Assembly (NCBI GenBank): GCA_964525535.1
Contig: CAZGHT010000004.1
Span: 23,902 to 87,901 of the forward strand
Direction of reading: 5' to 3'
DNA length: 64,000 nucleotides
Source of the DNA: an uncultured Rhodothermaceae bacterium
Lineage (GTDB): Bacteria > Bacteroidota > Rhodothermia > Rhodothermales > JAHQVL01
A program made the translations under genes and the position numbers. This document shows, one piece after another, positions 1 to 64,000 of the stretch. The notes below the pieces were generated by a model. The model saw only the letters and a list, made by a program, of their open reading frames with translations, did no database searches and was not told where the DNA came from. How positions within the stretch are numbered: position 1 is the first letter of the stretch; the number at the start of each line of letters is the position of its first letter.

Positions 1-28
1 TCGGTGAACCGATGGATGGCCTTGCGCG

Positions 29-403
29 TCAGGGCCCGTCCCCGGTCGTCTCTGTGAGCCGGGGTGGAGGCGCGTCGTAAACCACTCGATGCTCGAGCCC
101 GAGTACATGCACCTTGTAGCCGGGTAAGGTCCACAGGCCCCTGTCTGCGTCAAAGCGACCTCCGTGTTGTTCGATCGCCTGAAGCAGGTCGGCATCCTCT
201 TCTTCCAGGAACAGGCTGAGGTATTCCACGGGGGCATGTTTGGGCGTCCAGGGGCATTCGTCCACAATGAGCTCAACCGTTTTCAGGCGTTTATACATTT
301 GAGCGTCGTACCGGTATCTCACGAACAACAATCGACTCCCATATTTCCGAGTGAGCCCTTTTGTGCCTCGTGCTCCAGGGCGCAGGGTGACCAGGTTTGG
401 CAT
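29..403 (-). CDS. hypothetical protein
   Basis: Minus-strand ORF 29..487. I prefer the internal ATG at 403 (MPNLVTLRPGARGTKGL...) because the first 28 codons are Cys/Phe/Leu-rich and look non-native. Basic motif LFVRYRYD...KTVELIVDE. No family recognised. Confidence 0.4.
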   Translation of the reverse strand: MPNLVTLRPGARGTKGLTRKYGSRLLFVRYRYDAQMYKRLKTVELIVDECPWTPKHAPVEYLSLFLEEEDADLLQAIEQHGGRFDADRGLWTLPGYKVHVLGLEHRVVYDAPPPRLTETTGDGP

Positions 404-655
404 TCTCTTTTTCTCTAATAGACGCCCTCGGAGCGGCATACATACCCTGTGCGTGAGGAAAAGGAACACACAGGGGGGTAGGGGCATGCGCCAAAGCCGG
501 CTCAGAGAACACTCGGAGGCGCTGTGCGTTACATTTCAGGCATGTTACTAAAAGGTGAAAGAGTCAACTCCGCTACGGCTTTGTTCAGCAGAATGCGCAT
601 CACGAATAACCTCCTGCGAAGCTTCCACCTCGTGCCTGTACAGACGTCGTTTTAA

Positions 656-2623
<1,968 letters not shown>

Positions 2624-2711
2624 TAAGGTGCTCGTTACGTTGAGAACAGCTCGTTCTCTCGCCTGAGATGTTCCAGGGACAACATCCAGGCTTTAACATC
2701 AGATTGTGTTT

Positions 2712-3674
2712 ATGCAGCCCCACCTGAGTGTTGTCATACCTGTATTAGACGAGGAAGAGTCGTTGCCGGAGCTGGTCACCCTGATCAGGCAGGTGTGTGA
2801 GTCGGAAGGATACTCGTTTGAAGCCTGGTTGATCGACGACGGATCGACGGATGGGTCGTGGTCTGTCATACAGCGGGTGCATCAGGAGGACGCACGGTTC
2901 GCCGGCATACGATTTCGCCGCAACTATGGGAAGTCGGCGGCCCTCGCGGTCGGTTTCGAGCGCGCACGCGGGCGTTACGTGGTTACCATCGATGCCGACC
3001 TGCAGGACGACCCGCACGAGATTCCGGCTATGATCGAGATGTTGTCTGCTCAGGGCTATGACCTGGTGAGCGGCTGGAAGAAGAAGCGCAACGACCCGAT
3101 CAGCAAGACCATACCGAGCCGCGTCATCAACACGGTCACCCGCAGGCTGACGGGCATCCCCCTGCACGACATCAACTGCGGCTTAAAGGCCTACCGGAAA
3201 GAAGTGGTGAAAAGCGTCAGGGTGTACGGGGAACTGCACCGGTACATCCCGTTGCTGGCTAAATGGGAGGGGTTTCATCGTATCTCGGAAAAACCCGTCC
3301 GCCACCATGCACGCAAGTACGGGCGAACCAAGTTTGGTTTCGAACGGTTCATCCGAGGGTTTCTGGACTTGATTTCCGTGTTGTTCATGACGCGTTTTGC
3401 CGCCCGCCCCATGCATTTCTTCGGGACGATCGGCTCGGTCTTTTTTCTGGGCGGATTTGTCATCAGCCTGTGGATATCGGTAGATAAAGTGTTTTTCGAT
3501 AATCCCATAGGGGACCGCCCGTTGTTGTTGTTCGGGGTGATGCTGATCGTGCTGGGGTTTCAAATGTTCACGACGGGTCTGCTGGGAGAAATGATTATTC
3601 GGCCGCGCATGGAAGAAACGACAACGTACCAGGTGGTCGAGATGATGGTGCCGCGGGTTCGCGAAGAAGTATAG
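2712..3674 (+). CDS. family 2 glycosyltransferase, polyprenyl-phosphate glycosyltransferase-like (GtrB/ArnC/DPM1 type)
   Basis: GT-A motifs LSVVIPVLDEEESL, DDGSTDGS and DADLQDDP (DxD). Two C-terminal hydrophobic helices. ATG at 2712 preferred to GTG at 2706. Confidence 0.85.
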   Translation: MQPHLSVVIPVLDEEESLPELVTLIRQVCESEGYSFEAWLIDDGSTDGSWSVIQRVHQEDARFAGIRFRRNYGKSAALAVGFERARGRYVVTIDADLQDDPHEIPAMIEMLSAQGYDLVSGWKKKRNDPISKTIPSRVINTVTRRLTGIPLHDINCGLKAYRKEVVKSVRVYGELHRYIPLLAKWEGFHRISEKPVRHHARKYGRTKFGFERFIRGFLDLISVLFMTRFAARPMHFFGTIGSVFFLGGFVISLWISVDKVFFDNPIGDRPLLLFGVMLIVLGFQMFTTGLLGEMIIRPRMEETTTYQVVEMMVPRVREEV

Positions 3675-3679
3675 ATGGC

Positions 3680-4819
3680 ATGAGCGAAGGTCGGCAAAAA
3701 CGAATCGTTCTTGTAGGGCCAGCATACCCCTATCGTGGAGGCATCGCCCATTTCCTGGAAGGTACGTACAACGAGCTGGCCAGGCGGGGGCACGCGGTTT
3801 CGGTGGTGTCCTTCACGCGTCAATACCCCTCCATGTTATTCCCGGGAAAGACCCAGAAGGAATTCAGGAGTGAGGCATCGAATATGAACGTCGTAGAGCT
3901 CATCGACTCCATCAATCCGATGACCTGGGTACGAGCAGCCCGGTTCATTCGCCGGGAGGACCCGGATGCTGTGATTTTTAAGTACTGGTTGCCGTTTTTT
4001 GCTCCGTCGCTGGGGCTGATGGCCCGCCTCGTCAAATCGAGAGGGACTCGGATACTGGGAATCGTTCACAACGCGCTTCCTCACGAACAAAGGCCGGGCG
4101 ATCGAGGGCTGAGCCGGTTCTTCCTGAACGCGTGCGAGGGCTTCGTGGTCATGTCGGAACAGGTCGAACGAGACATCGAGGGCCTCGGGTTGAAGAACGA
4201 TATCGTACGAACCGGGCATCCGGTGTACGATCATTTCAGTGCTCCGATAGGGCGCAACGAAGCCCGGCATCGATTGGGCTTCGCGAACGAAGCCCGGATA
4301 TTGCTTTTTTTCGGGTTTATTCGCCCTTACAAAGGTTTGCACGTATTACTCGAAAGTATGGCTGCCGTAAGGGAGCGGCTGCCCGGTGTGCAGTTGATCG
4401 TAGCGGGCGAATGTTACGAAAAGATGGCCAGATACCAGGAGATCATACAGCGCCATCGGCTGGCCGAACACATACAGCTTCACACAGACTACATACCCAA
4501 CGAAGACGTGAACGTGTATTTTGAGGCGGCGGACCTGGTCGTGCAGCCCTATCTTTCGGCCACGCAGAGCGGCGTCGCTCAGATCGCGTTCCACTTTGAG
4601 CGGCCTCTGGTCGTCACCGATGTAGGCGGTTTGGCCGAGACCGTCCCTGACGGCGTCGCCGGCCTGGTCGTCCCACCCGACGATCCGGACGCGATCGCCG
4701 ACGCGATCGTCCGCTTCTTTGAAGAAAACCTGAGCGAGAAGCTCACACGCGGCGTAAGAGCCGAGAAGAGAAAATACAGCTGGGAACGGTTGGCCGAGGC
4801 GGTCGAATCTTTAATGTAA
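3680..4819 (+). CDS. family 1/4 (GT-B) glycosyltransferase
   Basis: 379-aa ORF starting 6 nt after the GT2 stop. The C-terminal half has the typical GT4 region (FEAADLVVQPY...SGVAQIAFHFERPLVVTDVGGLAETV). Confidence 0.85.
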   Translation: MSEGRQKRIVLVGPAYPYRGGIAHFLEGTYNELARRGHAVSVVSFTRQYPSMLFPGKTQKEFRSEASNMNVVELIDSINPMTWVRAARFIRREDPDAVIFKYWLPFFAPSLGLMARLVKSRGTRILGIVHNALPHEQRPGDRGLSRFFLNACEGFVVMSEQVERDIEGLGLKNDIVRTGHPVYDHFSAPIGRNEARHRLGFANEARILLFFGFIRPYKGLHVLLESMAAVRERLPGVQLIVAGECYEKMARYQEIIQRHRLAEHIQLHTDYIPNEDVNVYFEAADLVVQPYLSATQSGVAQIAFHFERPLVVTDVGGLAETVPDGVAGLVVPPDDPDAIADAIVRFFEENLSEKLTRGVRAEKRKYSWERLAEAVESLM

Positions 4820-4842
4820 GCGGGTGAGTGAAGCTATTTGTT

Positions 4843-5667
4843 ATGGAATACGATCCGATAAAAGATTTCATAGGCCGGCTTTTCAAAGCCACTCCATGGA
4901 CACACCGGCTTTTCTTTCACATGCTCGATCTCTTTTTCTTGCGTGCCTGGCATGTCAAGAAAGAACTGAGGGCGCTGTTTCGGCAGTTCGATCGCAATAA
5001 AACCGTCCGTGTTTTAGACGCCGGGACCGGTTTTGGACAGTACGCCTATTACATTTGCCGGACGTTTCCCAATGCTCAGGTGCTCGCAGTGGATGTGAAG
5101 AGCGATTACCTCGACACTGCACGCACGTTTTTTGCCAGGACGGGGTTGGAGGGGTGCGCCACATTTGCCTATGAAGATCTCACCGAATTGAAGACAGCCG
5201 GCCCTTTCGACCTGATCTTGTCGGTGGACGTCATGGAGCACATCGAAGAAGATCGAAAAGTGTTCGACAACTTTTTCGAGGTATTACACGAGGGCGGGTA
5301 CGTGTTGATCAATACGCCTTCGGACCTGGGGGGCTCTGACGTCCACGATGCATCAGAAGAAGGGTTTATCGGCGAACACGTGCGCGACGGCTACAATATG
5401 GAAGAATTGAAGGGTAAACTGGCTGCCAGCGGGCTTTCCACGGTCCAGGCCAGATACACCTATGGCAAATACGGATCGCTGGCGTGGCGCTTCCTCATCA
5501 AGTATCCGATATCCCTGCTTTCTTTTAACAAAATCTTTGTCATCCTGTTGCCCCTGTATTATATCCCCGTGGTGCCGATCGGAATGCTCCTCAATGCGCT
5601 CGACGTTCGCTCCAGGAACGCTCGGGGCACCGGCCTCATCGTGGTAGCCTCGAAGGACAGGGCATGA
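4843..5667 (+). CDS. class I SAM-dependent methyltransferase with C-terminal membrane segment
   Basis: Motif I VLDAGTGFGQYA and post-I/II motifs (VLAVDV, LILSVDVMEHI). Hydrophobic tail (ILLPLYYIPVVPIGMLL). Start is ambiguous (GTG 4828 or ATG 4843). Confidence 0.75.
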   Translation: MEYDPIKDFIGRLFKATPWTHRLFFHMLDLFFLRAWHVKKELRALFRQFDRNKTVRVLDAGTGFGQYAYYICRTFPNAQVLAVDVKSDYLDTARTFFARTGLEGCATFAYEDLTELKTAGPFDLILSVDVMEHIEEDRKVFDNFFEVLHEGGYVLINTPSDLGGSDVHDASEEGFIGEHVRDGYNMEELKGKLAASGLSTVQARYTYGKYGSLAWRFLIKYPISLLSFNKIFVILLPLYYIPVVPIGMLLNALDVRSRNARGTGLIVVASKDRA

Positions 5668-5825
5668 ACGTCGCATATTGCGACCCTGGTTTCACTCGAC
5701 ATTCTACCGTCTCTCTTCGTATCTTAGTAGGGCATCTCTCGAATGCCCACACGTTCTTAGCTGGTCCTCTCTCGTACGACGCTTAGCAAGATGGGCCGAT
5801 CATCGATCTATTACACAACACTATC

Positions 5826-7505
5826 GTGCAAACCAAGTACATCTTTGTTACAGGCGGTGTTACATCCTCTTTAGGTAAAGGGATTTTTTCTGCTTCGCTG
5901 GGTAGGCTGCTGGAGGCCCATGGTCAACGCGTCACCATCCAGAAATTCGACCCCTACATTAATGTCGATCCCGGCACCATGAACCCGTACGAACACGGCG
6001 AGGTCTATGTCACAGACGACGGGGCCGAGACCGATCTCGATCTGGGGCACTACGAGCGATTCCTCGGCGTTCCGACGAGCCAGGCCAATAACATCACGAC
6101 GGGCCGGGTTTATCTGAATGTAATCACCAAAGAGCGAGAGGGCGCGTACCTCGGTCGTACCGTCCAGGTAGTGCCGCACATTACGGACGAGATTAAGGAT
6201 TGGATGGTGAATTTAGGCTCCACCGGGGAGTACGACGTCGTGATCACCGAAATTGGCGGGACGGTCGGCGACATCGAAAGTCAACCCTACCTGGAAGCGA
6301 TACGGCAACTCCGGTACGATCTGGGCATCAAGAATACCTTGATCGCCCATCTGACGTTAGTGCCCTTCCTCAAGGCGGCTGGAGAACTCAAGACGAAGCC
6401 GACGCAGCATTCGGTGAAGACGTTGTTGGCGCACGGTGTTCAGCCGGACTTACTGCTGTGCAGGGCGGAGCATGCTCTCGATCTCGATCTGAGGAAGAAA
6501 ATTGCACGATTCTGCAATGTCGAGCCCCGGGCGGTTATCGCGGCGTTAGATGCTGAGACCATTTACGAAGTCCCGCTTTTGTTGAAGGAGCAGGCATTGG
6601 ACGATCTCGTCATGGAGCGATTGTCGATCGAAGTCAGGGGCGGCAGCCTGGAACATAGCCTGGATCGATGGAAGGAGTTCGTCCGCCGGCTGAAGTCGCT
6701 CCAGGAGACGGTCAAGATCGCTCTGGTTGGGAAGTACGTGGAGCATCAGGATGCCTACAAATCCATTACCGAGAGTTTTGTGCTTGCCGGCGTGGCCAAC
6801 AACGTCGCCGTGGAGGTTAAATATATCCTTTCGGACGATCTCACCGAAGGCAATGTAGACCGGGAATTGTCCGACATTGCAGGCATTCTCGTCGCTCCCG
6901 GGTTCGGGGAACGAGGCATAGAAGGCAAACTGGCTGCCGTGAAGTACGCGCGCGTTCACGATGTGCCCTTTCTCGGCATCTGCCTTGGATTGCAGTGCGC
7001 GATCATAGAGTTTGCGAGAAACGTATGCGGGCTTTCCACGGCCCATTCTACCGAGTTCAACGCCGAAACCCCGTACCCGGTAATTGACATCATGGAGGAA
7101 CAGAAGAAGGTTGTTGTCAAGGGGGGGACGATGCGTCTCGGGGCTTACGATTGCACGCTACAGGGAGGGTCACAGGCCCAGCTGATCTACGGGTGCGAAG
7201 AGATCAGCGAGCGGCATCGGCATCGGTATGAGGTCAATAACAAATTCAAAGAGCAACTCGAAAAGGGGGGCATGCGATTCACCGGAACGAATCAGTCGAG
7301 CAACCTCGTGGAGATCGTCGAGCTGCCGGAGAAGAAGTGGTTCATCGGCGTCCAGTTCCACCCGGAATACCGAACGATCGTGGGTAAACCTCATCCCCTG
7401 TTCGAGTCGTTCATCGGTGCGGCGCAGGCGTACGCTGAGGACAAAGACCCGCTGTCTGCACAGGGCGCGTCGCCGAAAAATCAACTGGAGACGATGACGT
7501 CCTGA
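5826..7505 (+). CDS. pyrG: CTP synthase
   Basis: N-terminal YIFVTGGVTSSLGKG and GTVGDIES. Glutamine amidotransferase domain with GICLGLQ and HRHRYEVN. GTG start is the only in-frame start near the conserved N-terminus. Confidence 0.97.
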   Translation: MQTKYIFVTGGVTSSLGKGIFSASLGRLLEAHGQRVTIQKFDPYINVDPGTMNPYEHGEVYVTDDGAETDLDLGHYERFLGVPTSQANNITTGRVYLNVITKEREGAYLGRTVQVVPHITDEIKDWMVNLGSTGEYDVVITEIGGTVGDIESQPYLEAIRQLRYDLGIKNTLIAHLTLVPFLKAAGELKTKPTQHSVKTLLAHGVQPDLLLCRAEHALDLDLRKKIARFCNVEPRAVIAALDAETIYEVPLLLKEQALDDLVMERLSIEVRGGSLEHSLDRWKEFVRRLKSLQETVKIALVGKYVEHQDAYKSITESFVLAGVANNVAVEVKYILSDDLTEGNVDRELSDIAGILVAPGFGERGIEGKLAAVKYARVHDVPFLGICLGLQCAIIEFARNVCGLSTAHSTEFNAETPYPVIDIMEEQKKVVVKGGTMRLGAYDCTLQGGSQAQLIYGCEEISERHRHRYEVNNKFKEQLEKGGMRFTGTNQSSNLVEIVELPEKKWFIGVQFHPEYRTIVGKPHPLFESFIGAAQAYAEDKDPLSAQGASPKNQLETMTS

Positions 7506-7524
7506 AGAACCATACGGGGTGGGG

Positions 7525-8232
7525 CTACTGATTGAGGACAGGAGCCCAACCGAAGATCTCGTTCGTATCGATGTGGAGGGTATTAGCGCCTTCGGTTTCT
7601 GCCTGCTGGATCATGTCGGCCGTACCGCCCAGTTCGTGTCCGACTTCGCCGTTCCACAACGAAATCAGCGTCATGCGGTGTCCGCCGTAGGCCAGCGCGT
7701 TGTCCAACATCCAGCTATTATTCCGTTGCCAGATCGTATGCGATGGGTCGTCACTAAAAGGGACGTGCGAAGGGGAGTCCTGCGTGAGTACACGACCGTC
7801 GTTGTTCAGCGTCCGATACAAGAGGTCGAAGCGACGCACCCAATCTTCGCCGGCGAAGGCTACGGAAGTGGCCACGAACTGGTCGCGCGGGAAAAGCAAG
7901 AACATGTATCCGCGAATGCCGAAATCCAGGCAGGCTTCATGGAACAGGATGTCCCCGCCGCAGGCGCCTCCGGCTATACCTATAATGGGGAGGTCGCTGT
8001 GGCCATTCGAGTGGAGGCGGTGCATGTTATACAACTCGGCGTGGACCGCTGCACGAATGGCATCCCTGGCCGCCGGTTCTTTGTCGGGGGGGAATCGAGG
8101 CGGCGTCCGGTCCTCCTGGTCGATCATGTGGCCAGTGAAGAGCAACACGCGAAACGCGGAGGGAATTTCGCCGAGGGATGGAAGCACCGTGTGCGTTCCT
8201 GCAGTAAATCCGTTACGGACGATAGAGACCAT
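7525..8232 (-). CDS. stand-alone SLOG-like (LOG/DprA/YpsA-type Rossmann) protein, function unknown
   Basis: ORF 7525..8364 minus; ATG at 8232 preferred. Strand-helix pattern RVLLFTGH ... IIGIAGGACGGDILFHEACL (GGACGGD encoded at 7951..7971) ... LISLWNGE..GGTADMI resembles the glycine-rich nucleotide-binding motifs of the SLOG superfamily. Assignment is by motif only. Confidence 0.5.
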   Translation of the reverse strand: MVSIVRNGFTAGTHTVLPSLGEIPSAFRVLLFTGHMIDQEDRTPPRFPPDKEPAARDAIRAAVHAELYNMHRLHSNGHSDLPIIGIAGGACGGDILFHEACLDFGIRGYMFLLFPRDQFVATSVAFAGEDWVRRFDLLYRTLNNDGRVLTQDSPSHVPFSDDPSHTIWQRNNSWMLDNALAYGGHRMTLISLWNGEVGHELGGTADMIQQAETEGANTLHIDTNEIFGWAPVLNQ

Positions 8233-8488
8233 GTGATATCGAGGATGGAGGAATGTCGTGGGAATTCGGATCCCGATAAAATGCGCATTCGAAGGGGCGC
8301 GTCCCTTTACTACGCCGGCACCCCGGTCAAGGCGCAGGAGGCGGGTGGACCTCATGGAGCGCACTGGAACGCGGTTGCCGCGATACGAAAGCCGTTACCC
8401 GGATAGTATCGAGGAAACTCAAGATACCATAAGTGTTCGAGAGATACTAATCTTGTCTGAATCTACGGGGGGCGGATTCGGGCGAGAC

Positions 8489-10978
8489 TCAGTCTCGAGG
8501 ATTCAGGATATCATCGATTCGGGCGGCAACGTCGAGCAGGTGAAGGCGAGTCATAGTATCGGACACGCCGCGGTTGAGGGCCGTATCGATGGACTGGTTC
8601 AACGTATCCAGCTCCCCTCGTACGTAGGCCCGGATGTCAGACTGACTGACGTCGACATCGACGTATCCAAAATCCGCGAAGAAGGACGGCGGATCGGGCG
8701 CTTCCTCGGTCATGAGGAACTCCAGGCGTTCGAGGTAGCCTCGCTGCAGGTTTCTACGGAACGGGTCGATCGAGGTCCTGTCGGCCAGTTCGGTCCATAT
8801 GCCGGCTCTCAGGTCGGCAAACAGCTCGTGACAGGTATAGGTATCGTCGACCATGATTTCAGCTTCCATCATGCGGGCGAGACGTTGAGGGTCGAGAATG
8901 AGGTCGACAGCGCCGACCTGGTAGTTTCTGAGACGATCCATGGCACCCGCTCCTTCGATCCGGCGCAGTACGGCCGTGTCGAGTAGCCAGTCAGGGGTCT
9001 GGAAGACGTGTTCGCTGAGCCATTGCATGGATTCTCGCTGTCGGGCTTCGGGCACCATCTCATAGACGAGGCCATCCTGGTCGGCCGTTTTGAACGTCTC
9101 GTACCACCCGCCGACATTGCGCCCCACGTGCCCGATGTATCGATTCCACTGGGTGGTGAGCTGGCCGTACAACTCCTCGAGGTCATCGTAGTTTTCGGCG
9201 TCCTCCGTGCTCCATTCGACCAGGTTATCGAGAATAATCTTCAAGTTCTCGATGCCGTAAGTGCTTGCGCGTGCAGCATCGTTGCCGAGGTCTTCATTCT
9301 GAGAACGGGGATCGAACCGGGGCCCCTGGCGCCCATAGAAGTACAGGGGATTGCCGGCTCGTTCGACGACCCACTGGTTGAGGATCTCGCGTTCTTCGGC
9401 GGGGGAGGCGGCTTCGGGTATCGGCGAATACCCCCACTGAGTAACCCATTTGTCGTAGATGCCGATGTCCGGCATCAGGTTCGTGACACCGTCGCCGGGC
9501 TGGGCGACATAGTTGAAGCGGGCATAGTCCATGATAGAGGGGGCCGTCCCCATCTGGTCGGTGAAGGTCGGGGAACGCAGCGAATCAACCGGGTATGCAA
9601 AGCTGGATCCCCAGTTGTGCGGGTAGCCGAGAGTATGGCCTACCTCATGGGCCGAGACAAATCGGATGAGCCGGCCCATAACCTCCTCTTTGAAGGTCGT
9701 CTCTCTGGCGTCTGGATTGATGGCGGCGGTCTGGATGAAGAACCAGTTACGCAGCAAGTTCATCACGTTGTGATACCAGCCGATGTCGCTTTCGAGTATT
9801 TCACCCGTTCGGGGGTCGTGGACGTGGGGGCCGAACGCGTTTTGGATAGGCGAGGCAAAATAACGGATGACGGAATAACGAACGTCTTCAGGGCTGAACT
9901 CGGGGTCTTCTTCCGGGGATGGCGGATCTTTGGCCAGAATCGCATTTTTGAATCCGGCTTCTTCGAAGGCGCGATTCCAATCCTCGACGCCCTGTTTGAT
10001 GTAGGGGCGCCACTGTTCGGGCGTGGCAGGGTCGATATAGTACACAATCGGCTTCACCGGTTCGACGAGTTCGCCACGCGCCATCGCTTCGGGATCATTG
10101 GGTTCGAGGCGCCACCTCGTGATAAAACACTGCTCTTCAGCTTTCTGGGCGTCCCGGCCATAATCCGTCAGGCGCACGCTGAAGAAGCCGACCCGCTCGT
10201 CGCACAGCCTGGGCCGCATAGGATCTTCAGGTAACAGAATCATGGACTGATTCATCTCCAGCGAAATAGTGCCCGTCGAGCCATTCGAAGGCGGTTCGGT
10301 GGCCTCGTAGGTGAGGACGTGTTTGACTTCGATATTCCGTGGGTAACTTTTTGCCGAGGAAATGTACGTCCTGGACGGGTCCAATCGTCGAACTTTGTAC
10401 TGCTCTCTTCTCGATTTCTGTAGACCCAGAGAAGGTATGTCCTCCAGGTATAGATCAGACACGTCGATCACCACACCTGATGAATCCTCATTAAGCGCCT
10501 CGATCTCGAACGATTTGATGATAGGTTCGAAGTTAGAATTGCGGACGGCCTGGTAGATAGGCAAGCCCTCGTCCGCGATGTTTTCGTAGCTTACTCGACG
10601 AAGCAGTAACTTGTCATCGAGCCGCTGCCAGCGAACGACCTGTGTGTTCGCTTTCATACCGCCGTACCCGATATTGTGAGCCGTGCTCGCGATGCGGGTC
10701 ACCAGGAGCATTTCCATCTCCAGCATATCGTTGGGGACTTCGTACAACAGTTTCTGGTTTTGCTGGTGTAGATAAAAAAGTCCTTCGTCGGATTGCATGC
10801 CGGAAGTAACGACTTCGTCGTACGGTTTGATTTCTTCCGTATCGTCGTCTCCGCTCTGTCCTGTGTTCGATGAGGGATCGCCAGCGTTGTTGGTGGTTCC
10901 GGGCTGGGTTGCCTTGCAGCCCAGGAGAAATACCAGGCAGATCAAAAGGCTATTCGCGAGGTAGGTGTACATACGCAT
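8489..10978 (-). CDS. secreted/lipoprotein zinc-dependent metalloprotease (DUF5117/DUF4953 type)
   Basis: 829 aa. Signal peptide with lipobox-like LLGC. Zinc site HEVGHTLGYPHNW. Overall layout matches the large 'zinc-dependent metalloprotease' family common in Bacteroidota. Confidence 0.9.
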   Translation of the reverse strand: MRMYTYLANSLLICLVFLLGCKATQPGTTNNAGDPSSNTGQSGDDDTEEIKPYDEVVTSGMQSDEGLFYLHQQNQKLLYEVPNDMLEMEMLLVTRIASTAHNIGYGGMKANTQVVRWQRLDDKLLLRRVSYENIADEGLPIYQAVRNSNFEPIIKSFEIEALNEDSSGVVIDVSDLYLEDIPSLGLQKSRREQYKVRRLDPSRTYISSAKSYPRNIEVKHVLTYEATEPPSNGSTGTISLEMNQSMILLPEDPMRPRLCDERVGFFSVRLTDYGRDAQKAEEQCFITRWRLEPNDPEAMARGELVEPVKPIVYYIDPATPEQWRPYIKQGVEDWNRAFEEAGFKNAILAKDPPSPEEDPEFSPEDVRYSVIRYFASPIQNAFGPHVHDPRTGEILESDIGWYHNVMNLLRNWFFIQTAAINPDARETTFKEEVMGRLIRFVSAHEVGHTLGYPHNWGSSFAYPVDSLRSPTFTDQMGTAPSIMDYARFNYVAQPGDGVTNLMPDIGIYDKWVTQWGYSPIPEAASPAEEREILNQWVVERAGNPLYFYGRQGPRFDPRSQNEDLGNDAARASTYGIENLKIILDNLVEWSTEDAENYDDLEELYGQLTTQWNRYIGHVGRNVGGWYETFKTADQDGLVYEMVPEARQRESMQWLSEHVFQTPDWLLDTAVLRRIEGAGAMDRLRNYQVGAVDLILDPQRLARMMEAEIMVDDTYTCHELFADLRAGIWTELADRTSIDPFRRNLQRGYLERLEFLMTEEAPDPPSFFADFGYVDVDVSQSDIRAYVRGELDTLNQSIDTALNRGVSDTMTRLHLLDVAARIDDILNPRD

Positions 10979-11059
10979 TAAGGAATGTTGTACAGAGTCC
11001 AGTAGGAAAATCGTCTTTTCTTTGTTCAGGCTGCGTGAGCGGCTGCCCTGGTTTTAAGT

Positions 11060-11095
11060 GATGTTACGCAGGTTGTGCACCGTTCGCGTAACATC
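11060..11095. repeat. 36-bp mini-copy of the GATGTTACGC-terminated palindromic element family
   Basis: GATGTTACGCAGGTTGTGCACCGTTCGCGTAACATC. It has 10-bp perfect terminal inverted repeats and only the two arm stubs, with no central module. Lies in the divergent promoter region between 10978(-) and 11261(+). Confidence 0.75.
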
Positions 11096-11260
11096 CATTA
11101 TAAAGATAAAGCTACGTGAATACCGGTCATTTGACAAGTCCAAACCCCGTACATGGGTACGTAAAAGCGGCGGGCTTTGACCGTAACCATTTTCCGCCGT
11201 ATTATTTGGGAGTATGGACCCGATGTGTTCTCTACCCCCCTCCCAAGAATCTGTAGTCCC

Positions 11261-11734
11261 ATGAATAAAATCGTACTCATCCTTGTCGGAATCGTAGTTC
11301 TGGTGCTCGCTGGTATCCAGTTCGTTCCCGTAGAGAGGACAAACCCCCCCATCGTCGATGAAGTAGAATGGAACAGCGAGGAGACGAGGGATCTGGCCAA
11401 GAAAGCCTGTTTCGACTGTCACAGTAACGAAACCATATGGCCCTGGTACGCTTACGTAGCCCCGCTGTCTTTCCGCATTGCACACCATGTGAGCCATGGA
11501 CGAGAACATCTGAACTTTTCGGATTGGACGCAGCCGAACGAAGATTTCGACGAGATCAAGGAAGTGATCGACGAGGGCGAAATGCCTTTGTGGGATTATG
11601 TGCTCATGCATTCCGATGCCGAGCTGACGCCGGAGGAAACGAAGGCGTTATTGGCGGGGTTTTACGAAACTTACCGGGCGGATCCTCCCGTGGAACGCGG
11701 CCAGCGTGCTCCTGACGCCGCCTCCGACGAGTAG
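11261..11734 (+). CDS. heme-binding domain (Haem_bd-like) membrane-anchored protein
   Basis: ATG at 11261 gives an N-terminal TM helix (IVLILVGIVVLVLAGI), then FVPVERTNPP...CFDCHSNET..WPWY...HLNFSDW...EMPLWDY, as in the PF14376-type heme-binding domain. Confidence 0.75.
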   Translation: MNKIVLILVGIVVLVLAGIQFVPVERTNPPIVDEVEWNSEETRDLAKKACFDCHSNETIWPWYAYVAPLSFRIAHHVSHGREHLNFSDWTQPNEDFDEIKEVIDEGEMPLWDYVLMHSDAELTPEETKALLAGFYETYRADPPVERGQRAPDAASDE

Positions 11735-11782
11735 CAGGCGCCTTTTTCACCCTTATCTCCTAGCCCTAAAAATATTGTGACC

Positions 11783-14383
11783 ATGATCACCCGCCTCTCG
11801 ACGTTGCTCTGTTTGATTCTTCTCATCGCATCCTGCCGGAACACGAAGCTCACGGGCGATGCCGAGGAGGCGCCTGAGCTCACCTTGCCCGACGGTTTTA
11901 CGTACGAACACCTGTATTCCCCTTCCGAGGCCGGGCAAGGTACCTGGGTGGGGCTGACCTTTGACGACGAAGGCCGGTTATACGCCGCGGACCAACACGG
12001 ATATATCTATCGCATGGACAAGCCAGGGTCGACGAGTCCGGCGGATTCAGCGAGACGGATCGCCCTCGAGATCGGCGAGGCCAATGGATTATTGTGGGCG
12101 TTTGACGCGCTGTACGTTGTCGTTAATGACCGAGAGGGCCTTGGGGGGCATAGCAGCGGCATTTACAGAGTGACTGATACGGATGAGGACGACGAGCTCG
12201 ATGCGATCGAAATGCTGCACCAATTCGAGGGCGCTGGAGAGCATGGTCCCCATTCTCTCATTTTGAGCCCGGACCGTACGGCCCTGTATTTTATAGCAGG
12301 TAATCATACCGATGTGCCGGAGGTCTACACGTCCCGGCACCCCGGGGCGTGGCGCGAGGATCAACTGCTCCCGGCCATGGTCGATCCCAGGGGGCACGCC
12401 AACGACCGGAATGCCCCCGGTGGATGGATTGCGCGGATGGATCCGGATGGTAATGCGTTCGAGATCGTCAGCAGCGGCTACAGGAACGCGTACGACATTG
12501 CGTTCAACGAGGATGGGGAGTTGTTCACGTTCGACTCGGACATGGAGTGGGATCTCGGCATGCCCTGGTATCGGCCGATCCGGGTATGCCACGTTACGAG
12601 TGCGAGTGAATACGGATGGCGAACCGGGTCGGGGAAATGGCCCTCCTATTATCCAGACAACCTCCCTTCCGTAGTCGATATCGGCCAGGGTTCGCCGACC
12701 GGGGTGCTCATGGGATCAGGCAGCGCCTTTCCGGCCAGATATCAGCGCAGCCTGTTCGTTTTCGACTGGAGCTTCGGTACGATTTATACCGTACAACTCG
12801 AACCGCGGGGCAGTTCCTACACCGGCTCCTTCGAGGAATTCCTGTCGGGGGTGCCGCTGCCGGTAACCGACGGAGTCTGGGGCCCGGATGGGGCGCTCTA
12901 TGTTGCTACCGGCGGGCGTCAGCTGGATTCGCATCTCTACAGGGTCAGTTATGACGGGGACGAATCCATTGCAACGGTCGACGGCTCCAGCGGGATGTCC
13001 GAGCTGCGTCACGTGCGGCGTCATCTGGAGCGGTATCACACCCGTGTAGACCCCGGGGCCCTCGACGTCGTCTGGCCCTACCTGAATCACGACGACCGGT
13101 TCATACAATATGCGGCCCGGCTGGCCGTCGAGCGGCAGCCGGTAGCCGGCTGGTGGAGGAGGGCGGTCGAAGAAGAGGATCCCACGCGTCGCCTCCAGGC
13201 CATTGTGGCCCTTGCGCGGAGAGGCGAGCCTATGCATCAATATGTGGCGCTCAAGGCCCTGACCGAGTTGCCGTTCGAACGCCTGTCGATGCCGGACAAA
13301 TTGAATCTCTTACGGGCGTACAGCCTGGTTTTTATTCGCCTCGGCGAGCCCGCCGACCACTGGAAGGCTACCGTCGCGGCGTCCCTGATGCCGCATTATC
13401 CTGCAGATTCGTATGTACTCAACAAAGAATTGTCCGTCGTATTGGCCTACATGAACGCCGAAGGGGTGGTCGAAAAAACGCTGGAATTGTTGCGTTCGGC
13501 CGCGACGGAGCGCATGGCAGTGCCCATTTTGACTGAAGAGCTCACTGCCCGAAGCGATCAATACGGGGAAGCTATCGAGAATATGAAGGAGAACATGCCG
13601 TCGGCTCCGGAGATTGCGTATGCGTACGCACTGAGTCACGTCACAGACGGATGGTCCCTCGATCAGCGAAAAGAATACCTGCAGTGGTTTTACGACGCTA
13701 TGGCCCGGAGTGGAGGGCGCAGCTATGTGGGATTCATCGATCAAATTCGGCGTACAGCGATCGATCATATCCCTGGCGGCGAGCGAGAAGCACTGGCCGA
13801 ATACGTCGTTGAATTCAACCAGCCGGCCCTCGACCTGACCCGCCTGCCCCAGCCGGAAGGCCCGGGAGAGAACTGGCTTCAAGGGCAGGTCAAAGACTTC
13901 GCGGACGACTACATGGAGGAGACGTTGCGCAATTTTGAGCGCGGGCAGGCGATGTATGCAGCCGCACTGTGCGAGGCCTGCCATACCATGAATGGGATGG
14001 GAGGCAACATCGGCCCTGACCTGTCGACCATCGGCACGCGCTTCAGCCGCAATGATCTTATCGAGGCCCTCATTTCACCGAGCGACGCGATATCCGATCA
14101 GTACGCGGCTACCGTTTTTACGTTGAACGATCAGGGTACGGTAGTCGGGCGGGTCATTCAGCGCGATGAGAACACCATCGAGGTCAACCAGAATCCCTAC
14201 GATCCCTCTCAGGTGACGACGATCTCGCAGGAGGACGTAGTGGATGAAAGCCCGTCTCCGGTGTCGATTATGCCGGCCGGCCTGCTCAATCGGCTGAATC
14301 AGGATGAGGTGCTCGATTTGCTCGCGTTTCTCGTAGCCAACGGGAATGCCGAGCACGAATTGTTCAAAGAAGAGGCGGAGTAG
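11783..14383 (+). CDS. beta-propeller dehydrogenase-like / HEAT-repeat / c-type cytochrome fusion (PVC-type heme-binding protein)
   Basis: Lipoprotein-like signal (LLIASC). N-terminal sugar-dehydrogenase-like propeller region, central helical repeats, C-terminal CEACH (CxxCH) heme motif followed by GPDLSTIG. Confidence 0.85.
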   Translation: MITRLSTLLCLILLIASCRNTKLTGDAEEAPELTLPDGFTYEHLYSPSEAGQGTWVGLTFDDEGRLYAADQHGYIYRMDKPGSTSPADSARRIALEIGEANGLLWAFDALYVVVNDREGLGGHSSGIYRVTDTDEDDELDAIEMLHQFEGAGEHGPHSLILSPDRTALYFIAGNHTDVPEVYTSRHPGAWREDQLLPAMVDPRGHANDRNAPGGWIARMDPDGNAFEIVSSGYRNAYDIAFNEDGELFTFDSDMEWDLGMPWYRPIRVCHVTSASEYGWRTGSGKWPSYYPDNLPSVVDIGQGSPTGVLMGSGSAFPARYQRSLFVFDWSFGTIYTVQLEPRGSSYTGSFEEFLSGVPLPVTDGVWGPDGALYVATGGRQLDSHLYRVSYDGDESIATVDGSSGMSELRHVRRHLERYHTRVDPGALDVVWPYLNHDDRFIQYAARLAVERQPVAGWWRRAVEEEDPTRRLQAIVALARRGEPMHQYVALKALTELPFERLSMPDKLNLLRAYSLVFIRLGEPADHWKATVAASLMPHYPADSYVLNKELSVVLAYMNAEGVVEKTLELLRSAATERMAVPILTEELTARSDQYGEAIENMKENMPSAPEIAYAYALSHVTDGWSLDQRKEYLQWFYDAMARSGGRSYVGFIDQIRRTAIDHIPGGEREALAEYVVEFNQPALDLTRLPQPEGPGENWLQGQVKDFADDYMEETLRNFERGQAMYAAALCEACHTMNGMGGNIGPDLSTIGTRFSRNDLIEALISPSDAISDQYAATVFTLNDQGTVVGRVIQRDENTIEVNQNPYDPSQVTTISQEDVVDESPSPVSIMPAGLLNRLNQDEVLDLLAFLVANGNAEHELFKEEAE

Positions 14384-14888
14384 TGCCGATTTCGCCGCGC
14401 AACCATTCACAGAAGGGCAATGCACGATCGATGAACGACGTAACATCGGGCACGAAGTTAATGTCCTCTACCTCGATGAGCTCCTGGCTCCTCGCATGAA
14501 GTATGCGAGCCTCTTCGATGAGCTCCTCGGAAATCTGGGGAAATAAGCTCAATAATCGTTGGTGAACACGATGGAGCGTGTGGCTGAGTTTGTGCAGGCG
14601 CGTCAGGTCGCTGAATCGGCGAACATTGCGTTCGATGGCCTGGCCTTCCTCATGTTGAGAGAAGATCAGGCTGGCTCTGAGATGAACCAGGATTCCTCGC
14701 ATTTCGTCTTGCGCCGATAAAAGAAAAGGACGCACCACGTGGTCGTCTTCCTGATCGGTCGGATCCTGGCCGGCCCTTCGATCCAGGACGCTTTGCTTCA
14801 CATTCATGGCTGCATTGACTGAGGCAATCAGCGTCATGATCCTGAACAGAGATAGATCCAGGAGATCCTCATCGGTAGGCTGGGACAT
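14364..14888 (-). CDS. hypothetical protein (helical, no family recognised)
   Basis: 174-aa ORF in an otherwise ORF-poor 724-nt gap. Composition is protein-like. Its 3' end overlaps the convergent 11783..14383 gene by 20 nt. Confidence 0.45.
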   Translation of the reverse strand: MSQPTDEDLLDLSLFRIMTLIASVNAAMNVKQSVLDRRAGQDPTDQEDDHVVRPFLLSAQDEMRGILVHLRASLIFSQHEEGQAIERNVRRFSDLTRLHKLSHTLHRVHQRLLSLFPQISEELIEEARILHARSQELIEVEDINFVPDVTSFIDRALPFCEWLRGEIGTTPPLL

Positions 14889-15107
14889 GGCCGTCTCGTC
14901 GTATGTATCGGGGCGAATATGCTAAAACGAATAGATTCGTAATGGGCCGTTTAACGCAGCCAGGTGCAGCATAGTTCGCGCATTCAGATCATTCAGGCGC
15001 CCTCTCGAGAGAGGATGCACGCCGGTTGATGTACAGGCAGCTTGATCGAGAGGATTACAACGCATACATTGATGATGTATGTTTATCGTGGATGATTTTC
15101 CCCTGAT

Positions 15108-18100
15108 ATGAAACCAACGCGTGCTCCATGGGGCAGTTTGCTCGTTTCCGGCCTGTTACTGGCGTGTTTCGCGTCATTGATGTCTTCCTGCGGGCCTTCG
15201 CTGCCGGCTGAAGTCGCTGAAGCCGAAGAACATATCCCCGAGGTCGTAGACTATAATTTCCATATTCGGCCTATTCTGTCCGACCGTTGTTATACCTGCC
15301 ATGGTCCTGACGAAAAAACGCGCGAGGCGGGGCTGCGGTTCGATCAGTACGAGAACGCAACGTCAGAGCTGGAAGAATCGCCCGGCAAATACGCGATCGT
15401 GCCCGGCAACCTGCGAAAAAGCGAGGTTTTTCATCGCATCACAGACGAGGATCCCGATGCGAAGATGCCGCCGCCGGAGTCCAATCTGACCCTTACTGCC
15501 ACCGAAATTGCGTTGCTGTCCCGATGGATCGAACAAGGGGCGCCGTATGAGCCTCACTGGTCGTTCAGACCTCCGGAGCCGGGTTCTCCCCCCGACGTGG
15601 ACCGCGAAGCATGGGGGACCAACGCCATTGACCGATATACACTGGCGAAGATGAGCGCAATGGGGCTGACGCCCTCGAGCGAGGCGACCAGGGAGACGCT
15701 CATACGCCGCGTCACGTTTGATTTGACCGGTTTACCCCCCACGCTGGACGAGATCGACCAGTTCCTGGCCGACGAGTCCCCCCAGGCTTATGAACGCGTC
15801 GTCGACCGGCTCCTCCAGAGTCCATCCTACGGAGAACGAATGGCGGCCGACTGGATGGACGCGGCTCGCTACGCCGATAGCCACGGTTATCAAGACGACG
15901 GGATGAGAAATATGTGGCCCTGGAGAGACTGGGTGATCGAGGCGTTTAATGACAACCTGCCATACGACGACTTTGTGACCTGGCAACTGGCCGGAGACCT
16001 GATTCCCGGCGCTACGCGGGAACAGATTCTGGCTACGGGATTCAACCGCAACCACATGCAAAGCCAGGAGGGCGGGATCGTCCCGGAAGAATACCGCACA
16101 GAGTATGTAGCCGATCGCGTTCAGACGCTGGGAACCGCTCTCCTGGGGTTGACGCTCCAATGCGCCCGGTGCCACGATCACAAGTACGATCCGATATCGC
16201 AGAAGGAATATTACCAGCTTTTTGGGTACTTCAACAGCATCAACGAAAGCGGGGTGATACCCTATGCCGGCGAGGCAAGCCCCACACTCGTCATGCCGGA
16301 CCAGGAAGCCCGGAAGGAGTTGGAAGAACTGGAAAAAACGATCGGGTCGTATGAGCGGAAGACGGCCGTTGACAACCCTGCTTTCGATAACGGGTTCACC
16401 CGCTGGGTTCAAGAGCTCAAACATACCGGGAATTACCGCAATGCCATCGAACTCCCCCAACCGGTCGGCGATTATCCGCTGGACGACATGGATGAGTTTA
16501 CCTTCAACGACCGGGCGGAGGGGGGAACGCCCGCTCGCGTCTCGGGAGATCGGGAACACCCGCCCACCCTGGTCGAGGGGAGATTTGGGGAGGCCGTATT
16601 GCTCCACGGAGAAAGCTGGGTAGATATGGGCGAGGACCGGTTCTTCTTCGAACGAAACGAACCGTTCTCGTTGAGTTTCTGGGTGTTCGTGGAAAAGGAC
16701 AGCGTTTCCGGTCCCCTGGCCGGCAAGTCGAATAGCCTGTTCAACGGCAATCGAGGCTATCTATCGTATTTGAACGAAGACGGGACGGTATCCGCCAGCT
16801 TAAATCACGTAGCGCCAGATCACGCCATCGAGGTGCAAACGAAGGAGGCGTTGCCGGCGCGCACATGGATTCATCTGGTTATGACCTACGATGGGTCCAG
16901 TCGTGCGGAGGGTCTCAAACTCTATGTCGATGGGCGTGAGGCCGAAACAGAAACCCTCGTCGATAATCTCCAGAAAAGCATTTTATATACGTACAACTTC
17001 TACAAGGGGGAGAAGACCAACTGGGGCGGCGGCAATACCTTCAGGCTGGGCATGATAGGTCCAAACCAGAAGCACACCAGCGAAATGGCTTTCGACGAGG
17101 TCAAAATCTACGATGTATCTCTCACCCCGCTCGAAGTGCAGGTGTTACACAGCGGAGCCTCCTCCCTGGCGAGCGTATTGAGCCAGGACAGCCTCGTTGA
17201 AGACAGCCGGGCTCTCCACCAGGCCCTGCGATCGTACTACGTCCAGAGGAAGGACGAGAGGTATGCGCAGGCCTTTGTGACGTTGAAGGAAGCCCGGGGC
17301 CAGGTGAACGAGATCATGACGGTGCAGCAGGAAGTGATGGTCATGAGAGAGCGATCGAAGCCGAGAGCGACTTACGTGCTCGACCGGGGTGTATACGATG
17401 CGCCTACCGATCAGGTCCATCCCGGCACACCGGAAATACTGCCCGCCTTATCGGAAGATTTGCCGGATAACAGGTTGGGATTGGCCGCCTGGTTAACCGA
17501 TCCGGATCACCCCCTTACGTCGCGCGTGGCGGTGAATCGTTTCTGGCAGAACATTTTTGGCCAGGGCCTCGTCACGACCCCTGGCGATTTTGGGAGCCAG
17601 GGTGCGCTGCCTTCACATCCGGAGCTGTTGGACTGGTTGGCCCGGGATTTCGTCGATTCGGGGTGGGATGTGAAAGGCCTGATGAAGACGCTCGTGATGT
17701 CTTCAACGTATCGGCAAACGTCGGTGGTGCCGCCGGAAGTGAGAGAACGAGACCCGGGGAACACGTGGCTGGCCCGAGGACCGAGTTATCGCATGACCGC
17801 CGAAATGATACGCGACCAGGCGCTGGCTGCCAGCGGGCTGCTGGAAGAGACGGTGGGGGGCCCCAGTGTACATCCGTATCAACCGGCTGGGCTCTGGAAG
17901 GAGCTTGCGACGCGCAATGAAACGGAATACAACCAGGATCATGGCGAAGCCCTGTATCGGAGAAGCCTGTACACCATCTGGAAAAGAAGCACTCCTCCAC
18001 CCTCCATGATCAGCTTCGATGCCTCAGAGCGCAATTTGTGCCTCGTCAAACGCCAGAAGACCAGTACGCCGCTCCAGGCGCTCATTTTGTTGAACGATCC

Positions 18101-18413
18101 CCAGTATGTAGAAGCCGCACGGATCCTGGCTGAGCGTATGATCCGAGAAGGAGGGCTTGACCTGGACGCGCAGATCGTATTCGGATTCAGGTTATTAACC
18201 AGCCGCTTTCCGCTAGAGTACGAACTCGGCATGTTAACCGAATTATTTGCCCACGAAAAGGCGTACTTCGAATCCAATCCTGCGGAAGCAGATTTGCTTT
18301 TGTCCGTTGGAGAATATCCTCCTGATCGAGCCCTCGACCGTGACGAGGTGGCTGCACATACGATGGTTGCCAGTACGATCATGAATTTCGACGAGGCCTA
18401 CATGAAGCGGTAG
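15108..18413 (+). CDS. PSCyt1 / DUF1549 / LamG-like / DUF1553 multidomain protein
   Basis: Signal peptide. CYTCHGPDEKTREAGLRFD (Planctomycete cytochrome C motif). DUF1549-like RRVTFDLTGLPPTLDEID and CARCHDHKYDP. Inserted concanavalin/LamG-like segment (FSLSFWVF...WIHLVMTYDG...LYVDG). DUF1553-like NRFWQNIFGQGLV. Confidence 0.9.
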   Translation: MKPTRAPWGSLLVSGLLLACFASLMSSCGPSLPAEVAEAEEHIPEVVDYNFHIRPILSDRCYTCHGPDEKTREAGLRFDQYENATSELEESPGKYAIVPGNLRKSEVFHRITDEDPDAKMPPPESNLTLTATEIALLSRWIEQGAPYEPHWSFRPPEPGSPPDVDREAWGTNAIDRYTLAKMSAMGLTPSSEATRETLIRRVTFDLTGLPPTLDEIDQFLADESPQAYERVVDRLLQSPSYGERMAADWMDAARYADSHGYQDDGMRNMWPWRDWVIEAFNDNLPYDDFVTWQLAGDLIPGATREQILATGFNRNHMQSQEGGIVPEEYRTEYVADRVQTLGTALLGLTLQCARCHDHKYDPISQKEYYQLFGYFNSINESGVIPYAGEASPTLVMPDQEARKELEELEKTIGSYERKTAVDNPAFDNGFTRWVQELKHTGNYRNAIELPQPVGDYPLDDMDEFTFNDRAEGGTPARVSGDREHPPTLVEGRFGEAVLLHGESWVDMGEDRFFFERNEPFSLSFWVFVEKDSVSGPLAGKSNSLFNGNRGYLSYLNEDGTVSASLNHVAPDHAIEVQTKEALPARTWIHLVMTYDGSSRAEGLKLYVDGREAETETLVDNLQKSILYTYNFYKGEKTNWGGGNTFRLGMIGPNQKHTSEMAFDEVKIYDVSLTPLEVQVLHSGASSLASVLSQDSLVEDSRALHQALRSYYVQRKDERYAQAFVTLKEARGQVNEIMTVQQEVMVMRERSKPRATYVLDRGVYDAPTDQVHPGTPEILPALSEDLPDNRLGLAAWLTDPDHPLTSRVAVNRFWQNIFGQGLVTTPGDFGSQGALPSHPELLDWLARDFVDSGWDVKGLMKTLVMSSTYRQTSVVPPEVRERDPGNTWLARGPSYRMTAEMIRDQALAASGLLEETVGGPSVHPYQPAGLWKELATRNETEYNQDHGEALYRRSLYTIWKRSTPPPSMISFDASERNLCLVKRQKTSTPLQALILLNDPQYVEAARILAERMIREGGLDLDAQIVFGFRLLTSRFPLEYELGMLTELFAHEKAYFESNPAEADLLLSVGEYPPDRALDRDEVAAHTMVASTIMNFDEAYMKR

Positions 18414-18507
18414 GGGGCGACCTGAATCTCGAACGATTTGCGTTTATGATTTGCGTTTGACGTCAAACCGAACCATCATTCACACTAAACCGCAATTTGC
18501 ACCAACC

Positions 18508-19956
18508 ATGCACTGCCATCAATTTGAAGCGAAATATTCTCGGCGCGACTTTTTGTCAAGAACGAGCCTTGGATTAGGGGCCACGGCGCTGGCTTCCTTA
18601 ATGAATCCAGGGACACTGTGGGCGGCCGGGTCCGATGACGAAAAAGGTGTGCTCGGTGCTCCTCATTTTACGCCGAAGGTGAAGCGCGTCGTGTATCTCT
18701 TTCAGAGCGGTGGCCCTTCGCAACTGGAGTTATACGACTTTAAGCCTCTTCTGAGGGAACGAAATGGGGAAGAACTCCCTGCGTCGGTGCGCGGGGATCA
18801 GCGATTGACAGGGATGACGGCCCATCAGAAAACCTTTCCGATGGCCGGATCTCAGTTCGATTTCTCGAAATACGGAGAAAGCGGCGCCTGGTTGAGCGAT
18901 CGTGTGCCACACATCGCTTCGATCGCAGATGAGTTGTGTTTCATCAAATCGATGTATACAGAGGCGATCAACCACGACCCTGCAATTACCTTCTTCCAGA
19001 CGGGATCCCAGCAGCCAGGCCGGCCGAGTATCGGCTCATGGATCAGTTACGGGCTGGGTTCCGATAACGACAACCTGCCGGCATTTACCGTGTTGCTGTC
19101 CCGCAGCACCGATGGCGGTCAGCCGTTGTATGCAAGGTTGTGGGGGAACGGATTTCTCCCTTCTGAACATCAGGGGGTTCAATTTCGATCGGGCAAAGAT
19201 CCCGTGCTCTATCTGAACAACCCGCCGGGCATAAAGGCATCGAATCGGAGGCGCATGTTGGACTACTTGCAGGCCATGCAGAAAGAGCAAGAGGAGCGGA
19301 TCATGGATCCGGAGATAAGCTCTCGGATCGCTCAGTACGAGATGGCGTACAGGATGCAAACGTCTGTGCCAGAGACGATGAACATCAACGACGAGCCCGA
19401 GCACATATTCGATCTTTACGGTGCACAGGCCCGGATTCCCGGCACGTTCGCGGCCAATTGTTTGCTGGCTCGCAGGCTCATAGAGCGTGATGTGAAATTT
19501 GTACAACTGTATCACCAGGGGTGGGATCAGCACGGAAACTTGCCCAGGGATATAACAAAGCTGACGCGCGATGTGGACCAGCCTTCGGCCGCTCTCGTCA
19601 TCGATCTGAAGCAAAGGGGCCTGCTGGAGGATACACTCGTCATCTGGGGGGGAGAGTTCGGCCGGACCAACTATTCTCAGGGCAAGCTTACCAAAGACAA
19701 CTACGGTCGGGATCATCATCCCCGTTGTTTTACGATCTGGATGGCCGGCGCCGGAGTAAAAGCCGGGTTCACCTACGGCGAAACTGACGAATTCGGATAC
19801 AACATTTCAGAGAATCCGGTCCACGTCCATGACTTTCAGGCGACGCTGATGCATCTCATGGGCATCGATCACGAGCGATTGACCTTCAAACACGAAGGGC
19901 GCAGGTACCGACTGACCGATGTGCATGGCCATCTGGTGCCTGCCATTTTGGGTTGA
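18508..19956 (+). CDS. DUF1501 (sulfatase-fold) protein with Tat signal
   Basis: ATG at 18508 gives SRRDFLSRTSLGLGATALA (twin-arginine signal). The rest matches the DUF1501 layout (LFQSGGPSQLELYD ... GGEFGRT ... GRDHH). It is the typical partner of DUF1549/DUF1553 genes. Confidence 0.9.
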   Translation: MHCHQFEAKYSRRDFLSRTSLGLGATALASLMNPGTLWAAGSDDEKGVLGAPHFTPKVKRVVYLFQSGGPSQLELYDFKPLLRERNGEELPASVRGDQRLTGMTAHQKTFPMAGSQFDFSKYGESGAWLSDRVPHIASIADELCFIKSMYTEAINHDPAITFFQTGSQQPGRPSIGSWISYGLGSDNDNLPAFTVLLSRSTDGGQPLYARLWGNGFLPSEHQGVQFRSGKDPVLYLNNPPGIKASNRRRMLDYLQAMQKEQEERIMDPEISSRIAQYEMAYRMQTSVPETMNINDEPEHIFDLYGAQARIPGTFAANCLLARRLIERDVKFVQLYHQGWDQHGNLPRDITKLTRDVDQPSAALVIDLKQRGLLEDTLVIWGGEFGRTNYSQGKLTKDNYGRDHHPRCFTIWMAGAGVKAGFTYGETDEFGYNISENPVHVHDFQATLMHLMGIDHERLTFKHEGRRYRLTDVHGHLVPAILG

Positions 19957-19977
19957 TCCGAATCGGCATCGACTCGT

Positions 19978-21441
19978 CTAGCGGGGTAATTGTTCGGGGT
20001 GGATATCCCAGGGCTGTGGAGGTAATGCTTCGTACCGGGGAGCTGAATCTCGAAGGGGAAACGTCGATAATACAGCGCTGAGGGAGTCCAGAGCCTTTTC
20101 CGCATCCGGATAGTTTGCGCCGATGAGGTTGTCTTTTTCGTATGGATCTCGTTCGAGGTCGTAAAGAGCGGTAATTTCGGCGTTTTCGACCCATATTTTG
20201 TACCGATCGTTGCGAACGGCCCGGTCGGTAAAGTTCTTCACCGGCTGTACGCCTTCGTCGGTCAGTCGAGCCGGCCCGAAACCCATGCTCAAGACCCAGT
20301 TGCGATTCCCTCGCGTATTTTCGCCCTTTAGGATTTGAGCGAAGGAATGCCCGTCTACGATCAGGTCCTGGGGAAGGGGCAGGCCGGCCAGGTCAGCGAA
20401 GGTCGGGAAAAAGTCCGTAAAATCTACCAGAGCATCGCTCACAATGCCTCTGGGCATGCGCCCCGGGGCGCTTACGATGAGGGGGGCATGCATGCCATTT
20501 TCCCCGAGCGTGCCTTTCCCGCCTTCTACGCGTTGCCCGTCGATTTGCCCTGTGATACCCCGGCTGGTCCCGTTGTCGGTGGTGAAAAAGACATAGGTAT
20601 TCTCACGCAATTGAAGCGCATCCAGGGTATCGATGAGCTTCCCGACCAGGAAGTCCATGTACCGGGTCATGGCCTTGTGCCTGTCCTGTATTCCTTCAGC
20701 ATCCGGGGCGTGTGGGGTAGGCACCAGAGGGGGGTGGGTTAAGACCATGGGGTAATATATCAGCATGGGTTGATCCACGTGGCGGGTCATGAAATCGACG
20801 AGAAAGTCCGTGAAGAAGTCCGGTCCGAACAGGCCATGATAGGTTCGACTGCCATCGCGGGTGTGGATATAGGGGTCGTAATACCGCTCCGCGCTGGGCG
20901 GATTCAGGGTCTCATATCCGGTCCACATCGCGTATTCGTCAAAGCCATGCAGCGACATCGCCGAGGGCTGGACTCGAAAGTCGTTAACCTGCCATTTTCC
21001 GGCAGCGGCCGTTGCATATCCGTGGGACCTGAATAGCCGTGCGAAAGAATAGTTATGCAGGGGATCGAAGTGCGCTCCTGCCCCCCAACGGGGTACGTCC
21101 CAGTGATTCGTCCATCCATGGCGGAATGGATACTGACCCGTCAGCAGGGTGATTCTCGACGGCGTACACTGCGGCATGGAGTACGCATTCGTGAATAAGA
21201 GGCCCTCCGCTGCGAGTCGGTCCAGGTTGGGTGTTTCGATGGATTCGCTTCCATACGCGCTGATCCACTCGGGGCCCAGGTCGTCCACCATAATCAGTAG
21301 AATATTGGGGGGCCTGTCTGCCGGCTGGCATCCAGCGAACATCCATGAAGCGAGAAACAGTAGCACGGCCAGCAGAAGAAACGGAAGGCGTTCACGCCGT
21401 CGACAGGCAGCAGAGAGATTGATCGCCGGGGAATGATGCAT
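19978..21441 (-). CDS. arylsulfatase-family sulfatase
   Basis: NILLIMVDDLG and the formylglycine signature CTPSRITLLTG. Signal/lipobox (FAGC). Confidence 0.9.
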   Translation of the reverse strand: MHHSPAINLSAACRRRERLPFLLLAVLLFLASWMFAGCQPADRPPNILLIMVDDLGPEWISAYGSESIETPNLDRLAAEGLLFTNAYSMPQCTPSRITLLTGQYPFRHGWTNHWDVPRWGAGAHFDPLHNYSFARLFRSHGYATAAAGKWQVNDFRVQPSAMSLHGFDEYAMWTGYETLNPPSAERYYDPYIHTRDGSRTYHGLFGPDFFTDFLVDFMTRHVDQPMLIYYPMVLTHPPLVPTPHAPDAEGIQDRHKAMTRYMDFLVGKLIDTLDALQLRENTYVFFTTDNGTSRGITGQIDGQRVEGGKGTLGENGMHAPLIVSAPGRMPRGIVSDALVDFTDFFPTFADLAGLPLPQDLIVDGHSFAQILKGENTRGNRNWVLSMGFGPARLTDEGVQPVKNFTDRAVRNDRYKIWVENAEITALYDLERDPYEKDNLIGANYPDAEKALDSLSAVLSTFPLRDSAPRYEALPPQPWDIHPEQLPR

Positions 21442-21565
21442 GGAGGGTATGACTTAACTGACAGATCCGGATAACGGTGGAGTGATAATATTGCTATTTT
21501 CCCTGTGAATCTACAACCGCCATGACGAGTAGGACCTTATATTTTCGACAATCCCCCCTGTTTTT

Positions 21566-22301
21566 ATGAAATTTGCTCGTGGCCTGCGGTCCAGTCAGGG
21601 AGCCAGCCACCATGTGCGCCGGGGTTTCCTCCAGTTGCTACGATATGCCGGGGTTCTTCTCGGGGTCATGGTCGTATTTGCCATTCTGTTTCAAGTGATC
21701 ATGGTGTATGTGGAAGGGGAACGCCATTCGTGGGTAACGGCGCAGGTATAGAACGCAAGGCTGGTGATCGCCAATAGAGAGGATACCGTAAACACCAATA
21801 CGATACTGACCATCAGGGAAATGGATACGGAGGTGCCTATCGTAGCCATTGCAAATCATGAGCGTTCGATCGACGTACTTCGGCTCAGCGGCGCCAGCCA
21901 TATTCTTCCCCTGAAGCGATGGCTAGGGGAACAGCTTGCCAATCGCGTGAACGCTCAGTCGACGCATCTCCATAACATCGGTACATATGAGGGCCTGGCA
22001 GTTGCCGAATTGCCCGTGCATCGGACGCCCCTTGCCAATAAAACGATACGGGAGACCCGATTGCGAGCAACGACAGGGGTGAACATCATTTACGATTCCG
22101 ACCCCTGATAAACTGGACGGCAAGACGCTGGCCGGCAGCGACATCGGGGCACAGACTGGCATGATCGTGCTCGCCGTACAAAAGAATGGGTCCATGATCA
22201 CGACGCCTTCGTCGTCCACGTTCCTGGAAAAGGATGCTTTATTATACGTCCTGGGGAGCGCTGAGCAAAGGGAGACGTTTAAAGAACTATATAATCGCTG
22301 A
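21566..22301 (+). pseudogene. decayed K+ channel (TM - RCK/TrkA-N - TrkA-C) gene
   Basis: Three fragments in different frames. Fragment 21566..21751 is the N-terminus plus first TM helix (...VYVEGERHSWVTA, then stop). Fragment 21764..22108 is the C-terminal half of TrkA-N (VPIVAIANHERSIDVLRLSGASHILPLK) plus the start of a TrkA-C domain. Fragment 22113..22301 is TrkA-C (LDGKTLAGSDIGAQTGMIVLAVQKNG...LLYVLGSAEQ). The pore helix/selectivity filter, second TM and the GxGxxG start of the Rossmann fold are missing. Confidence 0.6.
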
Positions 22302-22376
22302 TCTCCCGACGCATGGGCAAAGGCATCCGGTCTGTGCGTCGTCATTGTGCATCGAGAGCTCACGTCCAGACGTCCG

Positions 22377-24644
22377 TCACCGTGTGTTTTCGAGCGCTTC
22401 GTTTCGCTGCTGGAGGTCTTCGATGATGCGTCGCAGAGATTCGGTGTGATAGGGCGCCTTCTCATTAAACCCATTTCGGATTACGGTCATCGTTCCCTTC
22501 TTCTCCCCCGTATCATCTTCGAGTACGTGCATAGACACGTGCACACGAACTTTCCGACCGTCGGCCCGCTGATGATACAGCTCGCCCGACCAGACGCCCG
22601 TTTCTTTGAGCACATCCCTCGCCTGTTTTTCTTCTACGGACGATTTCCACACAGATCGATACAGTGTATCCAACGGGTAGCCGGCTTTTTTCTTCTGAAA
22701 TAGACCAAATCGCTGGATAGCCGCCTTATTAACGTACGTGACCTGGCGATAGGGGTTGGTAACGATTACGGCATCCTGGATTTGATTCAATATGTCTGCT
22801 CGAAAGCGATCCCATTCGTTCTCACGTTTCGATTCTGTGACGTCGAGGATGGTGCACACCATACCGCGAACTTCTCCCGATGAAATGCGGGGCTGTAACG
22901 ATATTCTGTACCAGTTGCCCGTCGTACTGGATGTCTCCTCTTCTACGGGGGTACAGTTTCGCATGACCCGGCCGGCCTCTTCGGCAAGATTCATCTGAAG
23001 GGGTGATTCCAGATGTGTAAGAGGGCGACCTATATCGGAACGGTCCAGGTTGAACAGTTGCGCAGCAGGAGGGGAAAACATCGAGATACACCCTGCATCA
23101 TCGACACAGAGAATGCCAAGGCCGCAATGGGAGATGATTTCATCGAGCCACTGCTGGTTTTTGTGCAACTGGTTATTCTGGCCCTTGAGATCTTTGTTGG
23201 CCTTTACTGTATTTCCCATCATGTTACGTAATGAAGCACACTCTGCGTCGATAAGTCCTCTTTCGTGCAGCAGGTTTTTCATGTCTGACTGCAACTTGTG
23301 ATTCAGGTCTACGAGTTCGTTATGGGTCGATTCGTATTCGTTAACGGTAGCTTCCAATCGTTCTTTCGTTCGGGTAAGCTCGTTTTCGAGATAATGAATG
23401 ATTTCTGCATCCCGGTTATGTGGCGCGTGCGGGGCGGCGGCGGCGGCCAGAGGGTCCGTTTTTGGGACGCGATCGAAGGCTGCGCCTGGTTCCATCGGCC
23501 CGTCTTTCCTTTGGAAGATCCCGTGGTCCGCGTTAACGGGGGCAAAAAGGCGTTCCAGCGAACCGGGCATACCCGTCGTGTTCAGGACGAGAAAGCCGCC
23601 GGGTCGTATCTTTCTGGAGAAGAGATTGACGTATTGGGCCTGTTCTCCAGCGCTCTTGAGCAAAAAGGGCTCGGGGCAGATCAGCAGGTCGTGTTCTGAC
23701 GCTTGTCCATTACCCCGCTCAGGCGGTTTTGAAAAATGGACGAGAGACTTTAACGTGTTGTTGATCCGGTATCCTTCCCGGGTTGCCTCGAAATAGGTGT
23801 CCAAACAGTACGACGACAGGTCTAGATGTACCAGATGAGGGTACCCGTCTTGTCGGGGTAGGAGCGGGGCCATTCCGGCCCAGTCTTCAGCGACTACGAC
23901 GAGGCGGATGTCGCGCTTCTGGCTTCGCGCCATGTCATCGAATAACATAGCGACAGAGTAGGCTTCTTCCGCGGTTTCACGCCCCAATACGCATATTTGA
24001 ATGCCGGAAGGCAGTGCTTCGTCCAGGAGTTCCGAAGCCACGAGGCGTTCGATATGGATATATCGCGCGGGGTTGTCGAAAAAGTCCGTAACGCGAACAG
24101 AGAAGCTTTTTCTCAGCGCCGTCAGTTCCTCAGGGTCTCGAAGCAATAAGGCTTTATACGCAGATGTATCAGAAATCTGGTGGACCTGCATGCGCCAGCT
24201 GATTCGGCGGAGCAACTGCATATTTGCAGTGGGCGAAAGTGGGGCTGGCTGGCCTGGGGGGCGTATGGCGTCCAACAGCGCCTGTATTTCAGTGACAGAG
24301 AGTTCCAGGGGAGAGCGTCCCGGATACTCACGAACCAGAAAATCAGCGTGTAGGCCGATCAACCTTGCAACGGTGGACGTCCACGGGCGAATCCCGCGAA
24401 GGCGAGTCGACAATACCGAGGGGCCGACGTGCCAGTCTTCGGGCAAGGGGACATCCGTTTTCGGGGGATCGGTGGGTTCGACGACCAGCTTCGAAATGTC
24501 ATCTAATACAAAGCCATCCGAAAAGCCCTGTTCGAAGGCATTTGAGAGTGCGTGCATCTGAAAAGAGGTGCTAGTAATACGCAGAGAGGAGAGAAAAGAA
24601 ATGTCCTCTATCAACCCCAACAGTTGAGAGCAGGTTCCATGCAC
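22377..24644 (-). CDS. CheR-like methyltransferase fused to coiled coil and two PAS-like domains
   Basis: CheR-type region (VRVTDFFDNPARY, IQICVLGRETAEEAYSVAMLF, FSRKIRPGGFLVL). Coiled coil (LENELTRTKERLEATVNEYESTHNELVDLN). Two PAS-like modules at the C-terminus. No kinase, receiver or CheB domain seen. Confidence 0.8.
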   Translation of the reverse strand: MHGTCSQLLGLIEDISFLSSLRITSTSFQMHALSNAFEQGFSDGFVLDDISKLVVEPTDPPKTDVPLPEDWHVGPSVLSTRLRGIRPWTSTVARLIGLHADFLVREYPGRSPLELSVTEIQALLDAIRPPGQPAPLSPTANMQLLRRISWRMQVHQISDTSAYKALLLRDPEELTALRKSFSVRVTDFFDNPARYIHIERLVASELLDEALPSGIQICVLGRETAEEAYSVAMLFDDMARSQKRDIRLVVVAEDWAGMAPLLPRQDGYPHLVHLDLSSYCLDTYFEATREGYRINNTLKSLVHFSKPPERGNGQASEHDLLICPEPFLLKSAGEQAQYVNLFSRKIRPGGFLVLNTTGMPGSLERLFAPVNADHGIFQRKDGPMEPGAAFDRVPKTDPLAAAAAPHAPHNRDAEIIHYLENELTRTKERLEATVNEYESTHNELVDLNHKLQSDMKNLLHERGLIDAECASLRNMMGNTVKANKDLKGQNNQLHKNQQWLDEIISHCGLGILCVDDAGCISMFSPPAAQLFNLDRSDIGRPLTHLESPLQMNLAEEAGRVMRNCTPVEEETSSTTGNWYRISLQPRISSGEVRGMVCTILDVTESKRENEWDRFRADILNQIQDAVIVTNPYRQVTYVNKAAIQRFGLFQKKKAGYPLDTLYRSVWKSSVEEKQARDVLKETGVWSGELYHQRADGRKVRVHVSMHVLEDDTGEKKGTMTVIRNGFNEKAPYHTESLRRIIEDLQQRNEALENTR

Positions 24645-24667
24645 CGGATCCTGGAGATTGATTGTGT

Positions 24668-25843
24668 TTAATGCTTGTTTTTCGTGAGTTTATGGAGGGC
24701 ACTGATTGCGAGGGCCGTGGCCAGCAACGGGTCGTCCTCTTTGTTCGGAGAACCGTAAGGATTCGAGAAAGAGCCATCTGCTTGCACCCGGTCGGCGAAA
24801 AGGGTTGCCATTTGCGTCCTGGACGTTTCTGGCCATCCCAGCAGGTCGAAGACCTCCGCATGCACAGAAAGATTATAGAACTGCATGACGTGGTGCCACT
24901 GGCCGGGCTGATCTCGGGGGATGCCTGCAGGATATTCGAGGTTGAGGCGTTCCTTCAGCCAGGTATGTGCATCAGCGGCGCTCTGCGATGTAGAGGGGAG
25001 GTCGGCAGTCAAGAGAGCGAGTAGGCCGTCACAGGTAGCCGTCGCATAGCTGCCGTGAACCGGATTGTCTGATTCGTCGAAGGTGAGCCGGCCCTTATTG
25101 GCGGCGAAAACGACGGGAGAATAGAAGAAGCCTCCATCGTAGCTGGGGTGCTCTCTTTTTTGCGCGCGTGCCAAAAAAACCAGGGCTTTTTTGTAGGAGG
25201 AGGCCTCGACACGCGGGCCGGCCTGGAATGGACCGTCGCTGTAAAGCCTGAGCGCCTGCAAGATCCTCCGCGTATGCGAGAGATCAACGTAGCCCACCTG
25301 GCCTCTCGCGAGTGTAGTTTCACCGAATCCCCATCCACCGTAAGCCGCATGAGACGCCTCTATGGATCTCGACTCGTCGAATTGCTGGTCGATCAAATAC
25401 CCGGCCATTCGATAGATGAGGCCTTCATCGCTGGCGTCCCCTGCATCTAACAGTACTCTGAGAGCATAAGAAGTCGCATAATTAGGGTATTCGACCAGTA
25501 CAGGATCCGATAGGCCCAGCACACCAGAGGTGTCCATGTGGGTTCGAATGAAGTTCAGCGCCAGCTCGACCTGTTCTTTTTTCTCTACACGGGCGGAAGA
25601 GTCAGCCTGTAGCAATGTAAACAAGATGAAAGGAGTAAGGACCTGGCCGCTTTTCATAATAGCATGGGTCTCGCTATGCCAGCCGCCATCGGCCCCTTGT
25701 TTTTGCCACAGGTATTGGAGGGCCTCATCCCGTAAGGCGGCAGGACGGACTTCCGTTTCTACCGGAGCGGCGCATTGGAGGGACAGGAGCGCCAAAACGG
25801 GGAGCAGCAGGCGGCCTGCTCCCCGTTTGAGTCGTTTAATCAT
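24668..25843 (-). CDS. secreted prenyltransferase/squalene-oxidase-repeat (alpha/alpha-toroid) protein
   Basis: Signal peptide. Repeated Q..DGGW / DGSF motifs (QGADGGWHSE, YGGWGFGE, YDGGFFYSP, QADGSFSNPYG) typical of terpene-cyclase-like toroid repeats. Confidence 0.75.
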   Translation of the reverse strand: MIKRLKRGAGRLLLPVLALLSLQCAAPVETEVRPAALRDEALQYLWQKQGADGGWHSETHAIMKSGQVLTPFILFTLLQADSSARVEKKEQVELALNFIRTHMDTSGVLGLSDPVLVEYPNYATSYALRVLLDAGDASDEGLIYRMAGYLIDQQFDESRSIEASHAAYGGWGFGETTLARGQVGYVDLSHTRRILQALRLYSDGPFQAGPRVEASSYKKALVFLARAQKREHPSYDGGFFYSPVVFAANKGRLTFDESDNPVHGSYATATCDGLLALLTADLPSTSQSAADAHTWLKERLNLEYPAGIPRDQPGQWHHVMQFYNLSVHAEVFDLLGWPETSRTQMATLFADRVQADGSFSNPYGSPNKEDDPLLATALAISALHKLTKNKH

Positions 25844-27144
25844 CCATTCGCAGGATTGCCCTGTTGCTGGTTCTTCAATAGATGCAGGTCTCTATCTGCA
25901 CTCATCGCGAGAATGACGGCGGCCGTACAGAATACCGGACTGGTGATGCAGTGATGCCCCGACCAGCTACCATCGTTGTTCTGAATGCTAGAGAGGAGAT
26001 TGAACATTCGGCTATACCAGTTATTCCAGTCTTCACCGCCGGTGACGACGAGTGATTCGCTCGTCATCATGAAGCTCAGAAATTCTTCTCCTCCATTATT
26101 GCCAAAGCCCCGCAATACGTCGTCTTGCTGCAATTTTTCCCGGGTGAGCTTATTCTGCCGGAAAGCAGATTCCAATTCTCTCGCTTGTTCTGGTGATACC
26201 CCCATCTTTTCGAGGTTGTCACCTGTAGGAGCGGCCGATTCACCAAGGACCCCGTCCCTGCGACCTTGTTCTATAAGGTCCTGGGCCTGTTTCGCTTCCT
26301 TGGCTGTAGCTCGCTGGTTGCTCGAAAGGGAGTACAACGAAATCCCGGCGGCGCTTTCCGTTCGAACTTCGCCGCTCTCCTCGTCGACATTGCTTTTCTG
26401 GTAGGCCCTCGATCGTTCTAAGACGTCCTGATCGATCTCTAAATCCGCATCTGCCGCCATTTCAAACGCATTATTGGCCATGGCCGATTGCAATACCGAA
26501 GCCCATCCTCCCCGGTCATTCCAGCTTCCGTCTGCGCTCTGGGCTCTGGACAGTTTGTCCAGACAAATTTCGAGCGCCCGGCGGACGCGATTTTCGAGGG
26601 CAGGATCGTGTTTCGTATGCGGCAGGACGCGGGTAAATAGCTGGGCCGTCATCGATACATCGATATTTTGACCCAGTTTTGCCTGCGGTTGTGTACCGCG
26701 AATATTGGTTATGGAAACCCCCTCTTCCGGATAGTTCTCGACGAGCTCGAGCATGTAATGGACTGCTTTCGTTACATGTTCTTGATAAGGGCCGTCAGTC
26801 AGGGTGCTCCCGGAGCGCATCAACGCCATTGCTGAGAAGGCAGTAGTTGCGGGGTCGATTTGTACGGCTCCGGGGTCACGTATGTCTTGCCGCGCATGGG
26901 AGCCGGCTCCCCATCCGCCATTCTCAAACTGGGCGTCGGCAAGCCATTGCATGCCATTCTTGACGAAATCGGGGAGCGGCTTGACGTCGTCCAATGATTG
27001 CGTTCCCGTCTGGATGACGGGAGGGCTGACGGTCTCGATCTCCGTGAGGGGAGAGGGGTCGTCATCGTGAGGCGTGAGATTCCAGACAGCGTACACTGCC
27101 AGGGCGAACAGCATAGAAGAAATTACCAGTGCAGTAGTTTTCAT
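25840..27144 (-). CDS. secreted prenyltransferase/squalene-oxidase-repeat (alpha/alpha-toroid) protein, paralog
   Basis: Signal peptide. Motifs QFENGGWGAGSH, QSADGSWNDRGGW, QNNDGSWSGHHC. Its stop overlaps the downstream paralog's start by 4 nt (ATGA). Confidence 0.75.
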   Translation of the reverse strand: MKTTALVISSMLFALAVYAVWNLTPHDDDPSPLTEIETVSPPVIQTGTQSLDDVKPLPDFVKNGMQWLADAQFENGGWGAGSHARQDIRDPGAVQIDPATTAFSAMALMRSGSTLTDGPYQEHVTKAVHYMLELVENYPEEGVSITNIRGTQPQAKLGQNIDVSMTAQLFTRVLPHTKHDPALENRVRRALEICLDKLSRAQSADGSWNDRGGWASVLQSAMANNAFEMAADADLEIDQDVLERSRAYQKSNVDEESGEVRTESAAGISLYSLSSNQRATAKEAKQAQDLIEQGRRDGVLGESAAPTGDNLEKMGVSPEQARELESAFRQNKLTREKLQQDDVLRGFGNNGGEEFLSFMMTSESLVVTGGEDWNNWYSRMFNLLSSIQNNDGSWSGHHCITSPVFCTAAVILAMSADRDLHLLKNQQQGNPANG

Positions 27145-27573
27145 AATGTGTAGCGATCATGTGTTGTACAGGATGAAAGGCGGGGGGAATTGAGACTCAT
27201 TAAGCGGTGTTACGCGCAGGATAGATTATCCAAAGCGACGGACGGGACGTCCATGCGGTTTACACAATCCGGTGACAGGCATGAAAAGGTCTCACAAGGC
27301 ACGATGAGCTGCCCGGGTTGCTCGAAAAGCGGAATCGATCTTTAGCGAGTGCGCCTTGTGATTGTACGATCCATACGTGTTATTAAATCAACGGGCGGCA
27401 TCCGCTTATTATTGCGTGGCGCATCGGAAAAATGAATACCCGGTGTGCTTTCTGGCGGCGCCCGGAGTATATTAGGGTGTGTGGACATTCAGCGGCAGGA
27501 ATGCTCGGTCAACGAGGGTGTACAGCATGCCCCACGAGGTCCTGGCAACGATTGCGTACCAGCACATATGAAT

Positions 27574-27704
27574 GGATGTTGCGTATCTGTGCGTTATCGT
27601 TTTGCCCGGACGGCTTTGAATGCGCGCATATAGCTGAATAACGGCTGCAAGGCAGTCATTCAACGCCGGCAAAACGGGGTGCTGTGCACAACCTGCGTAA
27701 CATC
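27574..27704. repeat. 131-bp copy (subfamily 2) of the GATGTTACGC-terminated palindromic element
   Basis: Left end GGATGTTGCGTATCTGTGCG; right end GCTGTGCACAACCTGCGTAACATC. Nested internal stems (CGTTTTGCC.../...GGCAAAACG and GGCTTTGAATG/CATTCAACGCC). Ends 29 nt upstream of the TRAP SBP start codon. Confidence 0.75.
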
Positions 27705-27732
27705 ACTTACGAAATTAGCGTGTCGCAGCACT

Positions 27733-28854
27733 ATGAAAAGACGAAACTTCCTTCAGAAATCGGTAATTACGGCGGCGTTGGGAGGGGTAGCTGTAGGATG
27801 CAATTCGAGGCAGACTTCGACCGGGGATGCGCCGGCTGTCATCACGCAGCGGAATATTAGATGGAGGCTCATTTCCAGCTTTCCTCGATCCCTGGATACG
27901 ATCTTCGGAGCCGCTGAAGTATTCGCTCAGCGAGTGAATGCCCTGACGGAAGGGAGGTTTGACATCAGGGTGTATCCTGCCGGCGAGATCGTGCCTTACG
28001 ACCAGGTTCTCGAGTCCGTCCAAAAAGGCACGGTGCAGGTGGGGCATGCCGCGAGCTATTACTTCAAGGGCAAGAATCCCGCACTGCCCTTTGATTGCAG
28101 CGTTCCGTTCGGGCTGACTTCAAGGCAACAAACGGCCTGGATGTTACATGGTGGGGGTATGGAGCTGATGCGCGAAATGTTTTCCGATTTCAACGTGATT
28201 AATTTTGTGGGGGGGAATACGGGTGCACAAATGGGGGGATGGTTTCGCAAAGAAATAAATGCGCTGTCAGACCTCAGAGGCCTCAAGATGCGCATTCCCG
28301 GTTTCGGTGGGGACGTGATGGACCGAATGGGCGTGGGCGTGGAGCTGATTGCGGGTGGAGAAGTGTATCCGGCGTTGGAACGAGGCGCAATCGATGCTGC
28401 GGAGTGGGTGGGGCCTTACGACGATGAAAAGCTTGGATTTCATAAGGTGGCCCCATTCTATTATTACCCGGGGTGGTGGGAGCCGGGGCCTGCACTCACC
28501 TTCTATGTGAACAAAGACGAATGGGAAACCCTGCCGAAGGGTTATCAGGAAGCGATATCAACCGCGAGTGTAGCGGCCAGCACTGCCATGCAGAGCAGTT
28601 ACGATGCTAAAAATCCGCCGGCCCTGGCGAGGCTGATCGACCAGGGGGTGGAGATCAGGCCCTTTCCTGAAGATCTGATGGGTGCTGCAGAGACGCATGC
28701 CTTCGATATCATGGAAGAAGAGGCGGCCGAAGATGCGGGATACAGAAAGGTGTATGAAGCGTTCAAGGCCTTCCGGAGTTCGTCCTACCAGTGGTTCGGG
28801 ACGGCCGAGAGTACCTATGCGTCGTACGCTTTCAGAAGCGCCGCCTCAGGATAA
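27733..28854 (+). CDS. TRAP-type transporter solute-binding protein (DctP family) with Tat signal
   Basis: ATG at 27733 gives MKRRNFLQKSVITAALGG. DctP-like body (RWRLISSFPRSLD..., VQVGHAASYYF, GGWFRKEI, MRIPGFGG). No DctQ/DctM genes adjacent. Confidence 0.85.
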   Translation: MKRRNFLQKSVITAALGGVAVGCNSRQTSTGDAPAVITQRNIRWRLISSFPRSLDTIFGAAEVFAQRVNALTEGRFDIRVYPAGEIVPYDQVLESVQKGTVQVGHAASYYFKGKNPALPFDCSVPFGLTSRQQTAWMLHGGGMELMREMFSDFNVINFVGGNTGAQMGGWFRKEINALSDLRGLKMRIPGFGGDVMDRMGVGVELIAGGEVYPALERGAIDAAEWVGPYDDEKLGFHKVAPFYYYPGWWEPGPALTFYVNKDEWETLPKGYQEAISTASVAASTAMQSSYDAKNPPALARLIDQGVEIRPFPEDLMGAAETHAFDIMEEEAAEDAGYRKVYEAFKAFRSSSYQWFGTAESTYASYAFRSAASG

Positions 28855-28926
28855 GGAGCCGATACGCGCGCTCGTGCCGGGTCTGCCAGGCGAACGCACG
28901 TTGGGAGGCGGCTAGCGTATCGGGAT

Positions 28927-29919
28927 TCATTCAGCCTGAATGGAGACCTGCATCGGGACCGTGTTGTTCGACGAAGTCGTCAGTTCAGCCCAGGTTTTGG
29001 CCGAGAATTCCCGAAAGGGTTTCTTGTGGTGGAGCCAGCCGAAGTGCAACACGAAGGGGGTCACCTCGATGAAATCCCCTCGTCCGGGCCACATCGAGAA
29101 AAAGTCAATCAGGGTTCTCTTGAGGTGGGGATTGGTGAGGCCCCTCAGCATATAAACGAAACGGTTGGAGTAATATTTACAACGTACCTCTTTGAAGTCG
29201 GGGTCGTACTCGGTGAGTCCCTCGATGAAGTCGAGCTGGGGGCTGTTCAGGCCTTGAAACCAGGGATAGACATGGAGGCCCAGCTGGCTCATGGCCATGG
29301 CCAGGCTCCATTCGCAGGATTCTTCGGCGCGTCCTTCATTGAGCCGGCTCCTGAAGTGGGTTTCGTGGCGTTGGGAGAGAAAGTAGGAGGCTGTTTCACA
29401 GACCTCCCGGGTGGTTCCCTCGTCCTGGCTGAATATCATGCCGGCTTGAATCCGGGGCAGGTAGTTCAATCCAAAACGCCGCATGGTTCGACGCCGGCGG
29501 TCGAGGACGAAATCGACCGCCACGCCGACCCCTTTAGGGCCGCCGAAGAAGAAATCAGAGCGTTCGAGCCCCGTCGCCGTGAACGGAAATGCAGACAGCT
29601 GTATCCAGAGGGGATCGACATCTCTGCACCAGATCATATCTGAGTCCACAAAGAGGCACCGATCGAAAGGCATGAATTTATGGATATGATGCTTGAAGCC
29701 GGTAATAGATCGATGATCCTCGGGAAGGGCTTCGATATAGTGGAAGAGCGTATCCAGATTGTACCGCTTGAGGGACTCCGCGTGGCTCGGTGGACAATAC
29801 AAGGCGACGGGCCGCTCCGAGTCGTGCCGACGTAGGGTCAGCACAGAGGCGACAGCATCACGAACGTAATGGTCAGGGCCATAAGTATGATATACGTATC
29901 CTTCCACTTTGAGCATCAA
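28927..29919 (-). CDS. hypothetical protein, possibly GT-A/GT8-like nucleotide-sugar transferase
   Basis: 330-aa ORF. Only a DxD-like LFVDSDMIW motif after an N-terminal beta-alpha-beta-like segment suggests a GT-A fold. Weak assignment. Confidence 0.45.
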   Translation of the reverse strand: MMLKVEGYVYHTYGPDHYVRDAVASVLTLRRHDSERPVALYCPPSHAESLKRYNLDTLFHYIEALPEDHRSITGFKHHIHKFMPFDRCLFVDSDMIWCRDVDPLWIQLSAFPFTATGLERSDFFFGGPKGVGVAVDFVLDRRRRTMRRFGLNYLPRIQAGMIFSQDEGTTREVCETASYFLSQRHETHFRSRLNEGRAEESCEWSLAMAMSQLGLHVYPWFQGLNSPQLDFIEGLTEYDPDFKEVRCKYYSNRFVYMLRGLTNPHLKRTLIDFFSMWPGRGDFIEVTPFVLHFGWLHHKKPFREFSAKTWAELTTSSNNTVPMQVSIQAE

Positions 29920-30010
29920 ATTTTTCTGCTAAGACCGTGTGGATGCGAACCACACGTACGCAGTGGCCGTGATCTGGTTCTCTGGAACACCGGGTCGCAG
30001 GTATGCCGGG

Positions 30011-30628
30011 TTATTCGGTCGCGTTCATCTTGTCCAACCGCTTTTTGAGATTCTGCATGAGCGCATCAAAACCGCGTTTGCGGATGTAGGTTTGAAACGA
30101 CCGTGCATAGCCCTCCATCGTGCTTACGCCGTCCAGAATAATATCGTCAACACGCCAGGTATTTCCTCGAAATCCCATCGCATATTCGACCTGCATGGGC
30201 TGCTTCTTGTACGTTGTTTTGGTTTGAACTCGGGCTTCGGCCCCTTCCACCGAAACCTTTTCGTACTCGACGTCCAGGCGATAGATGTCGAGGTTAGAGA
30301 GCGAGCGTTCGCGTACAATTTCGCTAAAAACTTTGATAAATTCAGCCTGTTGTTCGGAGGTCAACGTTTCCCATTCTTCACCTAACGCATCCTGCCCCAT
30401 CTGATTAAAATCGATGACGCCATTGATCACGTTCTGAAGTTTTTCCTGTTGTGCATCCGTGAAATCCTCTGCTTCGCCGATCAACGCCTTTATTTCTTGA
30501 TCCCGTTGTTTCAAGAGAGAGACGACGTCGCTGTCTGGGGCCTGGGCGCTAACGGGCTGGATAACGAACAGGAGGGACGCCAGAGCAAAGATACATAGGC
30601 TGCGAAGTTTGTATACAAAAGTAGACAT
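30011..30628 (-). CDS. MlaC/Ttg2D-like periplasmic lipid-binding protein
   Basis: ATG at 30628 gives a signal peptide (FALASLLFVIQPVSAQA). C-terminal region resembles MlaC (LGEEWETLTSEQQAEF...WRVDDIILDGVSTMEGYARSFQ). Confidence 0.7.
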   Translation of the reverse strand: MSTFVYKLRSLCIFALASLLFVIQPVSAQAPDSDVVSLLKQRDQEIKALIGEAEDFTDAQQEKLQNVINGVIDFNQMGQDALGEEWETLTSEQQAEFIKVFSEIVRERSLSNLDIYRLDVEYEKVSVEGAEARVQTKTTYKKQPMQVEYAMGFRGNTWRVDDIILDGVSTMEGYARSFQTYIRKRGFDALMQNLKKRLDKMNATE

Positions 30629-30712
30629 TGTAATTGTGGATTTAATGATTGAGGGCATCAAATCACCTGATATTCCCATGAATGAGTATCATGATAGTGA
30701 TTACCCTTTCAT

Positions 30713-32143
30713 TCATTCAACCAGTGTGCCAGCCTGGGATTCTTGGACCAGGATGCCGCACGTGTCGAGCAGTCTGAGTATAGAGACGTTAAATGTTCTC
30801 ACTGCTTCATAATAGGCAGCTTCGAGTTGAAGGCTGACCTGGACCGCACGCACCAGGTTTTCGGTATCCCCGAGGTCGAAGTCGAAATTATTCATCTCTG
30901 TCATCAGCCAGTTTCTACTTATACGCAAGGATTCGTCCTGAGCTTCAAGGGCTTTATTTTGGATGATGAAATTCCGGTAGGCTTCTTCGACTTCGAAGAG
31001 GATGAGCAGGTGAGCGGCTTCTTGCTGGTACCCGACCTGATTCAACTCTGCACGAGCCTGATCGACGCGAGCTCTGGTCTGCAAAAAGTTGAGATTCTGG
31101 CGGATACCGAGTCCGGCGGTAAACGAACGACCTCGAAAAGGGTCTCCCACGTAGGGGGACGGTTGCCGGAATCGTCCCTCTGCGTAAGAAAGCCGACCGG
31201 TAAAGCCTACGAACAGCTTCGGGAAAAAGTTGGATTTTGCGACGTCGAGCAAAGCGGATCGAGCGATGCGGCCGGCTCGTGCCTGGGCAAGTTCAGGCCG
31301 GTTGGCGAGGGCAATCTGGATGTACGTGTCGAGCGAGTCGAGCGTAAACGCGATAGGTTCGAGAATACTACGTTCGGGAACCACGATAGATTCTTCAGGC
31401 AGATTGAGTTGTCGCTTCAACGCAGACCGGGCCACTTCGCGTTGCTGGTCGACCTCCACGACGCGTCGGAAGAATTCCTGCTCCGAAATTTGAACCTGGA
31501 AGAGGTCGGCATCGTCCACATCCTCATCCCCTTCCAGAAGAAGGCGGTTGATTTCATCTTTCGCCTGGTTCAGTACATCCCCGATGCGGTCGGTCAGCCG
31601 GTAGAGTTCTTCCGTGAGCAACAGGTTTATGAACAGTTCGCCGGTTCGGAGAGCGATTTCCGACTCTTTGTCTCGAACGGAGGCCTCCTCTACATCTATG
31701 CCCGAGCGGGCCGCTTTGATATTGTTGGATAGCTCTCCCCAGGTATAAATCGGTTGGATGGCCTCCGCTTCGAGCAGTGTGAAGAGGCCCAGGTTGTCCC
31801 AGTCATTAGCTACATCCGGGTCCAGGTACAACGCATCAGTGGACGTTCCTTCTTCGACGCCCTTGAGACCCGGGGCCAACGAATGGCCCGTTGTGAGCTG
31901 CAGATCGGGCAAGAACTGGCTGGAGCGGGCAAAGTTATACCGGGCAGCAGCGAAAGCTTTGCTGGATTCTACGTCCTGAACTTCCGGGCTCCCGTCTAAA
32001 GCGCTCCGAATTGCCGAAGTCAGGTCGACGTATATCGTATCCGAAGCGGGCCCTTGTTGCGCGAGAAGAAGAACGGGATGGAAAAGACTGAAGAAGGCGA
32101 GAAGTGCTGTCAGCGAAATAAGCGAGGGTACGTAAGCGTTCAT
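30713..32143 (-). CDS. TolC-family outer-membrane efflux protein
   Basis: ATG at 32143 gives a signal peptide. Two-repeat coiled-coil/beta-barrel pattern with conserved A..Y...A, LP.L....Y and L....A...A segments typical of OEP/TolC. Confidence 0.85.
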   Translation of the reverse strand: MNAYVPSLISLTALLAFFSLFHPVLLLAQQGPASDTIYVDLTSAIRSALDGSPEVQDVESSKAFAAARYNFARSSQFLPDLQLTTGHSLAPGLKGVEEGTSTDALYLDPDVANDWDNLGLFTLLEAEAIQPIYTWGELSNNIKAARSGIDVEEASVRDKESEIALRTGELFINLLLTEELYRLTDRIGDVLNQAKDEINRLLLEGDEDVDDADLFQVQISEQEFFRRVVEVDQQREVARSALKRQLNLPEESIVVPERSILEPIAFTLDSLDTYIQIALANRPELAQARAGRIARSALLDVAKSNFFPKLFVGFTGRLSYAEGRFRQPSPYVGDPFRGRSFTAGLGIRQNLNFLQTRARVDQARAELNQVGYQQEAAHLLILFEVEEAYRNFIIQNKALEAQDESLRISRNWLMTEMNNFDFDLGDTENLVRAVQVSLQLEAAYYEAVRTFNVSILRLLDTCGILVQESQAGTLVE

Positions 32144-32230
32144 AGCTTGATTATCATCAGCGGGTATTGATATACTTAGTACATCGAGCCGGATTCCGGG
32201 GCTCGGGGTACCCATTTGTCTGGACAGCAC

Positions 32231-32515
32231 ATGCAACAACCTAAGTCGTTAGGGGAAGCTATCAGTGAAGCGATAGAACAATTAGGCATTCAGCGGAAGC
32301 TGAACGAAGCGCGTATCATCGAGGCCTGGCATAAGATAGCCGGCCCTTCGATACGGGAAGTAACGGAGTCAGTATGGATAGATCGTGAAAAACTGATCGT
32401 AAAGCTCTCATCTGCGGTATGGCGCCAGGAGTTACAATTACAGCGAGAAGCCTGGTTGCATCGTTTGCGCGAGGAAGCCGGTCTTAATACGATTAAAGAG
32501 ATCGTATTCAGGTAA
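32231..32515 (+). CDS. DUF721 (DciA-like) protein
   Basis: EAWHKIAGPSIREVTESVWIDREKLIVKLSSAVWRQEL matches the DUF721 pattern. ATG at 32231 preferred to TTG at 32216. Confidence 0.75.
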   Translation: MQQPKSLGEAISEAIEQLGIQRKLNEARIIEAWHKIAGPSIREVTESVWIDREKLIVKLSSAVWRQELQLQREAWLHRLREEAGLNTIKEIVFR

Positions 32516-32526
32516 TCCCGACGGTT

Positions 32527-33786
32527 TTACTCTTCGTATTTCTTGAAGGCTACGGAGGTGTTGTGACCTCCAAATCCAAAAGCATTGCTTATCGCAACGT
32601 GTACCGATCGATCCTGAGGCTTATTAAACGTATAGTTCAGGTCACAATGGGGATCCGGGTTCGAGAAGTTGATCGTAGGAGGAATTCTATCGTGGGTGAT
32701 GGCTTTGATGGCTGCCACGGCTTCTATGGCCCCCGCTGCACCCAGCAAATGGCCGGTCATGCTTTTCGTTGAAGATACGTTCATCGAATACGCGTGCTCT
32801 TTAAAAACCCTCTTGATAGCCTCGGTTTCGGCCTGGTCACCGAGGGGTGTAGAGGTCCCGTGCATATTCAGATAATCAACGTCCTCAATGCTCAGCCGGG
32901 CATCGTGGAGGACCGATTCCATCGAAAGCCTCGCTCCGTTGCCGTCCGGATCGGGCGCCGTCTGGTGGTACGCATCAGCGGACATACCTATGCCCAGAAC
33001 CTCGGCGTGAATGCGCGCCCCGCGCGCTTGAGCGTGTTCGAGCCGCTCGAGGAACAGGGCGCCGGCGCCTTCGCCCAGAACAAAGCCATCGCGCGTGGCA
33101 TCGAAGGGACGACTCGCTGTTTCCGGATCGTCATTTCGGGTGGATAGCGCCTTCATGGCTCCAAATCCACCGATGCCCAGCTGCGTGATGGCCGCTTCAC
33201 TCCCACCGCATACAGCGGCGTCGACCATCCCTCGCTGTATGAGCATGATCGCATCCCCGATGTTGTTGTTGCCCGTAGCACAGGCAGAGACGATACAATA
33301 ATTGGGGCCTCTGAACCCGTATCGTATCGAAATATGCCCACTGGCGATATCGGGTATCAGCATGGGAATAAAAAACGGGCTGATTCGGCGGGGTCCCTGC
33401 TCTTTGTGGGTCTCAGCCTGCTCTTGAAAGGTCTGAATGCCGCCGATACCGCTCCCGAAAATGACGGCTGTGCGATCTTTTTGCTCGGTAGTCAAGGCAT
33501 CTACATCGATGCTGGCATCTTCGATCGCCTGTTCCGCTGCAATGATCGCGTACTGGGTGAAACGATCTACACGGCGAGCCGACTTTCGATCCATGTAATC
33601 GAGGGCATCAAACGATTTCAATTCACAGGCAAACTGGGTCGAATAAGGCTCTGGATCGAAATACGTGATCCTGGAGGCGCCACTCTTGCCGGCCATTAAT
33701 CCTTCCCAGAAGGAATCGACGGTAAGCCCGATGGGAGTGAGTGCACCCATTCCGGTAACAACAACCCTTGGCAATCCGTTATGCAT
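32527..33786 (-). CDS. fabF: beta-ketoacyl-ACP synthase II
   Basis: RVVVTGMGALTP, active-site SACATG, NMHGTSTPLGD, GHLLGAAG, NAFGFGGHN. ATG at 33786 (the track start at 33792 is TTG). Confidence 0.95.
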   Translation of the reverse strand: MHNGLPRVVVTGMGALTPIGLTVDSFWEGLMAGKSGASRITYFDPEPYSTQFACELKSFDALDYMDRKSARRVDRFTQYAIIAAEQAIEDASIDVDALTTEQKDRTAVIFGSGIGGIQTFQEQAETHKEQGPRRISPFFIPMLIPDIASGHISIRYGFRGPNYCIVSACATGNNNIGDAIMLIQRGMVDAAVCGGSEAAITQLGIGGFGAMKALSTRNDDPETASRPFDATRDGFVLGEGAGALFLERLEHAQARGARIHAEVLGIGMSADAYHQTAPDPDGNGARLSMESVLHDARLSIEDVDYLNMHGTSTPLGDQAETEAIKRVFKEHAYSMNVSSTKSMTGHLLGAAGAIEAVAAIKAITHDRIPPTINFSNPDPHCDLNYTFNKPQDRSVHVAISNAFGFGGHNTSVAFKKYEE

Positions 33787-33887
33787 ATGCAATAGGATGA
33801 TTTCTGGACGAAAAAAACGAACGATACGGGGGAGCCATCCCGCAGTGGAATCTTAGAGACCTCCCATAGGGCGCTCGGCCCGGACGA

Positions 33888-34130
33888 TCAGGATGCCGCC
33901 GTTTTTTCGCTCAGATATTTGATAGCTTCCCCAACCGTGGAGATCTTCTCGGCGTCTTCGTCGGGAATTGTTACATCAAATTCCTTCTCGAATTCCATGA
34001 TCAGCTCTACCGTATCGAGCGAGTCTGCCCCCAGATCGTTTGTGAAAGAGGCCTCATGCACAACATCCTCGTCTTCGACACCCAGCTTCTCGACAATCAG
34101 AGTTTTTACTTTGGATTCAAGGTCTGCCAT
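33888..34130 (-). CDS. acpP: acyl carrier protein
   Basis: [16 protein letters not shown] phosphopantetheine-attachment motif. ATG at 34130 (the track start at 34139 is TTG). Immediately upstream of fabF. Confidence 0.95.
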
Positions 34131-34562
34131 AGTACTCAAGTATTTGATAAGGTAAAAGGGGTTTAGAGGGACCTACGGTCGGGCCATGGTCCGGGGAACA
34201 TGATACGAGCGAACGTTTCTATAGTCCAGTACCGAGGGACGAATACCCCCTCGGTAAGGCGCATTAAATTAAAACAAGCCCCTGGCAGAAGCAACTCAGG
34301 GGGCCGCCGCCAAAATGAGCCGTCTTGTATGGCAAATGATTTAAGAAGTTTCTCTGTGGGATGCAGGTGTCGCATACGCCCTCTAATACGCCCGTGAGCG
34401 GCGAATAATTTGGGTGTCAGGAAACTAAGAGGGTAGGCAATTCATTTTGATTTCCCCGATACTTCCTTTTTACTCAGCGAACAGTGGGACCGACTCCTCT
34501 TTCGGACCGTATGTTGTTCGATGTTTCGTTAACTATTACTGCTTTAACCAACCCCTATTTTC

Positions 34563-35732
34563 ATGGCCTACCTATTTACCTCCGAATCCGTGTCCGAAGG
34601 TCACCCTGATAAGATTGCCGATCAGATTTCAGATGCTATTCTGGATGCATACCTCGAAAAAGATCCAAAGAGCCGCGTCGCCGTAGAAACACTGGTTACG
34701 ACGGGGCTTGTTGTGCTGGCTGGTGAAGTAACTTCCCAGGCCCAGATCGATGCTCAGGCCATAGTACGTCAGACAATTCGTGACATCGGATACACGGACC
34801 CCCGTCTCTGTTTCGATGCAGACTCGTGCGGCGTAGTCAACAGCATACACGGGCAGAGTCCCGATATCAGCCAGGGTGTGAGCGAAGGAACAGGCCTTCA
34901 CGAAGAACAGGGCGCTGGAGATCAAGGCCTTATGTTCGGTTATGCCTGTCGGGAAACCCCCGAACTGATGCCGATGAGCCTGACGTTCTCCCATAAGCTC
35001 GTCCAGGAACTTGCTCAGATCAGGAAGGGGGGGCAGGACATGACGTATTTACGTCCGGATTCGAAGAGCCAGGTCACTATCGAGTACGAGGATGACAGGC
35101 GAACGCCTCGTCGAGTTCACACGATCGTACTTTCCACGCAGCACGACGAGGAGGTTCAGCTTCGTCAGATCAAGGAGGATGTCCGGGATATTCTTATCCC
35201 GAGGGTTGTCCCGGAGCACTTAATTGACGACGACCTGATCCTGCACGTCAATCCAACGGGCCGTTTCGTTATCGGTGGTCCCCACGGGGATGCCGGACTT
35301 ACGGGACGGAAGATCATCGTCGATACTTACGGTGGAAAAGGAGCTCATGGCGGAGGTGCTTTCAGCGGTAAAGATCCGTCCAAGGTGGATCGTTCAGCGG
35401 CTTATGCCGCTCGTCACGTCGCCAAGAACCTCATCGCGGCCGGGCTGGCGGAGGAGGTGCTCGTACAGATTGCGTATGCCATAGGTGTTGCAGCGCCGAT
35501 ATCTGTGGATGTGAATACGTTTGGTACTGGAGTTGCAGCGGATCAGCACCTCGTCACGTTGGTCAGGGATTCGTTCGATTTACGCCCGGCTGCGATTATC
35601 GAACGACTTGATCTACTGAAACCAGGGTACAAAGCGACGGCAGCATACGGTCACTTCGGCCGTTCCGCGTTTTCGTGGGAGGCGCTCGATCATGTGGATC
35701 AGCTGAAAGGCGATGCTGTACAGTTTGCGTGA
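34563..35732 (+). CDS. metK: S-adenosylmethionine synthetase
   Basis: [42 protein letters not shown]. Confidence 0.97.
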
Positions 35733-35782
35733 GTAATCCTGGCCAGGCTTGAAAAGGATATATATCTTACGGTAAAGTGCAA

Positions 35783-38700
35783 ATGCTGTACCGCTGGTTT
35801 TACAGGAGGAGAGTCATACGCTCCGTTTTTGTTGTGGTCTGTGCATGGGGGTTCATGCTTGGGAATGCTCAGGCACAGACCCCCCCGTCGCAGAAGCCTG
35901 TAAACCCCGGCCCACAGACCGTGAATGCGCTCATGCAGCAGAGCGATACACTCATTCAGTATCGCACGCGGCCGGCGACGAACGGCCGAATCGACGTCGA
36001 AACCGGTGCATTTCGGGCTCTATATCGCCAGCAAGAAGCGCCCGTCCCGGGTCCGTTTACGTCCCCAGCTCGTCAGGCGCTGGCCTACGTACACACCTAC
36101 GAAGCGCTTCTGGGCGTCGAGTCCCCCTTAACCACCTTGCGGGAGCACAGCACGGTTTCGACCCCGTATAGCCATCACGTTACCTACCGTCAATACTTCG
36201 AAGGGATACCGGTATACAACAGCTACGTCAAAGTAAACCTGAACCGGGAAGGCGAGGTCACCCTGGTGCTCAATGGTTATGCGTCCCATGTGAACACGAC
36301 TCCTCTCAGCAGCATGCAGCCTGTACTGACGGAGCAGATGGCCATGGAACGCGCTCGGAGCGAGCTCGCGGCAACTATCGTAGATACGTCCACGCCCGAA
36401 CGGGTCATTGTCCCTTCGAAGCCGGCCCGGCTTGCCTGGCGTATGGTGGCATGGACGTCAAATCCGTCGCGCGAACTCGACATACTCATCGATGCCCGGG
36501 ATGGCGCTCTTCTCGCTATCTACCCGTTGAGTACACACGCCCACAGGGCGTCAGGGCATACGGAGAGCGATGCCGCAAGTCCGGGGGTAGGGCCTGCTCA
36601 ACCTGGCAATCGTTCGGTAACTTCAGAGCGGCATCTTGCGGAGACTTTTGTAGAGCCGCTCGCGAGGGCGGTCGGTACCGGATACGTGTTCGACCCCGAT
36701 CCGCTCACCACATCTTCCCGGTTCTACGGCCCTCCTTTCGTGGACGGTAACGATGCGGGCGTCTCAGAGGTCGATGCCGAACGGATTCTGGTACAGCTAC
36801 CAGACATCACACAGGGGGGCGACGGGTTGTATCGCCTTATCGGTCCCCACGTGCAGATTGTGGGGACCACGGCGCGCGGCGGCGTCAATTACGAGCCGCC
36901 GGCGGTCTCCTCCCCTGACGATTTTCGCTTCAGTCGGAGTGAACCCTTTTTCGAAGCGGTAAATGCGTATTACCATATTGACAAAAGCCAGCGTTACGTC
37001 CAGTCGCTGGGCCTGGGTAGGGATATTCAGAACGTATCGCTTCGCGTTAATCCGCATGGGATGGGCGACGAGGACAACTCTCAATACTCCTCATTTCAGA
37101 ACTTCATCGAGTTTGGATTGGGAGGTGTTGACGATGCCGAGGATGCCTTCGTCATCTGGCATGAATACGGCCATGCGCTGCTGGAAGGAAGCGCTCCTGG
37201 CTTGTTGGGCACGTTTGAAGGACGGGCGCTGCACGAAGGCTGGGCGGATTACTGGGCCGCCTCGTATTCGAGGGAGATCCAGGAGTTAAATGCGTCACAT
37301 CGTTCCGATTGGCAGTCCTTCTTCAAGTGGGATAGCGGTGATGGGACGATATGGGCGGGTCGACAGCTCGGGTTTGCAGGGACCTACCCGGACGATGTGT
37401 ATTGCGACGAAGGTGGGTTCTTTTGCGACATTTATGCCGACGGCATGTTGTGGGCAACCACCCTGATGCAGGTGTACGATGTGTTGGGACGTACGATCAC
37501 CGATCGATTGAATCTGGCCTCTCATATTTATCTCGCACCGCCTCTGACGTTTCGAGATGCAGCTGAAGCTGTAATTCAGGCGGACGTCGATCTTTATGGG
37601 GGCGCACACATCGGCTTCCTCGCTCAGTTATTTGCGGAACGGGGGCTGGTTACCAACACACTTGGCCCGGTTATCGTTCATGAGCCCCTCAAGGCCACTG
37701 AACAACTGGAAGGCACGGTGCCCTTGCGTGTGGAGGCAACCGGGCTCTTCTCAGAGATCGAACGCGTTTTCGTGGTGTATACCCACCCAGGCGCTGATGC
37801 GGATACGCTGGACCTCGCTATCAATGCAGATAGCGTTTTCGTTGCAAACCTTCCCCTGCCGTCTACTCCTGGATCCGTGTCGTATTATATCGGCGCATTT
37901 GATGAACTCGACCTGTTTACCACGGACCCACTGGGAGCTCCAGGTCAATTGTACTCGTTCGACGTCGGGCCGGATACCTCCCCTCCAACGATACAACACA
38001 CGCCGCTCACGACCCTTGCGATCAGCGACTGGCCAGCCTCGGTATCGGCAGACGTACAGGATAACCTGAGTGTGGATTCTGTCCAGGTGATGTACTACGT
38101 CGAAGATCCCGCGGGTAACAGAGTCGACGAAGATCAATTCGGCCTGAAGTTTACTTCGGCCGGGTACCGAGGGACGTTCCCCACTTCTCTGGATCTCATA
38201 CAGCCGGGCAGCACCGTCTTCTACCAGATCAGGGCCATCGACGAAGCACAGGCGCAAAATGTGGCCGTCGACCCGGAGAGCGATTACCATTCGTTTGACG
38301 TTGTGCTCAAAGACGGACTTTTTGTGGAATATGATATCGAACGGGATGAGCCTGGGGTTGTAAAGAGTGGGAGCTGGGCGCGCGGAGAACCTGCGTACGG
38401 ATTACGTGTGGCTCATTCGGGCCGAAATGTGTATGCTACCCATCCGGCCGCACCTTATCAGGAGATCTCTCAGCGTTCTTCCTTGACGCTTCCGCCCGTT
38501 AACCTCCAGGGCATTGAGCAGGCCTATCTCGTTTTCTGGCACTGGTTTGAAATAGAACATGCAGGGGATGCAACGCCTGATGGAGACAGCAGTGCGGTTT
38601 TGTGGGATGGGGGCAATGTCAAGGTGTCAACGGACGATGGGGCTACATGGGATGTATTATCCCCCCTTACCGGATACAACGGGCGCATTGCCGAGGGGCG

Positions 38701-40015
38701 GGGGAATCCTATGGAAGGAGAGCTCGCCTTCGGTGGGTTCAGCTATGGGTGGCGACAGGTCGTGATGCCTCTCCCCGGAAAAGAAGAAGTACGCTTGCGA
38801 TTTGACTTCGGGACGGATCTGGACAACGCCGGCGGCCGCCGGCCGGCAGGGTGGCACCTCGATGATCTGTCTGTCGTCGCCGAATTGACAGAAGACCCAT
38901 CCTATCCACGCGCCGTTCAGCTTCCCGAAGCGGTGAGAGTGCGAGATGTGGGAGCTGCGCCGCCCCCCGTTTTTGCGAATATATTCGATAACGTGGGCCT
39001 GTCGGAAGTACAGGTGGAATATACATACCACGATATCGATGCTGGGGAACAGGAAGGGATATTCCGCCTCGTAATGGATTCGACGCTGATCTCCGGATTT
39101 TATGGAGCTTTTCCAGGTGATTACTCTCAGGCACAGGTTGGAGACAGCATCACTTATCGATTTGTGGCCAGGGATTTTGCAGGAAATACATCCGTGTTCC
39201 CGAATCGACTCCAGCCGCCACTGCGCGTCGAGTACAGGCTGCGAGATCGCATCAATCTGCTGACCCGCGTTCAAGCAACCGGACTATGGCGAAGAGAAAA
39301 CGACCTCTGGCTGGTGGAAAGCTCGGATGTTATAGCGGGCGTATCGAGTCTGGTTGTCGGTCCGGTCGATCTGCCCCGAGACGTCGATCAGATAGCGCTT
39401 TCTATGGCTTTCGAGCAGTTAATCGCCGAAAACCATGGAGGCAATGTCAAATTTTCTACGGATAGCGCTCGTCAATGGCGTGTTTTGCTTCCAGAGTCAG
39501 GGTATGACGAAACACTCCCGGATGATGTGGGGATCCCAGAATCAATGAGGGGAGAAGAAGTGTTCAGCGGGCCCTGGATCGGCATCAGAGAGGTTAAATT
39601 CGACCTGGCAGACTATGCAGGGCAGCAACTCTGGTTCCGTATAGACTTTGCCACGGATGAGACCCCGGCCCAGAATGAAAAATGGCAAATCAATGAAGCA
39701 TCGATTCATTACAGTTCGCTCGTAGCCGTCGATGGGGAGTTCGATATCCCGCGAACCTTTGCCTTGCACGGCAACTTCCCTGACCCGTTTTCTTTCTCGA
39801 CCACGATCTCGTATACCCTTTCTCAAGCTTCGGACGTGCGTCTGGAACTGTTCGACGTGCTCGGAAGAAAAATTCAGACCCTTCTCCAGAGTCGCCAATC
39901 TGCCGGCAGTTATTCTCTGCTCTACGACGGTTCCCGTTTGTCGCCCGGCCTGTACCTGCTCCGGCTGGAAACAAACCAGGGTCATGATGTGGAACGTATC
40001 CTCGTTACGAGGTGA
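35783..40015 (+). CDS. large secreted M36 (fungalysin)-like zinc metalloprotease with T9SS C-terminal sorting domain
   Basis: Signal peptide. FTP/PepSY-like propeptide region. HEYGHALLE plus downstream EGWADYW (third ligand, as in M36). Two ...GGNVK(V/F)STD... modules. C-terminal FPDPFSFSTTISYTL...LELFDVLGRK...GLYLLRL (T9SS CTD). Confidence 0.85.
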   Translation: MLYRWFYRRRVIRSVFVVVCAWGFMLGNAQAQTPPSQKPVNPGPQTVNALMQQSDTLIQYRTRPATNGRIDVETGAFRALYRQQEAPVPGPFTSPARQALAYVHTYEALLGVESPLTTLREHSTVSTPYSHHVTYRQYFEGIPVYNSYVKVNLNREGEVTLVLNGYASHVNTTPLSSMQPVLTEQMAMERARSELAATIVDTSTPERVIVPSKPARLAWRMVAWTSNPSRELDILIDARDGALLAIYPLSTHAHRASGHTESDAASPGVGPAQPGNRSVTSERHLAETFVEPLARAVGTGYVFDPDPLTTSSRFYGPPFVDGNDAGVSEVDAERILVQLPDITQGGDGLYRLIGPHVQIVGTTARGGVNYEPPAVSSPDDFRFSRSEPFFEAVNAYYHIDKSQRYVQSLGLGRDIQNVSLRVNPHGMGDEDNSQYSSFQNFIEFGLGGVDDAEDAFVIWHEYGHALLEGSAPGLLGTFEGRALHEGWADYWAASYSREIQELNASHRSDWQSFFKWDSGDGTIWAGRQLGFAGTYPDDVYCDEGGFFCDIYADGMLWATTLMQVYDVLGRTITDRLNLASHIYLAPPLTFRDAAEAVIQADVDLYGGAHIGFLAQLFAERGLVTNTLGPVIVHEPLKATEQLEGTVPLRVEATGLFSEIERVFVVYTHPGADADTLDLAINADSVFVANLPLPSTPGSVSYYIGAFDELDLFTTDPLGAPGQLYSFDVGPDTSPPTIQHTPLTTLAISDWPASVSADVQDNLSVDSVQVMYYVEDPAGNRVDEDQFGLKFTSAGYRGTFPTSLDLIQPGSTVFYQIRAIDEAQAQNVAVDPESDYHSFDVVLKDGLFVEYDIERDEPGVVKSGSWARGEPAYGLRVAHSGRNVYATHPAAPYQEISQRSSLTLPPVNLQGIEQAYLVFWHWFEIEHAGDATPDGDSSAVLWDGGNVKVSTDDGATWDVLSPLTGYNGRIAEGRGNPMEGELAFGGFSYGWRQVVMPLPGKEEVRLRFDFGTDLDNAGGRRPAGWHLDDLSVVAELTEDPSYPRAVQLPEAVRVRDVGAAPPPVFANIFDNVGLSEVQVEYTYHDIDAGEQEGIFRLVMDSTLISGFYGAFPGDYSQAQVGDSITYRFVARDFAGNTSVFPNRLQPPLRVEYRLRDRINLLTRVQATGLWRRENDLWLVESSDVIAGVSSLVVGPVDLPRDVDQIALSMAFEQLIAENHGGNVKFSTDSARQWRVLLPESGYDETLPDDVGIPESMRGEEVFSGPWIGIREVKFDLADYAGQQLWFRIDFATDETPAQNEKWQINEASIHYSSLVAVDGEFDIPRTFALHGNFPDPFSFSTTISYTLSQASDVRLELFDVLGRKIQTLLQSRQSAGSYSLLYDGSRLSPGLYLLRLETNQGHDVERILVTR

Positions 40016-40123
40016 CGTTGCGCGAACGGTGCACAGTCCGCCATTTCGACGGTTGTGAGGTTCGCTCAGCAAACGGAAGCCGTTTAGGCCGGGCCTTGCG
40101 TAGCCGTCACGGAAGTGTAACGC
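40014..40123. repeat. degenerate copy of the GATGTTACGC-terminated element
   Basis: The left end GACGTTGCGCGAACGGTGCACAG matches the subfamily-1 arm GATGTTACGCGAACTGTGCACAG at 20/23 positions and begins inside the protease stop codon (TGA 40013..40015). Central AAACGG-AAG-CCGTTT hairpin. Right end poorly conserved (GTGTAACGCC). Confidence 0.4.
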
Positions 40124-40378
40124 CGGCGGGTCGTCCTGCACGACCCTCTACCACGTGATATACTGCTGTACGGGAATTCTACCGTGGAGCAATTTATTGA
40201 AGGCGGCGTATTATGAGTTTCTGATTAATACGCCATAGTTGCGTTCTTTGTATTGTTTTTTTCGATCACGAGGTGAAATTGCATGTTTATCGAACTCACG
40301 GTTCTATGCAGGTTTGGCCCTTTATGGCCTGAGTCATACGCAGAATGGCGTACATCCCGTTAACACCATTTCACGGCA

Positions 40379-41170
40379 GTGTTGCTGAAGGAACGAAACA
40401 TATTCTCCTTTTCATTTAGAGGTATTATCGATGGACTTTTGGGTCGTTCCCCAGTCCCGAGATCCGATAGGCCGCACCTTTCGAAAAATTCTATAGAAAA
40501 ACTGGTAGGATTCAGAATTTCAGACCTGGAAGTATATGAGCGAGCTATGATACACCGCTCCATGTTGCGCGGCGAAATTCCCCAGGCATTGAAATCGAAC
40601 GAACGGCTCGAGTTTCTCGGGGACGCCGTTCTGGGCTTCATCACCGCTGAGCACCTGTTTTCACGGTTTCCTGACAAAGACGAAGGCTTTCTGACCCGGC
40701 TCAGGGCCAAACTGGTTAATGGAAAAGCACTGGCTCAGTGTGCAGAAAGAATAAACCTGGGGTCGCTCATTTTGATGAGCAAAAACATGGATCAGGAGCG
40801 CGGCCGGCAGAATCGCACCATCCTGGCTGATGCTTTCGAAGCGCTGGTAGGCGCTATTTATCTCGATCAGGGCCTCGATATTGCCCGCATCTTCATTCAC
40901 CGGACGATGCTGGAGCAAGTGGACCTGTTAGAACTGGCTCATCAATACGACAATTATAAAAGTTTGCTCCTGGAATTCGCCCAGGCCCGCGGATGGCCTC
41001 AGCCCCAGTACCGGGTTGTGGTCGAAGAAGGACCCAGCCATGCTAAGACCTTTACCGTCGACGCTGTTCTCAAGGGAGAACCGAAAGGGCGTGGACAGGG
41101 AAACAGTAAAAAACTGGCAGAGCAGAGGGCGGCAAAGGAGGCTTTGATTCGTCTCCAAAAATCGCTCTGA
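40379..41170 (+). CDS. rnc: ribonuclease III
   Basis: ERLEFLGDAVLG signature, DAFEALVGAIYLD, C-terminal dsRBD (YKSLLLEFAQ...GNSKKLAEQRAAKEAL). GTG start; no upstream ATG in frame. Confidence 0.92.
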   Translation: MLLKERNIFSFSFRGIIDGLLGRSPVPRSDRPHLSKNSIEKLVGFRISDLEVYERAMIHRSMLRGEIPQALKSNERLEFLGDAVLGFITAEHLFSRFPDKDEGFLTRLRAKLVNGKALAQCAERINLGSLILMSKNMDQERGRQNRTILADAFEALVGAIYLDQGLDIARIFIHRTMLEQVDLLELAHQYDNYKSLLLEFAQARGWPQPQYRVVVEEGPSHAKTFTVDAVLKGEPKGRGQGNSKKLAEQRAAKEALIRLQKSL

Positions 41171-41387
41171 TGGCGCTCCGCGTGAGAATCGAATGGTGAC
41201 AGGATCAGATATTATGAAGATCAGATAGTGACCGTTATCGTGTGGAAACTTCCCCCGCACTCCGGTCTTAGAGGGGCGAAACGCTCATCACGATACGTTA
41301 CCCGCACACCAGGATTACCAGTGACTACCGCACGAGTTTAGCCACACTGGTTCTACTGAGGCAATTGCAACTATAAAGCCCGCACTC

Positions 41388-44267
<2,880 letters not shown>

Positions 44268-44559
44268 GGCTGAAAGGCGGCTTGTGATTTTACGGTCAAA
44301 TCTTCCCTTTCAAATCGCATTTCTCTCCTTTTGCGACGAGTGCGTATATGCAGACTGAAACATAGCGATATCCGTCTGTGTGTTACTTGTTCTTACGCCC
44401 CTGCGGGTACGATGTGTGCATTTTCGGTCTTTGATTCAATTCTTGCAAAGGCCATGCGTCCCCTTCTGTGCACCATTTACGCACGTTCTCACTGAACCCC
44501 TCTAACAACTTGCATTCAGAGTTTTACTCTGAGATATACGCTTTCTTTTCTCAACGGTT

Positions 44560-47500
44560 ATGTCTTATAAGCAGCACCCCCTTCTGCGCTGCATGGACGA
44601 TGGGGCCCTCTGGCCCGCAGTGCTTTTTCCCATCCGTGTAGTGCTCCTTTTCCTTCTCTTAGTCACGGTACATCCTTTCCGGATCAGTCTGGCCGATGGG
44701 AGCAAAGAACTCAATGCGAGGACGGGATATCGTTCCTATCTTATCCAGGCTTCAGAGGACCAGCTCACGGGCATCCTTCTGTCGAATCGTTTCTACGTGT
44801 ACATGGAGCCGGGAGAAAGGATGCTGCTCGGCTCAAGCGCGATAGGCATCGGGGAAGGCGATATCCGCGTAATAACGCCTGATGGGATAACGAAGACGTG
44901 CCTCGAAGTTTTCGGAGATGCCCGAGAGCCCCTGGCAGGGCGTATCATGAATCTGGATCAGGAGCAGGCAGGGCCTGATCCTAAGTCGGGGGGGTATATT
45001 CCCTGTACGTTCGTCAATGAGTCGCCGGCATCCGGCATCTGGGAGGTCCAGTTTCTCTCCCCGCACCCTGCATCCTGGAAGTCATCCCGGCCGTTGCCGG
45101 CGCAGGTCGACTGGCGCCAGGCATCGGATGTGAATACAATTGCTGCCTGGGATGTTACCGTGCAGGGAGACCGGGGAATGGAGCAAAGCGGCCGTGTTTT
45201 TGCCGAACAGATCCCCCTGCACTTCGGCGAGGAAGCTCCCTCGTTTTCAGCGCTTTTTTACCTTCTCACTGGAGATGGCTACGCGTATGAAGTGGTGCTA
45301 CATAATATACAGACTCATACGTTCATTCTGTTTTCAAACCGGGATGGCTTCCAGGATGCCACAACCCGTCTACCGCTGTACAAATCCGTTCCCCTTGACT
45401 GGTCAAATGTTGCCAATAAGGAGTTGCCCGAAGGGGTAACGCACGAGACCCCCGGGATCTCAATGAATGGAAGCGGGGCAATACATAAAATCTTTTTTTC
45501 ACCGCCGAGCCCCTTGATCGAGGGCCAGATTCCGTTTTCTGGAGGTTTGGCTCGCTTTCGAAGGAGTCCTCGATTACCAGGTAGTGCCACCACCTTTCAT
45601 TTCACAGGCCGGTCTGGAAAGGGAGGGAGTTTTTCCTTCAACGCCGTGTCCGATGGGCGTTACCAGATTATCATCGATCTCAACAACAACGGTATATGGG
45701 GCGATGCCAGCGATCGCATGCTGCATGGCTTTGCCCAATCGGGGATCCATCATGTGGTTTGGGATGGTCTGGATAGCCATGGAAGGGCGGTGCATACCGA
45801 TGAGAATGGGTATCTTGCGCGACTGGTATTCACGGCGGGCGAAATGCATCTGCCCTTTCTGGATGTGGAGCAGAATGCTCGCGGCATCAGCATAACACGG
45901 CTCAATGGTCCCCGCGCTCCGGAATCAAGCGCCTATTATGACGATTCGATCCTCTCGAACGTGGGTGCTCAAACGGGTTCCGTTAAGCGGCTGGGGGGCG
46001 TCAGTAGCCGATCAGGCGCCCATGCGTATCCAGAAGGATTCGGGAATGGCGCCGGGATCGATACCTGGAGTTATGCGGTTTCGGATCCGATCGAATTGGA
46101 ACGTGCTCTGCTTCGTACCGAAAGCGACTTACGCATCTCGTTGTCCAGTGAATCGGACGCGCCGGCCAGGAACGAACCGTTCGACGTGTCCCTGTTCGTT
46201 CACAATGACGGTCCCGATACTTCGTCAGCCGCCCGCGTTAAACTAACCCTACCGGGTTCTTTTCGCCTGCAATCATCGGCAGCATCAACAGGCTATTTCG
46301 ACACGTCGAAATCAGAGTGGATCCTGGAGCGGGTGCCCGTGGGAAAAGACGAACGTCTCGTGCTGACGCTCATTGCCAGTGAAGGAGGGACCCTGCCGAT
46401 TTCGGCTGAAGTGATCGATGTGCTGGGGTACGATCCAGACTCCACTCCCAACAATGCACTCGATCCGGGCTCGTCCTCTCCCGTCGAAGACGACACGGAC
46501 GAAATGTTCTTCTATGTAGATGCGAAGCCTGCGATAGGCATTGCCCAGCGTGTTTCGCAGCCGGTTGGTGCAGCATCAGGCTTTGAAACGGAGGTGGAGA
46601 TCCTGGTCGAAAATCTTGGCAATATCCCCCTGTCTGAGCTCCAACTTCAAGCCCTGTTGCCCGAAGGCCTCCAGGGAACAAGGTATACCGTTTCGGAACC
46701 CGTAGTCCGAGCTCCCTTGCGAGTGAACGCGAATTTCGATGGCAAGGCTGATGCAAACTTGCTTGATCCAGCGAGCACGCTGCATGTTGGTGAAAGGAGT
46801 CTGGTTACATACACGTTGCACGTCGTACCAGAGGAATCGCTGGGGCCGTACCTGTTGTCGGCAAAAGTGCAGGCGCAGGGGCCGGCGGGCCAGTACGTCG
46901 AAGACCTCAGCCATGACGGCAACCGGGTGGATCCCAATGGGAACGGCAGAGCCGACGAACCGGAGGAAAACGATCCAACGGTTCTCACTGTTGATCAAAA
47001 GCCTGCCATTGGGGCGGCACTCGAGGTGATCGAATTGCAAGGGGATCCGACAGCCTTTTCTGCCATTTTTCGGCTAAACATCGAAAATCTGGGAGACGTA
47101 TTCCTCGATTCGATCCAGGTCGAATTGAACCTGGCCAACGTGTTGGGAGCGGATCGATTTTCCATCTCTGATGTGAGGTCGGATCGCTCGCTGTCCTTAA
47201 ATGACGAGTACGACGGCGTTCAGCATACCAGGTTGTTGGAGCCGGTCGAAAGTGAACTGGCCGCAGGTCAGCACGCCACCATCACGTTCCAGATAACGGC
47301 CAGGCCTGCCGTTGCATCGAATCAGTATGCGTTTCAAGCACGGGCGACTGCACTGGGACCCAATCGAGTTTCTGTTGCGGATTACTCGGATCGAGGTCGA
47401 CATTCGGATTCCGATGGAAATCGCTTCGCAGGGGATCCCGGAGAGGGAGATCCCTCGATCGTTAGCTTTGACGAAGTCCCGGCTGTAGGCGCCTCATTGA

Positions 47501-50500
47501 GGGCACGTCGAGTTTCGGGCGACCTGAGCGGATTTACCGTACACTACGAACTCCAAATAACAAATATCGGGAAAGTCACTCTGTACGACATCCAGGCCCT
47601 GCAAGACCTGGAGAGACCTTTCGCTGGCACTCGCTTCACCGTCTACGATCTGTCCTCCCAGTTTACGGTGAGGGTGAACGACGGGTTCGACGGCGTCGTA
47701 CAGAAGGGTCTCATTGACGAAATCAACATACCGCTTGTGCCCGGAGCGTCGATACAGGTTTCTTATTCCGTAGACGTCCACCCAGAGACCCAGTTCGGCC
47801 CGTTTGAGAATTCGGTTTTTGTTACGGCGAAAAGCTTCGATGGCCGTGAGACGTCGGACGTGACGGATGGACAGGGACCCATCGACGAAAATGGGAACGG
47901 AATAGCCGATGAGCCTGGAGAGAATGATCCACATCGCATTCAGTTTGCCCCCGAGTCGGGACTCGGATCGGCCCTGTTCATCAACGAGGTAAAAGGAGAC
48001 TTTCGGGATTTTGTAGTGGATTACACGTTCGTTCTAGAGAACATGAGCGACGTCAAGCTTACCTCCGTTGATATCACACAACGGCTGGATACCACATTTA
48101 CGGGTTCTAGAGTACGGGTCCTGGAGGTTCTTGCCGAGCGGCCTCTTCAGGAGAATCCCCTGTTTGACGGTATAGAATATGCGCAACTGCTGGCAGCTGA
48201 TTCAAGCAGTTTGTCCCCGGGCGAAAAAGCAGCGGTGAAAGTCAAGGTCCAGGTTACACCCGAAACGTATTTCGGCGCCTTTTATCTAGGCGCTGCGGCC
48301 TCTGGGGTGACTCCTTTTGGAACACGTTCCCACGACGTCACAGACTCAGGTATTTCGGTCGATCCAAACGGAAATGGGATCACCGACGAGGTCGGAGAAA
48401 ACGATCCTGCTGTATTATCGTTACACGAAAAACCGGTCATCGGGTCTTCTATGACGGCTCGTGTGTTAGAAGAGGACGATGCAGGCTTTCTGGTCAGGCA
48501 CGTGGTTCGAGTAGGAAACCTGGGCGATGTGCCGCTGGGTGACGTTCAGGTAGAGATGGACCTGGCTGAATGGTACGAAGGTGCCGATGTGGATGTGCTA
48601 CGAACGTTCGTGAGAGGCGCCGTGGTTGCAAACGCCTCTTTCGACGGCCGGGGTCAAATTCAGGTGCTCGATGCTGGAAACAGTCGCCTGGAGCGGAGCG
48701 ATACCGCGAGGATCGAGGTGTACGCCCACGTAAAACCCGGCTCCAACTTTGGGCCGTACCAGAGCCTGGCACGGGCTTCGGCCTCAGGACCTGGAGGTCT
48801 GAGATCTGTGGATTTATCTGATCGGGGTACCGTGATCGATGCCAATCGCAACGGAACCGCAAACGAAGAGGTCGAGAATGTACCCACCTATCTCAATCCT
48901 CTGGTAAATGCTTCGGTGGGTAGTTCCAGAGTAGTCAGCGAAGCGACCCGACGAGGACCGGGGGAGTATGCCGTTACATTCAACCTCGCAGTTCAAAACG
49001 TAGGCGATGTGCCTTTGAGAGAAGTGCGCATTATCGAGGACCTGAAGTCCCTGTACGAGGGCTCGAGCGCGAGCGTCCACGCCGTGTCGATCCGAGGAGA
49101 ATCGGCATACAAAATCAACCCTGACTTCGATGGCGTCTCCGACACAAACCTGATTCTACCAGACACCGTGCTCCTTTATCCCGGTGAGCGTATCGAAGTA
49201 GAGCTCGAAGAACGGATAACACCCGCAGAAGGTGTTGAATTTCTAGAGACCTTTTCTCGGGTAACAGCCGTAGATCCACATGGGAATACAGTCCAGGATG
49301 TTTCGATCGATGGTTTCGAGCCGGACCCGAATGGGAATGGAAATGCCTCCGACGAAGGTGAGGACGTTATGACGCGCATCGAACTGGTGCAGCAGGCAAA
49401 GCTGGGGCTCGAAACTCGTATGGTAGAAGTTTCCGGCGATACGACGTCTTTTCGAGTAGGGCTGCGAGCCTATGTGTCGAATCACAGCCCCGTTGAGCTG
49501 GACAATGTTGAACTCGAACTGGATTTGTCGGAGGCCTTCCCGGTATCGAGTGTGGATGTGAAAGAGATAACTATATCGGGTACGCCATCGTTGAAGGTTC
49601 ATCCTGAATACGACGGGAAAACGACAACAAATTTGCTGCATCGGGAGGACAGTCGGCTTGCCCCGGGAGAAGTGGGGACGGTGGCAATTTCATTCGAGGT
49701 GACCCCCGATGCCTGGAATGCGCTTTACGAAGTCGCCATGAGAGCGACGGCGGTGCCCTCGTCGGAGCAGGAAGGAGTGACGAGCCCCGTCGAGATATTG
49801 CCCGTGACGATAAAAACAAGCTCGGGAAATGACGCAGGGTTGGAGTCGAATGGTGATCTGGCCGGCCTCCTCGCGGAACGCATGTACCGACGACAGCGCC
49901 GTCGCGTCGATCATTCGATCAACCAAACAGGCGCTCTACACCTGGAGACGTTGAGGGCATCCGGGCCAGCGAGCATGCTTGGTACCGGTGGACCGAGAGC
50001 GGACGATCTTCTCCATCTGATCCCTGAAGTCGGTCCTGACCGGTCAGAGGCCATCGTGGTGACCCCTGGCGATTTGTTTGGTGTCACCAATGCCACCAAC
50101 GTTGTTGCCGTCGATTACGTCAGTCGCCAAAGCCGCCTGGCCGGTATATTTGCTACCACAACGCCGGCCGGTGAGACCTACGAACATACCAAAACTGTGT
50201 GCGATCGGCTGAAAGGTGCAAGCTTGAAAGGGGTCAATCTCGTCTCGATAAAAGGCCATCCTTTTGTCATGTCTATTCTGGTTAATCAGGATGGGGAGGT
50301 GGATTATGCGATCAGCTTCATCAATTATCGAAAGGGCAATAGTCATCTGATCGACAGCCGTTTTGTGCGCGATCAGTACAAGCCAGAGCGGGTGACGACC
50401 GAAGAGATTATCAATGTTCAGGTCTGGTCCTTCCATCCCGAACATACGATTTGGCTCGTAGAGCGCATGCTCGAGCAGATGAGTGAACTCGGAAACGTGG

Positions 50501-51579
50501 CCTTTGTGAGCCGCGAAGGAGATATCCCGAAGGCCCCCTCGTCCTTTGTGTCGACCGGTGCGTACCATAGTGGGGAGCTCAATATCACGATCAAAAGGGT
50601 TCCAGGGGGAGGCGCCTATCGATTGTCCGGCGAGCTTTCTCGCACGGAAGGCGGTGCCAGGGATCCTTTCGAATTTACCGCTTCGCACGGTCCATCTGAG
50701 GGAGAGTCCTTCTTTGTGCCGGTTTCAATTAATACAGGGGCGCTGTACGATGCTACCCTTTTCCTGACTAATGAGGCGAATGAAATCGTGGATCAGGTAT
50801 ACATCGCTGACGGGGGTTGGGGGCATATCCTGGAGGACAGCGAGGAGACGTCCATAGAAATATACGAAATCCTGGCTCAACCTGATTATGACCCCAGCGA
50901 GACGCAGTATGTCGTAGAAAGGGGGGTTCATTTCAAGGGTACTTTGAGAGACAGTGTACTCTTCTTCAGACATTTCAAGCCCGGCGGGACGCCTGTTGAC
51001 TTGAGCCCCTACGATTATGTGACATTTGCAGCAGCAGGCAGAGGGAAAGGAAAAATGCGACTCGAGACCGAAGACGGAAAAGTCTTTGAAGAGGACCTTG
51101 AGCTGAACTCGACCTCGACCGCCTACAATGTCTCGTTCGAGGAGCTGTCGAAGAAGTACGAAGGCAGGTCGTTCAACAGCAATGCGCTGACATCCATCAG
51201 TTTTGTAATGACTTCACCAGGGGAGAATGACAGGCAGGTAGAACTGCGCGTGGAGGGGATTACTTTTGAGCAAGGGCAACCCGTATCGGCCGAGAAGCCT
51301 CACCCCTCTATCCCAGAACGATACTTTCTAGATCAGAACTATCCGAATCCGTTTAATCCTCTGACGAACATCCGATTCGGCCTGCCGGAAATGTCGGCGG
51401 TGAAGCTGGAGCTGTTCGACCTGTTGGGGCGAAAAGTCTGGACGATGGCCGATCAGGTGTATCCTCCAGGAATACATGTTATCCCGTTGGAGGCCGGCCA
51501 TCTGGCCAGCGGAGTATACGTGTACAGGATGAAAACAAAGGATCAAGTGTTTACGAAGACTCTACAGCTTCTGAAATAA
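44560..51579 (+). CDS. giant T9SS-secreted surface protein with DUF11-like / Ig-like tandem domains
   Basis: 2339-aa uninterrupted ORF. N-terminal hydrophobic segment. One canonical DUF11-like domain (LRISLSSE...VSLFVHNDGPD...). Seven tandem ~159-aa domains separated by D-x-NGNG-x-x-DE-x-x-ENDP linkers. C-terminal QNYPNPFNPLTNIRFGLP...LELFDLLGRKV...GVYVYRM (T9SS CTD). Confidence 0.88.
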   Translation: MSYKQHPLLRCMDDGALWPAVLFPIRVVLLFLLLVTVHPFRISLADGSKELNARTGYRSYLIQASEDQLTGILLSNRFYVYMEPGERMLLGSSAIGIGEGDIRVITPDGITKTCLEVFGDAREPLAGRIMNLDQEQAGPDPKSGGYIPCTFVNESPASGIWEVQFLSPHPASWKSSRPLPAQVDWRQASDVNTIAAWDVTVQGDRGMEQSGRVFAEQIPLHFGEEAPSFSALFYLLTGDGYAYEVVLHNIQTHTFILFSNRDGFQDATTRLPLYKSVPLDWSNVANKELPEGVTHETPGISMNGSGAIHKIFFSPPSPLIEGQIPFSGGLARFRRSPRLPGSATTFHFTGRSGKGGSFSFNAVSDGRYQIIIDLNNNGIWGDASDRMLHGFAQSGIHHVVWDGLDSHGRAVHTDENGYLARLVFTAGEMHLPFLDVEQNARGISITRLNGPRAPESSAYYDDSILSNVGAQTGSVKRLGGVSSRSGAHAYPEGFGNGAGIDTWSYAVSDPIELERALLRTESDLRISLSSESDAPARNEPFDVSLFVHNDGPDTSSAARVKLTLPGSFRLQSSAASTGYFDTSKSEWILERVPVGKDERLVLTLIASEGGTLPISAEVIDVLGYDPDSTPNNALDPGSSSPVEDDTDEMFFYVDAKPAIGIAQRVSQPVGAASGFETEVEILVENLGNIPLSELQLQALLPEGLQGTRYTVSEPVVRAPLRVNANFDGKADANLLDPASTLHVGERSLVTYTLHVVPEESLGPYLLSAKVQAQGPAGQYVEDLSHDGNRVDPNGNGRADEPEENDPTVLTVDQKPAIGAALEVIELQGDPTAFSAIFRLNIENLGDVFLDSIQVELNLANVLGADRFSISDVRSDRSLSLNDEYDGVQHTRLLEPVESELAAGQHATITFQITARPAVASNQYAFQARATALGPNRVSVADYSDRGRHSDSDGNRFAGDPGEGDPSIVSFDEVPAVGASLRARRVSGDLSGFTVHYELQITNIGKVTLYDIQALQDLERPFAGTRFTVYDLSSQFTVRVNDGFDGVVQKGLIDEINIPLVPGASIQVSYSVDVHPETQFGPFENSVFVTAKSFDGRETSDVTDGQGPIDENGNGIADEPGENDPHRIQFAPESGLGSALFINEVKGDFRDFVVDYTFVLENMSDVKLTSVDITQRLDTTFTGSRVRVLEVLAERPLQENPLFDGIEYAQLLAADSSSLSPGEKAAVKVKVQVTPETYFGAFYLGAAASGVTPFGTRSHDVTDSGISVDPNGNGITDEVGENDPAVLSLHEKPVIGSSMTARVLEEDDAGFLVRHVVRVGNLGDVPLGDVQVEMDLAEWYEGADVDVLRTFVRGAVVANASFDGRGQIQVLDAGNSRLERSDTARIEVYAHVKPGSNFGPYQSLARASASGPGGLRSVDLSDRGTVIDANRNGTANEEVENVPTYLNPLVNASVGSSRVVSEATRRGPGEYAVTFNLAVQNVGDVPLREVRIIEDLKSLYEGSSASVHAVSIRGESAYKINPDFDGVSDTNLILPDTVLLYPGERIEVELEERITPAEGVEFLETFSRVTAVDPHGNTVQDVSIDGFEPDPNGNGNASDEGEDVMTRIELVQQAKLGLETRMVEVSGDTTSFRVGLRAYVSNHSPVELDNVELELDLSEAFPVSSVDVKEITISGTPSLKVHPEYDGKTTTNLLHREDSRLAPGEVGTVAISFEVTPDAWNALYEVAMRATAVPSSEQEGVTSPVEILPVTIKTSSGNDAGLESNGDLAGLLAERMYRRQRRRVDHSINQTGALHLETLRASGPASMLGTGGPRADDLLHLIPEVGPDRSEAIVVTPGDLFGVTNATNVVAVDYVSRQSRLAGIFATTTPAGETYEHTKTVCDRLKGASLKGVNLVSIKGHPFVMSILVNQDGEVDYAISFINYRKGNSHLIDSRFVRDQYKPERVTTEEIINVQVWSFHPEHTIWLVERMLEQMSELGNVAFVSREGDIPKAPSSFVSTGAYHSGELNITIKRVPGGGAYRLSGELSRTEGGARDPFEFTASHGPSEGESFFVPVSINTGALYDATLFLTNEANEIVDQVYIADGGWGHILEDSEETSIEIYEILAQPDYDPSETQYVVERGVHFKGTLRDSVLFFRHFKPGGTPVDLSPYDYVTFAAAGRGKGKMRLETEDGKVFEEDLELNSTSTAYNVSFEELSKKYEGRSFNSNALTSISFVMTSPGENDRQVELRVEGITFEQGQPVSAEKPHPSIPERYFLDQNYPNPFNPLTNIRFGLPEMSAVKLELFDLLGRKVWTMADQVYPPGIHVIPLEAGHLASGVYVYRMKTKDQVFTKTLQLLK
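46525..49815 (+). repeat. seven tandem intragenic domain repeats (period 474-486 nt, four consecutive periods exactly 477 nt)
   Basis: Unit starts anchored on the (K/V/E)P(A/V)(I/V)G motif at 46525, 46999, 47476, 47953, 48430, 48907 and 49393. The end of the last unit is approximate. Confidence 0.8.
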
Positions 51580-52468
51580 GCTTATACAGTTTGCCGGGTA
51601 ATTCTCGGCCCAGGTGTTTGGAGACGGCGTCTGTGGCGACAGAAAGTTTGACGGGGTCAATGCCGGTCTCGATACCGAGAGCATTCATCAGGTACACCGT
51701 ATCCTCGGTAGCGATGTTGCCCGTAGCCCCTGGGATGAATGGACATCCTCCCAATCCACCGAAGGAAGTGTCAAAGTGAGTGATGCCATGGGCCAGTGCG
51801 GCGTACACGTTGGTCAAGCCCAGGCCTCTCGTGTCGTGAAAGTGCATTACGAGGGGAACAGGGTGCAACATGTCCTTAATGGCTGGAAGCAATCGGTCGA
51901 TGAGTTTCGGGTTAGCCATGCCGGTTGAGTCGGCAAGCGAGAAAGAGTCGAGGTCTAATCCGGTAAATCGTTCGATCGTGGCCATGAGACGATCGGTTGG
52001 AGTGTCTCCAGGTTCCCGGTAGCCAAATACGCATTGAAGTCCCATCTGCACGTTCATCCCATAAGAATGAGCCAGTTCTATCATTTCTAACGCCTGATCG
52101 ATGGCATCTTCTCGGGACATATTCGCGTTGTCCCTGCTATGTTTATCGTTGGTGGAGATCGAGAGATCTATATGTTTGATGCCGGCGTTATTGGCTCGCA
52201 CCACACCTCTAACGTTTAACGCGAGAGCGGAAAAGACGACGTCGGTAGGGTTCGGCAGATGAGCGCACAACGTTTCTGCATCCGACATTTGAGGGACCCA
52301 CTTTGGGTGGACGAACGAAGTGACCTGAATGCGCTGCAGTCCGGCAGCAACGAGGCCGTTTAACGTCTTGATTTTTATGTCAGTGGGTATGGAGACGGTT
52401 TCGAATTGAAATCCGTCTCGCATGCCCACCTCTGTTATAGTAACAGCCCTGGGAAATTGTATGCGCAT
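51551..52468 (-). CDS. hydroxymethylglutaryl-CoA lyase (HMGL-like)
   Basis: TEVGMRDGFQ, HFHDTRGLGLTN, GGLGGCPF. The 3' end overlaps the giant gene by 29 nt (convergent). Confidence 0.88.
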   Translation of the reverse strand: MRIQFPRAVTITEVGMRDGFQFETVSIPTDIKIKTLNGLVAAGLQRIQVTSFVHPKWVPQMSDAETLCAHLPNPTDVVFSALALNVRGVVRANNAGIKHIDLSISTNDKHSRDNANMSREDAIDQALEMIELAHSYGMNVQMGLQCVFGYREPGDTPTDRLMATIERFTGLDLDSFSLADSTGMANPKLIDRLLPAIKDMLHPVPLVMHFHDTRGLGLTNVYAALAHGITHFDTSFGGLGGCPFIPGATGNIATEDTVYLMNALGIETGIDPVKLSVATDAVSKHLGRELPGKLYKLISEAVESS

Positions 52469-52503
52469 GAGTCGTTACGTGGTTGAGTGTTGCTTTGACG
52501 AAC

Positions 52504-52602
52504 GGATGTTACGGGCCGGATGTGCATATGCCCTGCCAGAGCGGTTTCACACGTATGCAAAGCCGCGTAAACCAGTTTCTTGAGCCCAGTTCGCGTAACA
52601 TC
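52504..52602. repeat. 98/99-bp copy (subfamily 1, diverged) of the GATGTTACGC-terminated element
   Basis: GGATGTTACGGGCCGGATGTGCATATG...CCAGTTCGCGTAACATC. 82/98 identical to the 62178..62275 copy in the same orientation. The central hairpin is degraded. Lies in the divergent region between 52468(-) and 52684(+). Confidence 0.8.
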
Positions 52603-52683
52603 GCTGACGAAGAGAAAAGACGTGTTTTGTGTTTCCTGTAAAACCCTTATGTTGCCTTTATTGAGGCAAGGTAAATTGCACCC

Positions 52684-54675
52684 ATGATACGAAGCTATAT
52701 TATATTCTGTGCCTTTGTGGCATCTGTTCCCTTTTTGAGCGAACGGGTCGTCACTGCACAGTCGCCCACGATTCAAGACGACCCGCTCAGCAACAGGATC
52801 GTTGCCTATGATATACGAGCGCGATTAGATCCAGACGAAAAAACGGTTCACGGCGCCCAACGCGTCACCTGGCGTAATCCTGATCAGGTGCCTGTCGAGG
52901 AACTGCAGTTTCATCTGTACTTGAATGCATTTCGCAATGAGAACAGTACGTTCATGAAAGAAAGCCGGGGGGCACACCGTGGAAATTCAGCACAGTCTGA
53001 AGATCCGTGGGGCGGCATGGATATCGAGTCGATGCGCATCGTGCACGAAGGGCAATCTGACCGGAGCGCTTTGGGGCAGGCGGGGGAGCAGGAAGGTACG
53101 GACATCACGGAGAGTATCCGTTTTATCCAGCCGGACGATGGAAATACCGAAGATATGACCGTCATTTCGGTCGAACTCCCCGAGCCGGTTGCACCCGGGG
53201 AATCGATCACGCTGGATATCGATTTCACGTCCCGATTGCCTGAAATAGTTGCCAGAACCGGGTGGAAGATAAAATCCAACGACAGCTTGTTCGTGATGGT
53301 CGCCCAGTGGTTTCCCAAGCTGGGAGTATATGAAGTGCCGGGACAGCGATATATCCCCGAGGATGCGCCGAGCGGGCGATGGAGCACGCACCAGTTTCAT
53401 GCAAATAGTGAGTTTTATGCCGATTTTGGGACTTACGAGGTCGACATCTCGGTCCCGGTACATTACAAAGTGGGCGCCAGTGGGATCAGGACAAACGTGG
53501 AGGCAGAGGGCGGGTTCAAAACGGTTACTTACCGGGCAGAAGACGTCCATGATTTTGCCTGGACGGCCAGTCCGGATCTGTTAGAATTCACGGATCAGTG
53601 GGAGCACGTCCAGATCCGACTCCTCATTCAGCCTGAACACGAGGGGCAGGTCCAGCGTCATTTCGAAGCAGCGAAAGTAAGCCTGGCATATTTCGATGAG
53701 TGGGTGGGTAGGTATCCGTATACGACGCTGACGTTGGTCGATGGGATAGGGGGAAGCAACGGGATGGAGTACCCAACGCTGATCACGTGCGGCACCATTT
53801 ACATGATGCCCTCCTGGCTCAGATTTCTGGAGCTCGTAACCATTCACGAATTCGGGCACCAGTATTTTTATGGGATGCTCGCCAGCAACGAAGCGGAAGA
53901 AGCATGGCTCGACGAGGGGATCAACTCGTACCTCGAAACGAAAATTATGGACGCCGAGTACGGGGAGGGCGGACTTATCGACTTGCCCTGGATAAAAGTC
54001 TCAGATCAGGAATTCCAGCGGGTGAATTACGTAGACAACAACCCGGGCAGCGCTCCGATTTACAACCGATCCTGGGAATATGCATCTTCAACGGAATATG
54101 GCAAAGCGTCGTATTCGAAACCGGCGACCGTGCTCAACACGTTGGAAGCGTATCTCGGTTGGGAGCTCATGCAGGACATCCTGCGCACGTATTACGAGCG
54201 GTGGGCGTTCAAGCATCCGACAACGAGAGATTTCATCGAGGTCGTCGAAGACGTGTCCGGCGAGGATCTCGGATGGTTCTTCGATCAGTATATCTACGGC
54301 ACAGCCACAGTCGATTATGCAGTAGACCGTATAAAAGTAACAGAGCTTGAACAGGAGGGGCTGTTCTCGAACGAGGTTGTCCTCGTGCGTTTAGAAGATG
54401 GTATTATGCCCGTAGACGTACACGTTGAATTTACAGACGGCACCGCGGAGGTGATATCCTGGGCTGGCCAGGAAGAAGCCCGAGTATTCGATTTCGTACG
54501 AGAAACGACCGTAGAAGAAGTAATTATCGATCCCCGGAATGAAGTGCTGCTGGACATCAACATGTTGAATAACCGCAAGCGGGTGGAGCCTGAAACGAAA
54601 TTTGCTCGACACCAGGTGTATAACCTGACGATTGTGTTTCAGCACTTATTGCAGATCGCAGCCGGCTTGTTTTGA
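52684..54675 (+). CDS. M1-family zinc metallopeptidase (aminopeptidase N-like), secreted
   Basis: Signal peptide. HEFGHQYFYG-x18-E (WLDEGINSY) gluzincin motif. Confidence 0.9.
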   Translation: MIRSYIIFCAFVASVPFLSERVVTAQSPTIQDDPLSNRIVAYDIRARLDPDEKTVHGAQRVTWRNPDQVPVEELQFHLYLNAFRNENSTFMKESRGAHRGNSAQSEDPWGGMDIESMRIVHEGQSDRSALGQAGEQEGTDITESIRFIQPDDGNTEDMTVISVELPEPVAPGESITLDIDFTSRLPEIVARTGWKIKSNDSLFVMVAQWFPKLGVYEVPGQRYIPEDAPSGRWSTHQFHANSEFYADFGTYEVDISVPVHYKVGASGIRTNVEAEGGFKTVTYRAEDVHDFAWTASPDLLEFTDQWEHVQIRLLIQPEHEGQVQRHFEAAKVSLAYFDEWVGRYPYTTLTLVDGIGGSNGMEYPTLITCGTIYMMPSWLRFLELVTIHEFGHQYFYGMLASNEAEEAWLDEGINSYLETKIMDAEYGEGGLIDLPWIKVSDQEFQRVNYVDNNPGSAPIYNRSWEYASSTEYGKASYSKPATVLNTLEAYLGWELMQDILRTYYERWAFKHPTTRDFIEVVEDVSGEDLGWFFDQYIYGTATVDYAVDRIKVTELEQEGLFSNEVVLVRLEDGIMPVDVHVEFTDGTAEVISWAGQEEARVFDFVRETTVEEVIIDPRNEVLLDINMLNNRKRVEPETKFARHQVYNLTIVFQHLLQIAAGLF

Positions 54676-54711
54676 GTGCATCGAGTGGGTGTAAAGAGGT
54701 TTAATTAATCG

Positions 54712-55614
54712 ATGATTGATATCTGTCTGAAAGAAGGCGCGAGATCCATTCGGAAAAGACCAGGGCTGATTTTCCTTTTGTACGGGGTCAATCTGATGGC
54801 CGCGGTTATAGTCGTACTTCCTCTCTACGGTGTTTTAGTCGAACACATCGGCCTGACCGGGCAGGGATCAGCGTTGATCGAGTCTTTCGATCTCGTTCTA
54901 TGGCGAGAAGTGTTTATGGAGATCGGGCCAGAATTACGTGTCGTAGGGCTTCCTTTTGCGGTCGTAGCACCCCTCTACGTGGTCTGGAAGGCGGCGGCAC
55001 ACGTAGGAGTGATCTATGCGTTACATAATGGCAGGATCTGGCCTTTCTGGCGAGGCGTAGGCTACTACACCGGTCCGTCGTTGCTGGTGAGCCTGGCATA
55101 CCTGCCTCTCAAGTTGATCTGGGTGGCCGGGGTCCTCCTCGTATCCGGGATCCTGGCCAACGTGTGGCGGGGGGCCGTGGGGGGGTTCTGGATATTTGGC
55201 GTTTTCATCCCCTTCTCGGTACTGTGCGGATGGGCGATCCTCGACCTGTTCCAGAGATACAGCAAACTCGCACTGGTAGTCAAGCACGATACCGTATGGA
55301 GATCGTTGAAGACCGGTATGGTTTGGCCGTTCAAATACGGAACTGCAAGCTACCTCTACGTATGCTGGTACGCCATTATACTGGTTATTCTCTTTTTTTC
55401 AGCTTTGCTCCATGGACAACTCCACGTAGGCGTCCAGGCAATCTCTATTGCATTCCTGATACAACAGGTCAGTTTGTTTACGCGGTCGGCAGCATCGGTG
55501 GGGTGGATAGGCAGTGAAGTGTATTTCTTTGAGAGAACCCTGGAGAAAGAATGGCCTCTCATCGCGGATACCGACCAGCAAGAGGAGGGCCGGAGGCAGA
55601 AATCCCTCGCGTAA
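54712..55614 (+). CDS. hypothetical polytopic membrane protein
   Basis: 300-aa ORF with about 6 hydrophobic helices. No family recognised. Its stop codon TAA (55612..55614) is the start of a 10-A run. Confidence 0.6.
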   Translation: MIDICLKEGARSIRKRPGLIFLLYGVNLMAAVIVVLPLYGVLVEHIGLTGQGSALIESFDLVLWREVFMEIGPELRVVGLPFAVVAPLYVVWKAAAHVGVIYALHNGRIWPFWRGVGYYTGPSLLVSLAYLPLKLIWVAGVLLVSGILANVWRGAVGGFWIFGVFIPFSVLCGWAILDLFQRYSKLALVVKHDTVWRSLKTGMVWPFKYGTASYLYVCWYAIILVILFFSALLHGQLHVGVQAISIAFLIQQVSLFTRSAASVGWIGSEVYFFERTLEKEWPLIADTDQQEEGRRQKSLA

Positions 55615-55642
55615 AAAAAAAAGCCGGACATTACGGTGTCCG
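55613..55642 (-). terminator. Rho-independent terminator (minus strand)
   Basis: The minus strand reads GTCGGACA-CCGTAA-TGTCCGGC followed by T10 (complement of A-run 55613..55622). Confidence 0.6.
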
Positions 55643-55700
55643 ACTGGATAGAAACCAGACCTTACGGTGTCTGGCAAGAACTGAACATTACGGTGTTCAG
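55625..55700. repeat. three tandem hairpins with identical loops (TTACGG) and covarying stems
   Basis: CGGACA-TTACGG-TGTCCG (55625..55642), CCAGAC-CTTACGGT-GTCTGG (55655..55674), CTGAACA-TTACGG-TGTTCAG (55681..55700). Conserved core AC(A/C)TTACGGTGT. The outer stems differ but remain complementary. Confidence 0.7.
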
Positions 55701-55754
55701 CGGTAGTGACCTCGTTTGCCTGAGTAGACAAAGGGCGAGGGTTCGCGAATGGGT

Positions 55755-56027
55755 TCAAGCTGATCGCATCATGCTCATTAATTCTTGAACTTCTTCTTTC
55801 TTTGGTATCTTGGTCGATTCAGGACCCAATTCGCGAAACGCATCCATGAAAAAAAGCGCTAGAGCTTCCCGTTCTTCCACATTCGTTGCATACGTATCAA
55901 ATACGGTCATTAGCTGCGTCCACAATGTGTCAGCAATTTTCCCAGTAAGATACAGGGTGAACAAAACACGGAAGGCCGACTTGCTAGAAGGCGAGTGAAC
56001 TCCATTAGTGCGCATTCTTGACCTCAT
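55755..56027 (-). CDS. hypothetical small protein
   Basis: 90-aa ORF (possible shorter start at the internal Met, MTVFDTY...). The C-terminal half looks protein-like (NVEEREALALFFMDAFRELGPES...). No homolog recognised. Confidence 0.35.
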   Translation of the reverse strand: MRSRMRTNGVHSPSSKSAFRVLFTLYLTGKIADTLWTQLMTVFDTYATNVEEREALALFFMDAFRELGPESTKIPKKEEVQELMSMMRSA

Positions 56028-56122
56028 AAAACAATGAAATAATTAAGCAATATTTTCTTCTCTCAATAACAATTATCGGGCCAGAACGAGATCTTTAAAT
56101 AAGAAAAGCTCAAATAAGTCAT

Positions 56123-56222
56123 GGATGTTACACAGGTTGTGCACAGCAATACTATAAAACAGGCGTTGACCGAAGCGAAATGCCTTCGCGGCAGCTCTTT
56201 TGCGCACAGATGCGTAACATCC
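56123..56222. repeat. 100-bp copy (subfamily 2) of the GATGTTACGC-terminated element
   Basis: GGATGTTACACAGGTTGTGCACAGC...TGCGCACAGATGCGTAACATCC. Both arms match the arms of the 27574..27704 copy in inverted order. Different central module (CGAAG-N8-CTTCG). Confidence 0.8.
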
Positions 56223-56232
56223 ATTAGTAAAT

Positions 56233-56330
56233 GATGTTACGCGAACTGTGCACAGCAGCCTGGTTGACGCGGCTTTGCAACCGTGCAAAGCCGCTCGGGT
56301 AGCACGTATGCGCATCCGGCGCGTAACATC
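56233..56330. repeat. 98-bp copy (subfamily 1) of the GATGTTACGC-terminated element
   Basis: GATGTTACGCGAACTGTGCACAGCAGCC...GCGGCTTTGCAACCGTGCAAAGCCGC...GTATGCGCATCCGGCGCGTAACATC. 94/98 identical to the reverse complement of 62178..62275. 11-bp perfect TIRs and an 11-bp central stem. Confidence 0.9.
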
Positions 56331-56454
56331 TGTATTAATGGGGGACTGTGGCCGGCGGCCGATCGTGGAGTTGTCTCATAAGCAATTACGAAAATACCTC
56401 TTTGAGTATCATGCTGTATGAGTTTGCCGAGGGACTGGCCATCATGCCGCCTTT

Positions 56455-57954
56455 TTACGAAAGGACGATCTCCTTTCTCAAGCGCGCCACAGGAATGCCC
56501 AGTTGCTCCCGGTATTTGGTGACTGTTCGTCGTGCTATTTTGAAGCCCTTGCTTTCGAGCATCTGAGCAATCTTCTGATCCGAAAGGGGCTTCCGTTTTT
56601 CTTCGTTTTCGATGATGTTCTCGATAATCGCTTTGACCTCCTTGTTCGATATCTCCTCGCCGCTGTCAGTAGTCAGGCCTTCGGAGAAGAAATACTTCAG
56701 CTCATATACCCCAAACTCGGTCTGAACGTACTTTCCGTTGACGACCCGGCTCACCGTAGAGATGTCCATATGGATTTTCTCGGCAACGTCCTTCAAGATC
56801 ATGGGTTTGAGGTATCCTTCCCCGAATTTGAAGAACTCTTCCTGTATTTCGACAATGGCTTTCATGACTTTCATCATGGTTTGTCGGCGCTGGTTGATCG
56901 AGTTGATAAACCAGCGGGCGGATTCCAGCTTGCCGCGAAGAAACTGGCGGGTCTCCGAGTCGAACGAGTTATTCTGGTTTTGATTGTTTCTCTTGCGATC
57001 CGCCGAGATCTGATGAAGCATCTGCCTGTACTGCCGGGAGATACGCAGCTGTGGGGTATTGCCGTTATTCAATGAGATATAAAAATCTCCATCCTCGTAT
57101 ATAACGGTAAAATCGGGGGTGATATAGTTCTGGGCAGCCGTAAATTCCCCTTCGCCCGGTTTGGGGTTGAGACGCTGTATGAGGTCGAAGGCTTCTTTTA
57201 ATGCATTGCTGGTTACATCCAGCTTCTTCTTGATCGCTTCGAAGTGTTTCATCGTAAAGGCTTTGTAAGCCTTCTCCAGCATCTGAATGGCGACAGAGAG
57301 CCCAGGCACTTCATCGGGCATGCTATACAACTGGACGAGCAAACATTCGCGCAAATCTCGAGAACCGATGCCGACCGGATCTAATTGCTGGATGCCTTTC
57401 AGGACGCGCTCCACATCTTCGTCGGTCAGCATGATCCCATGATTGAACATGATATCGTCTATGATGGACTCGAGGGGGCGTCTGAGATAGCCGTCTTCGT
57501 CGATGGATCCGATAATTTGGTCGGCGATGAGCTCTTCGGTTTCGTTCAGGGGGAGAAACGATAACTGATCGGAGAGATGTTCTGCCATCGAGACGCGGGC
57601 CGGCATGGGTATTTCGCGATCGTCCTCGTCGTCGCTATGGTCGACCCGGGCTTTGTAGCCATAGAGGTCCTCAGAGGCGTTGATGAATTCTTCCCAGTCG
57701 TATTCGTCGTCCTTTTGATCCGTCTCTTCCTGCGTCTCGTTGGCAGGCTGCTCTTCGATGGGTGTCTCGTCCGAGTCAGCCTCTTTAATTTCTTCCTCTT
57801 CTTCAATTCCTTCCTCTAGCAACGGATTGGATTCAAGCTCTGCTTTGATGCGCTGCTCTAAAGCGAGCGTAGGCAACTGTAGCAGCTTGATGTATTGTAT
57901 CTGCTGAGGCGAAAGTTTTTGTTGAAGCGATTGCTTTTGGTGCAGATTTAGCAT
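56455..57954 (-). CDS. rpoN: RNA polymerase sigma-54 factor
   Basis: Gln/Leu-rich region I (LQQKLSPQQIQYIKLLQL), acidic region II, C-terminal HTH and RpoN box (ARRTVTKYRE). Confidence 0.95.
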   Translation of the reverse strand: MLNLHQKQSLQQKLSPQQIQYIKLLQLPTLALEQRIKAELESNPLLEEGIEEEEEIKEADSDETPIEEQPANETQEETDQKDDEYDWEEFINASEDLYGYKARVDHSDDEDDREIPMPARVSMAEHLSDQLSFLPLNETEELIADQIIGSIDEDGYLRRPLESIIDDIMFNHGIMLTDEDVERVLKGIQQLDPVGIGSRDLRECLLVQLYSMPDEVPGLSVAIQMLEKAYKAFTMKHFEAIKKKLDVTSNALKEAFDLIQRLNPKPGEGEFTAAQNYITPDFTVIYEDGDFYISLNNGNTPQLRISRQYRQMLHQISADRKRNNQNQNNSFDSETRQFLRGKLESARWFINSINQRRQTMMKVMKAIVEIQEEFFKFGEGYLKPMILKDVAEKIHMDISTVSRVVNGKYVQTEFGVYELKYFFSEGLTTDSGEEISNKEVKAIIENIIENEEKRKPLSDQKIAQMLESKGFKIARRTVTKYREQLGIPVARLRKEIVLS

Positions 57955-57962
57955 CGTGATTT

Positions 57963-58568
57963 CTAGTTTTCTTCTATCTCTTGATTTCGATCGAGCCCCA
58001 GCGCCTCTCGGCGTTCGCGTAGAGCTGATCGAAACGCTTCATACCACGCTTCGCCATACTTCCGCACTAGCGGTTCGCGAAGGAAATCGGCTAATAATAT
58101 GTGGTTTTTGCATCCTGAGTGGATGGCCGGGATGCAGAGTGAGATTTGCTCGTAATTCAACGCTTCGACATTCCCAAATCGTTCCACGCGCAAAGGATAC
58201 AGATGGCACGAAATAGGCTTTCTAAAGGAAGTCCTCCCTTCCAGGTACGCCTTTTCGACCGCACACTTCGCTATCGGACCCTCATAGGTCACAAACACAC
58301 ATTCGGCGTTATCTAAACACGTTGTATTATATTGTTCAGGCTCTGTTTCTTCCCACACTCCCTGTGTTTCGATCGCTTCGAGGGCTTCTTTCCGAAGGTA
58401 TTTTCGTACTCGGGGAAAAATCTCTTCGAGTTGAACACGTTCGTCGGGTTCCAGCGGTGCACCAGTATCCCCCTGGACGCAACAACCACCTAAACAAGCA
58501 CCTAAATTGCAGGCAAAATGGGCTTCGAGCAACTCATCTGTAACTAATATATCATCTACAGCAAACAT
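57963..58568 (-). CDS. DUF3109-family Cys-rich protein
   Basis: FACNLGACLGGCCVQGDTGAPL and later conserved cysteines (CVFV, KCAVEKA, SCHLYPLR) match the DUF3109 pattern seen in Bacteroidota. Confidence 0.7.
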   Translation of the reverse strand: MFAVDDILVTDELLEAHFACNLGACLGGCCVQGDTGAPLEPDERVQLEEIFPRVRKYLRKEALEAIETQGVWEETEPEQYNTTCLDNAECVFVTYEGPIAKCAVEKAYLEGRTSFRKPISCHLYPLRVERFGNVEALNYEQISLCIPAIHSGCKNHILLADFLREPLVRKYGEAWYEAFRSALRERREALGLDRNQEIEEN

Positions 58569-58968
58569 AATGCCTTTGTATTGTGTCTTAAATAAAAATT
58601 ACCAATCGGCTCTTCGACGGTGTCTATCGCAATGAGCCTTCGGAGTTCCCGGTAGGGTAGCCGGATGACATGCGGAAGTGCTGAGAGAACGCGTACGAAA
58701 TGAACCACTCCGTCCCTAATCGTAATACACAGGAATATTGTAAATATGTATTCTTTGTAAGACACAGGGGCGCGAGAAGGTAGTCAACGCGTCTTCGTTG
58801 CATCAGCGATTTTTTTCCGCGGCATGAGGCAATACGTTCTCCGGTACCCCGGTTTTTCGAAAAGGAATACGGCATTTTTTTCGATATGTATAAAACATGT
58901 CTTGCGTTTAGGGCGTAGAGTTTCTGGTATGGATCTGAACCGCCGCTGGACAAGGTTGAGTATGCTTT

Positions 58969-59976
58969 ATGAGTCGACGAACGCTTGATTCGAAGGAAGA
59001 TGACCTCGAAAAATTGCTGCGCCCCAACAGGTTAGCCGATTTTGTAGGTCAACAGAAGATAAAGGACAACCTGCATGTCTTCATGACTGCCGCGCTGCAG
59101 CGAAGTGAAGCCCTCGATCATGTGTTGCTTTCCGGGCCTCCAGGGCTCGGTAAAACCACACTGGCTTATATCATTGCAGAGGAGATGGGGTGCGGCATCA
59201 AGACCACCAGCGGGCCCGTGCTGGATAAACCCGCCAGCATTGCCGGCATATTGACCAATCTCAACGATGGAGACGTGCTCTTCATCGATGAAATTCACCG
59301 TCTCAGCCCCGTCGTGGAAGAATATCTCTACTCGGCCATGGAAGACTACAAGATCGATATCGTTATCGATTCTGGTCCTAATGCGCGCAGCGTACAGATT
59401 TTGTTGCCCCCATTTACCCTTATCGGAGCCACTACCCGAAAAGGGTTGCTTACGGCGCCGCTGAGGGCGAGGTTCGGGATTGATTTTCGGTACGACTACT
59501 ACACGGCAGATCTGTTGACCAAAATCGTGTTTCGATCGGCCGGCATACTCGGCGTAGACATCGAGGAAAATGGGGCCTTCGAGATCGCCAGGCGAAGCCG
59601 CGGTACCCCCCGCATCGCCAATAAGCTGCTTCGGCGGACGCGAGACTTTGCGGAGGTCAAAGGCGATGGGCGCATCACGCTGGATATCGCCGACTTTGCG
59701 CTCAATGCACAGGATGTCGACAGTGAGGGACTCGACGAGATGGATAAACGGATTCTGCTCACGATAATCGAAAAATTCGGGGGCGGGCCGACGGGACTTT
59801 CCAACCTGGCTGTTTCTGTAGGAGAAGATGCCGGCACCATCGAGGAGGTGTATGAGCCGTATCTGATCCAGGAGGGTTTTCTGGAGCGAACACCGAGAGG
59901 TCGCCTCGTTACCCAGCGAGGGTACCAGCACTTTGGAAGAATACACCCCGGACGCTCCCAGGATCTATTCGATTAG
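58969..59976 (+). CDS. ruvB: Holliday junction branch-migration helicase RuvB
   Basis: LRP..L.DFVGQ, Walker [10 protein letters not shown], Walker [26 protein letters not shown]. Confidence 0.97.
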
Positions 59977-60181
59977 GCTCTGATCATACGATCAGAGTTC
60001 GCGCAACCGGTACGTGGCGCTCAACGGAGATCATCGCCGCTCGATTCGCGCCTTGTGTTTCTGACCTGTACGGCAGGGTACGCACCGGCTCAAAAAATTT
60101 TGATTTACGTGGGAGCAATGCGTTATCTTCCTGTGATTTTAGAGGAACTTGAAGAATTGTACTATAAAGGAGGTATCCTAC

Positions 60182-60529
60182 ATGCCTTATGTTGTCACCG
60201 AATCGTGCATAAACTGTAAACACACGGACTGTGTAGAGGTATGTCCGGTGGATTGTTTTTACGAAGGGCCTAACTTCCTTGTGATTCATCCTGACGAATG
60301 TATCGATTGTAATGCATGCGTCCCCGTGTGTCCTGTCGAAGCGATTTATGCAGATGACGAATTGCCTGAGCATCTCAGCCATTATGCCCAGTGGAATGAA
60401 CATCTCGCTAATAAATGGCAGGAACTGGACAAAAATATAACCGAAAAAATGGATCCTCTCCCGGATGCGGAAGAATGGGCCGACAGAGATAAGTCGGAAG
60501 AGGATATCCTGGACTGGGATACAGAGTAA
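60182..60529 (+). CDS. fdxA: ferredoxin, 7Fe (3Fe-4S + 4Fe-4S) FdxA type
   Basis: [26 protein letters not shown] ... [19 protein letters not shown] at 60182 is preceded by AAGGAGG. Confidence 0.9.
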
Positions 60530-60597
60530 TAGCACATTTCGAAACGTGCTATTTCAGGGCATTCTACCCGATGCGAGTGGTTCAACCGGTAATACGT

Positions 60598-60629
60598 ACA
60601 ACAGCGCCGCATTCGTGCGGCGCTGTTGT
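60598..60629. terminator. 14-bp perfect stem with TTCG loop between convergent fdxA and ahcY (terminator-like; no U-tract)
   Basis: ACAACAGCGCCGCA-TTCG-TGCGGCGCTGTTGT. Confidence 0.45.
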
Positions 60630-60684
60630 CAGATCGGAGCTTCTCTGTCCGGAAGACAGGATAGGAGATCGTGAGGTGCGGTGA

Positions 60685-61962
60685 TCAAGTGCCGGCAGAA
60701 TAATCTGTGGCATAGGTCGTTTGATCGTCCGTAAGTGCATCGATCTCGATGCCCATCGTACGGAGTTTAAGTTGAGCAATTTCCTGATCCAGGGATACGG
60801 GTAAGTCGTACACGGCAGGGCTCAATGTGTCGCCGTTTTTGTGAGATTCTGCAAGAGACAGATGAGCCATGAACTGGTTTGCAAAGCTCATGTCCATCAC
60901 TTCTGAAGGATGGCCCTCGGCAGCAGCCAGGTTGACGAGCCTTCCATCTGCAAGGACGAAAATTTTCCGCCCCGATTCGAGTGTGTACTCCCGGTTGTTT
61001 GCGCGGATCATACGGGCGTCGTTGGACAATTCTGCGAGTTCCTTCAAGTTCAGTTCGACATCGTAGTGCCCTGTATTACATACGATTGCGCCGTCTTTCA
61101 TGCGGGCAAAGTGGCGGCCTCGGATCACATTCTTCATCCCGGTAGCGGTAACGAAGATGTCTCCGATTTCGGCAGCCTCATCCATGGGCAGCACTCTGTG
61201 GCCTTCGAGGGTGGCCTTAAGGGCATTGGTGGGGCGTACTTCCGTGATGATGACATTGGCGCCTAGCCCTTTGGCTCGCATTGCCACCCCTCGGCCGCAA
61301 TGCCCATACCCGGCTACGACGAAGTTCTTGCCGGCAACAAGTACGCTCGAGGCGCGCAATATGCCATCGATGGTGCTCTGGCCGGTTCCGTACACATTAT
61401 CGAAGTCCCATTTTGTCTCCGCATCGTTGACGGCGTAGATGGGATAGAGCAGTTTGCCGTCATCTGCCATGGCGCGGAGCCGGTGCACACCCGTTGTCGT
61501 TTCTTCGCTGCCTCCTATAATATCGTTGGCCTTTTCCGGGAAACGGTGGTGTACCGTGAAGATCAAGTCGGCGCCGTCATCAAGGGTTAACTGAGGCGTT
61601 TTGTCTATTGTGCGGTCGATGCACCAGTAAAATTCGTCGGTGGACATACCATGCCAGGCGTATATTTCGATGCCTGCTTTGGCCAGGGCAGCTGCCACTT
61701 CATCGTTCGTGCTCAGGGGATTGCATCCACTCCAGGAAACTTCCGCACCGCAGGCGGCAAGCGTCTCACAAAGTACAGCCGTTTCTTTCGTGACATGCAG
61801 ACAGCCGGCGATTTTGTAGCCCGTGAACGGTTTGGTTGCTGCGTACTTTTCTCTAAGGCTCATGAGAACGGGCATTCTGCTCTCGGCCCACTCTACTCTG
61901 AGCCGTCCGGCATCGGCCATACCCAAGTCTTTTACTTTGTAAGCGCCTTCTTTGTAGTCCAT
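60685..61962 (-). CDS. ahcY: adenosylhomocysteinase
   Basis: 425 aa, colinear with AhcY. NAD-binding VAGYGHCGRGVA; conserved DDGAD, EETTTGV, NLAAAEGHP. Confidence 0.97.
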   Translation of the reverse strand: MDYKEGAYKVKDLGMADAGRLRVEWAESRMPVLMSLREKYAATKPFTGYKIAGCLHVTKETAVLCETLAACGAEVSWSGCNPLSTNDEVAAALAKAGIEIYAWHGMSTDEFYWCIDRTIDKTPQLTLDDGADLIFTVHHRFPEKANDIIGGSEETTTGVHRLRAMADDGKLLYPIYAVNDAETKWDFDNVYGTGQSTIDGILRASSVLVAGKNFVVAGYGHCGRGVAMRAKGLGANVIITEVRPTNALKATLEGHRVLPMDEAAEIGDIFVTATGMKNVIRGRHFARMKDGAIVCNTGHYDVELNLKELAELSNDARMIRANNREYTLESGRKIFVLADGRLVNLAAAEGHPSEVMDMSFANQFMAHLSLAESHKNGDTLSPAVYDLPVSLDQEIAQLKLRTMGIEIDALTDDQTTYATDYSAGT

Positions 61963-62177
61963 ACGTTAATAAATCGGTTAGATTGAGGTGATCCAGTGTA
62001 AACGTACCGGGGAAAGCAAGGGCGGTTGTTGCCAGTCCAACTGGCAGATTGATGCTATCGAACTCGACATTGAATTCGACATGGTAGATCAGAGGCCGTT
62101 TACTTTCCAAGTCGTTCATTCTATACAACTGCGACCACCTGTAGTTGCCAAAGAATGAAAATTCACTTCATTTTACA

Positions 62178-62275
62178 GATGTTACGCGCCGGATGCGCAT
62201 ACGTGCTGCCAGAGCGGCTTTGCACGGTTGCAAAGCCGCGTAAACCAGGCTGCTGCGCACAGTTCGCGTAACATC
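62178..62275. repeat. 98-bp copy (subfamily 1) of the GATGTTACGC-terminated element
   Basis: GATGTTACGCGCCGGATGCGCATACGTGCTGCCAGAGCGGCTTTGCACGGTTGCAAAGCCGCGTAAACCAGGCTGCTGCGCACAGTTCGCGTAACATC. Flanked by CATTTTA on both sides (62169..62175 and 62278..62284). Confidence 0.9.
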
Positions 62276-62537
62276 ACCATTTTAGAAGGCTGTTGATACA
62301 TTCCGTATCTCATCGTTGCGCGCCGCATTCACACTTCGACGCGACGCCTCGATCTACGAAATGTCTCCGTCGGCCTTTGCCGAGACTCTTTTAACAGCCT
62401 TTTCGTGGTTGTGCGTCTGGGTGACCCAGCCTATCTTCAAGGAAGACGGCCGTGCGGTAGTATGGATCAGTCGCAACTGGCCTGGCTAGGATTCGTATGT
62501 TATCTCGACCCCAGTCATTAGTTTTTAGGTGAAACCC

Positions 62538-62921
62538 ATGTTCGGTCCATATCTCTGGATCCTGATTCCACTGTTGATTCCCATATTTGGTATCATTGCC
62601 GGTGCATTCACGGAGTGGCTCAAGTTCAAGGAAAAACAAAACCAGCTGGGTACTTCAACCAGTAAGCTCGAAGGCGAAGTGAAAAAATTGTTGAAGGCCG
62701 TAGAACAATCTGAAGCCCGGCAGACCGCTCTCGTCGAACGCATTCAAAATTTGGAAACGATTGTGACCAGCGCGGAATGGGATGCTCTTGAAGTGCACCC
62801 CAAAACGAGGGGTATTTTGGATGACGGTCCGGATAACGCACATGAAACTCTTAACCTCCTCGACGATAAGCGTGATAAGGTAAATGAGGTAGCAAATATT
62901 GCGCGCCGATTACCCGTATAG
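62538..62921 (+). CDS. small membrane-anchored coiled-coil protein (PspB-like C-terminal motif)
   Basis: ATG at 62538 is preceded by AGGTGA. One N-terminal TM helix, then a helical region with ERIQNLETIVTSAEWD reminiscent of PspB. Weak assignment. Confidence 0.45.
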   Translation: MFGPYLWILIPLLIPIFGIIAGAFTEWLKFKEKQNQLGTSTSKLEGEVKKLLKAVEQSEARQTALVERIQNLETIVTSAEWDALEVHPKTRGILDDGPDNAHETLNLLDDKRDKVNEVANIARRLPV

Positions 62922-62946
62922 AAGGTTCGCCGCGTCTTTGTTCGCT

Positions 62947-62962
62947 TCCGGCGCGTAACATC
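62947..62962. repeat. end fragment of a subfamily-1 element
   Basis: TCCGGCGCGTAACATC followed by TGTA is identical to the right end of the 56233..56330 copy. The rest of the element is absent or unrecognisable. Confidence 0.5.
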
Positions 62963-62975
62963 TGTAAGGAAGTAA

Positions 62976-63070
62976 GATCGCGCCAACTGTTCACAACAGG
63001 GGGGGAATGCGGCTTTACTTTCCTGCAAAGCCGCTCTTTCAGGACCTATGCGCACCCGGTGCGTGACAAC
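62976..63070. repeat. degenerate 95-bp subfamily-1 element
   Basis: GATCGCGCCAACTGTTCACAACAGG...GCGGCTTTAC-N-TGCAAAGCCGC...CTATGCGCACCCGGTGCGTGACAAC. Colinear with 56233..56330 but with indels and substitutions. Ends 10 nt before the ndh start. Confidence 0.6.
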
Positions 63071-63080
63071 TGTAAATATC

Positions 63081-64000
63081 ATGAGAAAAAAAGTCGTTGT
63101 GGTAGGGGCTGGGTTCGGAGGGCTGAGTGTGGTCAGACATTTGCGAAAGGCGCCGGTTGACGTCGTGTTGATCGACAAGCACAATTATCATACGTTTCAG
63201 CCGCTTCTGTATCAGGTAGCGACAGCGGGTCTGGAAGCGGAAGAAATCGCTCATTCGATCAGGGGCATTTTCCATAAGCAGAAAAACTTTGAGTTTTGCC
63301 TGGGCGAAGCAAGGAGCGTAGACTGGGCCAGCAACCACGTGGAGCTCAGAAACGGAATCAGAGTTTCGTTCGACTATCTGGTATTGGCTGCGGGAGGGAC
63401 GACAAACTACTTCGGCGTGGCGGGTGCAGAGCGTTACGGTTTTGCCCTGAAAAACCTGGAAGAAGCGGTCAGGCTGAGATCCCACATCATCACCTGTTTC
63501 GAACTGGCCGACCAGATGCGCGATCGGTTCGAACCGGGCATGATACATATTGTTGTGGTTGGTGGGGGGCCTACCGGAGTCGAGATGGCCGGTGCTCTCT
63601 GCGAGCTTTTTCAGAAGGTGCTTCGTAAAGATTATCCAAAATTGCCTGAGGATGCGTTTAGGGTTACTCTCGTAGAGGGCTTCCCTCATTTGCTGAATGC
63701 CTACCATCCCTCCTCACAGAAGTACGCGCTGAAGCAGCTCAGAAGAAAAGGTGTACATGTAATGCTCGATAGGCAGGTGACTGAGGTCACGGATTCGACC
63801 GTTATGCTGGATTCGGGCGAAGTGTTGGAGGCCAACACGTTGGTCTGGGCCGCAGGCATTCGCGCAAATTCACTGGCTGAATGGATTAATTTGCCGACCA
63901 CCCGTGGCGGTCGCGTTGAAGTGGAGGACAATCTGAGCGTGAAAGGGTATGGGAATGTGTTCGTCGTCGGCGACCTTGCCGGCAGCCAGGACGATGAGGG
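63081..64000 (+). CDS. ndh: type II NADH:quinone oxidoreductase (NDH-2), 3'-truncated by window end
   Basis: My own translation from ATG 63081 is open to the window end: MRKKVVVVGAGFGGLSVV...HNYHTFQPLLYQVATAGL...IVVVGGGPTGVEMAGAL...VFVVGDLAG (two dinucleotide-binding folds). Not in the ORF track because no stop is reached. Confidence 0.9.
   Translation, partial: MRKKVVVVGAGFGGLSVVRHLRKAPVDVVLIDKHNYHTFQPLLYQVATAGLEAEEIAHSIRGIFHKQKNFEFCLGEARSVDWASNHVELRNGIRVSFDYLVLAAGGTTNYFGVAGAERYGFALKNLEEAVRLRSHIITCFELADQMRDRFEPGMIHIVVVGGGPTGVEMAGALCELFQKVLRKDYPKLPEDAFRVTLVEGFPHLLNAYHPSSQKYALKQLRRKGVHVMLDRQVTEVTDSTVMLDSGEVLEANTLVWAAGIRANSLAEWINLPTTRGGRVEVEDNLSVKGYGNVFVVGDLAGSQDDE

Follow-up and report, generated by a model that had tools for sequence, protein, structure and literature searches.

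Classical MITEs are short, non-coding, intergenic and multicopy elements which have terminal inverted repeats, form a hairpin and are flanked by a target duplication, and they are presumed to be mobilised in trans by the transposase of an IS (PMC10969869, PMC6382973, PMC4853749). The elements described here are alike in all these respects. Previously described examples, namely the Correia elements of Neisseria, Nezha of cyanobacteria, MITEAba12 and the hupL MITE of Thiomargarita, differ from them in their ends and in the parent IS family, and the 2024 review of prokaryotic MITEs makes no mention of IS701. REP/BIME sequences with their RAYT are likewise dispersed intergenic palindromes present in many copies per genome. 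REPs, however, are dependent on an HUH/Y1 enzyme and make no target duplication, whereas the present elements have duplications and a DDE partner.

The closest match is to insertion sequences of the IS701 family, clade NF049921. Their terminal repeats (CTGATGTTACGCA, CTCACCTTACGCA) are identical or near-identical to the ends of the present elements, and the AT-rich duplication of 7–8 bp is the same. Target duplications are 4 bp for IS701 and 5 bp for ISAba11 in ISfinder. The duplications of the NF049921 clade do not match this length of 4–5 bp, and by this measure the clade is therefore a distinct sub-group of the IS701 family. ISAba11 of Acinetobacter (PGAP, 'IS701-like element ISAba11 family'), from the same broad DDE family, is detectable by tblastn with the transposase of locus L032, described below; being only ~25% identical, it is a distant cousin. 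Compared with the ISs of the clade, the elements studied here measure 36–130 bp, have no ORF, lack CT as the outermost dinucleotide and share only ~13–16 nt at each end. Taken together, the palindromes of this Rhodothermales chromosome are very probably MITEs, that is, non-autonomous derivatives of an IS701-family IS of the NF049921 clade, whose members are the presumed parents and mobilisers.

Repeat family with common ends

The ends GATGTTACGC/GCGTAACATC are common to nine sites of the window (the whole 64-kb stretch of DNA that was analysed), and each of the sites A–I was confirmed by direct reading of the sequence. At ≤1 mismatch, GATGTTACGC had 16 matches in the window compared to 3.6 ± 1.9 expected, and none of 100 shuffles reached 16. 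The dispersed family with shared terminal repeats, as described in the original prediction, is thus real. When the copies were aligned, terminal inverted repeats were common to all of them. An nhmmer profile made from the copies detected no further copy in the 64 kb. The copies are listed below.

Copy A, 11060–11095, 36 bp: minimal element, two terminal repeats with one TGTGCAC box in common; between divergent genes for a Met-zincin (minus strand) and a haem-binding protein (plus strand); flanking 7-mers GTTTTAA / TTATAAA agree at only 4/7 positions.
Copy B, 27575–27704, 130 bp: B/E subfamily, long hairpin; the likely ATG of a gene for a DctP-type solute-binding protein follows after ~26 nt; flanking 7-mers ATATGAA / TTACGAA agree at 5/7.
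Copy C, ~40014–40123: degenerate (nhmmer E = 0.012); between a 1412-aa T9SS protease gene, on whose stop codon it starts, and rnc.
Copy D, 52496–52611 including duplications: 98-bp core at 52505–52602 with two extra nt per side; perfect 7-bp target-site duplication TGACGAA at 52496–52502 and 52605–52611; between divergent HMGL-like and M1 peptidase genes.
Copy E, 56122–56223: 98-bp element at 56124–56221, B/E subfamily, in tandem with F; flanks TAAGTCA / TTAGTAA agree at 5/7.
Copy F, 56231–56332, plus strand: 98-bp element at 56233–56330 with central hairpin GCGGCTTTGCA-N4-TGCAAAGCCGC; follows rpoN and precedes a 90-aa ORF.
Copy G, 62169–62284, minus strand, including duplications: 98-bp core at 62178–62275 with two extra nt per side; perfect 7-bp target-site duplication CATTTTA at 62169–62175 and 62278–62284; between divergent ahcY and a 130-aa ORF.
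H, 62943–62964, plus strand: lone fragment of a right end, with 96% identity to that of F over 24 nt.
Copy I, ~62975–63072, plus strand: degenerate, 98-bp subfamily (nhmmer E = 4e-20); stops ~10 nt before the start codon of ndh.

The predicted positions were recovered, except that copy B is 130 bp long from 27575 and not 131 bp from 27574. All copies had been described as intergenic. They are placed between the ORFs of the gene map, with C beginning on a stop codon. A, D and G lie between divergent genes; with the syntenic relatives as guide, E and F were found between rpoN and the co-directional 90-aa ORF and not in a divergent promoter region. Subfamilies with different middles and the same ends were seen as anticipated.

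Over 103 nt, copy F matches the reverse complement of G at 96% identity, and identity between D and G is 83%. The 26 nt at 11055–11080, comprising five flank bases and the first 21 nt of copy A, are 100% complementary to 27684–27709, which takes in five flank bases and the right end of copy B. Since the flanks of the copies are unrelated, the copies are not segmental duplications, the origin that would have spoken against the original prediction. Long hairpins are predicted for F, G and B, at −50 to −54 kcal/mol with z of −3.5 to −4.5 (copy B, −54.2 kcal/mol, z −3.5; copy F, −50.4 kcal/mol, z −4.5). The search of Rfam that had been proposed gave no match in the 64-kb window at gathering thresholds, and an RNA-family identity of the elements is rejected.

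Target duplications and empty sites

A target-site duplication of fixed length is present at D and G, where the two 7-mers are perfect and each starts 2 nt out from the GATG core. Perfect 7-bp duplications are carried by only these two of the six full copies; no recognisable duplication was found in the flanks of F, and the heptamer TTAGTAA between E and F is common to both copies. Copies A, B, D, E, F and G have 12 termini, and CT begins none of them (they read CA, GT, TG, AT, CG or GC), whereas in other lineages it begins ~90% of the ends. The 10-mer next to this outermost dinucleotide is nearly intact in the window copies. The absence of CT at all 12 termini is not predicted by simple decay.

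A comparison of filled and empty sites was carried out with the syntenic relatives L181 and L182, whose AhcY is 88–89% identical to that of the host. Host and relatives agree in gene order over the stretch that starts at ndh, takes in ahcY, ruvB and rpoN and finishes at the M1 peptidase gene, and the HMGL-like gene is also visible in L182. Four sites can be compared, and all four are without an element in both relatives. At the site of copy I, the spacer between the 130-aa ORF and ndh is 3 bp in the relatives and ~160 bp in the host; at the site of copy D, the HMGL/M1 spacer is 94 bp in L182 and 215 bp in the host. Intergenic DNA of the relatives has diverged, and alignment up to the junction was possible only at the G site, where the conserved block GAAAATTCACT... 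reaches the insertion point in both L181 and L182 and the element is absent. The terminal inverted repeats, the 7-bp duplications and these empty sites bear out the earlier view of the copies as non-autonomous elements.

IS701-family partner in other genomes

An IS with the same inverted repeats, which the original prediction had proposed to look for, is present in other genomes. In L032, a Cytophagales genome, an IS at 3550–4658 has the ends CTGATGTTACGCA and TGCGTAACTCCAG and lies directly beside a MITE, the heptamer TTAGTAA being common to both. Its 350-aa ORF, which can be seen to contain the Y-(2)-R-(3)-E-(6)-K motif (YQRRWRVEEYHRSLK), scores 313.6 bits against NCBIfam NF049921 'IS701 family transposase' (cut-off 250) and also matches Pfam DDE_Tnp_1 and DDE_5. 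Complete copies were found in two isolates, on plasmid1 of Stanieria sp. NIES-3757 (TTAATTAA|CTGATGTTACGCA...TGCGTAACATCAG|TTAATTAA) and on plasmid p3PS4 of Piscirickettsia salmonis (TTCATAA|CTCACCTTACGCA...TGCGTAAGGTGAG|TTCATAA). Both terminal repeats lie ≤200 bp from the gene in 71 of the 80 metagenomic loci that encode relatives of the L032 transposase. The partner IS is 1.12–1.20 kb long (1117–1199 bp for the metagenomic elements), with one DDE transposase of ~350 aa and terminal inverted repeats of 13 nt, CT[G/C]A[T/C][G/C]TTACGCA. Perfect 7-mer flanks were seen at 7/56 metagenomic IS copies and many others were imperfect, possibly because assembly of a multi-copy element produced chimeras. 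The clade comprises at least 1933 protein clusters at E ≤ 1e-20.

The prediction that the ends are recognised by a protein agrees with the same 13-nt end flanking a DDE transposase gene in many genomes. Its statement that the window has no transposase holds for this family, as no NF049921-type transposase was detected by tblastn in the 64 kb, and for the 20 flanking ORFs, in whose Pfam scan neither a transposase nor an integrase was found. The autonomous ISs that carry these terminal repeats were found in other genomes. The suggestion of an undescribed system did not survive: the ends are those of a widespread IS clade already modelled by NCBI as IS701 family (NF049921), and the elements are ordinary selfish DNA, not a new type of system. 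Nor did the suggested ongoing proliferation gain support, with no transposase of this family detected in the 64 kb and the canonical CT absent from all 12 termini.

To follow these ends more widely, one genome per species (596 Gb) was scanned with a pattern of 20 fixed bases and 31 spacings, corresponding to 60–90-nt spacers. At least 95 stretches were found, against ~17 expected by chance according to our own arithmetic. Among the matches listed, the same ends surround unrelated 60–90-bp interiors in ~10 phyla, and the conserved end outside the window is the 13-nt CTGATGTTACGCA with a TTAnTAA-like flank. A 13-nt end common to this many phyla around interiors that arose independently is unlike classical MITEs. 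Perfect duplications among the 94 copies of these matches were of 7 bp (39), 8 bp (13) or 9 bp (2), so that 52/94 copies outside the window have a perfect 7- or 8-bp duplication. When the window copies were compared by blastn with the loci collected, no related interiors were found outside the host population.

These comparisons suggest the following route. The transposase would bind the terminal repeats and then excise or copy the element, which would be inserted at a staggered cut in an AT-rich 7-bp target of consensus TTAnTAA; gap repair would leave a duplication of 7 bp, occasionally 8 bp. Any short DNA between two such ends could be moved in trans, and this would explain why interiors are unrelated across subfamilies and phyla while the ends stay constant. 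A preference for AT-rich targets would likewise gather the copies in promoter-proximal intergenic DNA. What the sequences show directly are the repeats, the target duplications, the empty sites of the relatives and transposase genes flanked by the same ends; cut-and-paste chemistry, any current activity in the host and any effect on neighbouring genes are inferred.

Alternative readings and consequences

The intergenic imperfect palindromes with stable predicted hairpins, and a window free of any NF049921-type transposase, would also suit REP/BIME-like sequences moved on folded single strands by a RAYT (IS200/IS605-like Y1 HUH) enzyme, the REP-like alternative of the original prediction. HUH-mediated spread of REPs does not produce perfect 7–8-bp target duplications, such as those made here; the conserved GTAG head is absent from the ends, no RAYT was seen beside the copies, and the gene flanked by the same ends in 71/80 loci encodes a DDE and not an HUH/Y1 enzyme. 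This origin is exceedingly unlikely. The same can be said of sites for a tyrosine recombinase (attC-, attI- or dif-like), an extremely improbable reading in spite of the identity of GATGTTACGCAG to the IntI1-bound repeat of class 1 integron attI1. In a literature text search, the end sequence was met only in primers and in this attI1. The imperfect palindromes vary in length, their ends are conserved, and a second box comes after an unpaired spacer, all of which gives a superficial likeness to attC. The attC consensus is R''(RYYYAAC)...R'(GTTRRRY), and the half-site orientation GTTACGC...GCGTAAC is the reverse of it. The copies are scattered among housekeeping genes with no cassette array and with no integrase among the 20 ORFs scanned, and target duplications together with a DDE partner account fully for the data. 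As orientation, context and target duplications do not fit, the attI1 match is judged coincidental.

Another possibility, placed on top of a MITE origin, is that the host copies have lost their mobility and, by co-option, now serve as regulatory DNA or RNA, for example as hairpins near promoters, as operators or as processing sites. Every copy lies within ~150 nt of a start codon, examples being I, ~10 nt before ndh, and B, ~26 nt before the dctP-like gene; the 10-mer core is conserved while CT is absent at 12/12 ends; and the predicted hairpins are stable. However, an AT-rich target preference predicts the promoter-proximal position by itself, the neighbouring genes are functionally unrelated, the syntenic relatives do without the elements, and Rfam has no match in the window. 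Co-option is very unlikely. From their position 10–150 nt upstream of ndh, ahcY and the dctP-like gene, the copies may affect expression of such genes.

A two-part extension of the MITE reading is unlikely. It holds that a Rhodothermales lineage variant has a free outermost dinucleotide and that the clade is linked to TAACTGA heptamer arrays. The first part, if true, would mean either that the transposase cleaves the ends in an altered way or that copies are kept for a host function near promoters. The second would rest on the junction of TAA (target) with CTGA (element end) and on the 7-bp length of the duplication. Unexplained TAACTGA arrays are common to Beggiatoaceae, cyanobacteria and some Bacteroidetes (PMC4679880). 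The phylogenetic spread of these arrays resembles that of the MITEs. The string TAACTGA is created at 93/188 MITE ends, in a sample selected for MITEs. Of seven heptamer arrays of ≥3 copies in MITE loci (L005–L099), only one is of TAACTGA, and two resemble the IS end within one mismatch, against ~1.3 expected by our arithmetic. The making of the TAACTGA arrays by this element is thus unsupported.

For annotation, palindromes of ~100 bp of this kind should be masked or given the label of MITE of an IS701-type element, and should not be mistaken for regulatory RNAs or operators. The elements also break short-read assemblies of the host organism: Logan contigs L001, L002 and L180 of the host population break inside elements, and Logan metagenome contigs with rpoN end inside copy F, as expected for a repeat of high copy number in the host. 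Because one 13-nt end, CTGATGTTACGCA, bounds both the IS clade and independently arisen MITEs, the clade offers a convenient system for the repeated origin of MITEs from one transposase. Phages were considered and rejected as a vehicle: the viral contigs gave only one MITE match and one transposase match. Many of the MITE-bearing bacteria, from the ~10 phyla among the matches listed, are filamentous or giant.

Elements of the window and evidence of their insertion

All nine sites of the original prediction are genuine, as direct reading of the sequence and a repeat finder agree, and an nhmmer profile search of the window gave zero copies outside that list. With one mismatch allowed, the window has 16 matches to the 10-mer core GATGTTACGC (partner strand GCGTAACATC), against 3.6 ± 1.9 expected from 100 dinucleotide-preserving shuffles of the window, none of which reached 16.

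Short intergenic palindromic elements (MITEs) in the window. Where two further intervals are given, these are the outermost dinucleotides of the copy.
Copy A: 11060-11095, 36 bp; 11058-11059 and 11096-11097
Copy B: 27575-27704, 130 bp; 27573-27574 and 27705-27706
Copy C: about 40014-40123, degenerate
Copy D: 52505-52602, 98 bp; 52503-52504 and 52603-52604
Copy E: 56124-56221, 98 bp; 56122-56123 and 56222-56223
Copy F: 56233-56330, 98 bp; 56231-56232 and 56331-56332
Copy G: 62178-62275, 98 bp; 62176-62177 and 62276-62277
H: 62943-62964, end fragment
Copy I: about 62975-63072, degenerate

By the repeat finder, F is 96% identical to the reverse complement of G over 103 nt, D is 83% identical to G, and I is 77% identical to F over 66 nt. 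Copies B and E have about 25 nt in common at each end and unlike middles; copy A consists of two ends joined across a single TGTGCAC box. Long hairpins were predicted for F (−50.4 kcal/mol, z −4.5), G (−49.8 kcal/mol, z −4.1) and B (−54.2 kcal/mol, z −3.5). Direct repeats at 46936-48885 (spacings 954, 477 and 477 bp), within a 2339-aa DUF11/T9SS-tail gene (44560-51579), are repeated protein domains unconnected with the MITEs.

The comparison of filled with empty sites and the search for target duplications, both proposed with the original prediction, were carried out. Perfect 7-bp repeats are present at two copies, TGACGAA on both sides of D and CATTTTA on both sides of G, each 2 nt outside the GATG...CATC core. 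Elsewhere the flanking 7-mers agree at 5/7 positions (B and E) or 4/7 (A), and F has no recognizable repeat. Two relatives, L181 (ENA) and L182 (Logan), encode an AhcY 88–89% identical to that of the window and have the same gene order: ndh, small ORF, ahcY, ferredoxin, ruvB, DUF3109, rpoN, small ORF, ~282-aa ORF and M1 peptidase, with L182 extending to the start of an HMGL-like gene. The element motif is absent from every corresponding intergenic region of both. The HMGL-like and M1 peptidase genes stand 94 bp apart in L182. Their spacer in the window is 215 bp, of which D together with one duplication makes up 109 bp. The G site has a conserved block (GTAGTTGCCA..GAAAATTCACT...) that reaches exactly to the insertion point.

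Between the small ORF (130 aa) and ndh lie 3 bp in the relatives (L181 7285-7289, L182 7269-7273), as against about 160 bp in the window (62922-63080), where H and I widen the gap. The 3-bp spacing suggests that the two genes form an operon. Copy I ends about 10 nt ahead of the ATG of ndh, so inserted DNA may have taken the place of the gene's native translation-initiation region.

The genes around the copies are ordinary chromosomal ones (rpoN, ruvB, ahcY, ndh, rnc, gcvP and T9SS-sorted proteases), and the nearest named homologues of AhcY are from Rhodothermales/Rhodothermaceae. Short-read metagenome contigs with identical RpoN and AhcY stop 28–34 nt into copies F and G, as assemblies usually do at repeats of high copy number. 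These Logan contigs (L001, 1-34; L002, 5276-5309; L180) come from SRR64629xx runs of the host population. Thus, the MITE fragments short-read assemblies of its host organism.

Occurrence in other phyla and structure of the ends

Species-representative genomes were scanned for GATGTTACGC-N(60-90)-GCGTAACATC, that is, for spacers of 60–90 nt only. At least 95 stretches were matched, about 17 being expected by chance by our arithmetic. Among the matches listed are Bacteroidota (four cultured Hymenobacter strains, Spirosoma, Saprospiraceae, Bacteroidales), Gammaproteobacteria (Methylococcales, Thiotrichales including Thiomargarita, Psychromonas arctica DSM 14288), Betaproteobacteria, Desulfobacterota (Ca. 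Electrothrix), Chloroflexota (Anaerolineae), Cyanobacteriota (Pleurocapsales), Acidobacteriota, Verrucomicrobiota, Armatimonadota, Latescibacterota and Ca. Moduliflexus. The MITE interiors among these matches are unrelated between lineages. Filamentous, giant or multicellular bacteria are frequent among the matches listed (L005-L099), namely Thiomargarita, Ca. Electrothrix, Anaerolineae, Saprospiraceae and Pleurocapsales; this richness may be real or a sampling effect.

When the 188 ends of the matches listed were pooled, conservation extended outward to 5'-CTGATGTTACGCA (C 89%, T 90%), preceded by a TTAnTAA-like flank. The flanks are direct, not inverted, repeats, for example TAACGTG (L035) and TTACAAG (L081). 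Perfect duplications of 7 bp were found at 39 of the 94 copies listed, of 8 bp at 13 and of 9 bp at two. In three MITE-bearing MAG loci from Saprospiraceae and Bacteroidota (L018 845-933, L025 2160-2307, L068 7377-7459), end sequences are nested or tandemly reiterated (CAGATGTTACGCAGAT...) on both sides of the MITE, and the flanks read GCA/TGC in place of CT/AG; another end variant, or the insertion of one element into another, may account for this.

With the outer bases written apart, an end reads (N)NGATGTTACGC or CT-GATGTTACGCA. CT stands at about 90% of the ends in other phyla among the matches listed but never in the window copies. At the 12 termini of A, B, D, E, F and G the bases outside the GATG core are instead CA, GT, TG, AT, CG or GC, and the ATGCGCA-box end of the 98-bp subfamily has 5'-CA in F, G, H and I. 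The adjoining 10-mer is nearly intact, which makes plain decay unlikely. The cognate enzyme of this lineage may tolerate or use other termini, or else the window copies may have lost their mobility.

An IS701-family transposase with the same ends

A Cytophagales contig (L032) carries a MITE, TTAGTAA and a 1.1-kb element (3550-4658) in that order; the element has one ORF and the ends CTGATGTTACGCA and TGCGTAACTCCAG. Its 350-aa protein passes the NCBIfam model NF049921 'IS701 family transposase' (313.6 bits, cut-off 250) and also matches Pfam DDE_Tnp_1, DDE_5 and ISC1217-type DDE_Tnp_2; it is only about 25% identical to the ISAba11 transposase. Identical 13-nt inverted repeats and the same 7–8-bp AT-rich duplication surround a DDE transposase gene and the MITEs alike. 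At least 1933 homologous protein clusters were found at E ≤ 1e-20, mostly on contigs of 1.1–1.5 kb, as expected for a collapsed repeat. In 71 of 80 metagenomic loci with relatives of this transposase (45–59% identity), both terminal repeats lie within 200 bp of the gene. The 56 loci with clean ends gave an IS length of 1117–1199 bp and the end variants CTGATG-, CTCATG-, CTCACC-, CTCACG-, CTGAAG- and CTGGAG-TTACGCA.

Complete copies confirm this anatomy in cultured organisms: CTGATGTTACGCA...TGCGTAACATCAG between two copies of TTAATTAA on plasmid1 of Stanieria sp. NIES-3757, and CTCACCTTACGCA...TGCGTAAGGTGAG between two copies of TTCATAA on p3PS4 of Piscirickettsia salmonis. The latter (NZ_CP013776.1 18202-19754) has a phage portal gene on one side and a terminase gene on the other, and P. 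salmonis plasmids make up 179 of the 392 plasmid records matching the transposase. In the window, tblastn detected no transposase of the L032 type, and to that extent the predicted absence of a transposase holds.

We infer that the transposase binds the terminal repeats, moves any DNA lying between such ends and cuts its target with a 7-nt stagger. MITEs would then originate repeatedly from pairs of ends, which would leave the ends constant and the interiors unrelated, and an AT-rich target would place copies close to promoters.

The REP-like origin offered as an alternative in the original prediction, with a RAYT enzyme, is contradicted by the target duplications and by the DDE partner. The identity of GATGTTACGCAG to a stretch printed in papers on class 1 integron attI1, which we take to be an IntI1-bound direct repeat, had suggested a recombinase site of attC or attI type. 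Here, however, the half-sites are inverted, the 20 ORFs scanned include no integrase, there is no cassette array and the target is duplicated; this reading is thus also contradicted, and the identity is judged coincidental. A structured RNA or operator receives no support, the Rfam search of the window having given no match, though individual copies could have been co-opted by the host.

These elements are of a well-known kind, and NCBI already has a model for their parent IS clade, with isolate-plasmid copies annotated 'transposase'; to this extent they are not the undescribed system first proposed. In the searchable literature the end sequence is not printed as a MITE or IS end, matching only integron attI1 and primers, and the accessible text of a 2024 review of prokaryotic MITEs does not mention IS701. 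On that literature, both the MITE family and its occurrence across phyla appear to be undescribed.

TAACTGA and heptamer arrays

Insertion created TAACTGA, from target TAA and end CTGA, at 93 of the 188 MITE ends outside the window among the matches listed. Unexplained tandem arrays of this heptamer are described in Beggiatoaceae, cyanobacteria and a few Bacteroidetes in the accessible part of one study (PMC4679880). No enrichment was seen in a small test on heptamer arrays of the loci that were fetched, so a link between the arrays and the MITE/IS ends stays a low-probability idea. One MITE-bearing locus (L086 5071-5091, gammaproteobacterial MAG CSMAG_1672) has (TAACTGA)x3 directly 5' of an ATG. 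Long tandem heptamer arrays, such as (ATTACGG)x22, occur in a Cytophagales MAG (L077 3322-3475) and also in L078, L046, L048 and L067; among the matches listed, genomes with these MITEs often have arrays of 7-nt period and varied sequence.

Follow-up and report, generated by a model that had tools for sequence, protein, structure and literature searches.

Several described RNA systems come close to the hairpin array considered here. Intrinsic terminators are among them, including those arranged in tandem, and serial terminators are a known design for tightening termination. The present locus resembles them in its G+C-rich stem-loop of 9 bp with a U-run directly behind it, and in its place at the end of a gene whose sense it shares. 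RNAs of the CsrB/RsmY/RsmZ type are similar in another respect, since they carry several serial hairpins with the same loop on different stems. Regulatory RNAs derived from 3' UTRs share with the locus a conserved terminator region at the end of an mRNA, the conservation of which exceeds that of the rest of the UTR. Finally, the P3/L3 arm of purine riboswitches is alike in its L3 loop type, CCGUAA(A), and in a whole 18-mer. In these riboswitches, the two C residues of L3 form base pairs with two G residues in L2.

The array lies in a 64-kb stretch of DNA from an uncultured Rhodothermaceae bacterium (this whole stretch is referred to as the window). It is the 3' UTR of a small minus-strand gene downstream of rpoN, a placement that the preliminary description of this DNA had already considered, and the small ORF is a real conserved gene with 24 homologues at 65-100% identity. 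In the reading that we regard as probable, the array forms the 3' end of the small-gene mRNA and is an intrinsic terminator with a loop that doubles as a sequence-specific recognition element, amplified in one lineage. Transcription of the array, its 3' ends and termination at this place are predicted.

Three hairpins with identical loops are found between the convergent genes, as had been described, at 55622-55645 (hairpin C), 55653-55676 (hairpin B) and 55679-55702 (hairpin A), and they have the core ACMTTACGGTGT in common. The hairpins start 31 and 26 nt apart, and the range of 26-30 nt given originally needs to be corrected. Hairpin C reads AGCCGGACA-TTACGG-TGTCCGACT on the plus strand and AGUCGGACA-CCGUAA-UGUCCGGCU in the minus-strand RNA, where it is the terminal and also the ancestral copy. 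It consists of 9 bp (5 G-C) and a hexaloop at 55631-55636, with a predicted folding energy of -12.7 kcal/mol and a covariance-model score of 40.6 bits. The duplicated copy B, with its stem-loop at 55655-55674, reads CCAGAC-C-TTACGG-T-GTCTGG on the plus strand and (UG)CCAGAC-A-CCGUAA-G-GUCUGG(UU) in the minus-strand RNA (predicted -10.5 kcal/mol, 34.0 bits). It differs from C in one stem pair (G-C to A-U) and in the loop-closing pair (A-U to A·G). In two stem pairs of the other duplicated copy, A, both partners are replaced (one pair from G-C to A-U, the other from C-G to U-A); this copy has its stem-loop at 55681-55700 and reads CTGAACA-TTACGG-TGTTCAG on the plus strand and (C)GCUGAACA-CCGUAA-UGUUCAGU(U) in the minus-strand RNA (predicted -9.1 kcal/mol, 35.1 bits).

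Directly 3' of hairpin C, the minus strand has a T10 tract (55613-55622), which is A10 on the plus strand. The TAA stop codon of the convergent 300-aa gene (55612-55614, plus strand) is embedded in this A-run, and a further hairpin, unrelated in sequence to A, B and C, is located at 55710-55740 on the minus strand; both had been recognized in the preliminary description. The core occurs three times in the window, always within the array. Shuffled sequences gave a mean of 0.23 matches, and none of 100 shuffles reached three. An assembly artefact can be dismissed, because the organism has been assembled three times independently and the array is identical each time, only the length of the A-run varying between 8 and 10.

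The small gene occupies 55755-56015 on the minus strand and encodes 86 residues, the listed 90-aa ORF beginning four codons earlier. In addition to the close homologues, about 100 clusters of distant relatives were found. The protein matched no Pfam or NCBIfam family, and a PDB sequence search gave no assignment. Its AlphaFold model (pLDDT 73), which predicts a four-helix protein, had no PDB fold match by Foldseek. The order of rpoN, the small gene, the hairpin, the convergent membrane-protein gene and an M1 peptidase gene is the same in 12 relatives. The membrane-protein gene (54712-55614, plus strand, 300 aa) is the one that read-through from the small gene would enter, and it lies outside the RNA element.

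A sigma-54-type promoter-like site, TGGCCCGATAATTGT, is present at 56069-56083 on the minus strand and starts 68 nt upstream of the ATG of the small gene. It has GT at -12, where GC is canonical, and sigma-54-like matches in the window alone (2, with 1.2 expected) are no more frequent than by chance. A match to TGGYHH-N5-TTGH was found 59-90 nt upstream of the small-gene ATG in 14 of 14 loci. Judging from these sequences, the small gene is probably sigma-54-dependent. At the other end of the gene, the stop codon and a post-stop box, GAACCCAUUCGCGAA, lie at 55742-55756 on the minus strand. With the coding segment at 55823-55837 (UUCGCGAAUUGGGUC, the codons of an invariant FRELGP) it makes up an inverted repeat, and the predicted duplex between the two reaches -13.6 to -22.6 kcal/mol in 13 of 13 species, compared with -5 to -10 kcal/mol for shuffled boxes.

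Conservation of the hairpin at the orthologous locus had been posed beforehand as a test. All 12 close relatives have exactly one copy of the hairpin there, and three copies are present in the window organism only. The preliminary description missed that the array is a lineage-specific triplication of a hairpin that is near-invariant in relatives, and that the invariant part is the CCGUAA loop and not the structure alone. In the relatives, the hairpin reads AG(UC/CU)GG(A/G)CA-CCGUAA-UGUCCG(G/A)CU, and a tract of U6-7 follows; the sequence of hairpin C is that of the single hairpin in L005, L010, L029, L064 and L065. Over 66 species pairs, the hairpin with T6 is 93% identical, compared with 44% at the four-fold sites of the adjacent ORF. 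In a control terminator from the same loci, between the AdoHcyase and ferredoxin genes, the outer stem alone is kept, and the loop and the inner stem vary freely. The hairpins further upstream in the 3' UTRs of the relatives have stem sequences that differ yet pair, and loops that are free. The hairpin at 55710-55740 of the window is the positional counterpart of these one or two variable hairpins between stop codon and terminator.

A distant relative, L067, has AGCCGAACC-CCGUAA-GGUUCGGCU followed by a U-tract, in association with an 87-aa protein that is much more diverged. The loop is unchanged, and two stem pairs are altered on both sides. It is this one distant locus that suggests deep conservation of the loop.

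The compensatory stem changes noted in the preliminary description were borne out by the wider comparison. Among the window copies and the orthologues, double-sided changes were found in 4 of 9 pairs, and 95% of the cells were paired. With L067 and the upstream hairpin of L009 added, the corresponding values were 7 of 9 pairs and 93% of the cells. In a control with slid partners, the paired fraction was only 19-43%, which is in line with the selection on hairpin structure that had been proposed. The CCGUAA loop itself was invariant in 9 distinct hairpins. We also note that L009 and L016 have a second hairpin with this hexamer, CCUC-CCGUAA-GGGG, upstream of the terminator. It was not counted as an independent duplication, since the fold that RNAfold favours there has an ordinary C(GUAA)G tetraloop.

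The array is a lineage-specific tandem triplication of a single terminator hairpin. The ancestral state, retained in every relative examined, would have comprised one or two variable hairpins, then the conserved hairpin with the CCGUAA hexaloop, and then the U-tract. In the lineage of the window, the unit of hairpin plus U-tract would have been duplicated twice in tandem, with unit lengths of 26 and 31 nt. Copy C, at the end, would have retained its U-tract, now U10, and is the predicted terminator. In the upstream copies the U-tracts would have decayed (the tails are now UUCUUG in A and UUUCUAU in B), with the 12-nt core ACA-CCGUAA-UGU retained and pairing maintained by compensatory changes in the outer stems.

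Of the 24 core positions in copies A and B together, 1 is changed in comparison with C; of the 24 positions in their outer stems, 12 are (Fisher p = 7e-4). The independent substitutions behind this difference are few (13 across two copies). The outer stems of A and B are altered yet still paired. The triplication can be regarded as a natural experiment, in which the loop, three inner pairs and the pairing as such were kept, and the outer-stem sequence and the U-tract were let go. Changes that look compensatory can arise without selection as well, through intrastrand template switching in quasi-palindromes. Given that the array occurs in one lineage only, a recent duplication of little consequence is possible.

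The terminator scan flagged hairpin C with its T10 on the minus strand, in agreement with the earlier view of a canonical terminator-like site, and it also flagged the orthologous hairpin of L009. Copies A and B, which have no U-rich tract directly after the stem, were not flagged; such a tract follows the stem as U10 in hairpin C and as U6-7 in every relative. The window has 133 nt from the stop codon of the 86-aa gene to the end of the terminal hairpin, which lies downstream in the same sense. The single hairpin of the 12 relatives ends 65-108 nt past the stop codon of the small gene. Together with its U-tract, hairpin C is predicted to be the intrinsic terminator at which transcription of the small gene would end.

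Plain tandem terminators might account for much of this. Slippage or unequal exchange would have duplicated the terminator, the additional copies being neutral leftovers or merely helping termination and protection from 3' exonucleases, and the loop would have been kept for termination or folding, with no partner in trans. Every copy has a remnant of the U-tract (UUCUUG, UUUCUAU, U10), as duplication of the whole unit predicts, the array is confined to one lineage with no second array in the metagenome scan, and strong termination would be useful where the stop codon of the convergent gene is inside the T-run. However, what termination calls for is stem stability and a U-tract, and not a fixed loop. 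The control terminator varies in loop and inner stem in the very same genomes, whereas the CCGUAA loop is invariant over near-saturated divergence, in L067 and in both duplicated copies, despite their half-changed outer stems. On balance, we consider this explanation rather unlikely, even though it is the alternative that survives best. Should the loop not be a recognition element, the finding would be an ordinary terminator duplicated in tandem.

The CCGUAA loop is conserved far beyond the needs of termination alone. Because it is invariant across near-saturated species, on the different stem of L067 and in the duplicated copies, we infer a second role for the hairpin. In our preferred reading, a terminator with a loop for recognition, the hairpin would present CCGUAA to a sequence-specific partner, protein or RNA, which may act on the transcript or be titrated by it; the existence and nature of this partner we likewise infer. 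Three copies would raise the valency, and they may add capacity for termination and as an exonuclease barrier before the convergent gene. If the loop is recognized, the array would be a decoy or sponge, or support cooperative binding. A protein-binding hairpin array, as proposed early on, is possible and belongs to this reading; we know of no binding protein for a CCGUAA array. A more elaborate proposal, which we put forward only tentatively, is that the hairpin is a dedicated recognition element, bound by a protein or docked loop to loop with another RNA, in the manner of the identical L3 loop of purine riboswitches, which links a sigma-54-driven transcript by rpoN to a Rhodothermales regulatory circuit.

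On the RNA side, the anticodon loop of tRNA-Arg(ACG), pairing with CGU of the hairpin loop, is a speculative partner; no tRNAs were found in the window. The complement UUACGG is absent from the transcript of the small gene, and no conserved hairpin with an L2-like loop was found in the 3' UTRs. Among the neighbouring proteins, there was no family assignment suggestive of RNA binding. Literature searches on tandem terminators, CCGUAA and sigma-54 or small RNA in Rhodothermales returned nothing relevant. If the loop is a recognition element, it would define a small RNA motif outside Rfam, consisting of one hairpin with six fixed loop bases and a covarying stem. Its host phylum is poorly studied and known here from metagenome assemblies alone, and the motif would be attached to a conserved small gene that is apparently sigma-54-driven and directly follows the sigma-54 gene.

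The repeats might instead matter as DNA, the 12-bp core ACACCGTAATGT, present three times at distances of 26 and 31 bp, being the site of a DNA-binding protein, for example a sigma-54 enhancer-binding protein or an iteron-like system. The core recurs in direct orientation, its outline (ACA-N6-TGT) is in part palindromic, and the sigma-54-like promoter is about 440 bp away; enhancer-binding proteins can act at a distance. Yet the changes in the outer stems keep the pairing and alter the half-sites, as an RNA helix demands and a dimeric DNA-binding protein would not. The G·U wobbles make the pairing strand-specific, and every relative has a single copy with the T-run directly after it, in the sense of the upstream gene and between two convergent gene ends. 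Such a role at the DNA level is therefore very improbable.

The array RNA is the minus-strand read, as seen from the fold z-scores and the G·U wobbles. On the minus strand the z-score was -4.9, and 0 of 200 shuffles folded as well; on the plus strand it was -1.8. The fraction of paired cells was 95.2% in the minus sense and 82.5% in the plus sense, and all eight G·U cells pair in the minus sense only. These numbers bear directly on the plus-strand UACG tetraloops of the preliminary description. A plus-strand element with such loops, closed by U·G, would be a 3' UTR, stabilizer or terminator of the 300-aa membrane-protein gene. That gene does end at 55614, directly before the array, and the three window copies do fold on the plus strand (-8.9 to -9.9 kcal/mol). 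However, the plus-strand fold is no better than that of shuffles, the eight wobble cells become A·C mismatches, no hairpin is followed by a U-tract on this strand, and the scan flagged no plus-strand terminator at the array. In relatives, moreover, the distance from the stop codon of the membrane gene to the hairpin varies, and the T-run on the opposite strand is constant. We consider a plus-strand element scarcely credible, and the tetraloop interpretation is not supported.

The array units are imperfect palindromes within a size range of 20-40 nt, a feature that is not specific for REP or MITE elements. A dispersed REP/BIME- or MITE-like family that landed three copies here, one of the roles initially suggested, has a negligible probability: short imperfect palindromes between convergent genes are the usual REP setting and a different MITE/REP-like element is found nearby (56114-56340), but the covariance model detected no further copy in the 64-kb window (filters off) or in the 277 kb covered in 12 related genomes, the 18-mer GGACACCGUAAUGUCCGG occurs once per contig and always at the orthologous site in four matching Rhodothermales-type contigs, and the element keeps its place next to a single gene across deep divergence. 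Searches of the window for the core (exact and with 1 mismatch), together with a hexamer and hairpin scan, also gave no further copies, and the covariance-model search that was likewise negative took in the window and 13 loci. In JGI metagenome contigs, 19 stretches had two cores 10-40 nt apart; none was homologous, and they were unrelated satellites and tandem repeats, many with ACACC-GUAA-GGUGU palindromes.

Rfam 15 gave no match at the gathering threshold in the whole window. At E up to 10, the region 55300-56500 yielded generic terminator-like noise only, the best sub-threshold scores being those of SorX (16 bits) and the Betaproteobacteria toxic sRNA (15.7 bits). About 21 Planococcaceae genomes have a purine riboswitch whose P3/L3 arm is identical to the 18-mer; the roughly eight other matches scattered over the genome collection are about chance level. 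Membership in the purine riboswitch family (RF00167) was rejected, since there is no P1, P2 or three-way junction and no match at E up to 10. Compared with RF00167, L016 and L029 of Rhodothermales gave no hit, whereas L020 and L034 of Planococcaceae scored 71-74 bits. Unlike the riboswitch, the hairpin here is at the 3' end of the transcript and not in a leader, and L067 shares the loop alone. By analogy, the resemblance offers a lead towards loop-loop docking, not a family assignment.

In contrast to the Csr/Rsm RNAs, in which the repeated loop is A(N)GGA, the loop here is CCGUAA and no GGA loop is present; three copies occur in one lineage only, and they are in the 3' UTR of a protein-coding gene. 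The difference from 3'-UTR-derived regulatory RNAs is that conservation falls on the loop of the hairpin instead of a single-stranded seed that precedes the terminator. A processing site, an internal promoter and target complementarity, features of such RNAs, were not found at the array. From intrinsic terminators the array departs in two ways. Its loop and stem are near-constant between species with near-saturated synonymous sites, and its duplicated copies lost their U-tracts and kept the loop; termination requires neither feature.

The intergenic region between a 300-aa gene (54712-55614, plus strand) and a convergent small ORF (minus strand, listed as 55755-56027; 55755-56015 for the 86-aa form in public assemblies) reads TAAAAAAAAAA-GCCGGACATTACGGTGTCCGACT-...-CCAGACCTTACGGTGTCTGG-...-CTGAACATTACGGTGTTCAG-...-CCTCGTTTGCCTGAGTAGACAAAGGGCGAGG on the plus strand. 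Three related hairpins, C (55622-55645), B (55653-55676) and A (55679-55702), and a fourth, unrelated one (55710-55740) were present in the window sequence exactly as claimed in the preliminary description. The related hairpins have start-to-start spacings of 31 and 26 nt. The 64-kb window has three matches to their 12-nt core ACMTTACGGTGT, all of them within the array, compared to a mean of 0.23 matches in shuffled sequence, where none of 100 shuffles reached three. The array is not an assembly artefact, because three independent assemblies of the organism, made from different sequencing runs, agree on it in everything but the length of the A-run. This homopolymer run (55613-55622), which follows the terminal hairpin and contains the stop codon of the 300-aa gene, has 10 bases in the window and 10, 9 and 8 bases in the other assemblies (L001, L002 and L003, respectively), a difference due either to variation between strains or to sequencing errors in the homopolymer.

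Folding, base pairing and termination signals all indicated that the functional RNA is the sense strand of the small ORF, i.e. the minus strand. When each strand of a 161-nt region was compared with 200 shuffles, the minus strand folded with -56.4 kcal/mol (z = -4.9), which no shuffle matched, and the plus strand with -50.4 kcal/mol (z = -1.8), which 9 shuffles matched. In an alignment of the three window copies with the orthologous hairpins of relatives, standard pairs made up 95.2% of the cells in the minus sense and 82.5% in the plus sense. On the plus strand, A·C mismatches replace all eight G·U wobble cells, which lie at four stem positions. A terminator scan identified hairpin C, followed by T10 on the minus strand, as the sole terminator-like site in the neighbourhood. 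The compensatory stem changes proposed earlier were confirmed by this alignment, and the preliminary interpretation holds insofar as the array, on the minus strand, is the 3' UTR and probable terminator belonging to the small ORF. The alternative reading as UACG tetraloops on the plus strand does not agree with the fold and the pairing of that strand.

The small ORF itself is a real gene. We found 24 homologues (65-100% identity), almost all of them 86 aa long, whose alignment has 34 invariant columns, and a profile search added about 100 further clusters of distant relatives (80-90 aa). The protein matched no Pfam or NCBIfam family, and its four-helix model (pLDDT 73) matched no PDB fold. The immediate upstream neighbour of the gene is rpoN (56455-57954, minus strand), and the order Rv0495c-like gene, rpoN, small gene, then convergent membrane-protein gene and M1 peptidase is kept in 12 related contigs. 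A sigma-54-type promoter-like site (TGGCAC/TGGCCC-N5-TTGC/A/T) is found 59-90 nt upstream of the small-gene ATG in 14 of 14 loci (window, L004, L005, L007-L010, L016, L029 and L063-L067), suggesting that the gene following rpoN is itself sigma-54-dependent. The argument rests on the conserved position and not on match statistics in the window, where the site is not significant (2 matches versus 1.2 expected). The window copy, TGGCCCGATAATTGT (56069-56083, minus strand), has GT in place of GC at -12. Other sigma-54-like matches on the minus strand, at 19356-19371 (TGGCACAGACGTTTGC) and 30717-30731 (TGGCACACTGGTTGA), are within chance expectation by count.

We also note that the stop codon and a post-stop box (55742-55756, GAACCCAUUCGCGAA) are complementary to the codons of an invariant FRELGP motif (55823-55837, minus strand), 66 nt away. 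The duplex is predicted in all 13 species (-13.6 to -22.6 kcal/mol) and shows some covariation, e.g. a Leu codon UUA (L009, L016) matched by changes in the box. Such a helix could bracket the final 22 codons of the small gene together with its stop codon.

Each of 12 close relatives contains a single copy of the hairpin, with the consensus AG(TC/CT)GG(A/G)CA-CCGTAA-TGTCCG(G/A)CT followed by T6-7, and ending 65-108 nt past the small-gene stop codon. Over 66 species pairs, the 30-nt block of hairpin and T6 was 93% identical, and the four-fold degenerate sites of the adjacent ORF were 44% identical, i.e. near saturation. In a control terminator from the same loci, between convergent AdoHcyase and ferredoxin genes, the outer stem alone was kept (ACGCTGCA...TGCAGCGT), and inner stem and loop differed in every species. 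The distant relative L067, whose 87-aa protein matches the family profile at only E = 2e-19, shares gene order and promoter type with the close relatives. Its hairpin, AGCCGAACC-CCGTAA-GGTTCGGCT followed by a T-run, has an identical loop, and two stem pairs are changed on both sides. In an extended set of window and orthologous hairpins, L067 and an upstream hairpin of L009, both sides had changed in 7 of 9 stem pairs, 92.6% of cells paired, the covariation score was reached by none of 500 shuffles, and the six loop bases were invariant in all 9 distinct hairpins. The comparison thus establishes, at sequence level, a single locus-specific hairpin with invariant CCGUAA loop, covarying stem and U-run at the apparent end of the small gene's mRNA region.

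Between stop codon and conserved hairpin, the relatives have one or two further hairpins with variable but paired stems and free loops. In CCUC-CCGUAA-GGGG (L009 10277-10290, L016 965-978) and GUCCC-CUGUAA-GGGAC (L064 ~10176-10193), the loops match the conserved hexaloop fully or almost fully. These hairpins may stem from earlier duplications of the terminator hairpin and have since decayed; the one in L009 is ambiguous, since an ordinary C(GUAA)G tetraloop is an alternative fold for it. A 14-nt linker preceding the conserved hairpin, UUUA(U/C)AUAAAUUAG, is invariant in six species (L004, L007, L008, L009, L064, L066) and missing from the window organism. The AUAAA within it is predicted to lengthen the stem by pairing with the first bases of the U-run, and the linker may make the terminator bidirectional in these species.

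In the window organism, the hairpin is triplicated, and all three copies have kept the core. Copy C, adjoining the U-run, has the same sequence as the hairpin of several relatives, which marks it as the ancestral copy. Decayed U-tracts persist after copies B (UUUCUAU) and A (UUCUUG), which shows that the whole unit of hairpin and tail was duplicated. Relative to C, copies A and B differ at 1 of 24 positions in the 12-nt core (three inner pairs plus loop) and at 12 of 24 in the 12 outer-stem positions (Fisher p = 7e-4). Two G-C to A-U changes and one C-G to U-A change, each a double substitution, keep the stems paired. Loop, inner stem and pairing were retained, by selection or at least by whatever process formed the copies, and the outer-stem sequence and the U-tract were released. 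The divergent outer stems would keep the three copies from mispairing with each other.

There is good support for hairpin and U-run as the putative intrinsic terminator of the small gene, for copy C as the one that would do the terminating, and for sigma-54 as the probable driver of the gene. With moderate support, and at roughly even odds, the CCGUAA loop may in addition be recognised sequence-specifically by a protein or RNA, so that extra copies would provide more binding sites. The extra copies may also strengthen pausing, termination and the exonuclease barrier before the convergent gene. The main alternative, that the array does nothing beyond termination and is a recent, nearly neutral duplication, we consider rather improbable. 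A DNA-level binding site is most likely out, as the outer-stem changes keep pairing and not a half-site, and the wobble pairs tie the pairing to one strand. A dispersed repeat, such as the REP-like family considered in the preliminary description, is excluded, since both a hairpin covariance model (window with filters off, and 277 kb of related genomes) and the 18-mer GGACACCGTAATGTCCGG (once per contig in four matching contigs of Rhodothermales-type genomes in a genome collection) located copies at the orthologous site only. No second array turned up when metagenome contigs were scanned for pairs of cores 10-40 nt apart, all matches being unrelated satellites. We regard the element as a probable terminator hairpin whose hexaloop is fixed, which matches no Rfam family and was amplified in one lineage.

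Repeats of another kind occur nearby. Two tandem ~109-nt units with inverted ends (GATGTTACGC...GCGTAACATC) lie between rpoN and the small-gene promoter (56114-56340) and are missing from the equivalent place in relatives. They look like a MITE/REP-like mobile palindromic element, and are probably the "first" repeat family implied by the preliminary description. The related locus L065 has two elements of this kind just past the conserved terminator (~10260-10480). Between M36-type peptidase and ferredoxin genes, tandem and inverted repeats make up a 400-nt block in the related locus L010 (5067-5480), and L065 has a long near-perfect palindrome (GTCTCAATATTGAATGCCCAATATCCAATG..., 5168-5264).

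The 18-mer also forms a terminator-like hairpin (CCCCGGACACCGTAATGTCCGGGGATTTTTT) in Candidatus Alloscillospira gallinarum, an unrelated Firmicutes MAG (L037 ~3989-4006), a match that may be due to chance, as an 18-mer should have ~17 chance matches in the genome collection. In about 21 Planococcaceae genomes (loci among L011-L043, e.g. L020 2573-2672 and L034 927-1026), the P3/L3 arm of the purine riboswitch consists of this very 18-mer, and two of these loci score 71-74 bits with Rfam RF00167. The Rhodothermales loci are not riboswitches, because P1, P2, the junction and the Rfam match are all missing. L067 shares only the loop with the P3/L3 arm. In the purine riboswitch, two C of the L3 loop pair with two G of loop L2. 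This makes the resemblance a lead, and nothing more than a lead, that another loop can dock onto a CCGUAA loop.

Follow-up and report, generated by a model that had tools for sequence, protein, structure and literature searches.

The intergenic regions of this Rhodothermales chromosome carry a dispersed 102-bp repeat that is, in all likelihood, a MITE with a 7-bp AT-rich target-site duplication, presumably moved in trans by a DDE transposase for which the ISPepr1 subgroup of the IS4 family is the best fit. The repeat has terminal inverted repeats, a duplication of fixed length (7 bp) and dispersed copies with unrelated flanks. It is also of the size expected of such an element, non-coding, and located outside all Pfam-annotated genes.

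Copies and anatomy of the repeat

The window, by which we mean the whole 64-kb stretch of DNA that was analysed, is ordinary chromosome, with gyrB, pyrG, metK, fabF, gcvP, rnc, rpoN, ruvB, ahcY and ndh among its genes, and no transposase or integrase was found among its long ORFs scanned against Pfam. The 11-mer that forms the end of the repeat is matched 13 times in the window with at most one mismatch, versus 1.5 matches expected, and none of 100 shuffles reaches 13. A nhmmer profile built from the copies retrieves four full copies and weaker remnants. Copies and remnants together number about ten, or approximately one per 7 kb, and every one of them is intergenic. They are listed here with their flanking duplications, and the intact ones are referred to below by the first position of the core.

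11058-11097 (core 11060-11095), no strand assigned: 36-bp minimal form in which two inverted ends are joined at GTGCAC
27682-27706, plus strand: solo end (CTGTGCACAACCTGCGTAACATCAC), detected as a motif match, with a weaker opposite end at 27206-27216
40012-40124, plus strand: old degenerate copy (nhmmer E=0.023), directly after the stop codon of an M36 peptidase-like gene
52496-52502: left target-site duplication TGACGAA of the 52505 copy, 7/7
52503-52604, minus strand: full copy (core 52505-52602) with about 81% identity to the two young copies, between the divergent HMGL and M1-peptidase genes
52605-52611: right target-site duplication TGACGAA of the 52505 copy, 7/7
56122-56223, no strand assigned: older copy, sister subfamily, with ends of the type GATGTTACrCAGGTTGTGCACAG on both sides
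56231-56332, plus strand: full copy, 94/98 identical to the 62178 copy and inverted relative to it, found by nhmmer
62169-62175: left target-site duplication CATTTTA, 7/7 at register 2,2
62176-62277, minus strand: full copy, made up of core 62178-62275 and one dinucleotide per side (nhmmer E=7e-33), hairpin
62278-62284: right target-site duplication CATTTTA, 7/7 at register 2,2
62944-62964, plus strand: solo 'A' end (TCCGGCGCGTAACATCTG) left over from another copy, detected as a motif match
62972-63078, plus strand: degenerate full-length copy (nhmmer E=1e-26), ending a few nucleotides before the ndh start codon (63081)

The initial annotation had drawn attention to two 98-bp sequences in opposite orientation that differ at only four positions. 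A base-by-base comparison of the reverse complement of 62178-62275 with 56233-56330 gives the same count, the 4 mismatches in 98 positions being located at 56252, 56266, 56297 and 56300. The repeat search of the window returns this pair as 103-nt arms (56232-56334 and 62174-62276) that are 96% complementary. Identity ends at most 1-4 nt past the core on both sides. The unrelated flanks, together with a gene order collinear with that of element-free relatives, bear out the proposal that the two sequences are independent members of a dispersed repeat and not a segmental duplication. The 62178 copy, whose GCCGG-side ('A') end is on the left, lies upstream of ahcY (60685-61962, minus strand) at a distance of about 215 bp, and the 56233 copy lies downstream of rpoN, about 125 bp after its stop codon.

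The terminal inverted repeats of these two copies are perfect over 11 bp (GATGTTACGCG...CGCGTAACATC), and the ends of the 52505 copy match the 11-mer at 10/11 and 11/11 positions. The full terminal inverted repeat is 13 bp long and consists of a variable dinucleotide and the invariant GATGTTACGCG. The full element is accordingly 2+98+2 = 102 bp, the 2 nt that flank the core on each side being included because the duplication lies at the same 2-nt offset in the 52505 copy as in the 62178 copy. In the copies of this genome, a second conserved box, TGTGCRCA (with TGCRCA within it), is found 16-22 nt inside each core end. The interior of the element is palindromic, with a central 11-bp stem (GCGGCTTTGCA-n4-TGCAAAGCCGC), and the two ends differ just inside the inverted repeat, where an 'A' end (…GCCGGATGCGCA) can be told from a 'B' end (…GAACTGTGCRCAG). 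When folded as single-stranded DNA and compared with shuffles, the young copies reach -34.8 kcal/mol (z=-5.7, the 62178 copy) and -30.4 kcal/mol (z=-4.8); the 52505 copy folds no better than its shuffles (z=+0.6).

The older copy at 56122-56223 is flanked by TAAGTCA (56115-56121) and TTAGTAA (56224-56230), identical at 5/7 positions in the register of the other copies, and its core stops 11 nt short of the core of the 56233 copy. The palindrome at 11060-11095 may be a deletion derivative or else the smallest form that can still be mobilised. The family has long been active in this Rhodothermales lineage and comprises a young pair (4% apart), a copy of 81% identity, sister subfamilies, degenerate copies and solo ends.

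End-like motifs (GGTGTTACGCG ... TGCGTAACATC) also bound a 499-bp intergenic region at 27206-27704, which is either a longer non-autonomous element or a stretch between two unrelated solo ends. The small ORFs of this region gave no significant Pfam match and no recognisable coding remnant.

The target-site duplication

The heptamer CATTTTA is present, as the initial annotation stated, at 62169-62175 and 62278-62284, each time 2 nt from the core; elsewhere on the plus strand of the 64-kb window it occurs only three times. The idea that it represents a target-site duplication can now be put more strongly than when it was proposed. Indeed, a perfect 7-bp duplication flanks two of the three intact copies of the window, the older copy retains 5/7, and the same geometry recurs in other phyla. 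It had been considered only suggestive on the grounds that no other copy shows an equally clean duplication, and this has to be corrected, since the 52505 copy is bordered by a perfect TGACGAA at the same 2-nt offset. The 56233 copy is the one without a duplication (TTAGTAA versus TATTAAT, 2/7).

A 7/7 match at a fixed register has a probability of about 8e-5 per element, and at least two perfect copies out of three would be obtained by chance with a probability of about 2e-8 (per-position match probability 0.26). The analysis was extended to a set of 23 elements with these ends, among the matches listed. Ten of the 23 have at least 5/7 identity at the (2,2) register, versus 8% in mismatched-flank controls (binomial p=5e-6). 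Column by column, the two flanks agree in 11-16 of the 23 elements within a block of seven columns, versus 4-8 in most neighbouring columns; one flank column outside the block reaches 12 of 23. The AT content of the duplicated 7-mers is 73-81%, versus 33-59% for the loci in which they lie, and their sequences come close to the palindrome TTAnTAA.

These observations also settle the status of the tetranucleotide TGTA that follows the GCCGG-side end and that had been thought possibly to belong to the element. Since the 2 nt between the duplication and the core are part of the element, TGTA is composed of TG, the element's own terminal dinucleotide (at 4/5 GCCGG-side ends), and of TA, which is the start of the AT-rich target; the proposal is thus right for the first half and wrong for the second. 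Read from the other strand, the element dinucleotide at 'A' ends is CA in four of five cases, at different sites.

Other duplication lengths were considered and dropped. For a duplication of 11 bp, the outer 2+2 columns are mostly not above background, and a 3-bp TWA duplication leaves the non-palindromic 7/7 repeats unexplained. A TA duplication of the kind seen with Correia, RUP or IS630-type MITEs was discarded because the flanks are not TA/TA and because CATTTTA, TGACGAA, TGAAGAA and TCAGTAA all exceed a 2-bp duplication.

Comparison with syntenic relatives and with other phyla

The homologues of the AhcY protein bear the names Rhodothermales and Rhodocaloribacter. The closest non-identical ones (88-89% identical) are encoded on contigs (L018-L021) that have the same gene order as the window, from the CLIPPER-domain giant protein to ndh. 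Neither a copy of the element nor an end motif was found within 21 kb in these four syntenic relatives, and the three intergenic regions compared are shorter there by about 100-155 bp. The HMGL/M1-peptidase spacer, for instance, measures 215 bp in the window versus 79-108 bp in the relatives. The junction between the conserved 130-aa hypothetical gene (62529-62921) and ndh, whose start is at 63081, is 159 bp long in the window (62922-63080) versus 3 bp in the relatives. It is filled by the solo end and the degenerate copy, and the elements are therefore tolerated inside a probable operon.

Alignment of the region upstream of ahcY with the relatives yields a conserved block and no alignable single CATTTTA, the flanks having diverged (44-47% GC versus 54%, with AhcY at 88-89%). 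An empty site would be expected to contain the heptamer once, in the sequence ...GAAGTGAATTTTCATTTTAGAAGGCT... The conserved block, at 62139-62167 (AGTGAATTTTCA…GGCAACTACAG; reverse complement AGTGAATTTTCAtTC...GGCAACTACAG), is kept in L019 and L020, the remaining intergenic DNA being unalignable. It gave no Rfam match and may serve ahcY as a promoter or regulatory site. The block directly adjoins the CATTTTA of the 62178 copy; this insertion therefore lies just upstream of the probable ahcY control region.

An identical AhcY is encoded on two Logan contigs (L001 and L002; SRR6462991 and SRR6462996), both of which begin within the 62178 copy. At 5,869 bp, the longer contig has approximately the length that separates the 62178 copy from the 56233 copy, which fits with short-read assembly breaking at the repeat. 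The repeat would explain why assemblies of this organism from short reads are fragmented, with contigs that end inside copies, and why several of its intergenic regions are longer than those of its relatives. The near-identical inverted segments of about 100 bp that bracket the rpoN-ahcY block are potential substrates for inversion, and the copies in regulatory positions (upstream of ahcY, downstream of rpoN and at the junction of the 130-aa gene with ndh) could alter expression.

Elements with the same ends were detected in other taxa. A genome scan with one genome per species, in which two 11-mers had to lie 62-92 nt apart, returned at least 15 loci, in three termite-gut Opitutaceae MAGs, in Blastocatellia, in another Acidobacteriota MAG, in Hymenobacter cavernae and in a Saprospiraceae MAG. 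The terminal repeat, usually CTGATGTTACGCG, is common to the Opitutaceae, Blastocatellia/Acidobacteriota and Hymenobacter elements. The interiors are unrelated to that of the window element and to one another, and there are several subfamilies per genome. It should be kept in mind that, in repeats that are palindromic, the 22-nt inverted pattern amounts to only about 11 nt of specificity. Because the pattern match by itself is of low specificity, the cross-phylum claim is founded on the duplication geometry and on a CT dinucleotide that the search did not demand and that precedes GATG at 30 of the 36 ends in other phyla, among the matches listed. In the window, CT is found at 0/10 ends and the terminal dinucleotide is poorly conserved. 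As for the geometry, direct repeats in the register of the window were found, for instance, at L003 (TGAAGAA, 7/7) and at L009, L011 and L017 (6/7 each).

At L024, the second of two elements is flanked by perfect TCAGTAA repeats, the left one of which takes in the final 4 nt of the neighbouring element; the target of this insertion was therefore the end of a copy already in place. Insertion into the ends of resident copies likewise accounts for the close neighbours seen at L004, L013 and L025 and at 56221/56233 in the window.

A metagenome scan with the family-specific pattern gave no match. With the inverse arrangement (end, N0-30, end), 10 loci were obtained, of which only L024 and L025 are relevant; the remaining 8/10, which illustrate the low specificity of the pattern, were rejected as an unrelated large palindromic repeat in which the 11-mer is contained by chance. 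These eight loci (L022, L023 and L026-L031, on JGI24703J35330 and Ga0082212 metagenome contigs) form a separate palindromic family of more than 250 bp and 42-49% GC, with the 11-mer pair reversed in arrangement around ACATGAGCTCATGT and centres of 14, 24 or 29 nt. This family is probably unrelated to the window element. The start of L025 (positions 1-236, Ga0172373_10007632) resembles what we take to be the C-terminus of an IS110-family transposase (…IGAVMHKLLRQVFGVLKSQRSFDPNF*), about 105 nt before the element end, and an IS110-type element may have inserted into the hairpin repeat at this place. At L016 (positions 1100-1220, Saprospiraceae MAG JBJXGO010000100.1), tandem 13-nt iterations (GATGTTTCACGCA / GATGTTACGCG / GATGTTTCACACA / GATGTTTCGCAGA) are mirrored on the opposite side, a multi-repeat terminal architecture unlike that of the other loci.

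The putative mobilising enzyme and known systems

We infer that the mover is a DDE transposase, IS4-like and of the ISPepr1 subgroup. Such a transposase, encoded elsewhere in the genome, would bind both ends of the element, make cuts staggered by 7 nt in an AT-rich target (roughly TTAnTAA) and join the element to it; repair of the gaps would then generate the 7-bp direct repeat that flanks the element. In a survey of the IS4 family, the ISPepr1 subgroup is characterized by direct repeats of 7-8 bp, AT-rich targets, 5'-CT ends and the terminal consensus YT-AA-YTT---A (De Palmenaer et al. 2008, PMC2266710). The elements described here resemble this subgroup in the length of the duplication, in the AT content of the target (73-81%) and in the 5'-CT at 30/36 ends from other phyla among the matches listed, but differ from it in that CTGATGTTACGCG fits only 5/8 fixed consensus positions and that the window ends are not CT. 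A terminal dinucleotide that is neither CT nor well conserved, as in this genome, is unusual for a transposase cleavage site. IS10, which belongs to a related IS4 subgroup, begins with CTGATG.

The search for an autonomous element bounded by these ends was negative in the window and in the 8-kb flanks of 15 genomic loci among the matches listed, and a Pfam search of the ORFs adjoining the elements in the MAG loci returned housekeeping genes only. Viral contigs gave 0 matches to the element ends in a scan of the kind that covers ends up to 600 bp apart, and BLAST of the elements against plasmids gave nothing meaningful. ISPepr1 was not found in 200 kb of the 202-kb pPRO1 of Pelobacter propionicus, where ISPepr2, ISPepr5 and ISPepr6 are present. 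With the Tn5 transposase as query, tblastn detects IS4-family genes in Bacteroidota plasmids; the IS4-family element of a Haliscomenobacter plasmid was rejected as the parent, its ends being different. Literature searches with the end sequence led only to attI1 primers and to unrelated primers, and none retrieved MITE papers for these taxa. The occurrence of one short end around unrelated interiors in several phyla points to a transposase that has been transferred widely and whose recognition of the ends is unusually conserved. We consider it quite unlikely that there is a MITE superfamily, defined by the CTGATGTTACGCG end, the 7-bp duplication and the TTAnTAA-like target and present in Rhodothermales/Bacteroidota, Verrucomicrobiota and Acidobacteriota, for which no described insertion sequence accounts and which is moved by a host-resident (domesticated) enzyme or by an IS group not yet described.

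Gene conversion or local homogenisation of old copies located 5.8 kb apart might be the source of the 96% identity between the 56233 and 62178 copies; the repeat would still be a MITE, but at least one of the two could then not be called a young insertion. This reading is unlikely, although the 56233 copy lacks a duplication, whereas its older neighbour retains 5/7, and although the two copies are close together and the third intact copy of the window is only about 81% identical to them. Local transposon hopping likewise places young copies near each other, and insertion next to or into a resident copy, as at L024, L013 and L004, followed by rearrangement, could erase a duplication; moreover, identity stops at the element ends and the 62178 copy has the perfect duplication expected of a recent insertion. 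It is highly improbable that the repeats persist instead because they serve the host, for example as structured RNAs, as attenuators of transcription or as palindromes bound by a protein, and that the flanking repeats are incidental. The strong folding of the young copies (z=-5.7 and -4.8) and the presence of copies in 5' and 3' untranslated positions and at an operon junction would be in keeping with such a role, but the 52505 copy does not share this folding, and position and orientation relative to genes are inconsistent. Furthermore, no relevant Rfam match was obtained at gathering or lenient thresholds, 0/3 terminator-like sites in 61900-63150 overlap a copy, and the syntenic relatives carry the same genes without the elements.

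Two further readings, both of them alternatives to a DDE enzyme, appeal to known classes of repeats. REP/REPIN sequences are, like the present family, dense intergenic palindromic doublets and singlets, and it could be argued that a single-copy RAYT (HUH/Y1) transposase has spread the elements, which would be REPIN-like doublets of a host repeat. The density of one per 7 kb, the strictly intergenic location, the hairpin doublets with solo ends and the failure to find an IS with these ends all point in that direction. We nevertheless hold this very unlikely in view of the fixed-length 7-bp duplication of variable sequence (to our knowledge, no fixed-length target duplication has been described for REP/REPIN), the non-palindromic single ends and the 13-mer end common to several phyla, REP sequences being described as lineage-specific; no RAYT (Y1 transposase) gene was found among the window ORFs scanned. 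Extremely unlikely is the reading in which a tyrosine recombinase (integron- or Xer-like) binds the ends and crossover takes place in the flanking 7-mer, which would then not be a product of repair. It arises from the 10-mer GATGTTACGC, which occurs in the attI1 site of class 1 integrons, and from neighbouring elements that can sit 2+7+2 nt apart, in a 13-7-13 inverted arrangement resembling a recombinase core site. The sequence GATGTTACGC(A) at 56233-56243 of the window is identical to part of attI1, and the match presumably lies in the IntI1-binding direct repeat (GTTACGC). The attI1 sequence with GATGTTACGC is contained in primers of PMC2811028. This identity is probably a coincidence; if the mover were of an undescribed kind, it could hint at an unusual recombinase. 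As in attC, whose hairpin is of similar length, a GTTACGC/GCGTAAC pair lies at the hairpin base. The order is reversed, however: GTTACGC is at the 5' end and GCGTAAC at the 3' end of the element, whereas attC has R'' (RYYYAAC) 5' and R' (GTTRRRY) 3'. Tyrosine recombinases normally need a shared overlap, but the flanking 7-mers vary between sites. A fixed 13-7-13 architecture was also dropped, the spacing between neighbours being 7, 8, 11, 11 and 12 nt. Finally, unlike integron cassettes, the copies are isolated between housekeeping genes, with no cassette arrays and no integrase among the window ORFs scanned.

The MITE reading, with a transposase acting in trans, can be set beside the known bacterial MITEs. 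Like Correia/CREE of Neisseria, RUP of Streptococcus pneumoniae, ERIC, Nezha of cyanobacteria and MIC231 of Bacillus cereus, the window element is about 100 bp long and non-coding, with a hairpin and terminal inverted repeats, and like them it has dispersed intergenic copies, a target duplication of fixed length, subfamilies and decayed copies. Correia and RUP duplicate TA, and we know of none among these five whose end matches nnGATGTTACGCG together with a 7-bp AT-rich duplication. Unlike those MITEs, the window element has ends common to at least three phyla, with unrelated interiors and no known cognate IS. It is thus a new family of a well-known kind, an ordinary bacterial repeat that is unusual only in having ends common to several phyla.
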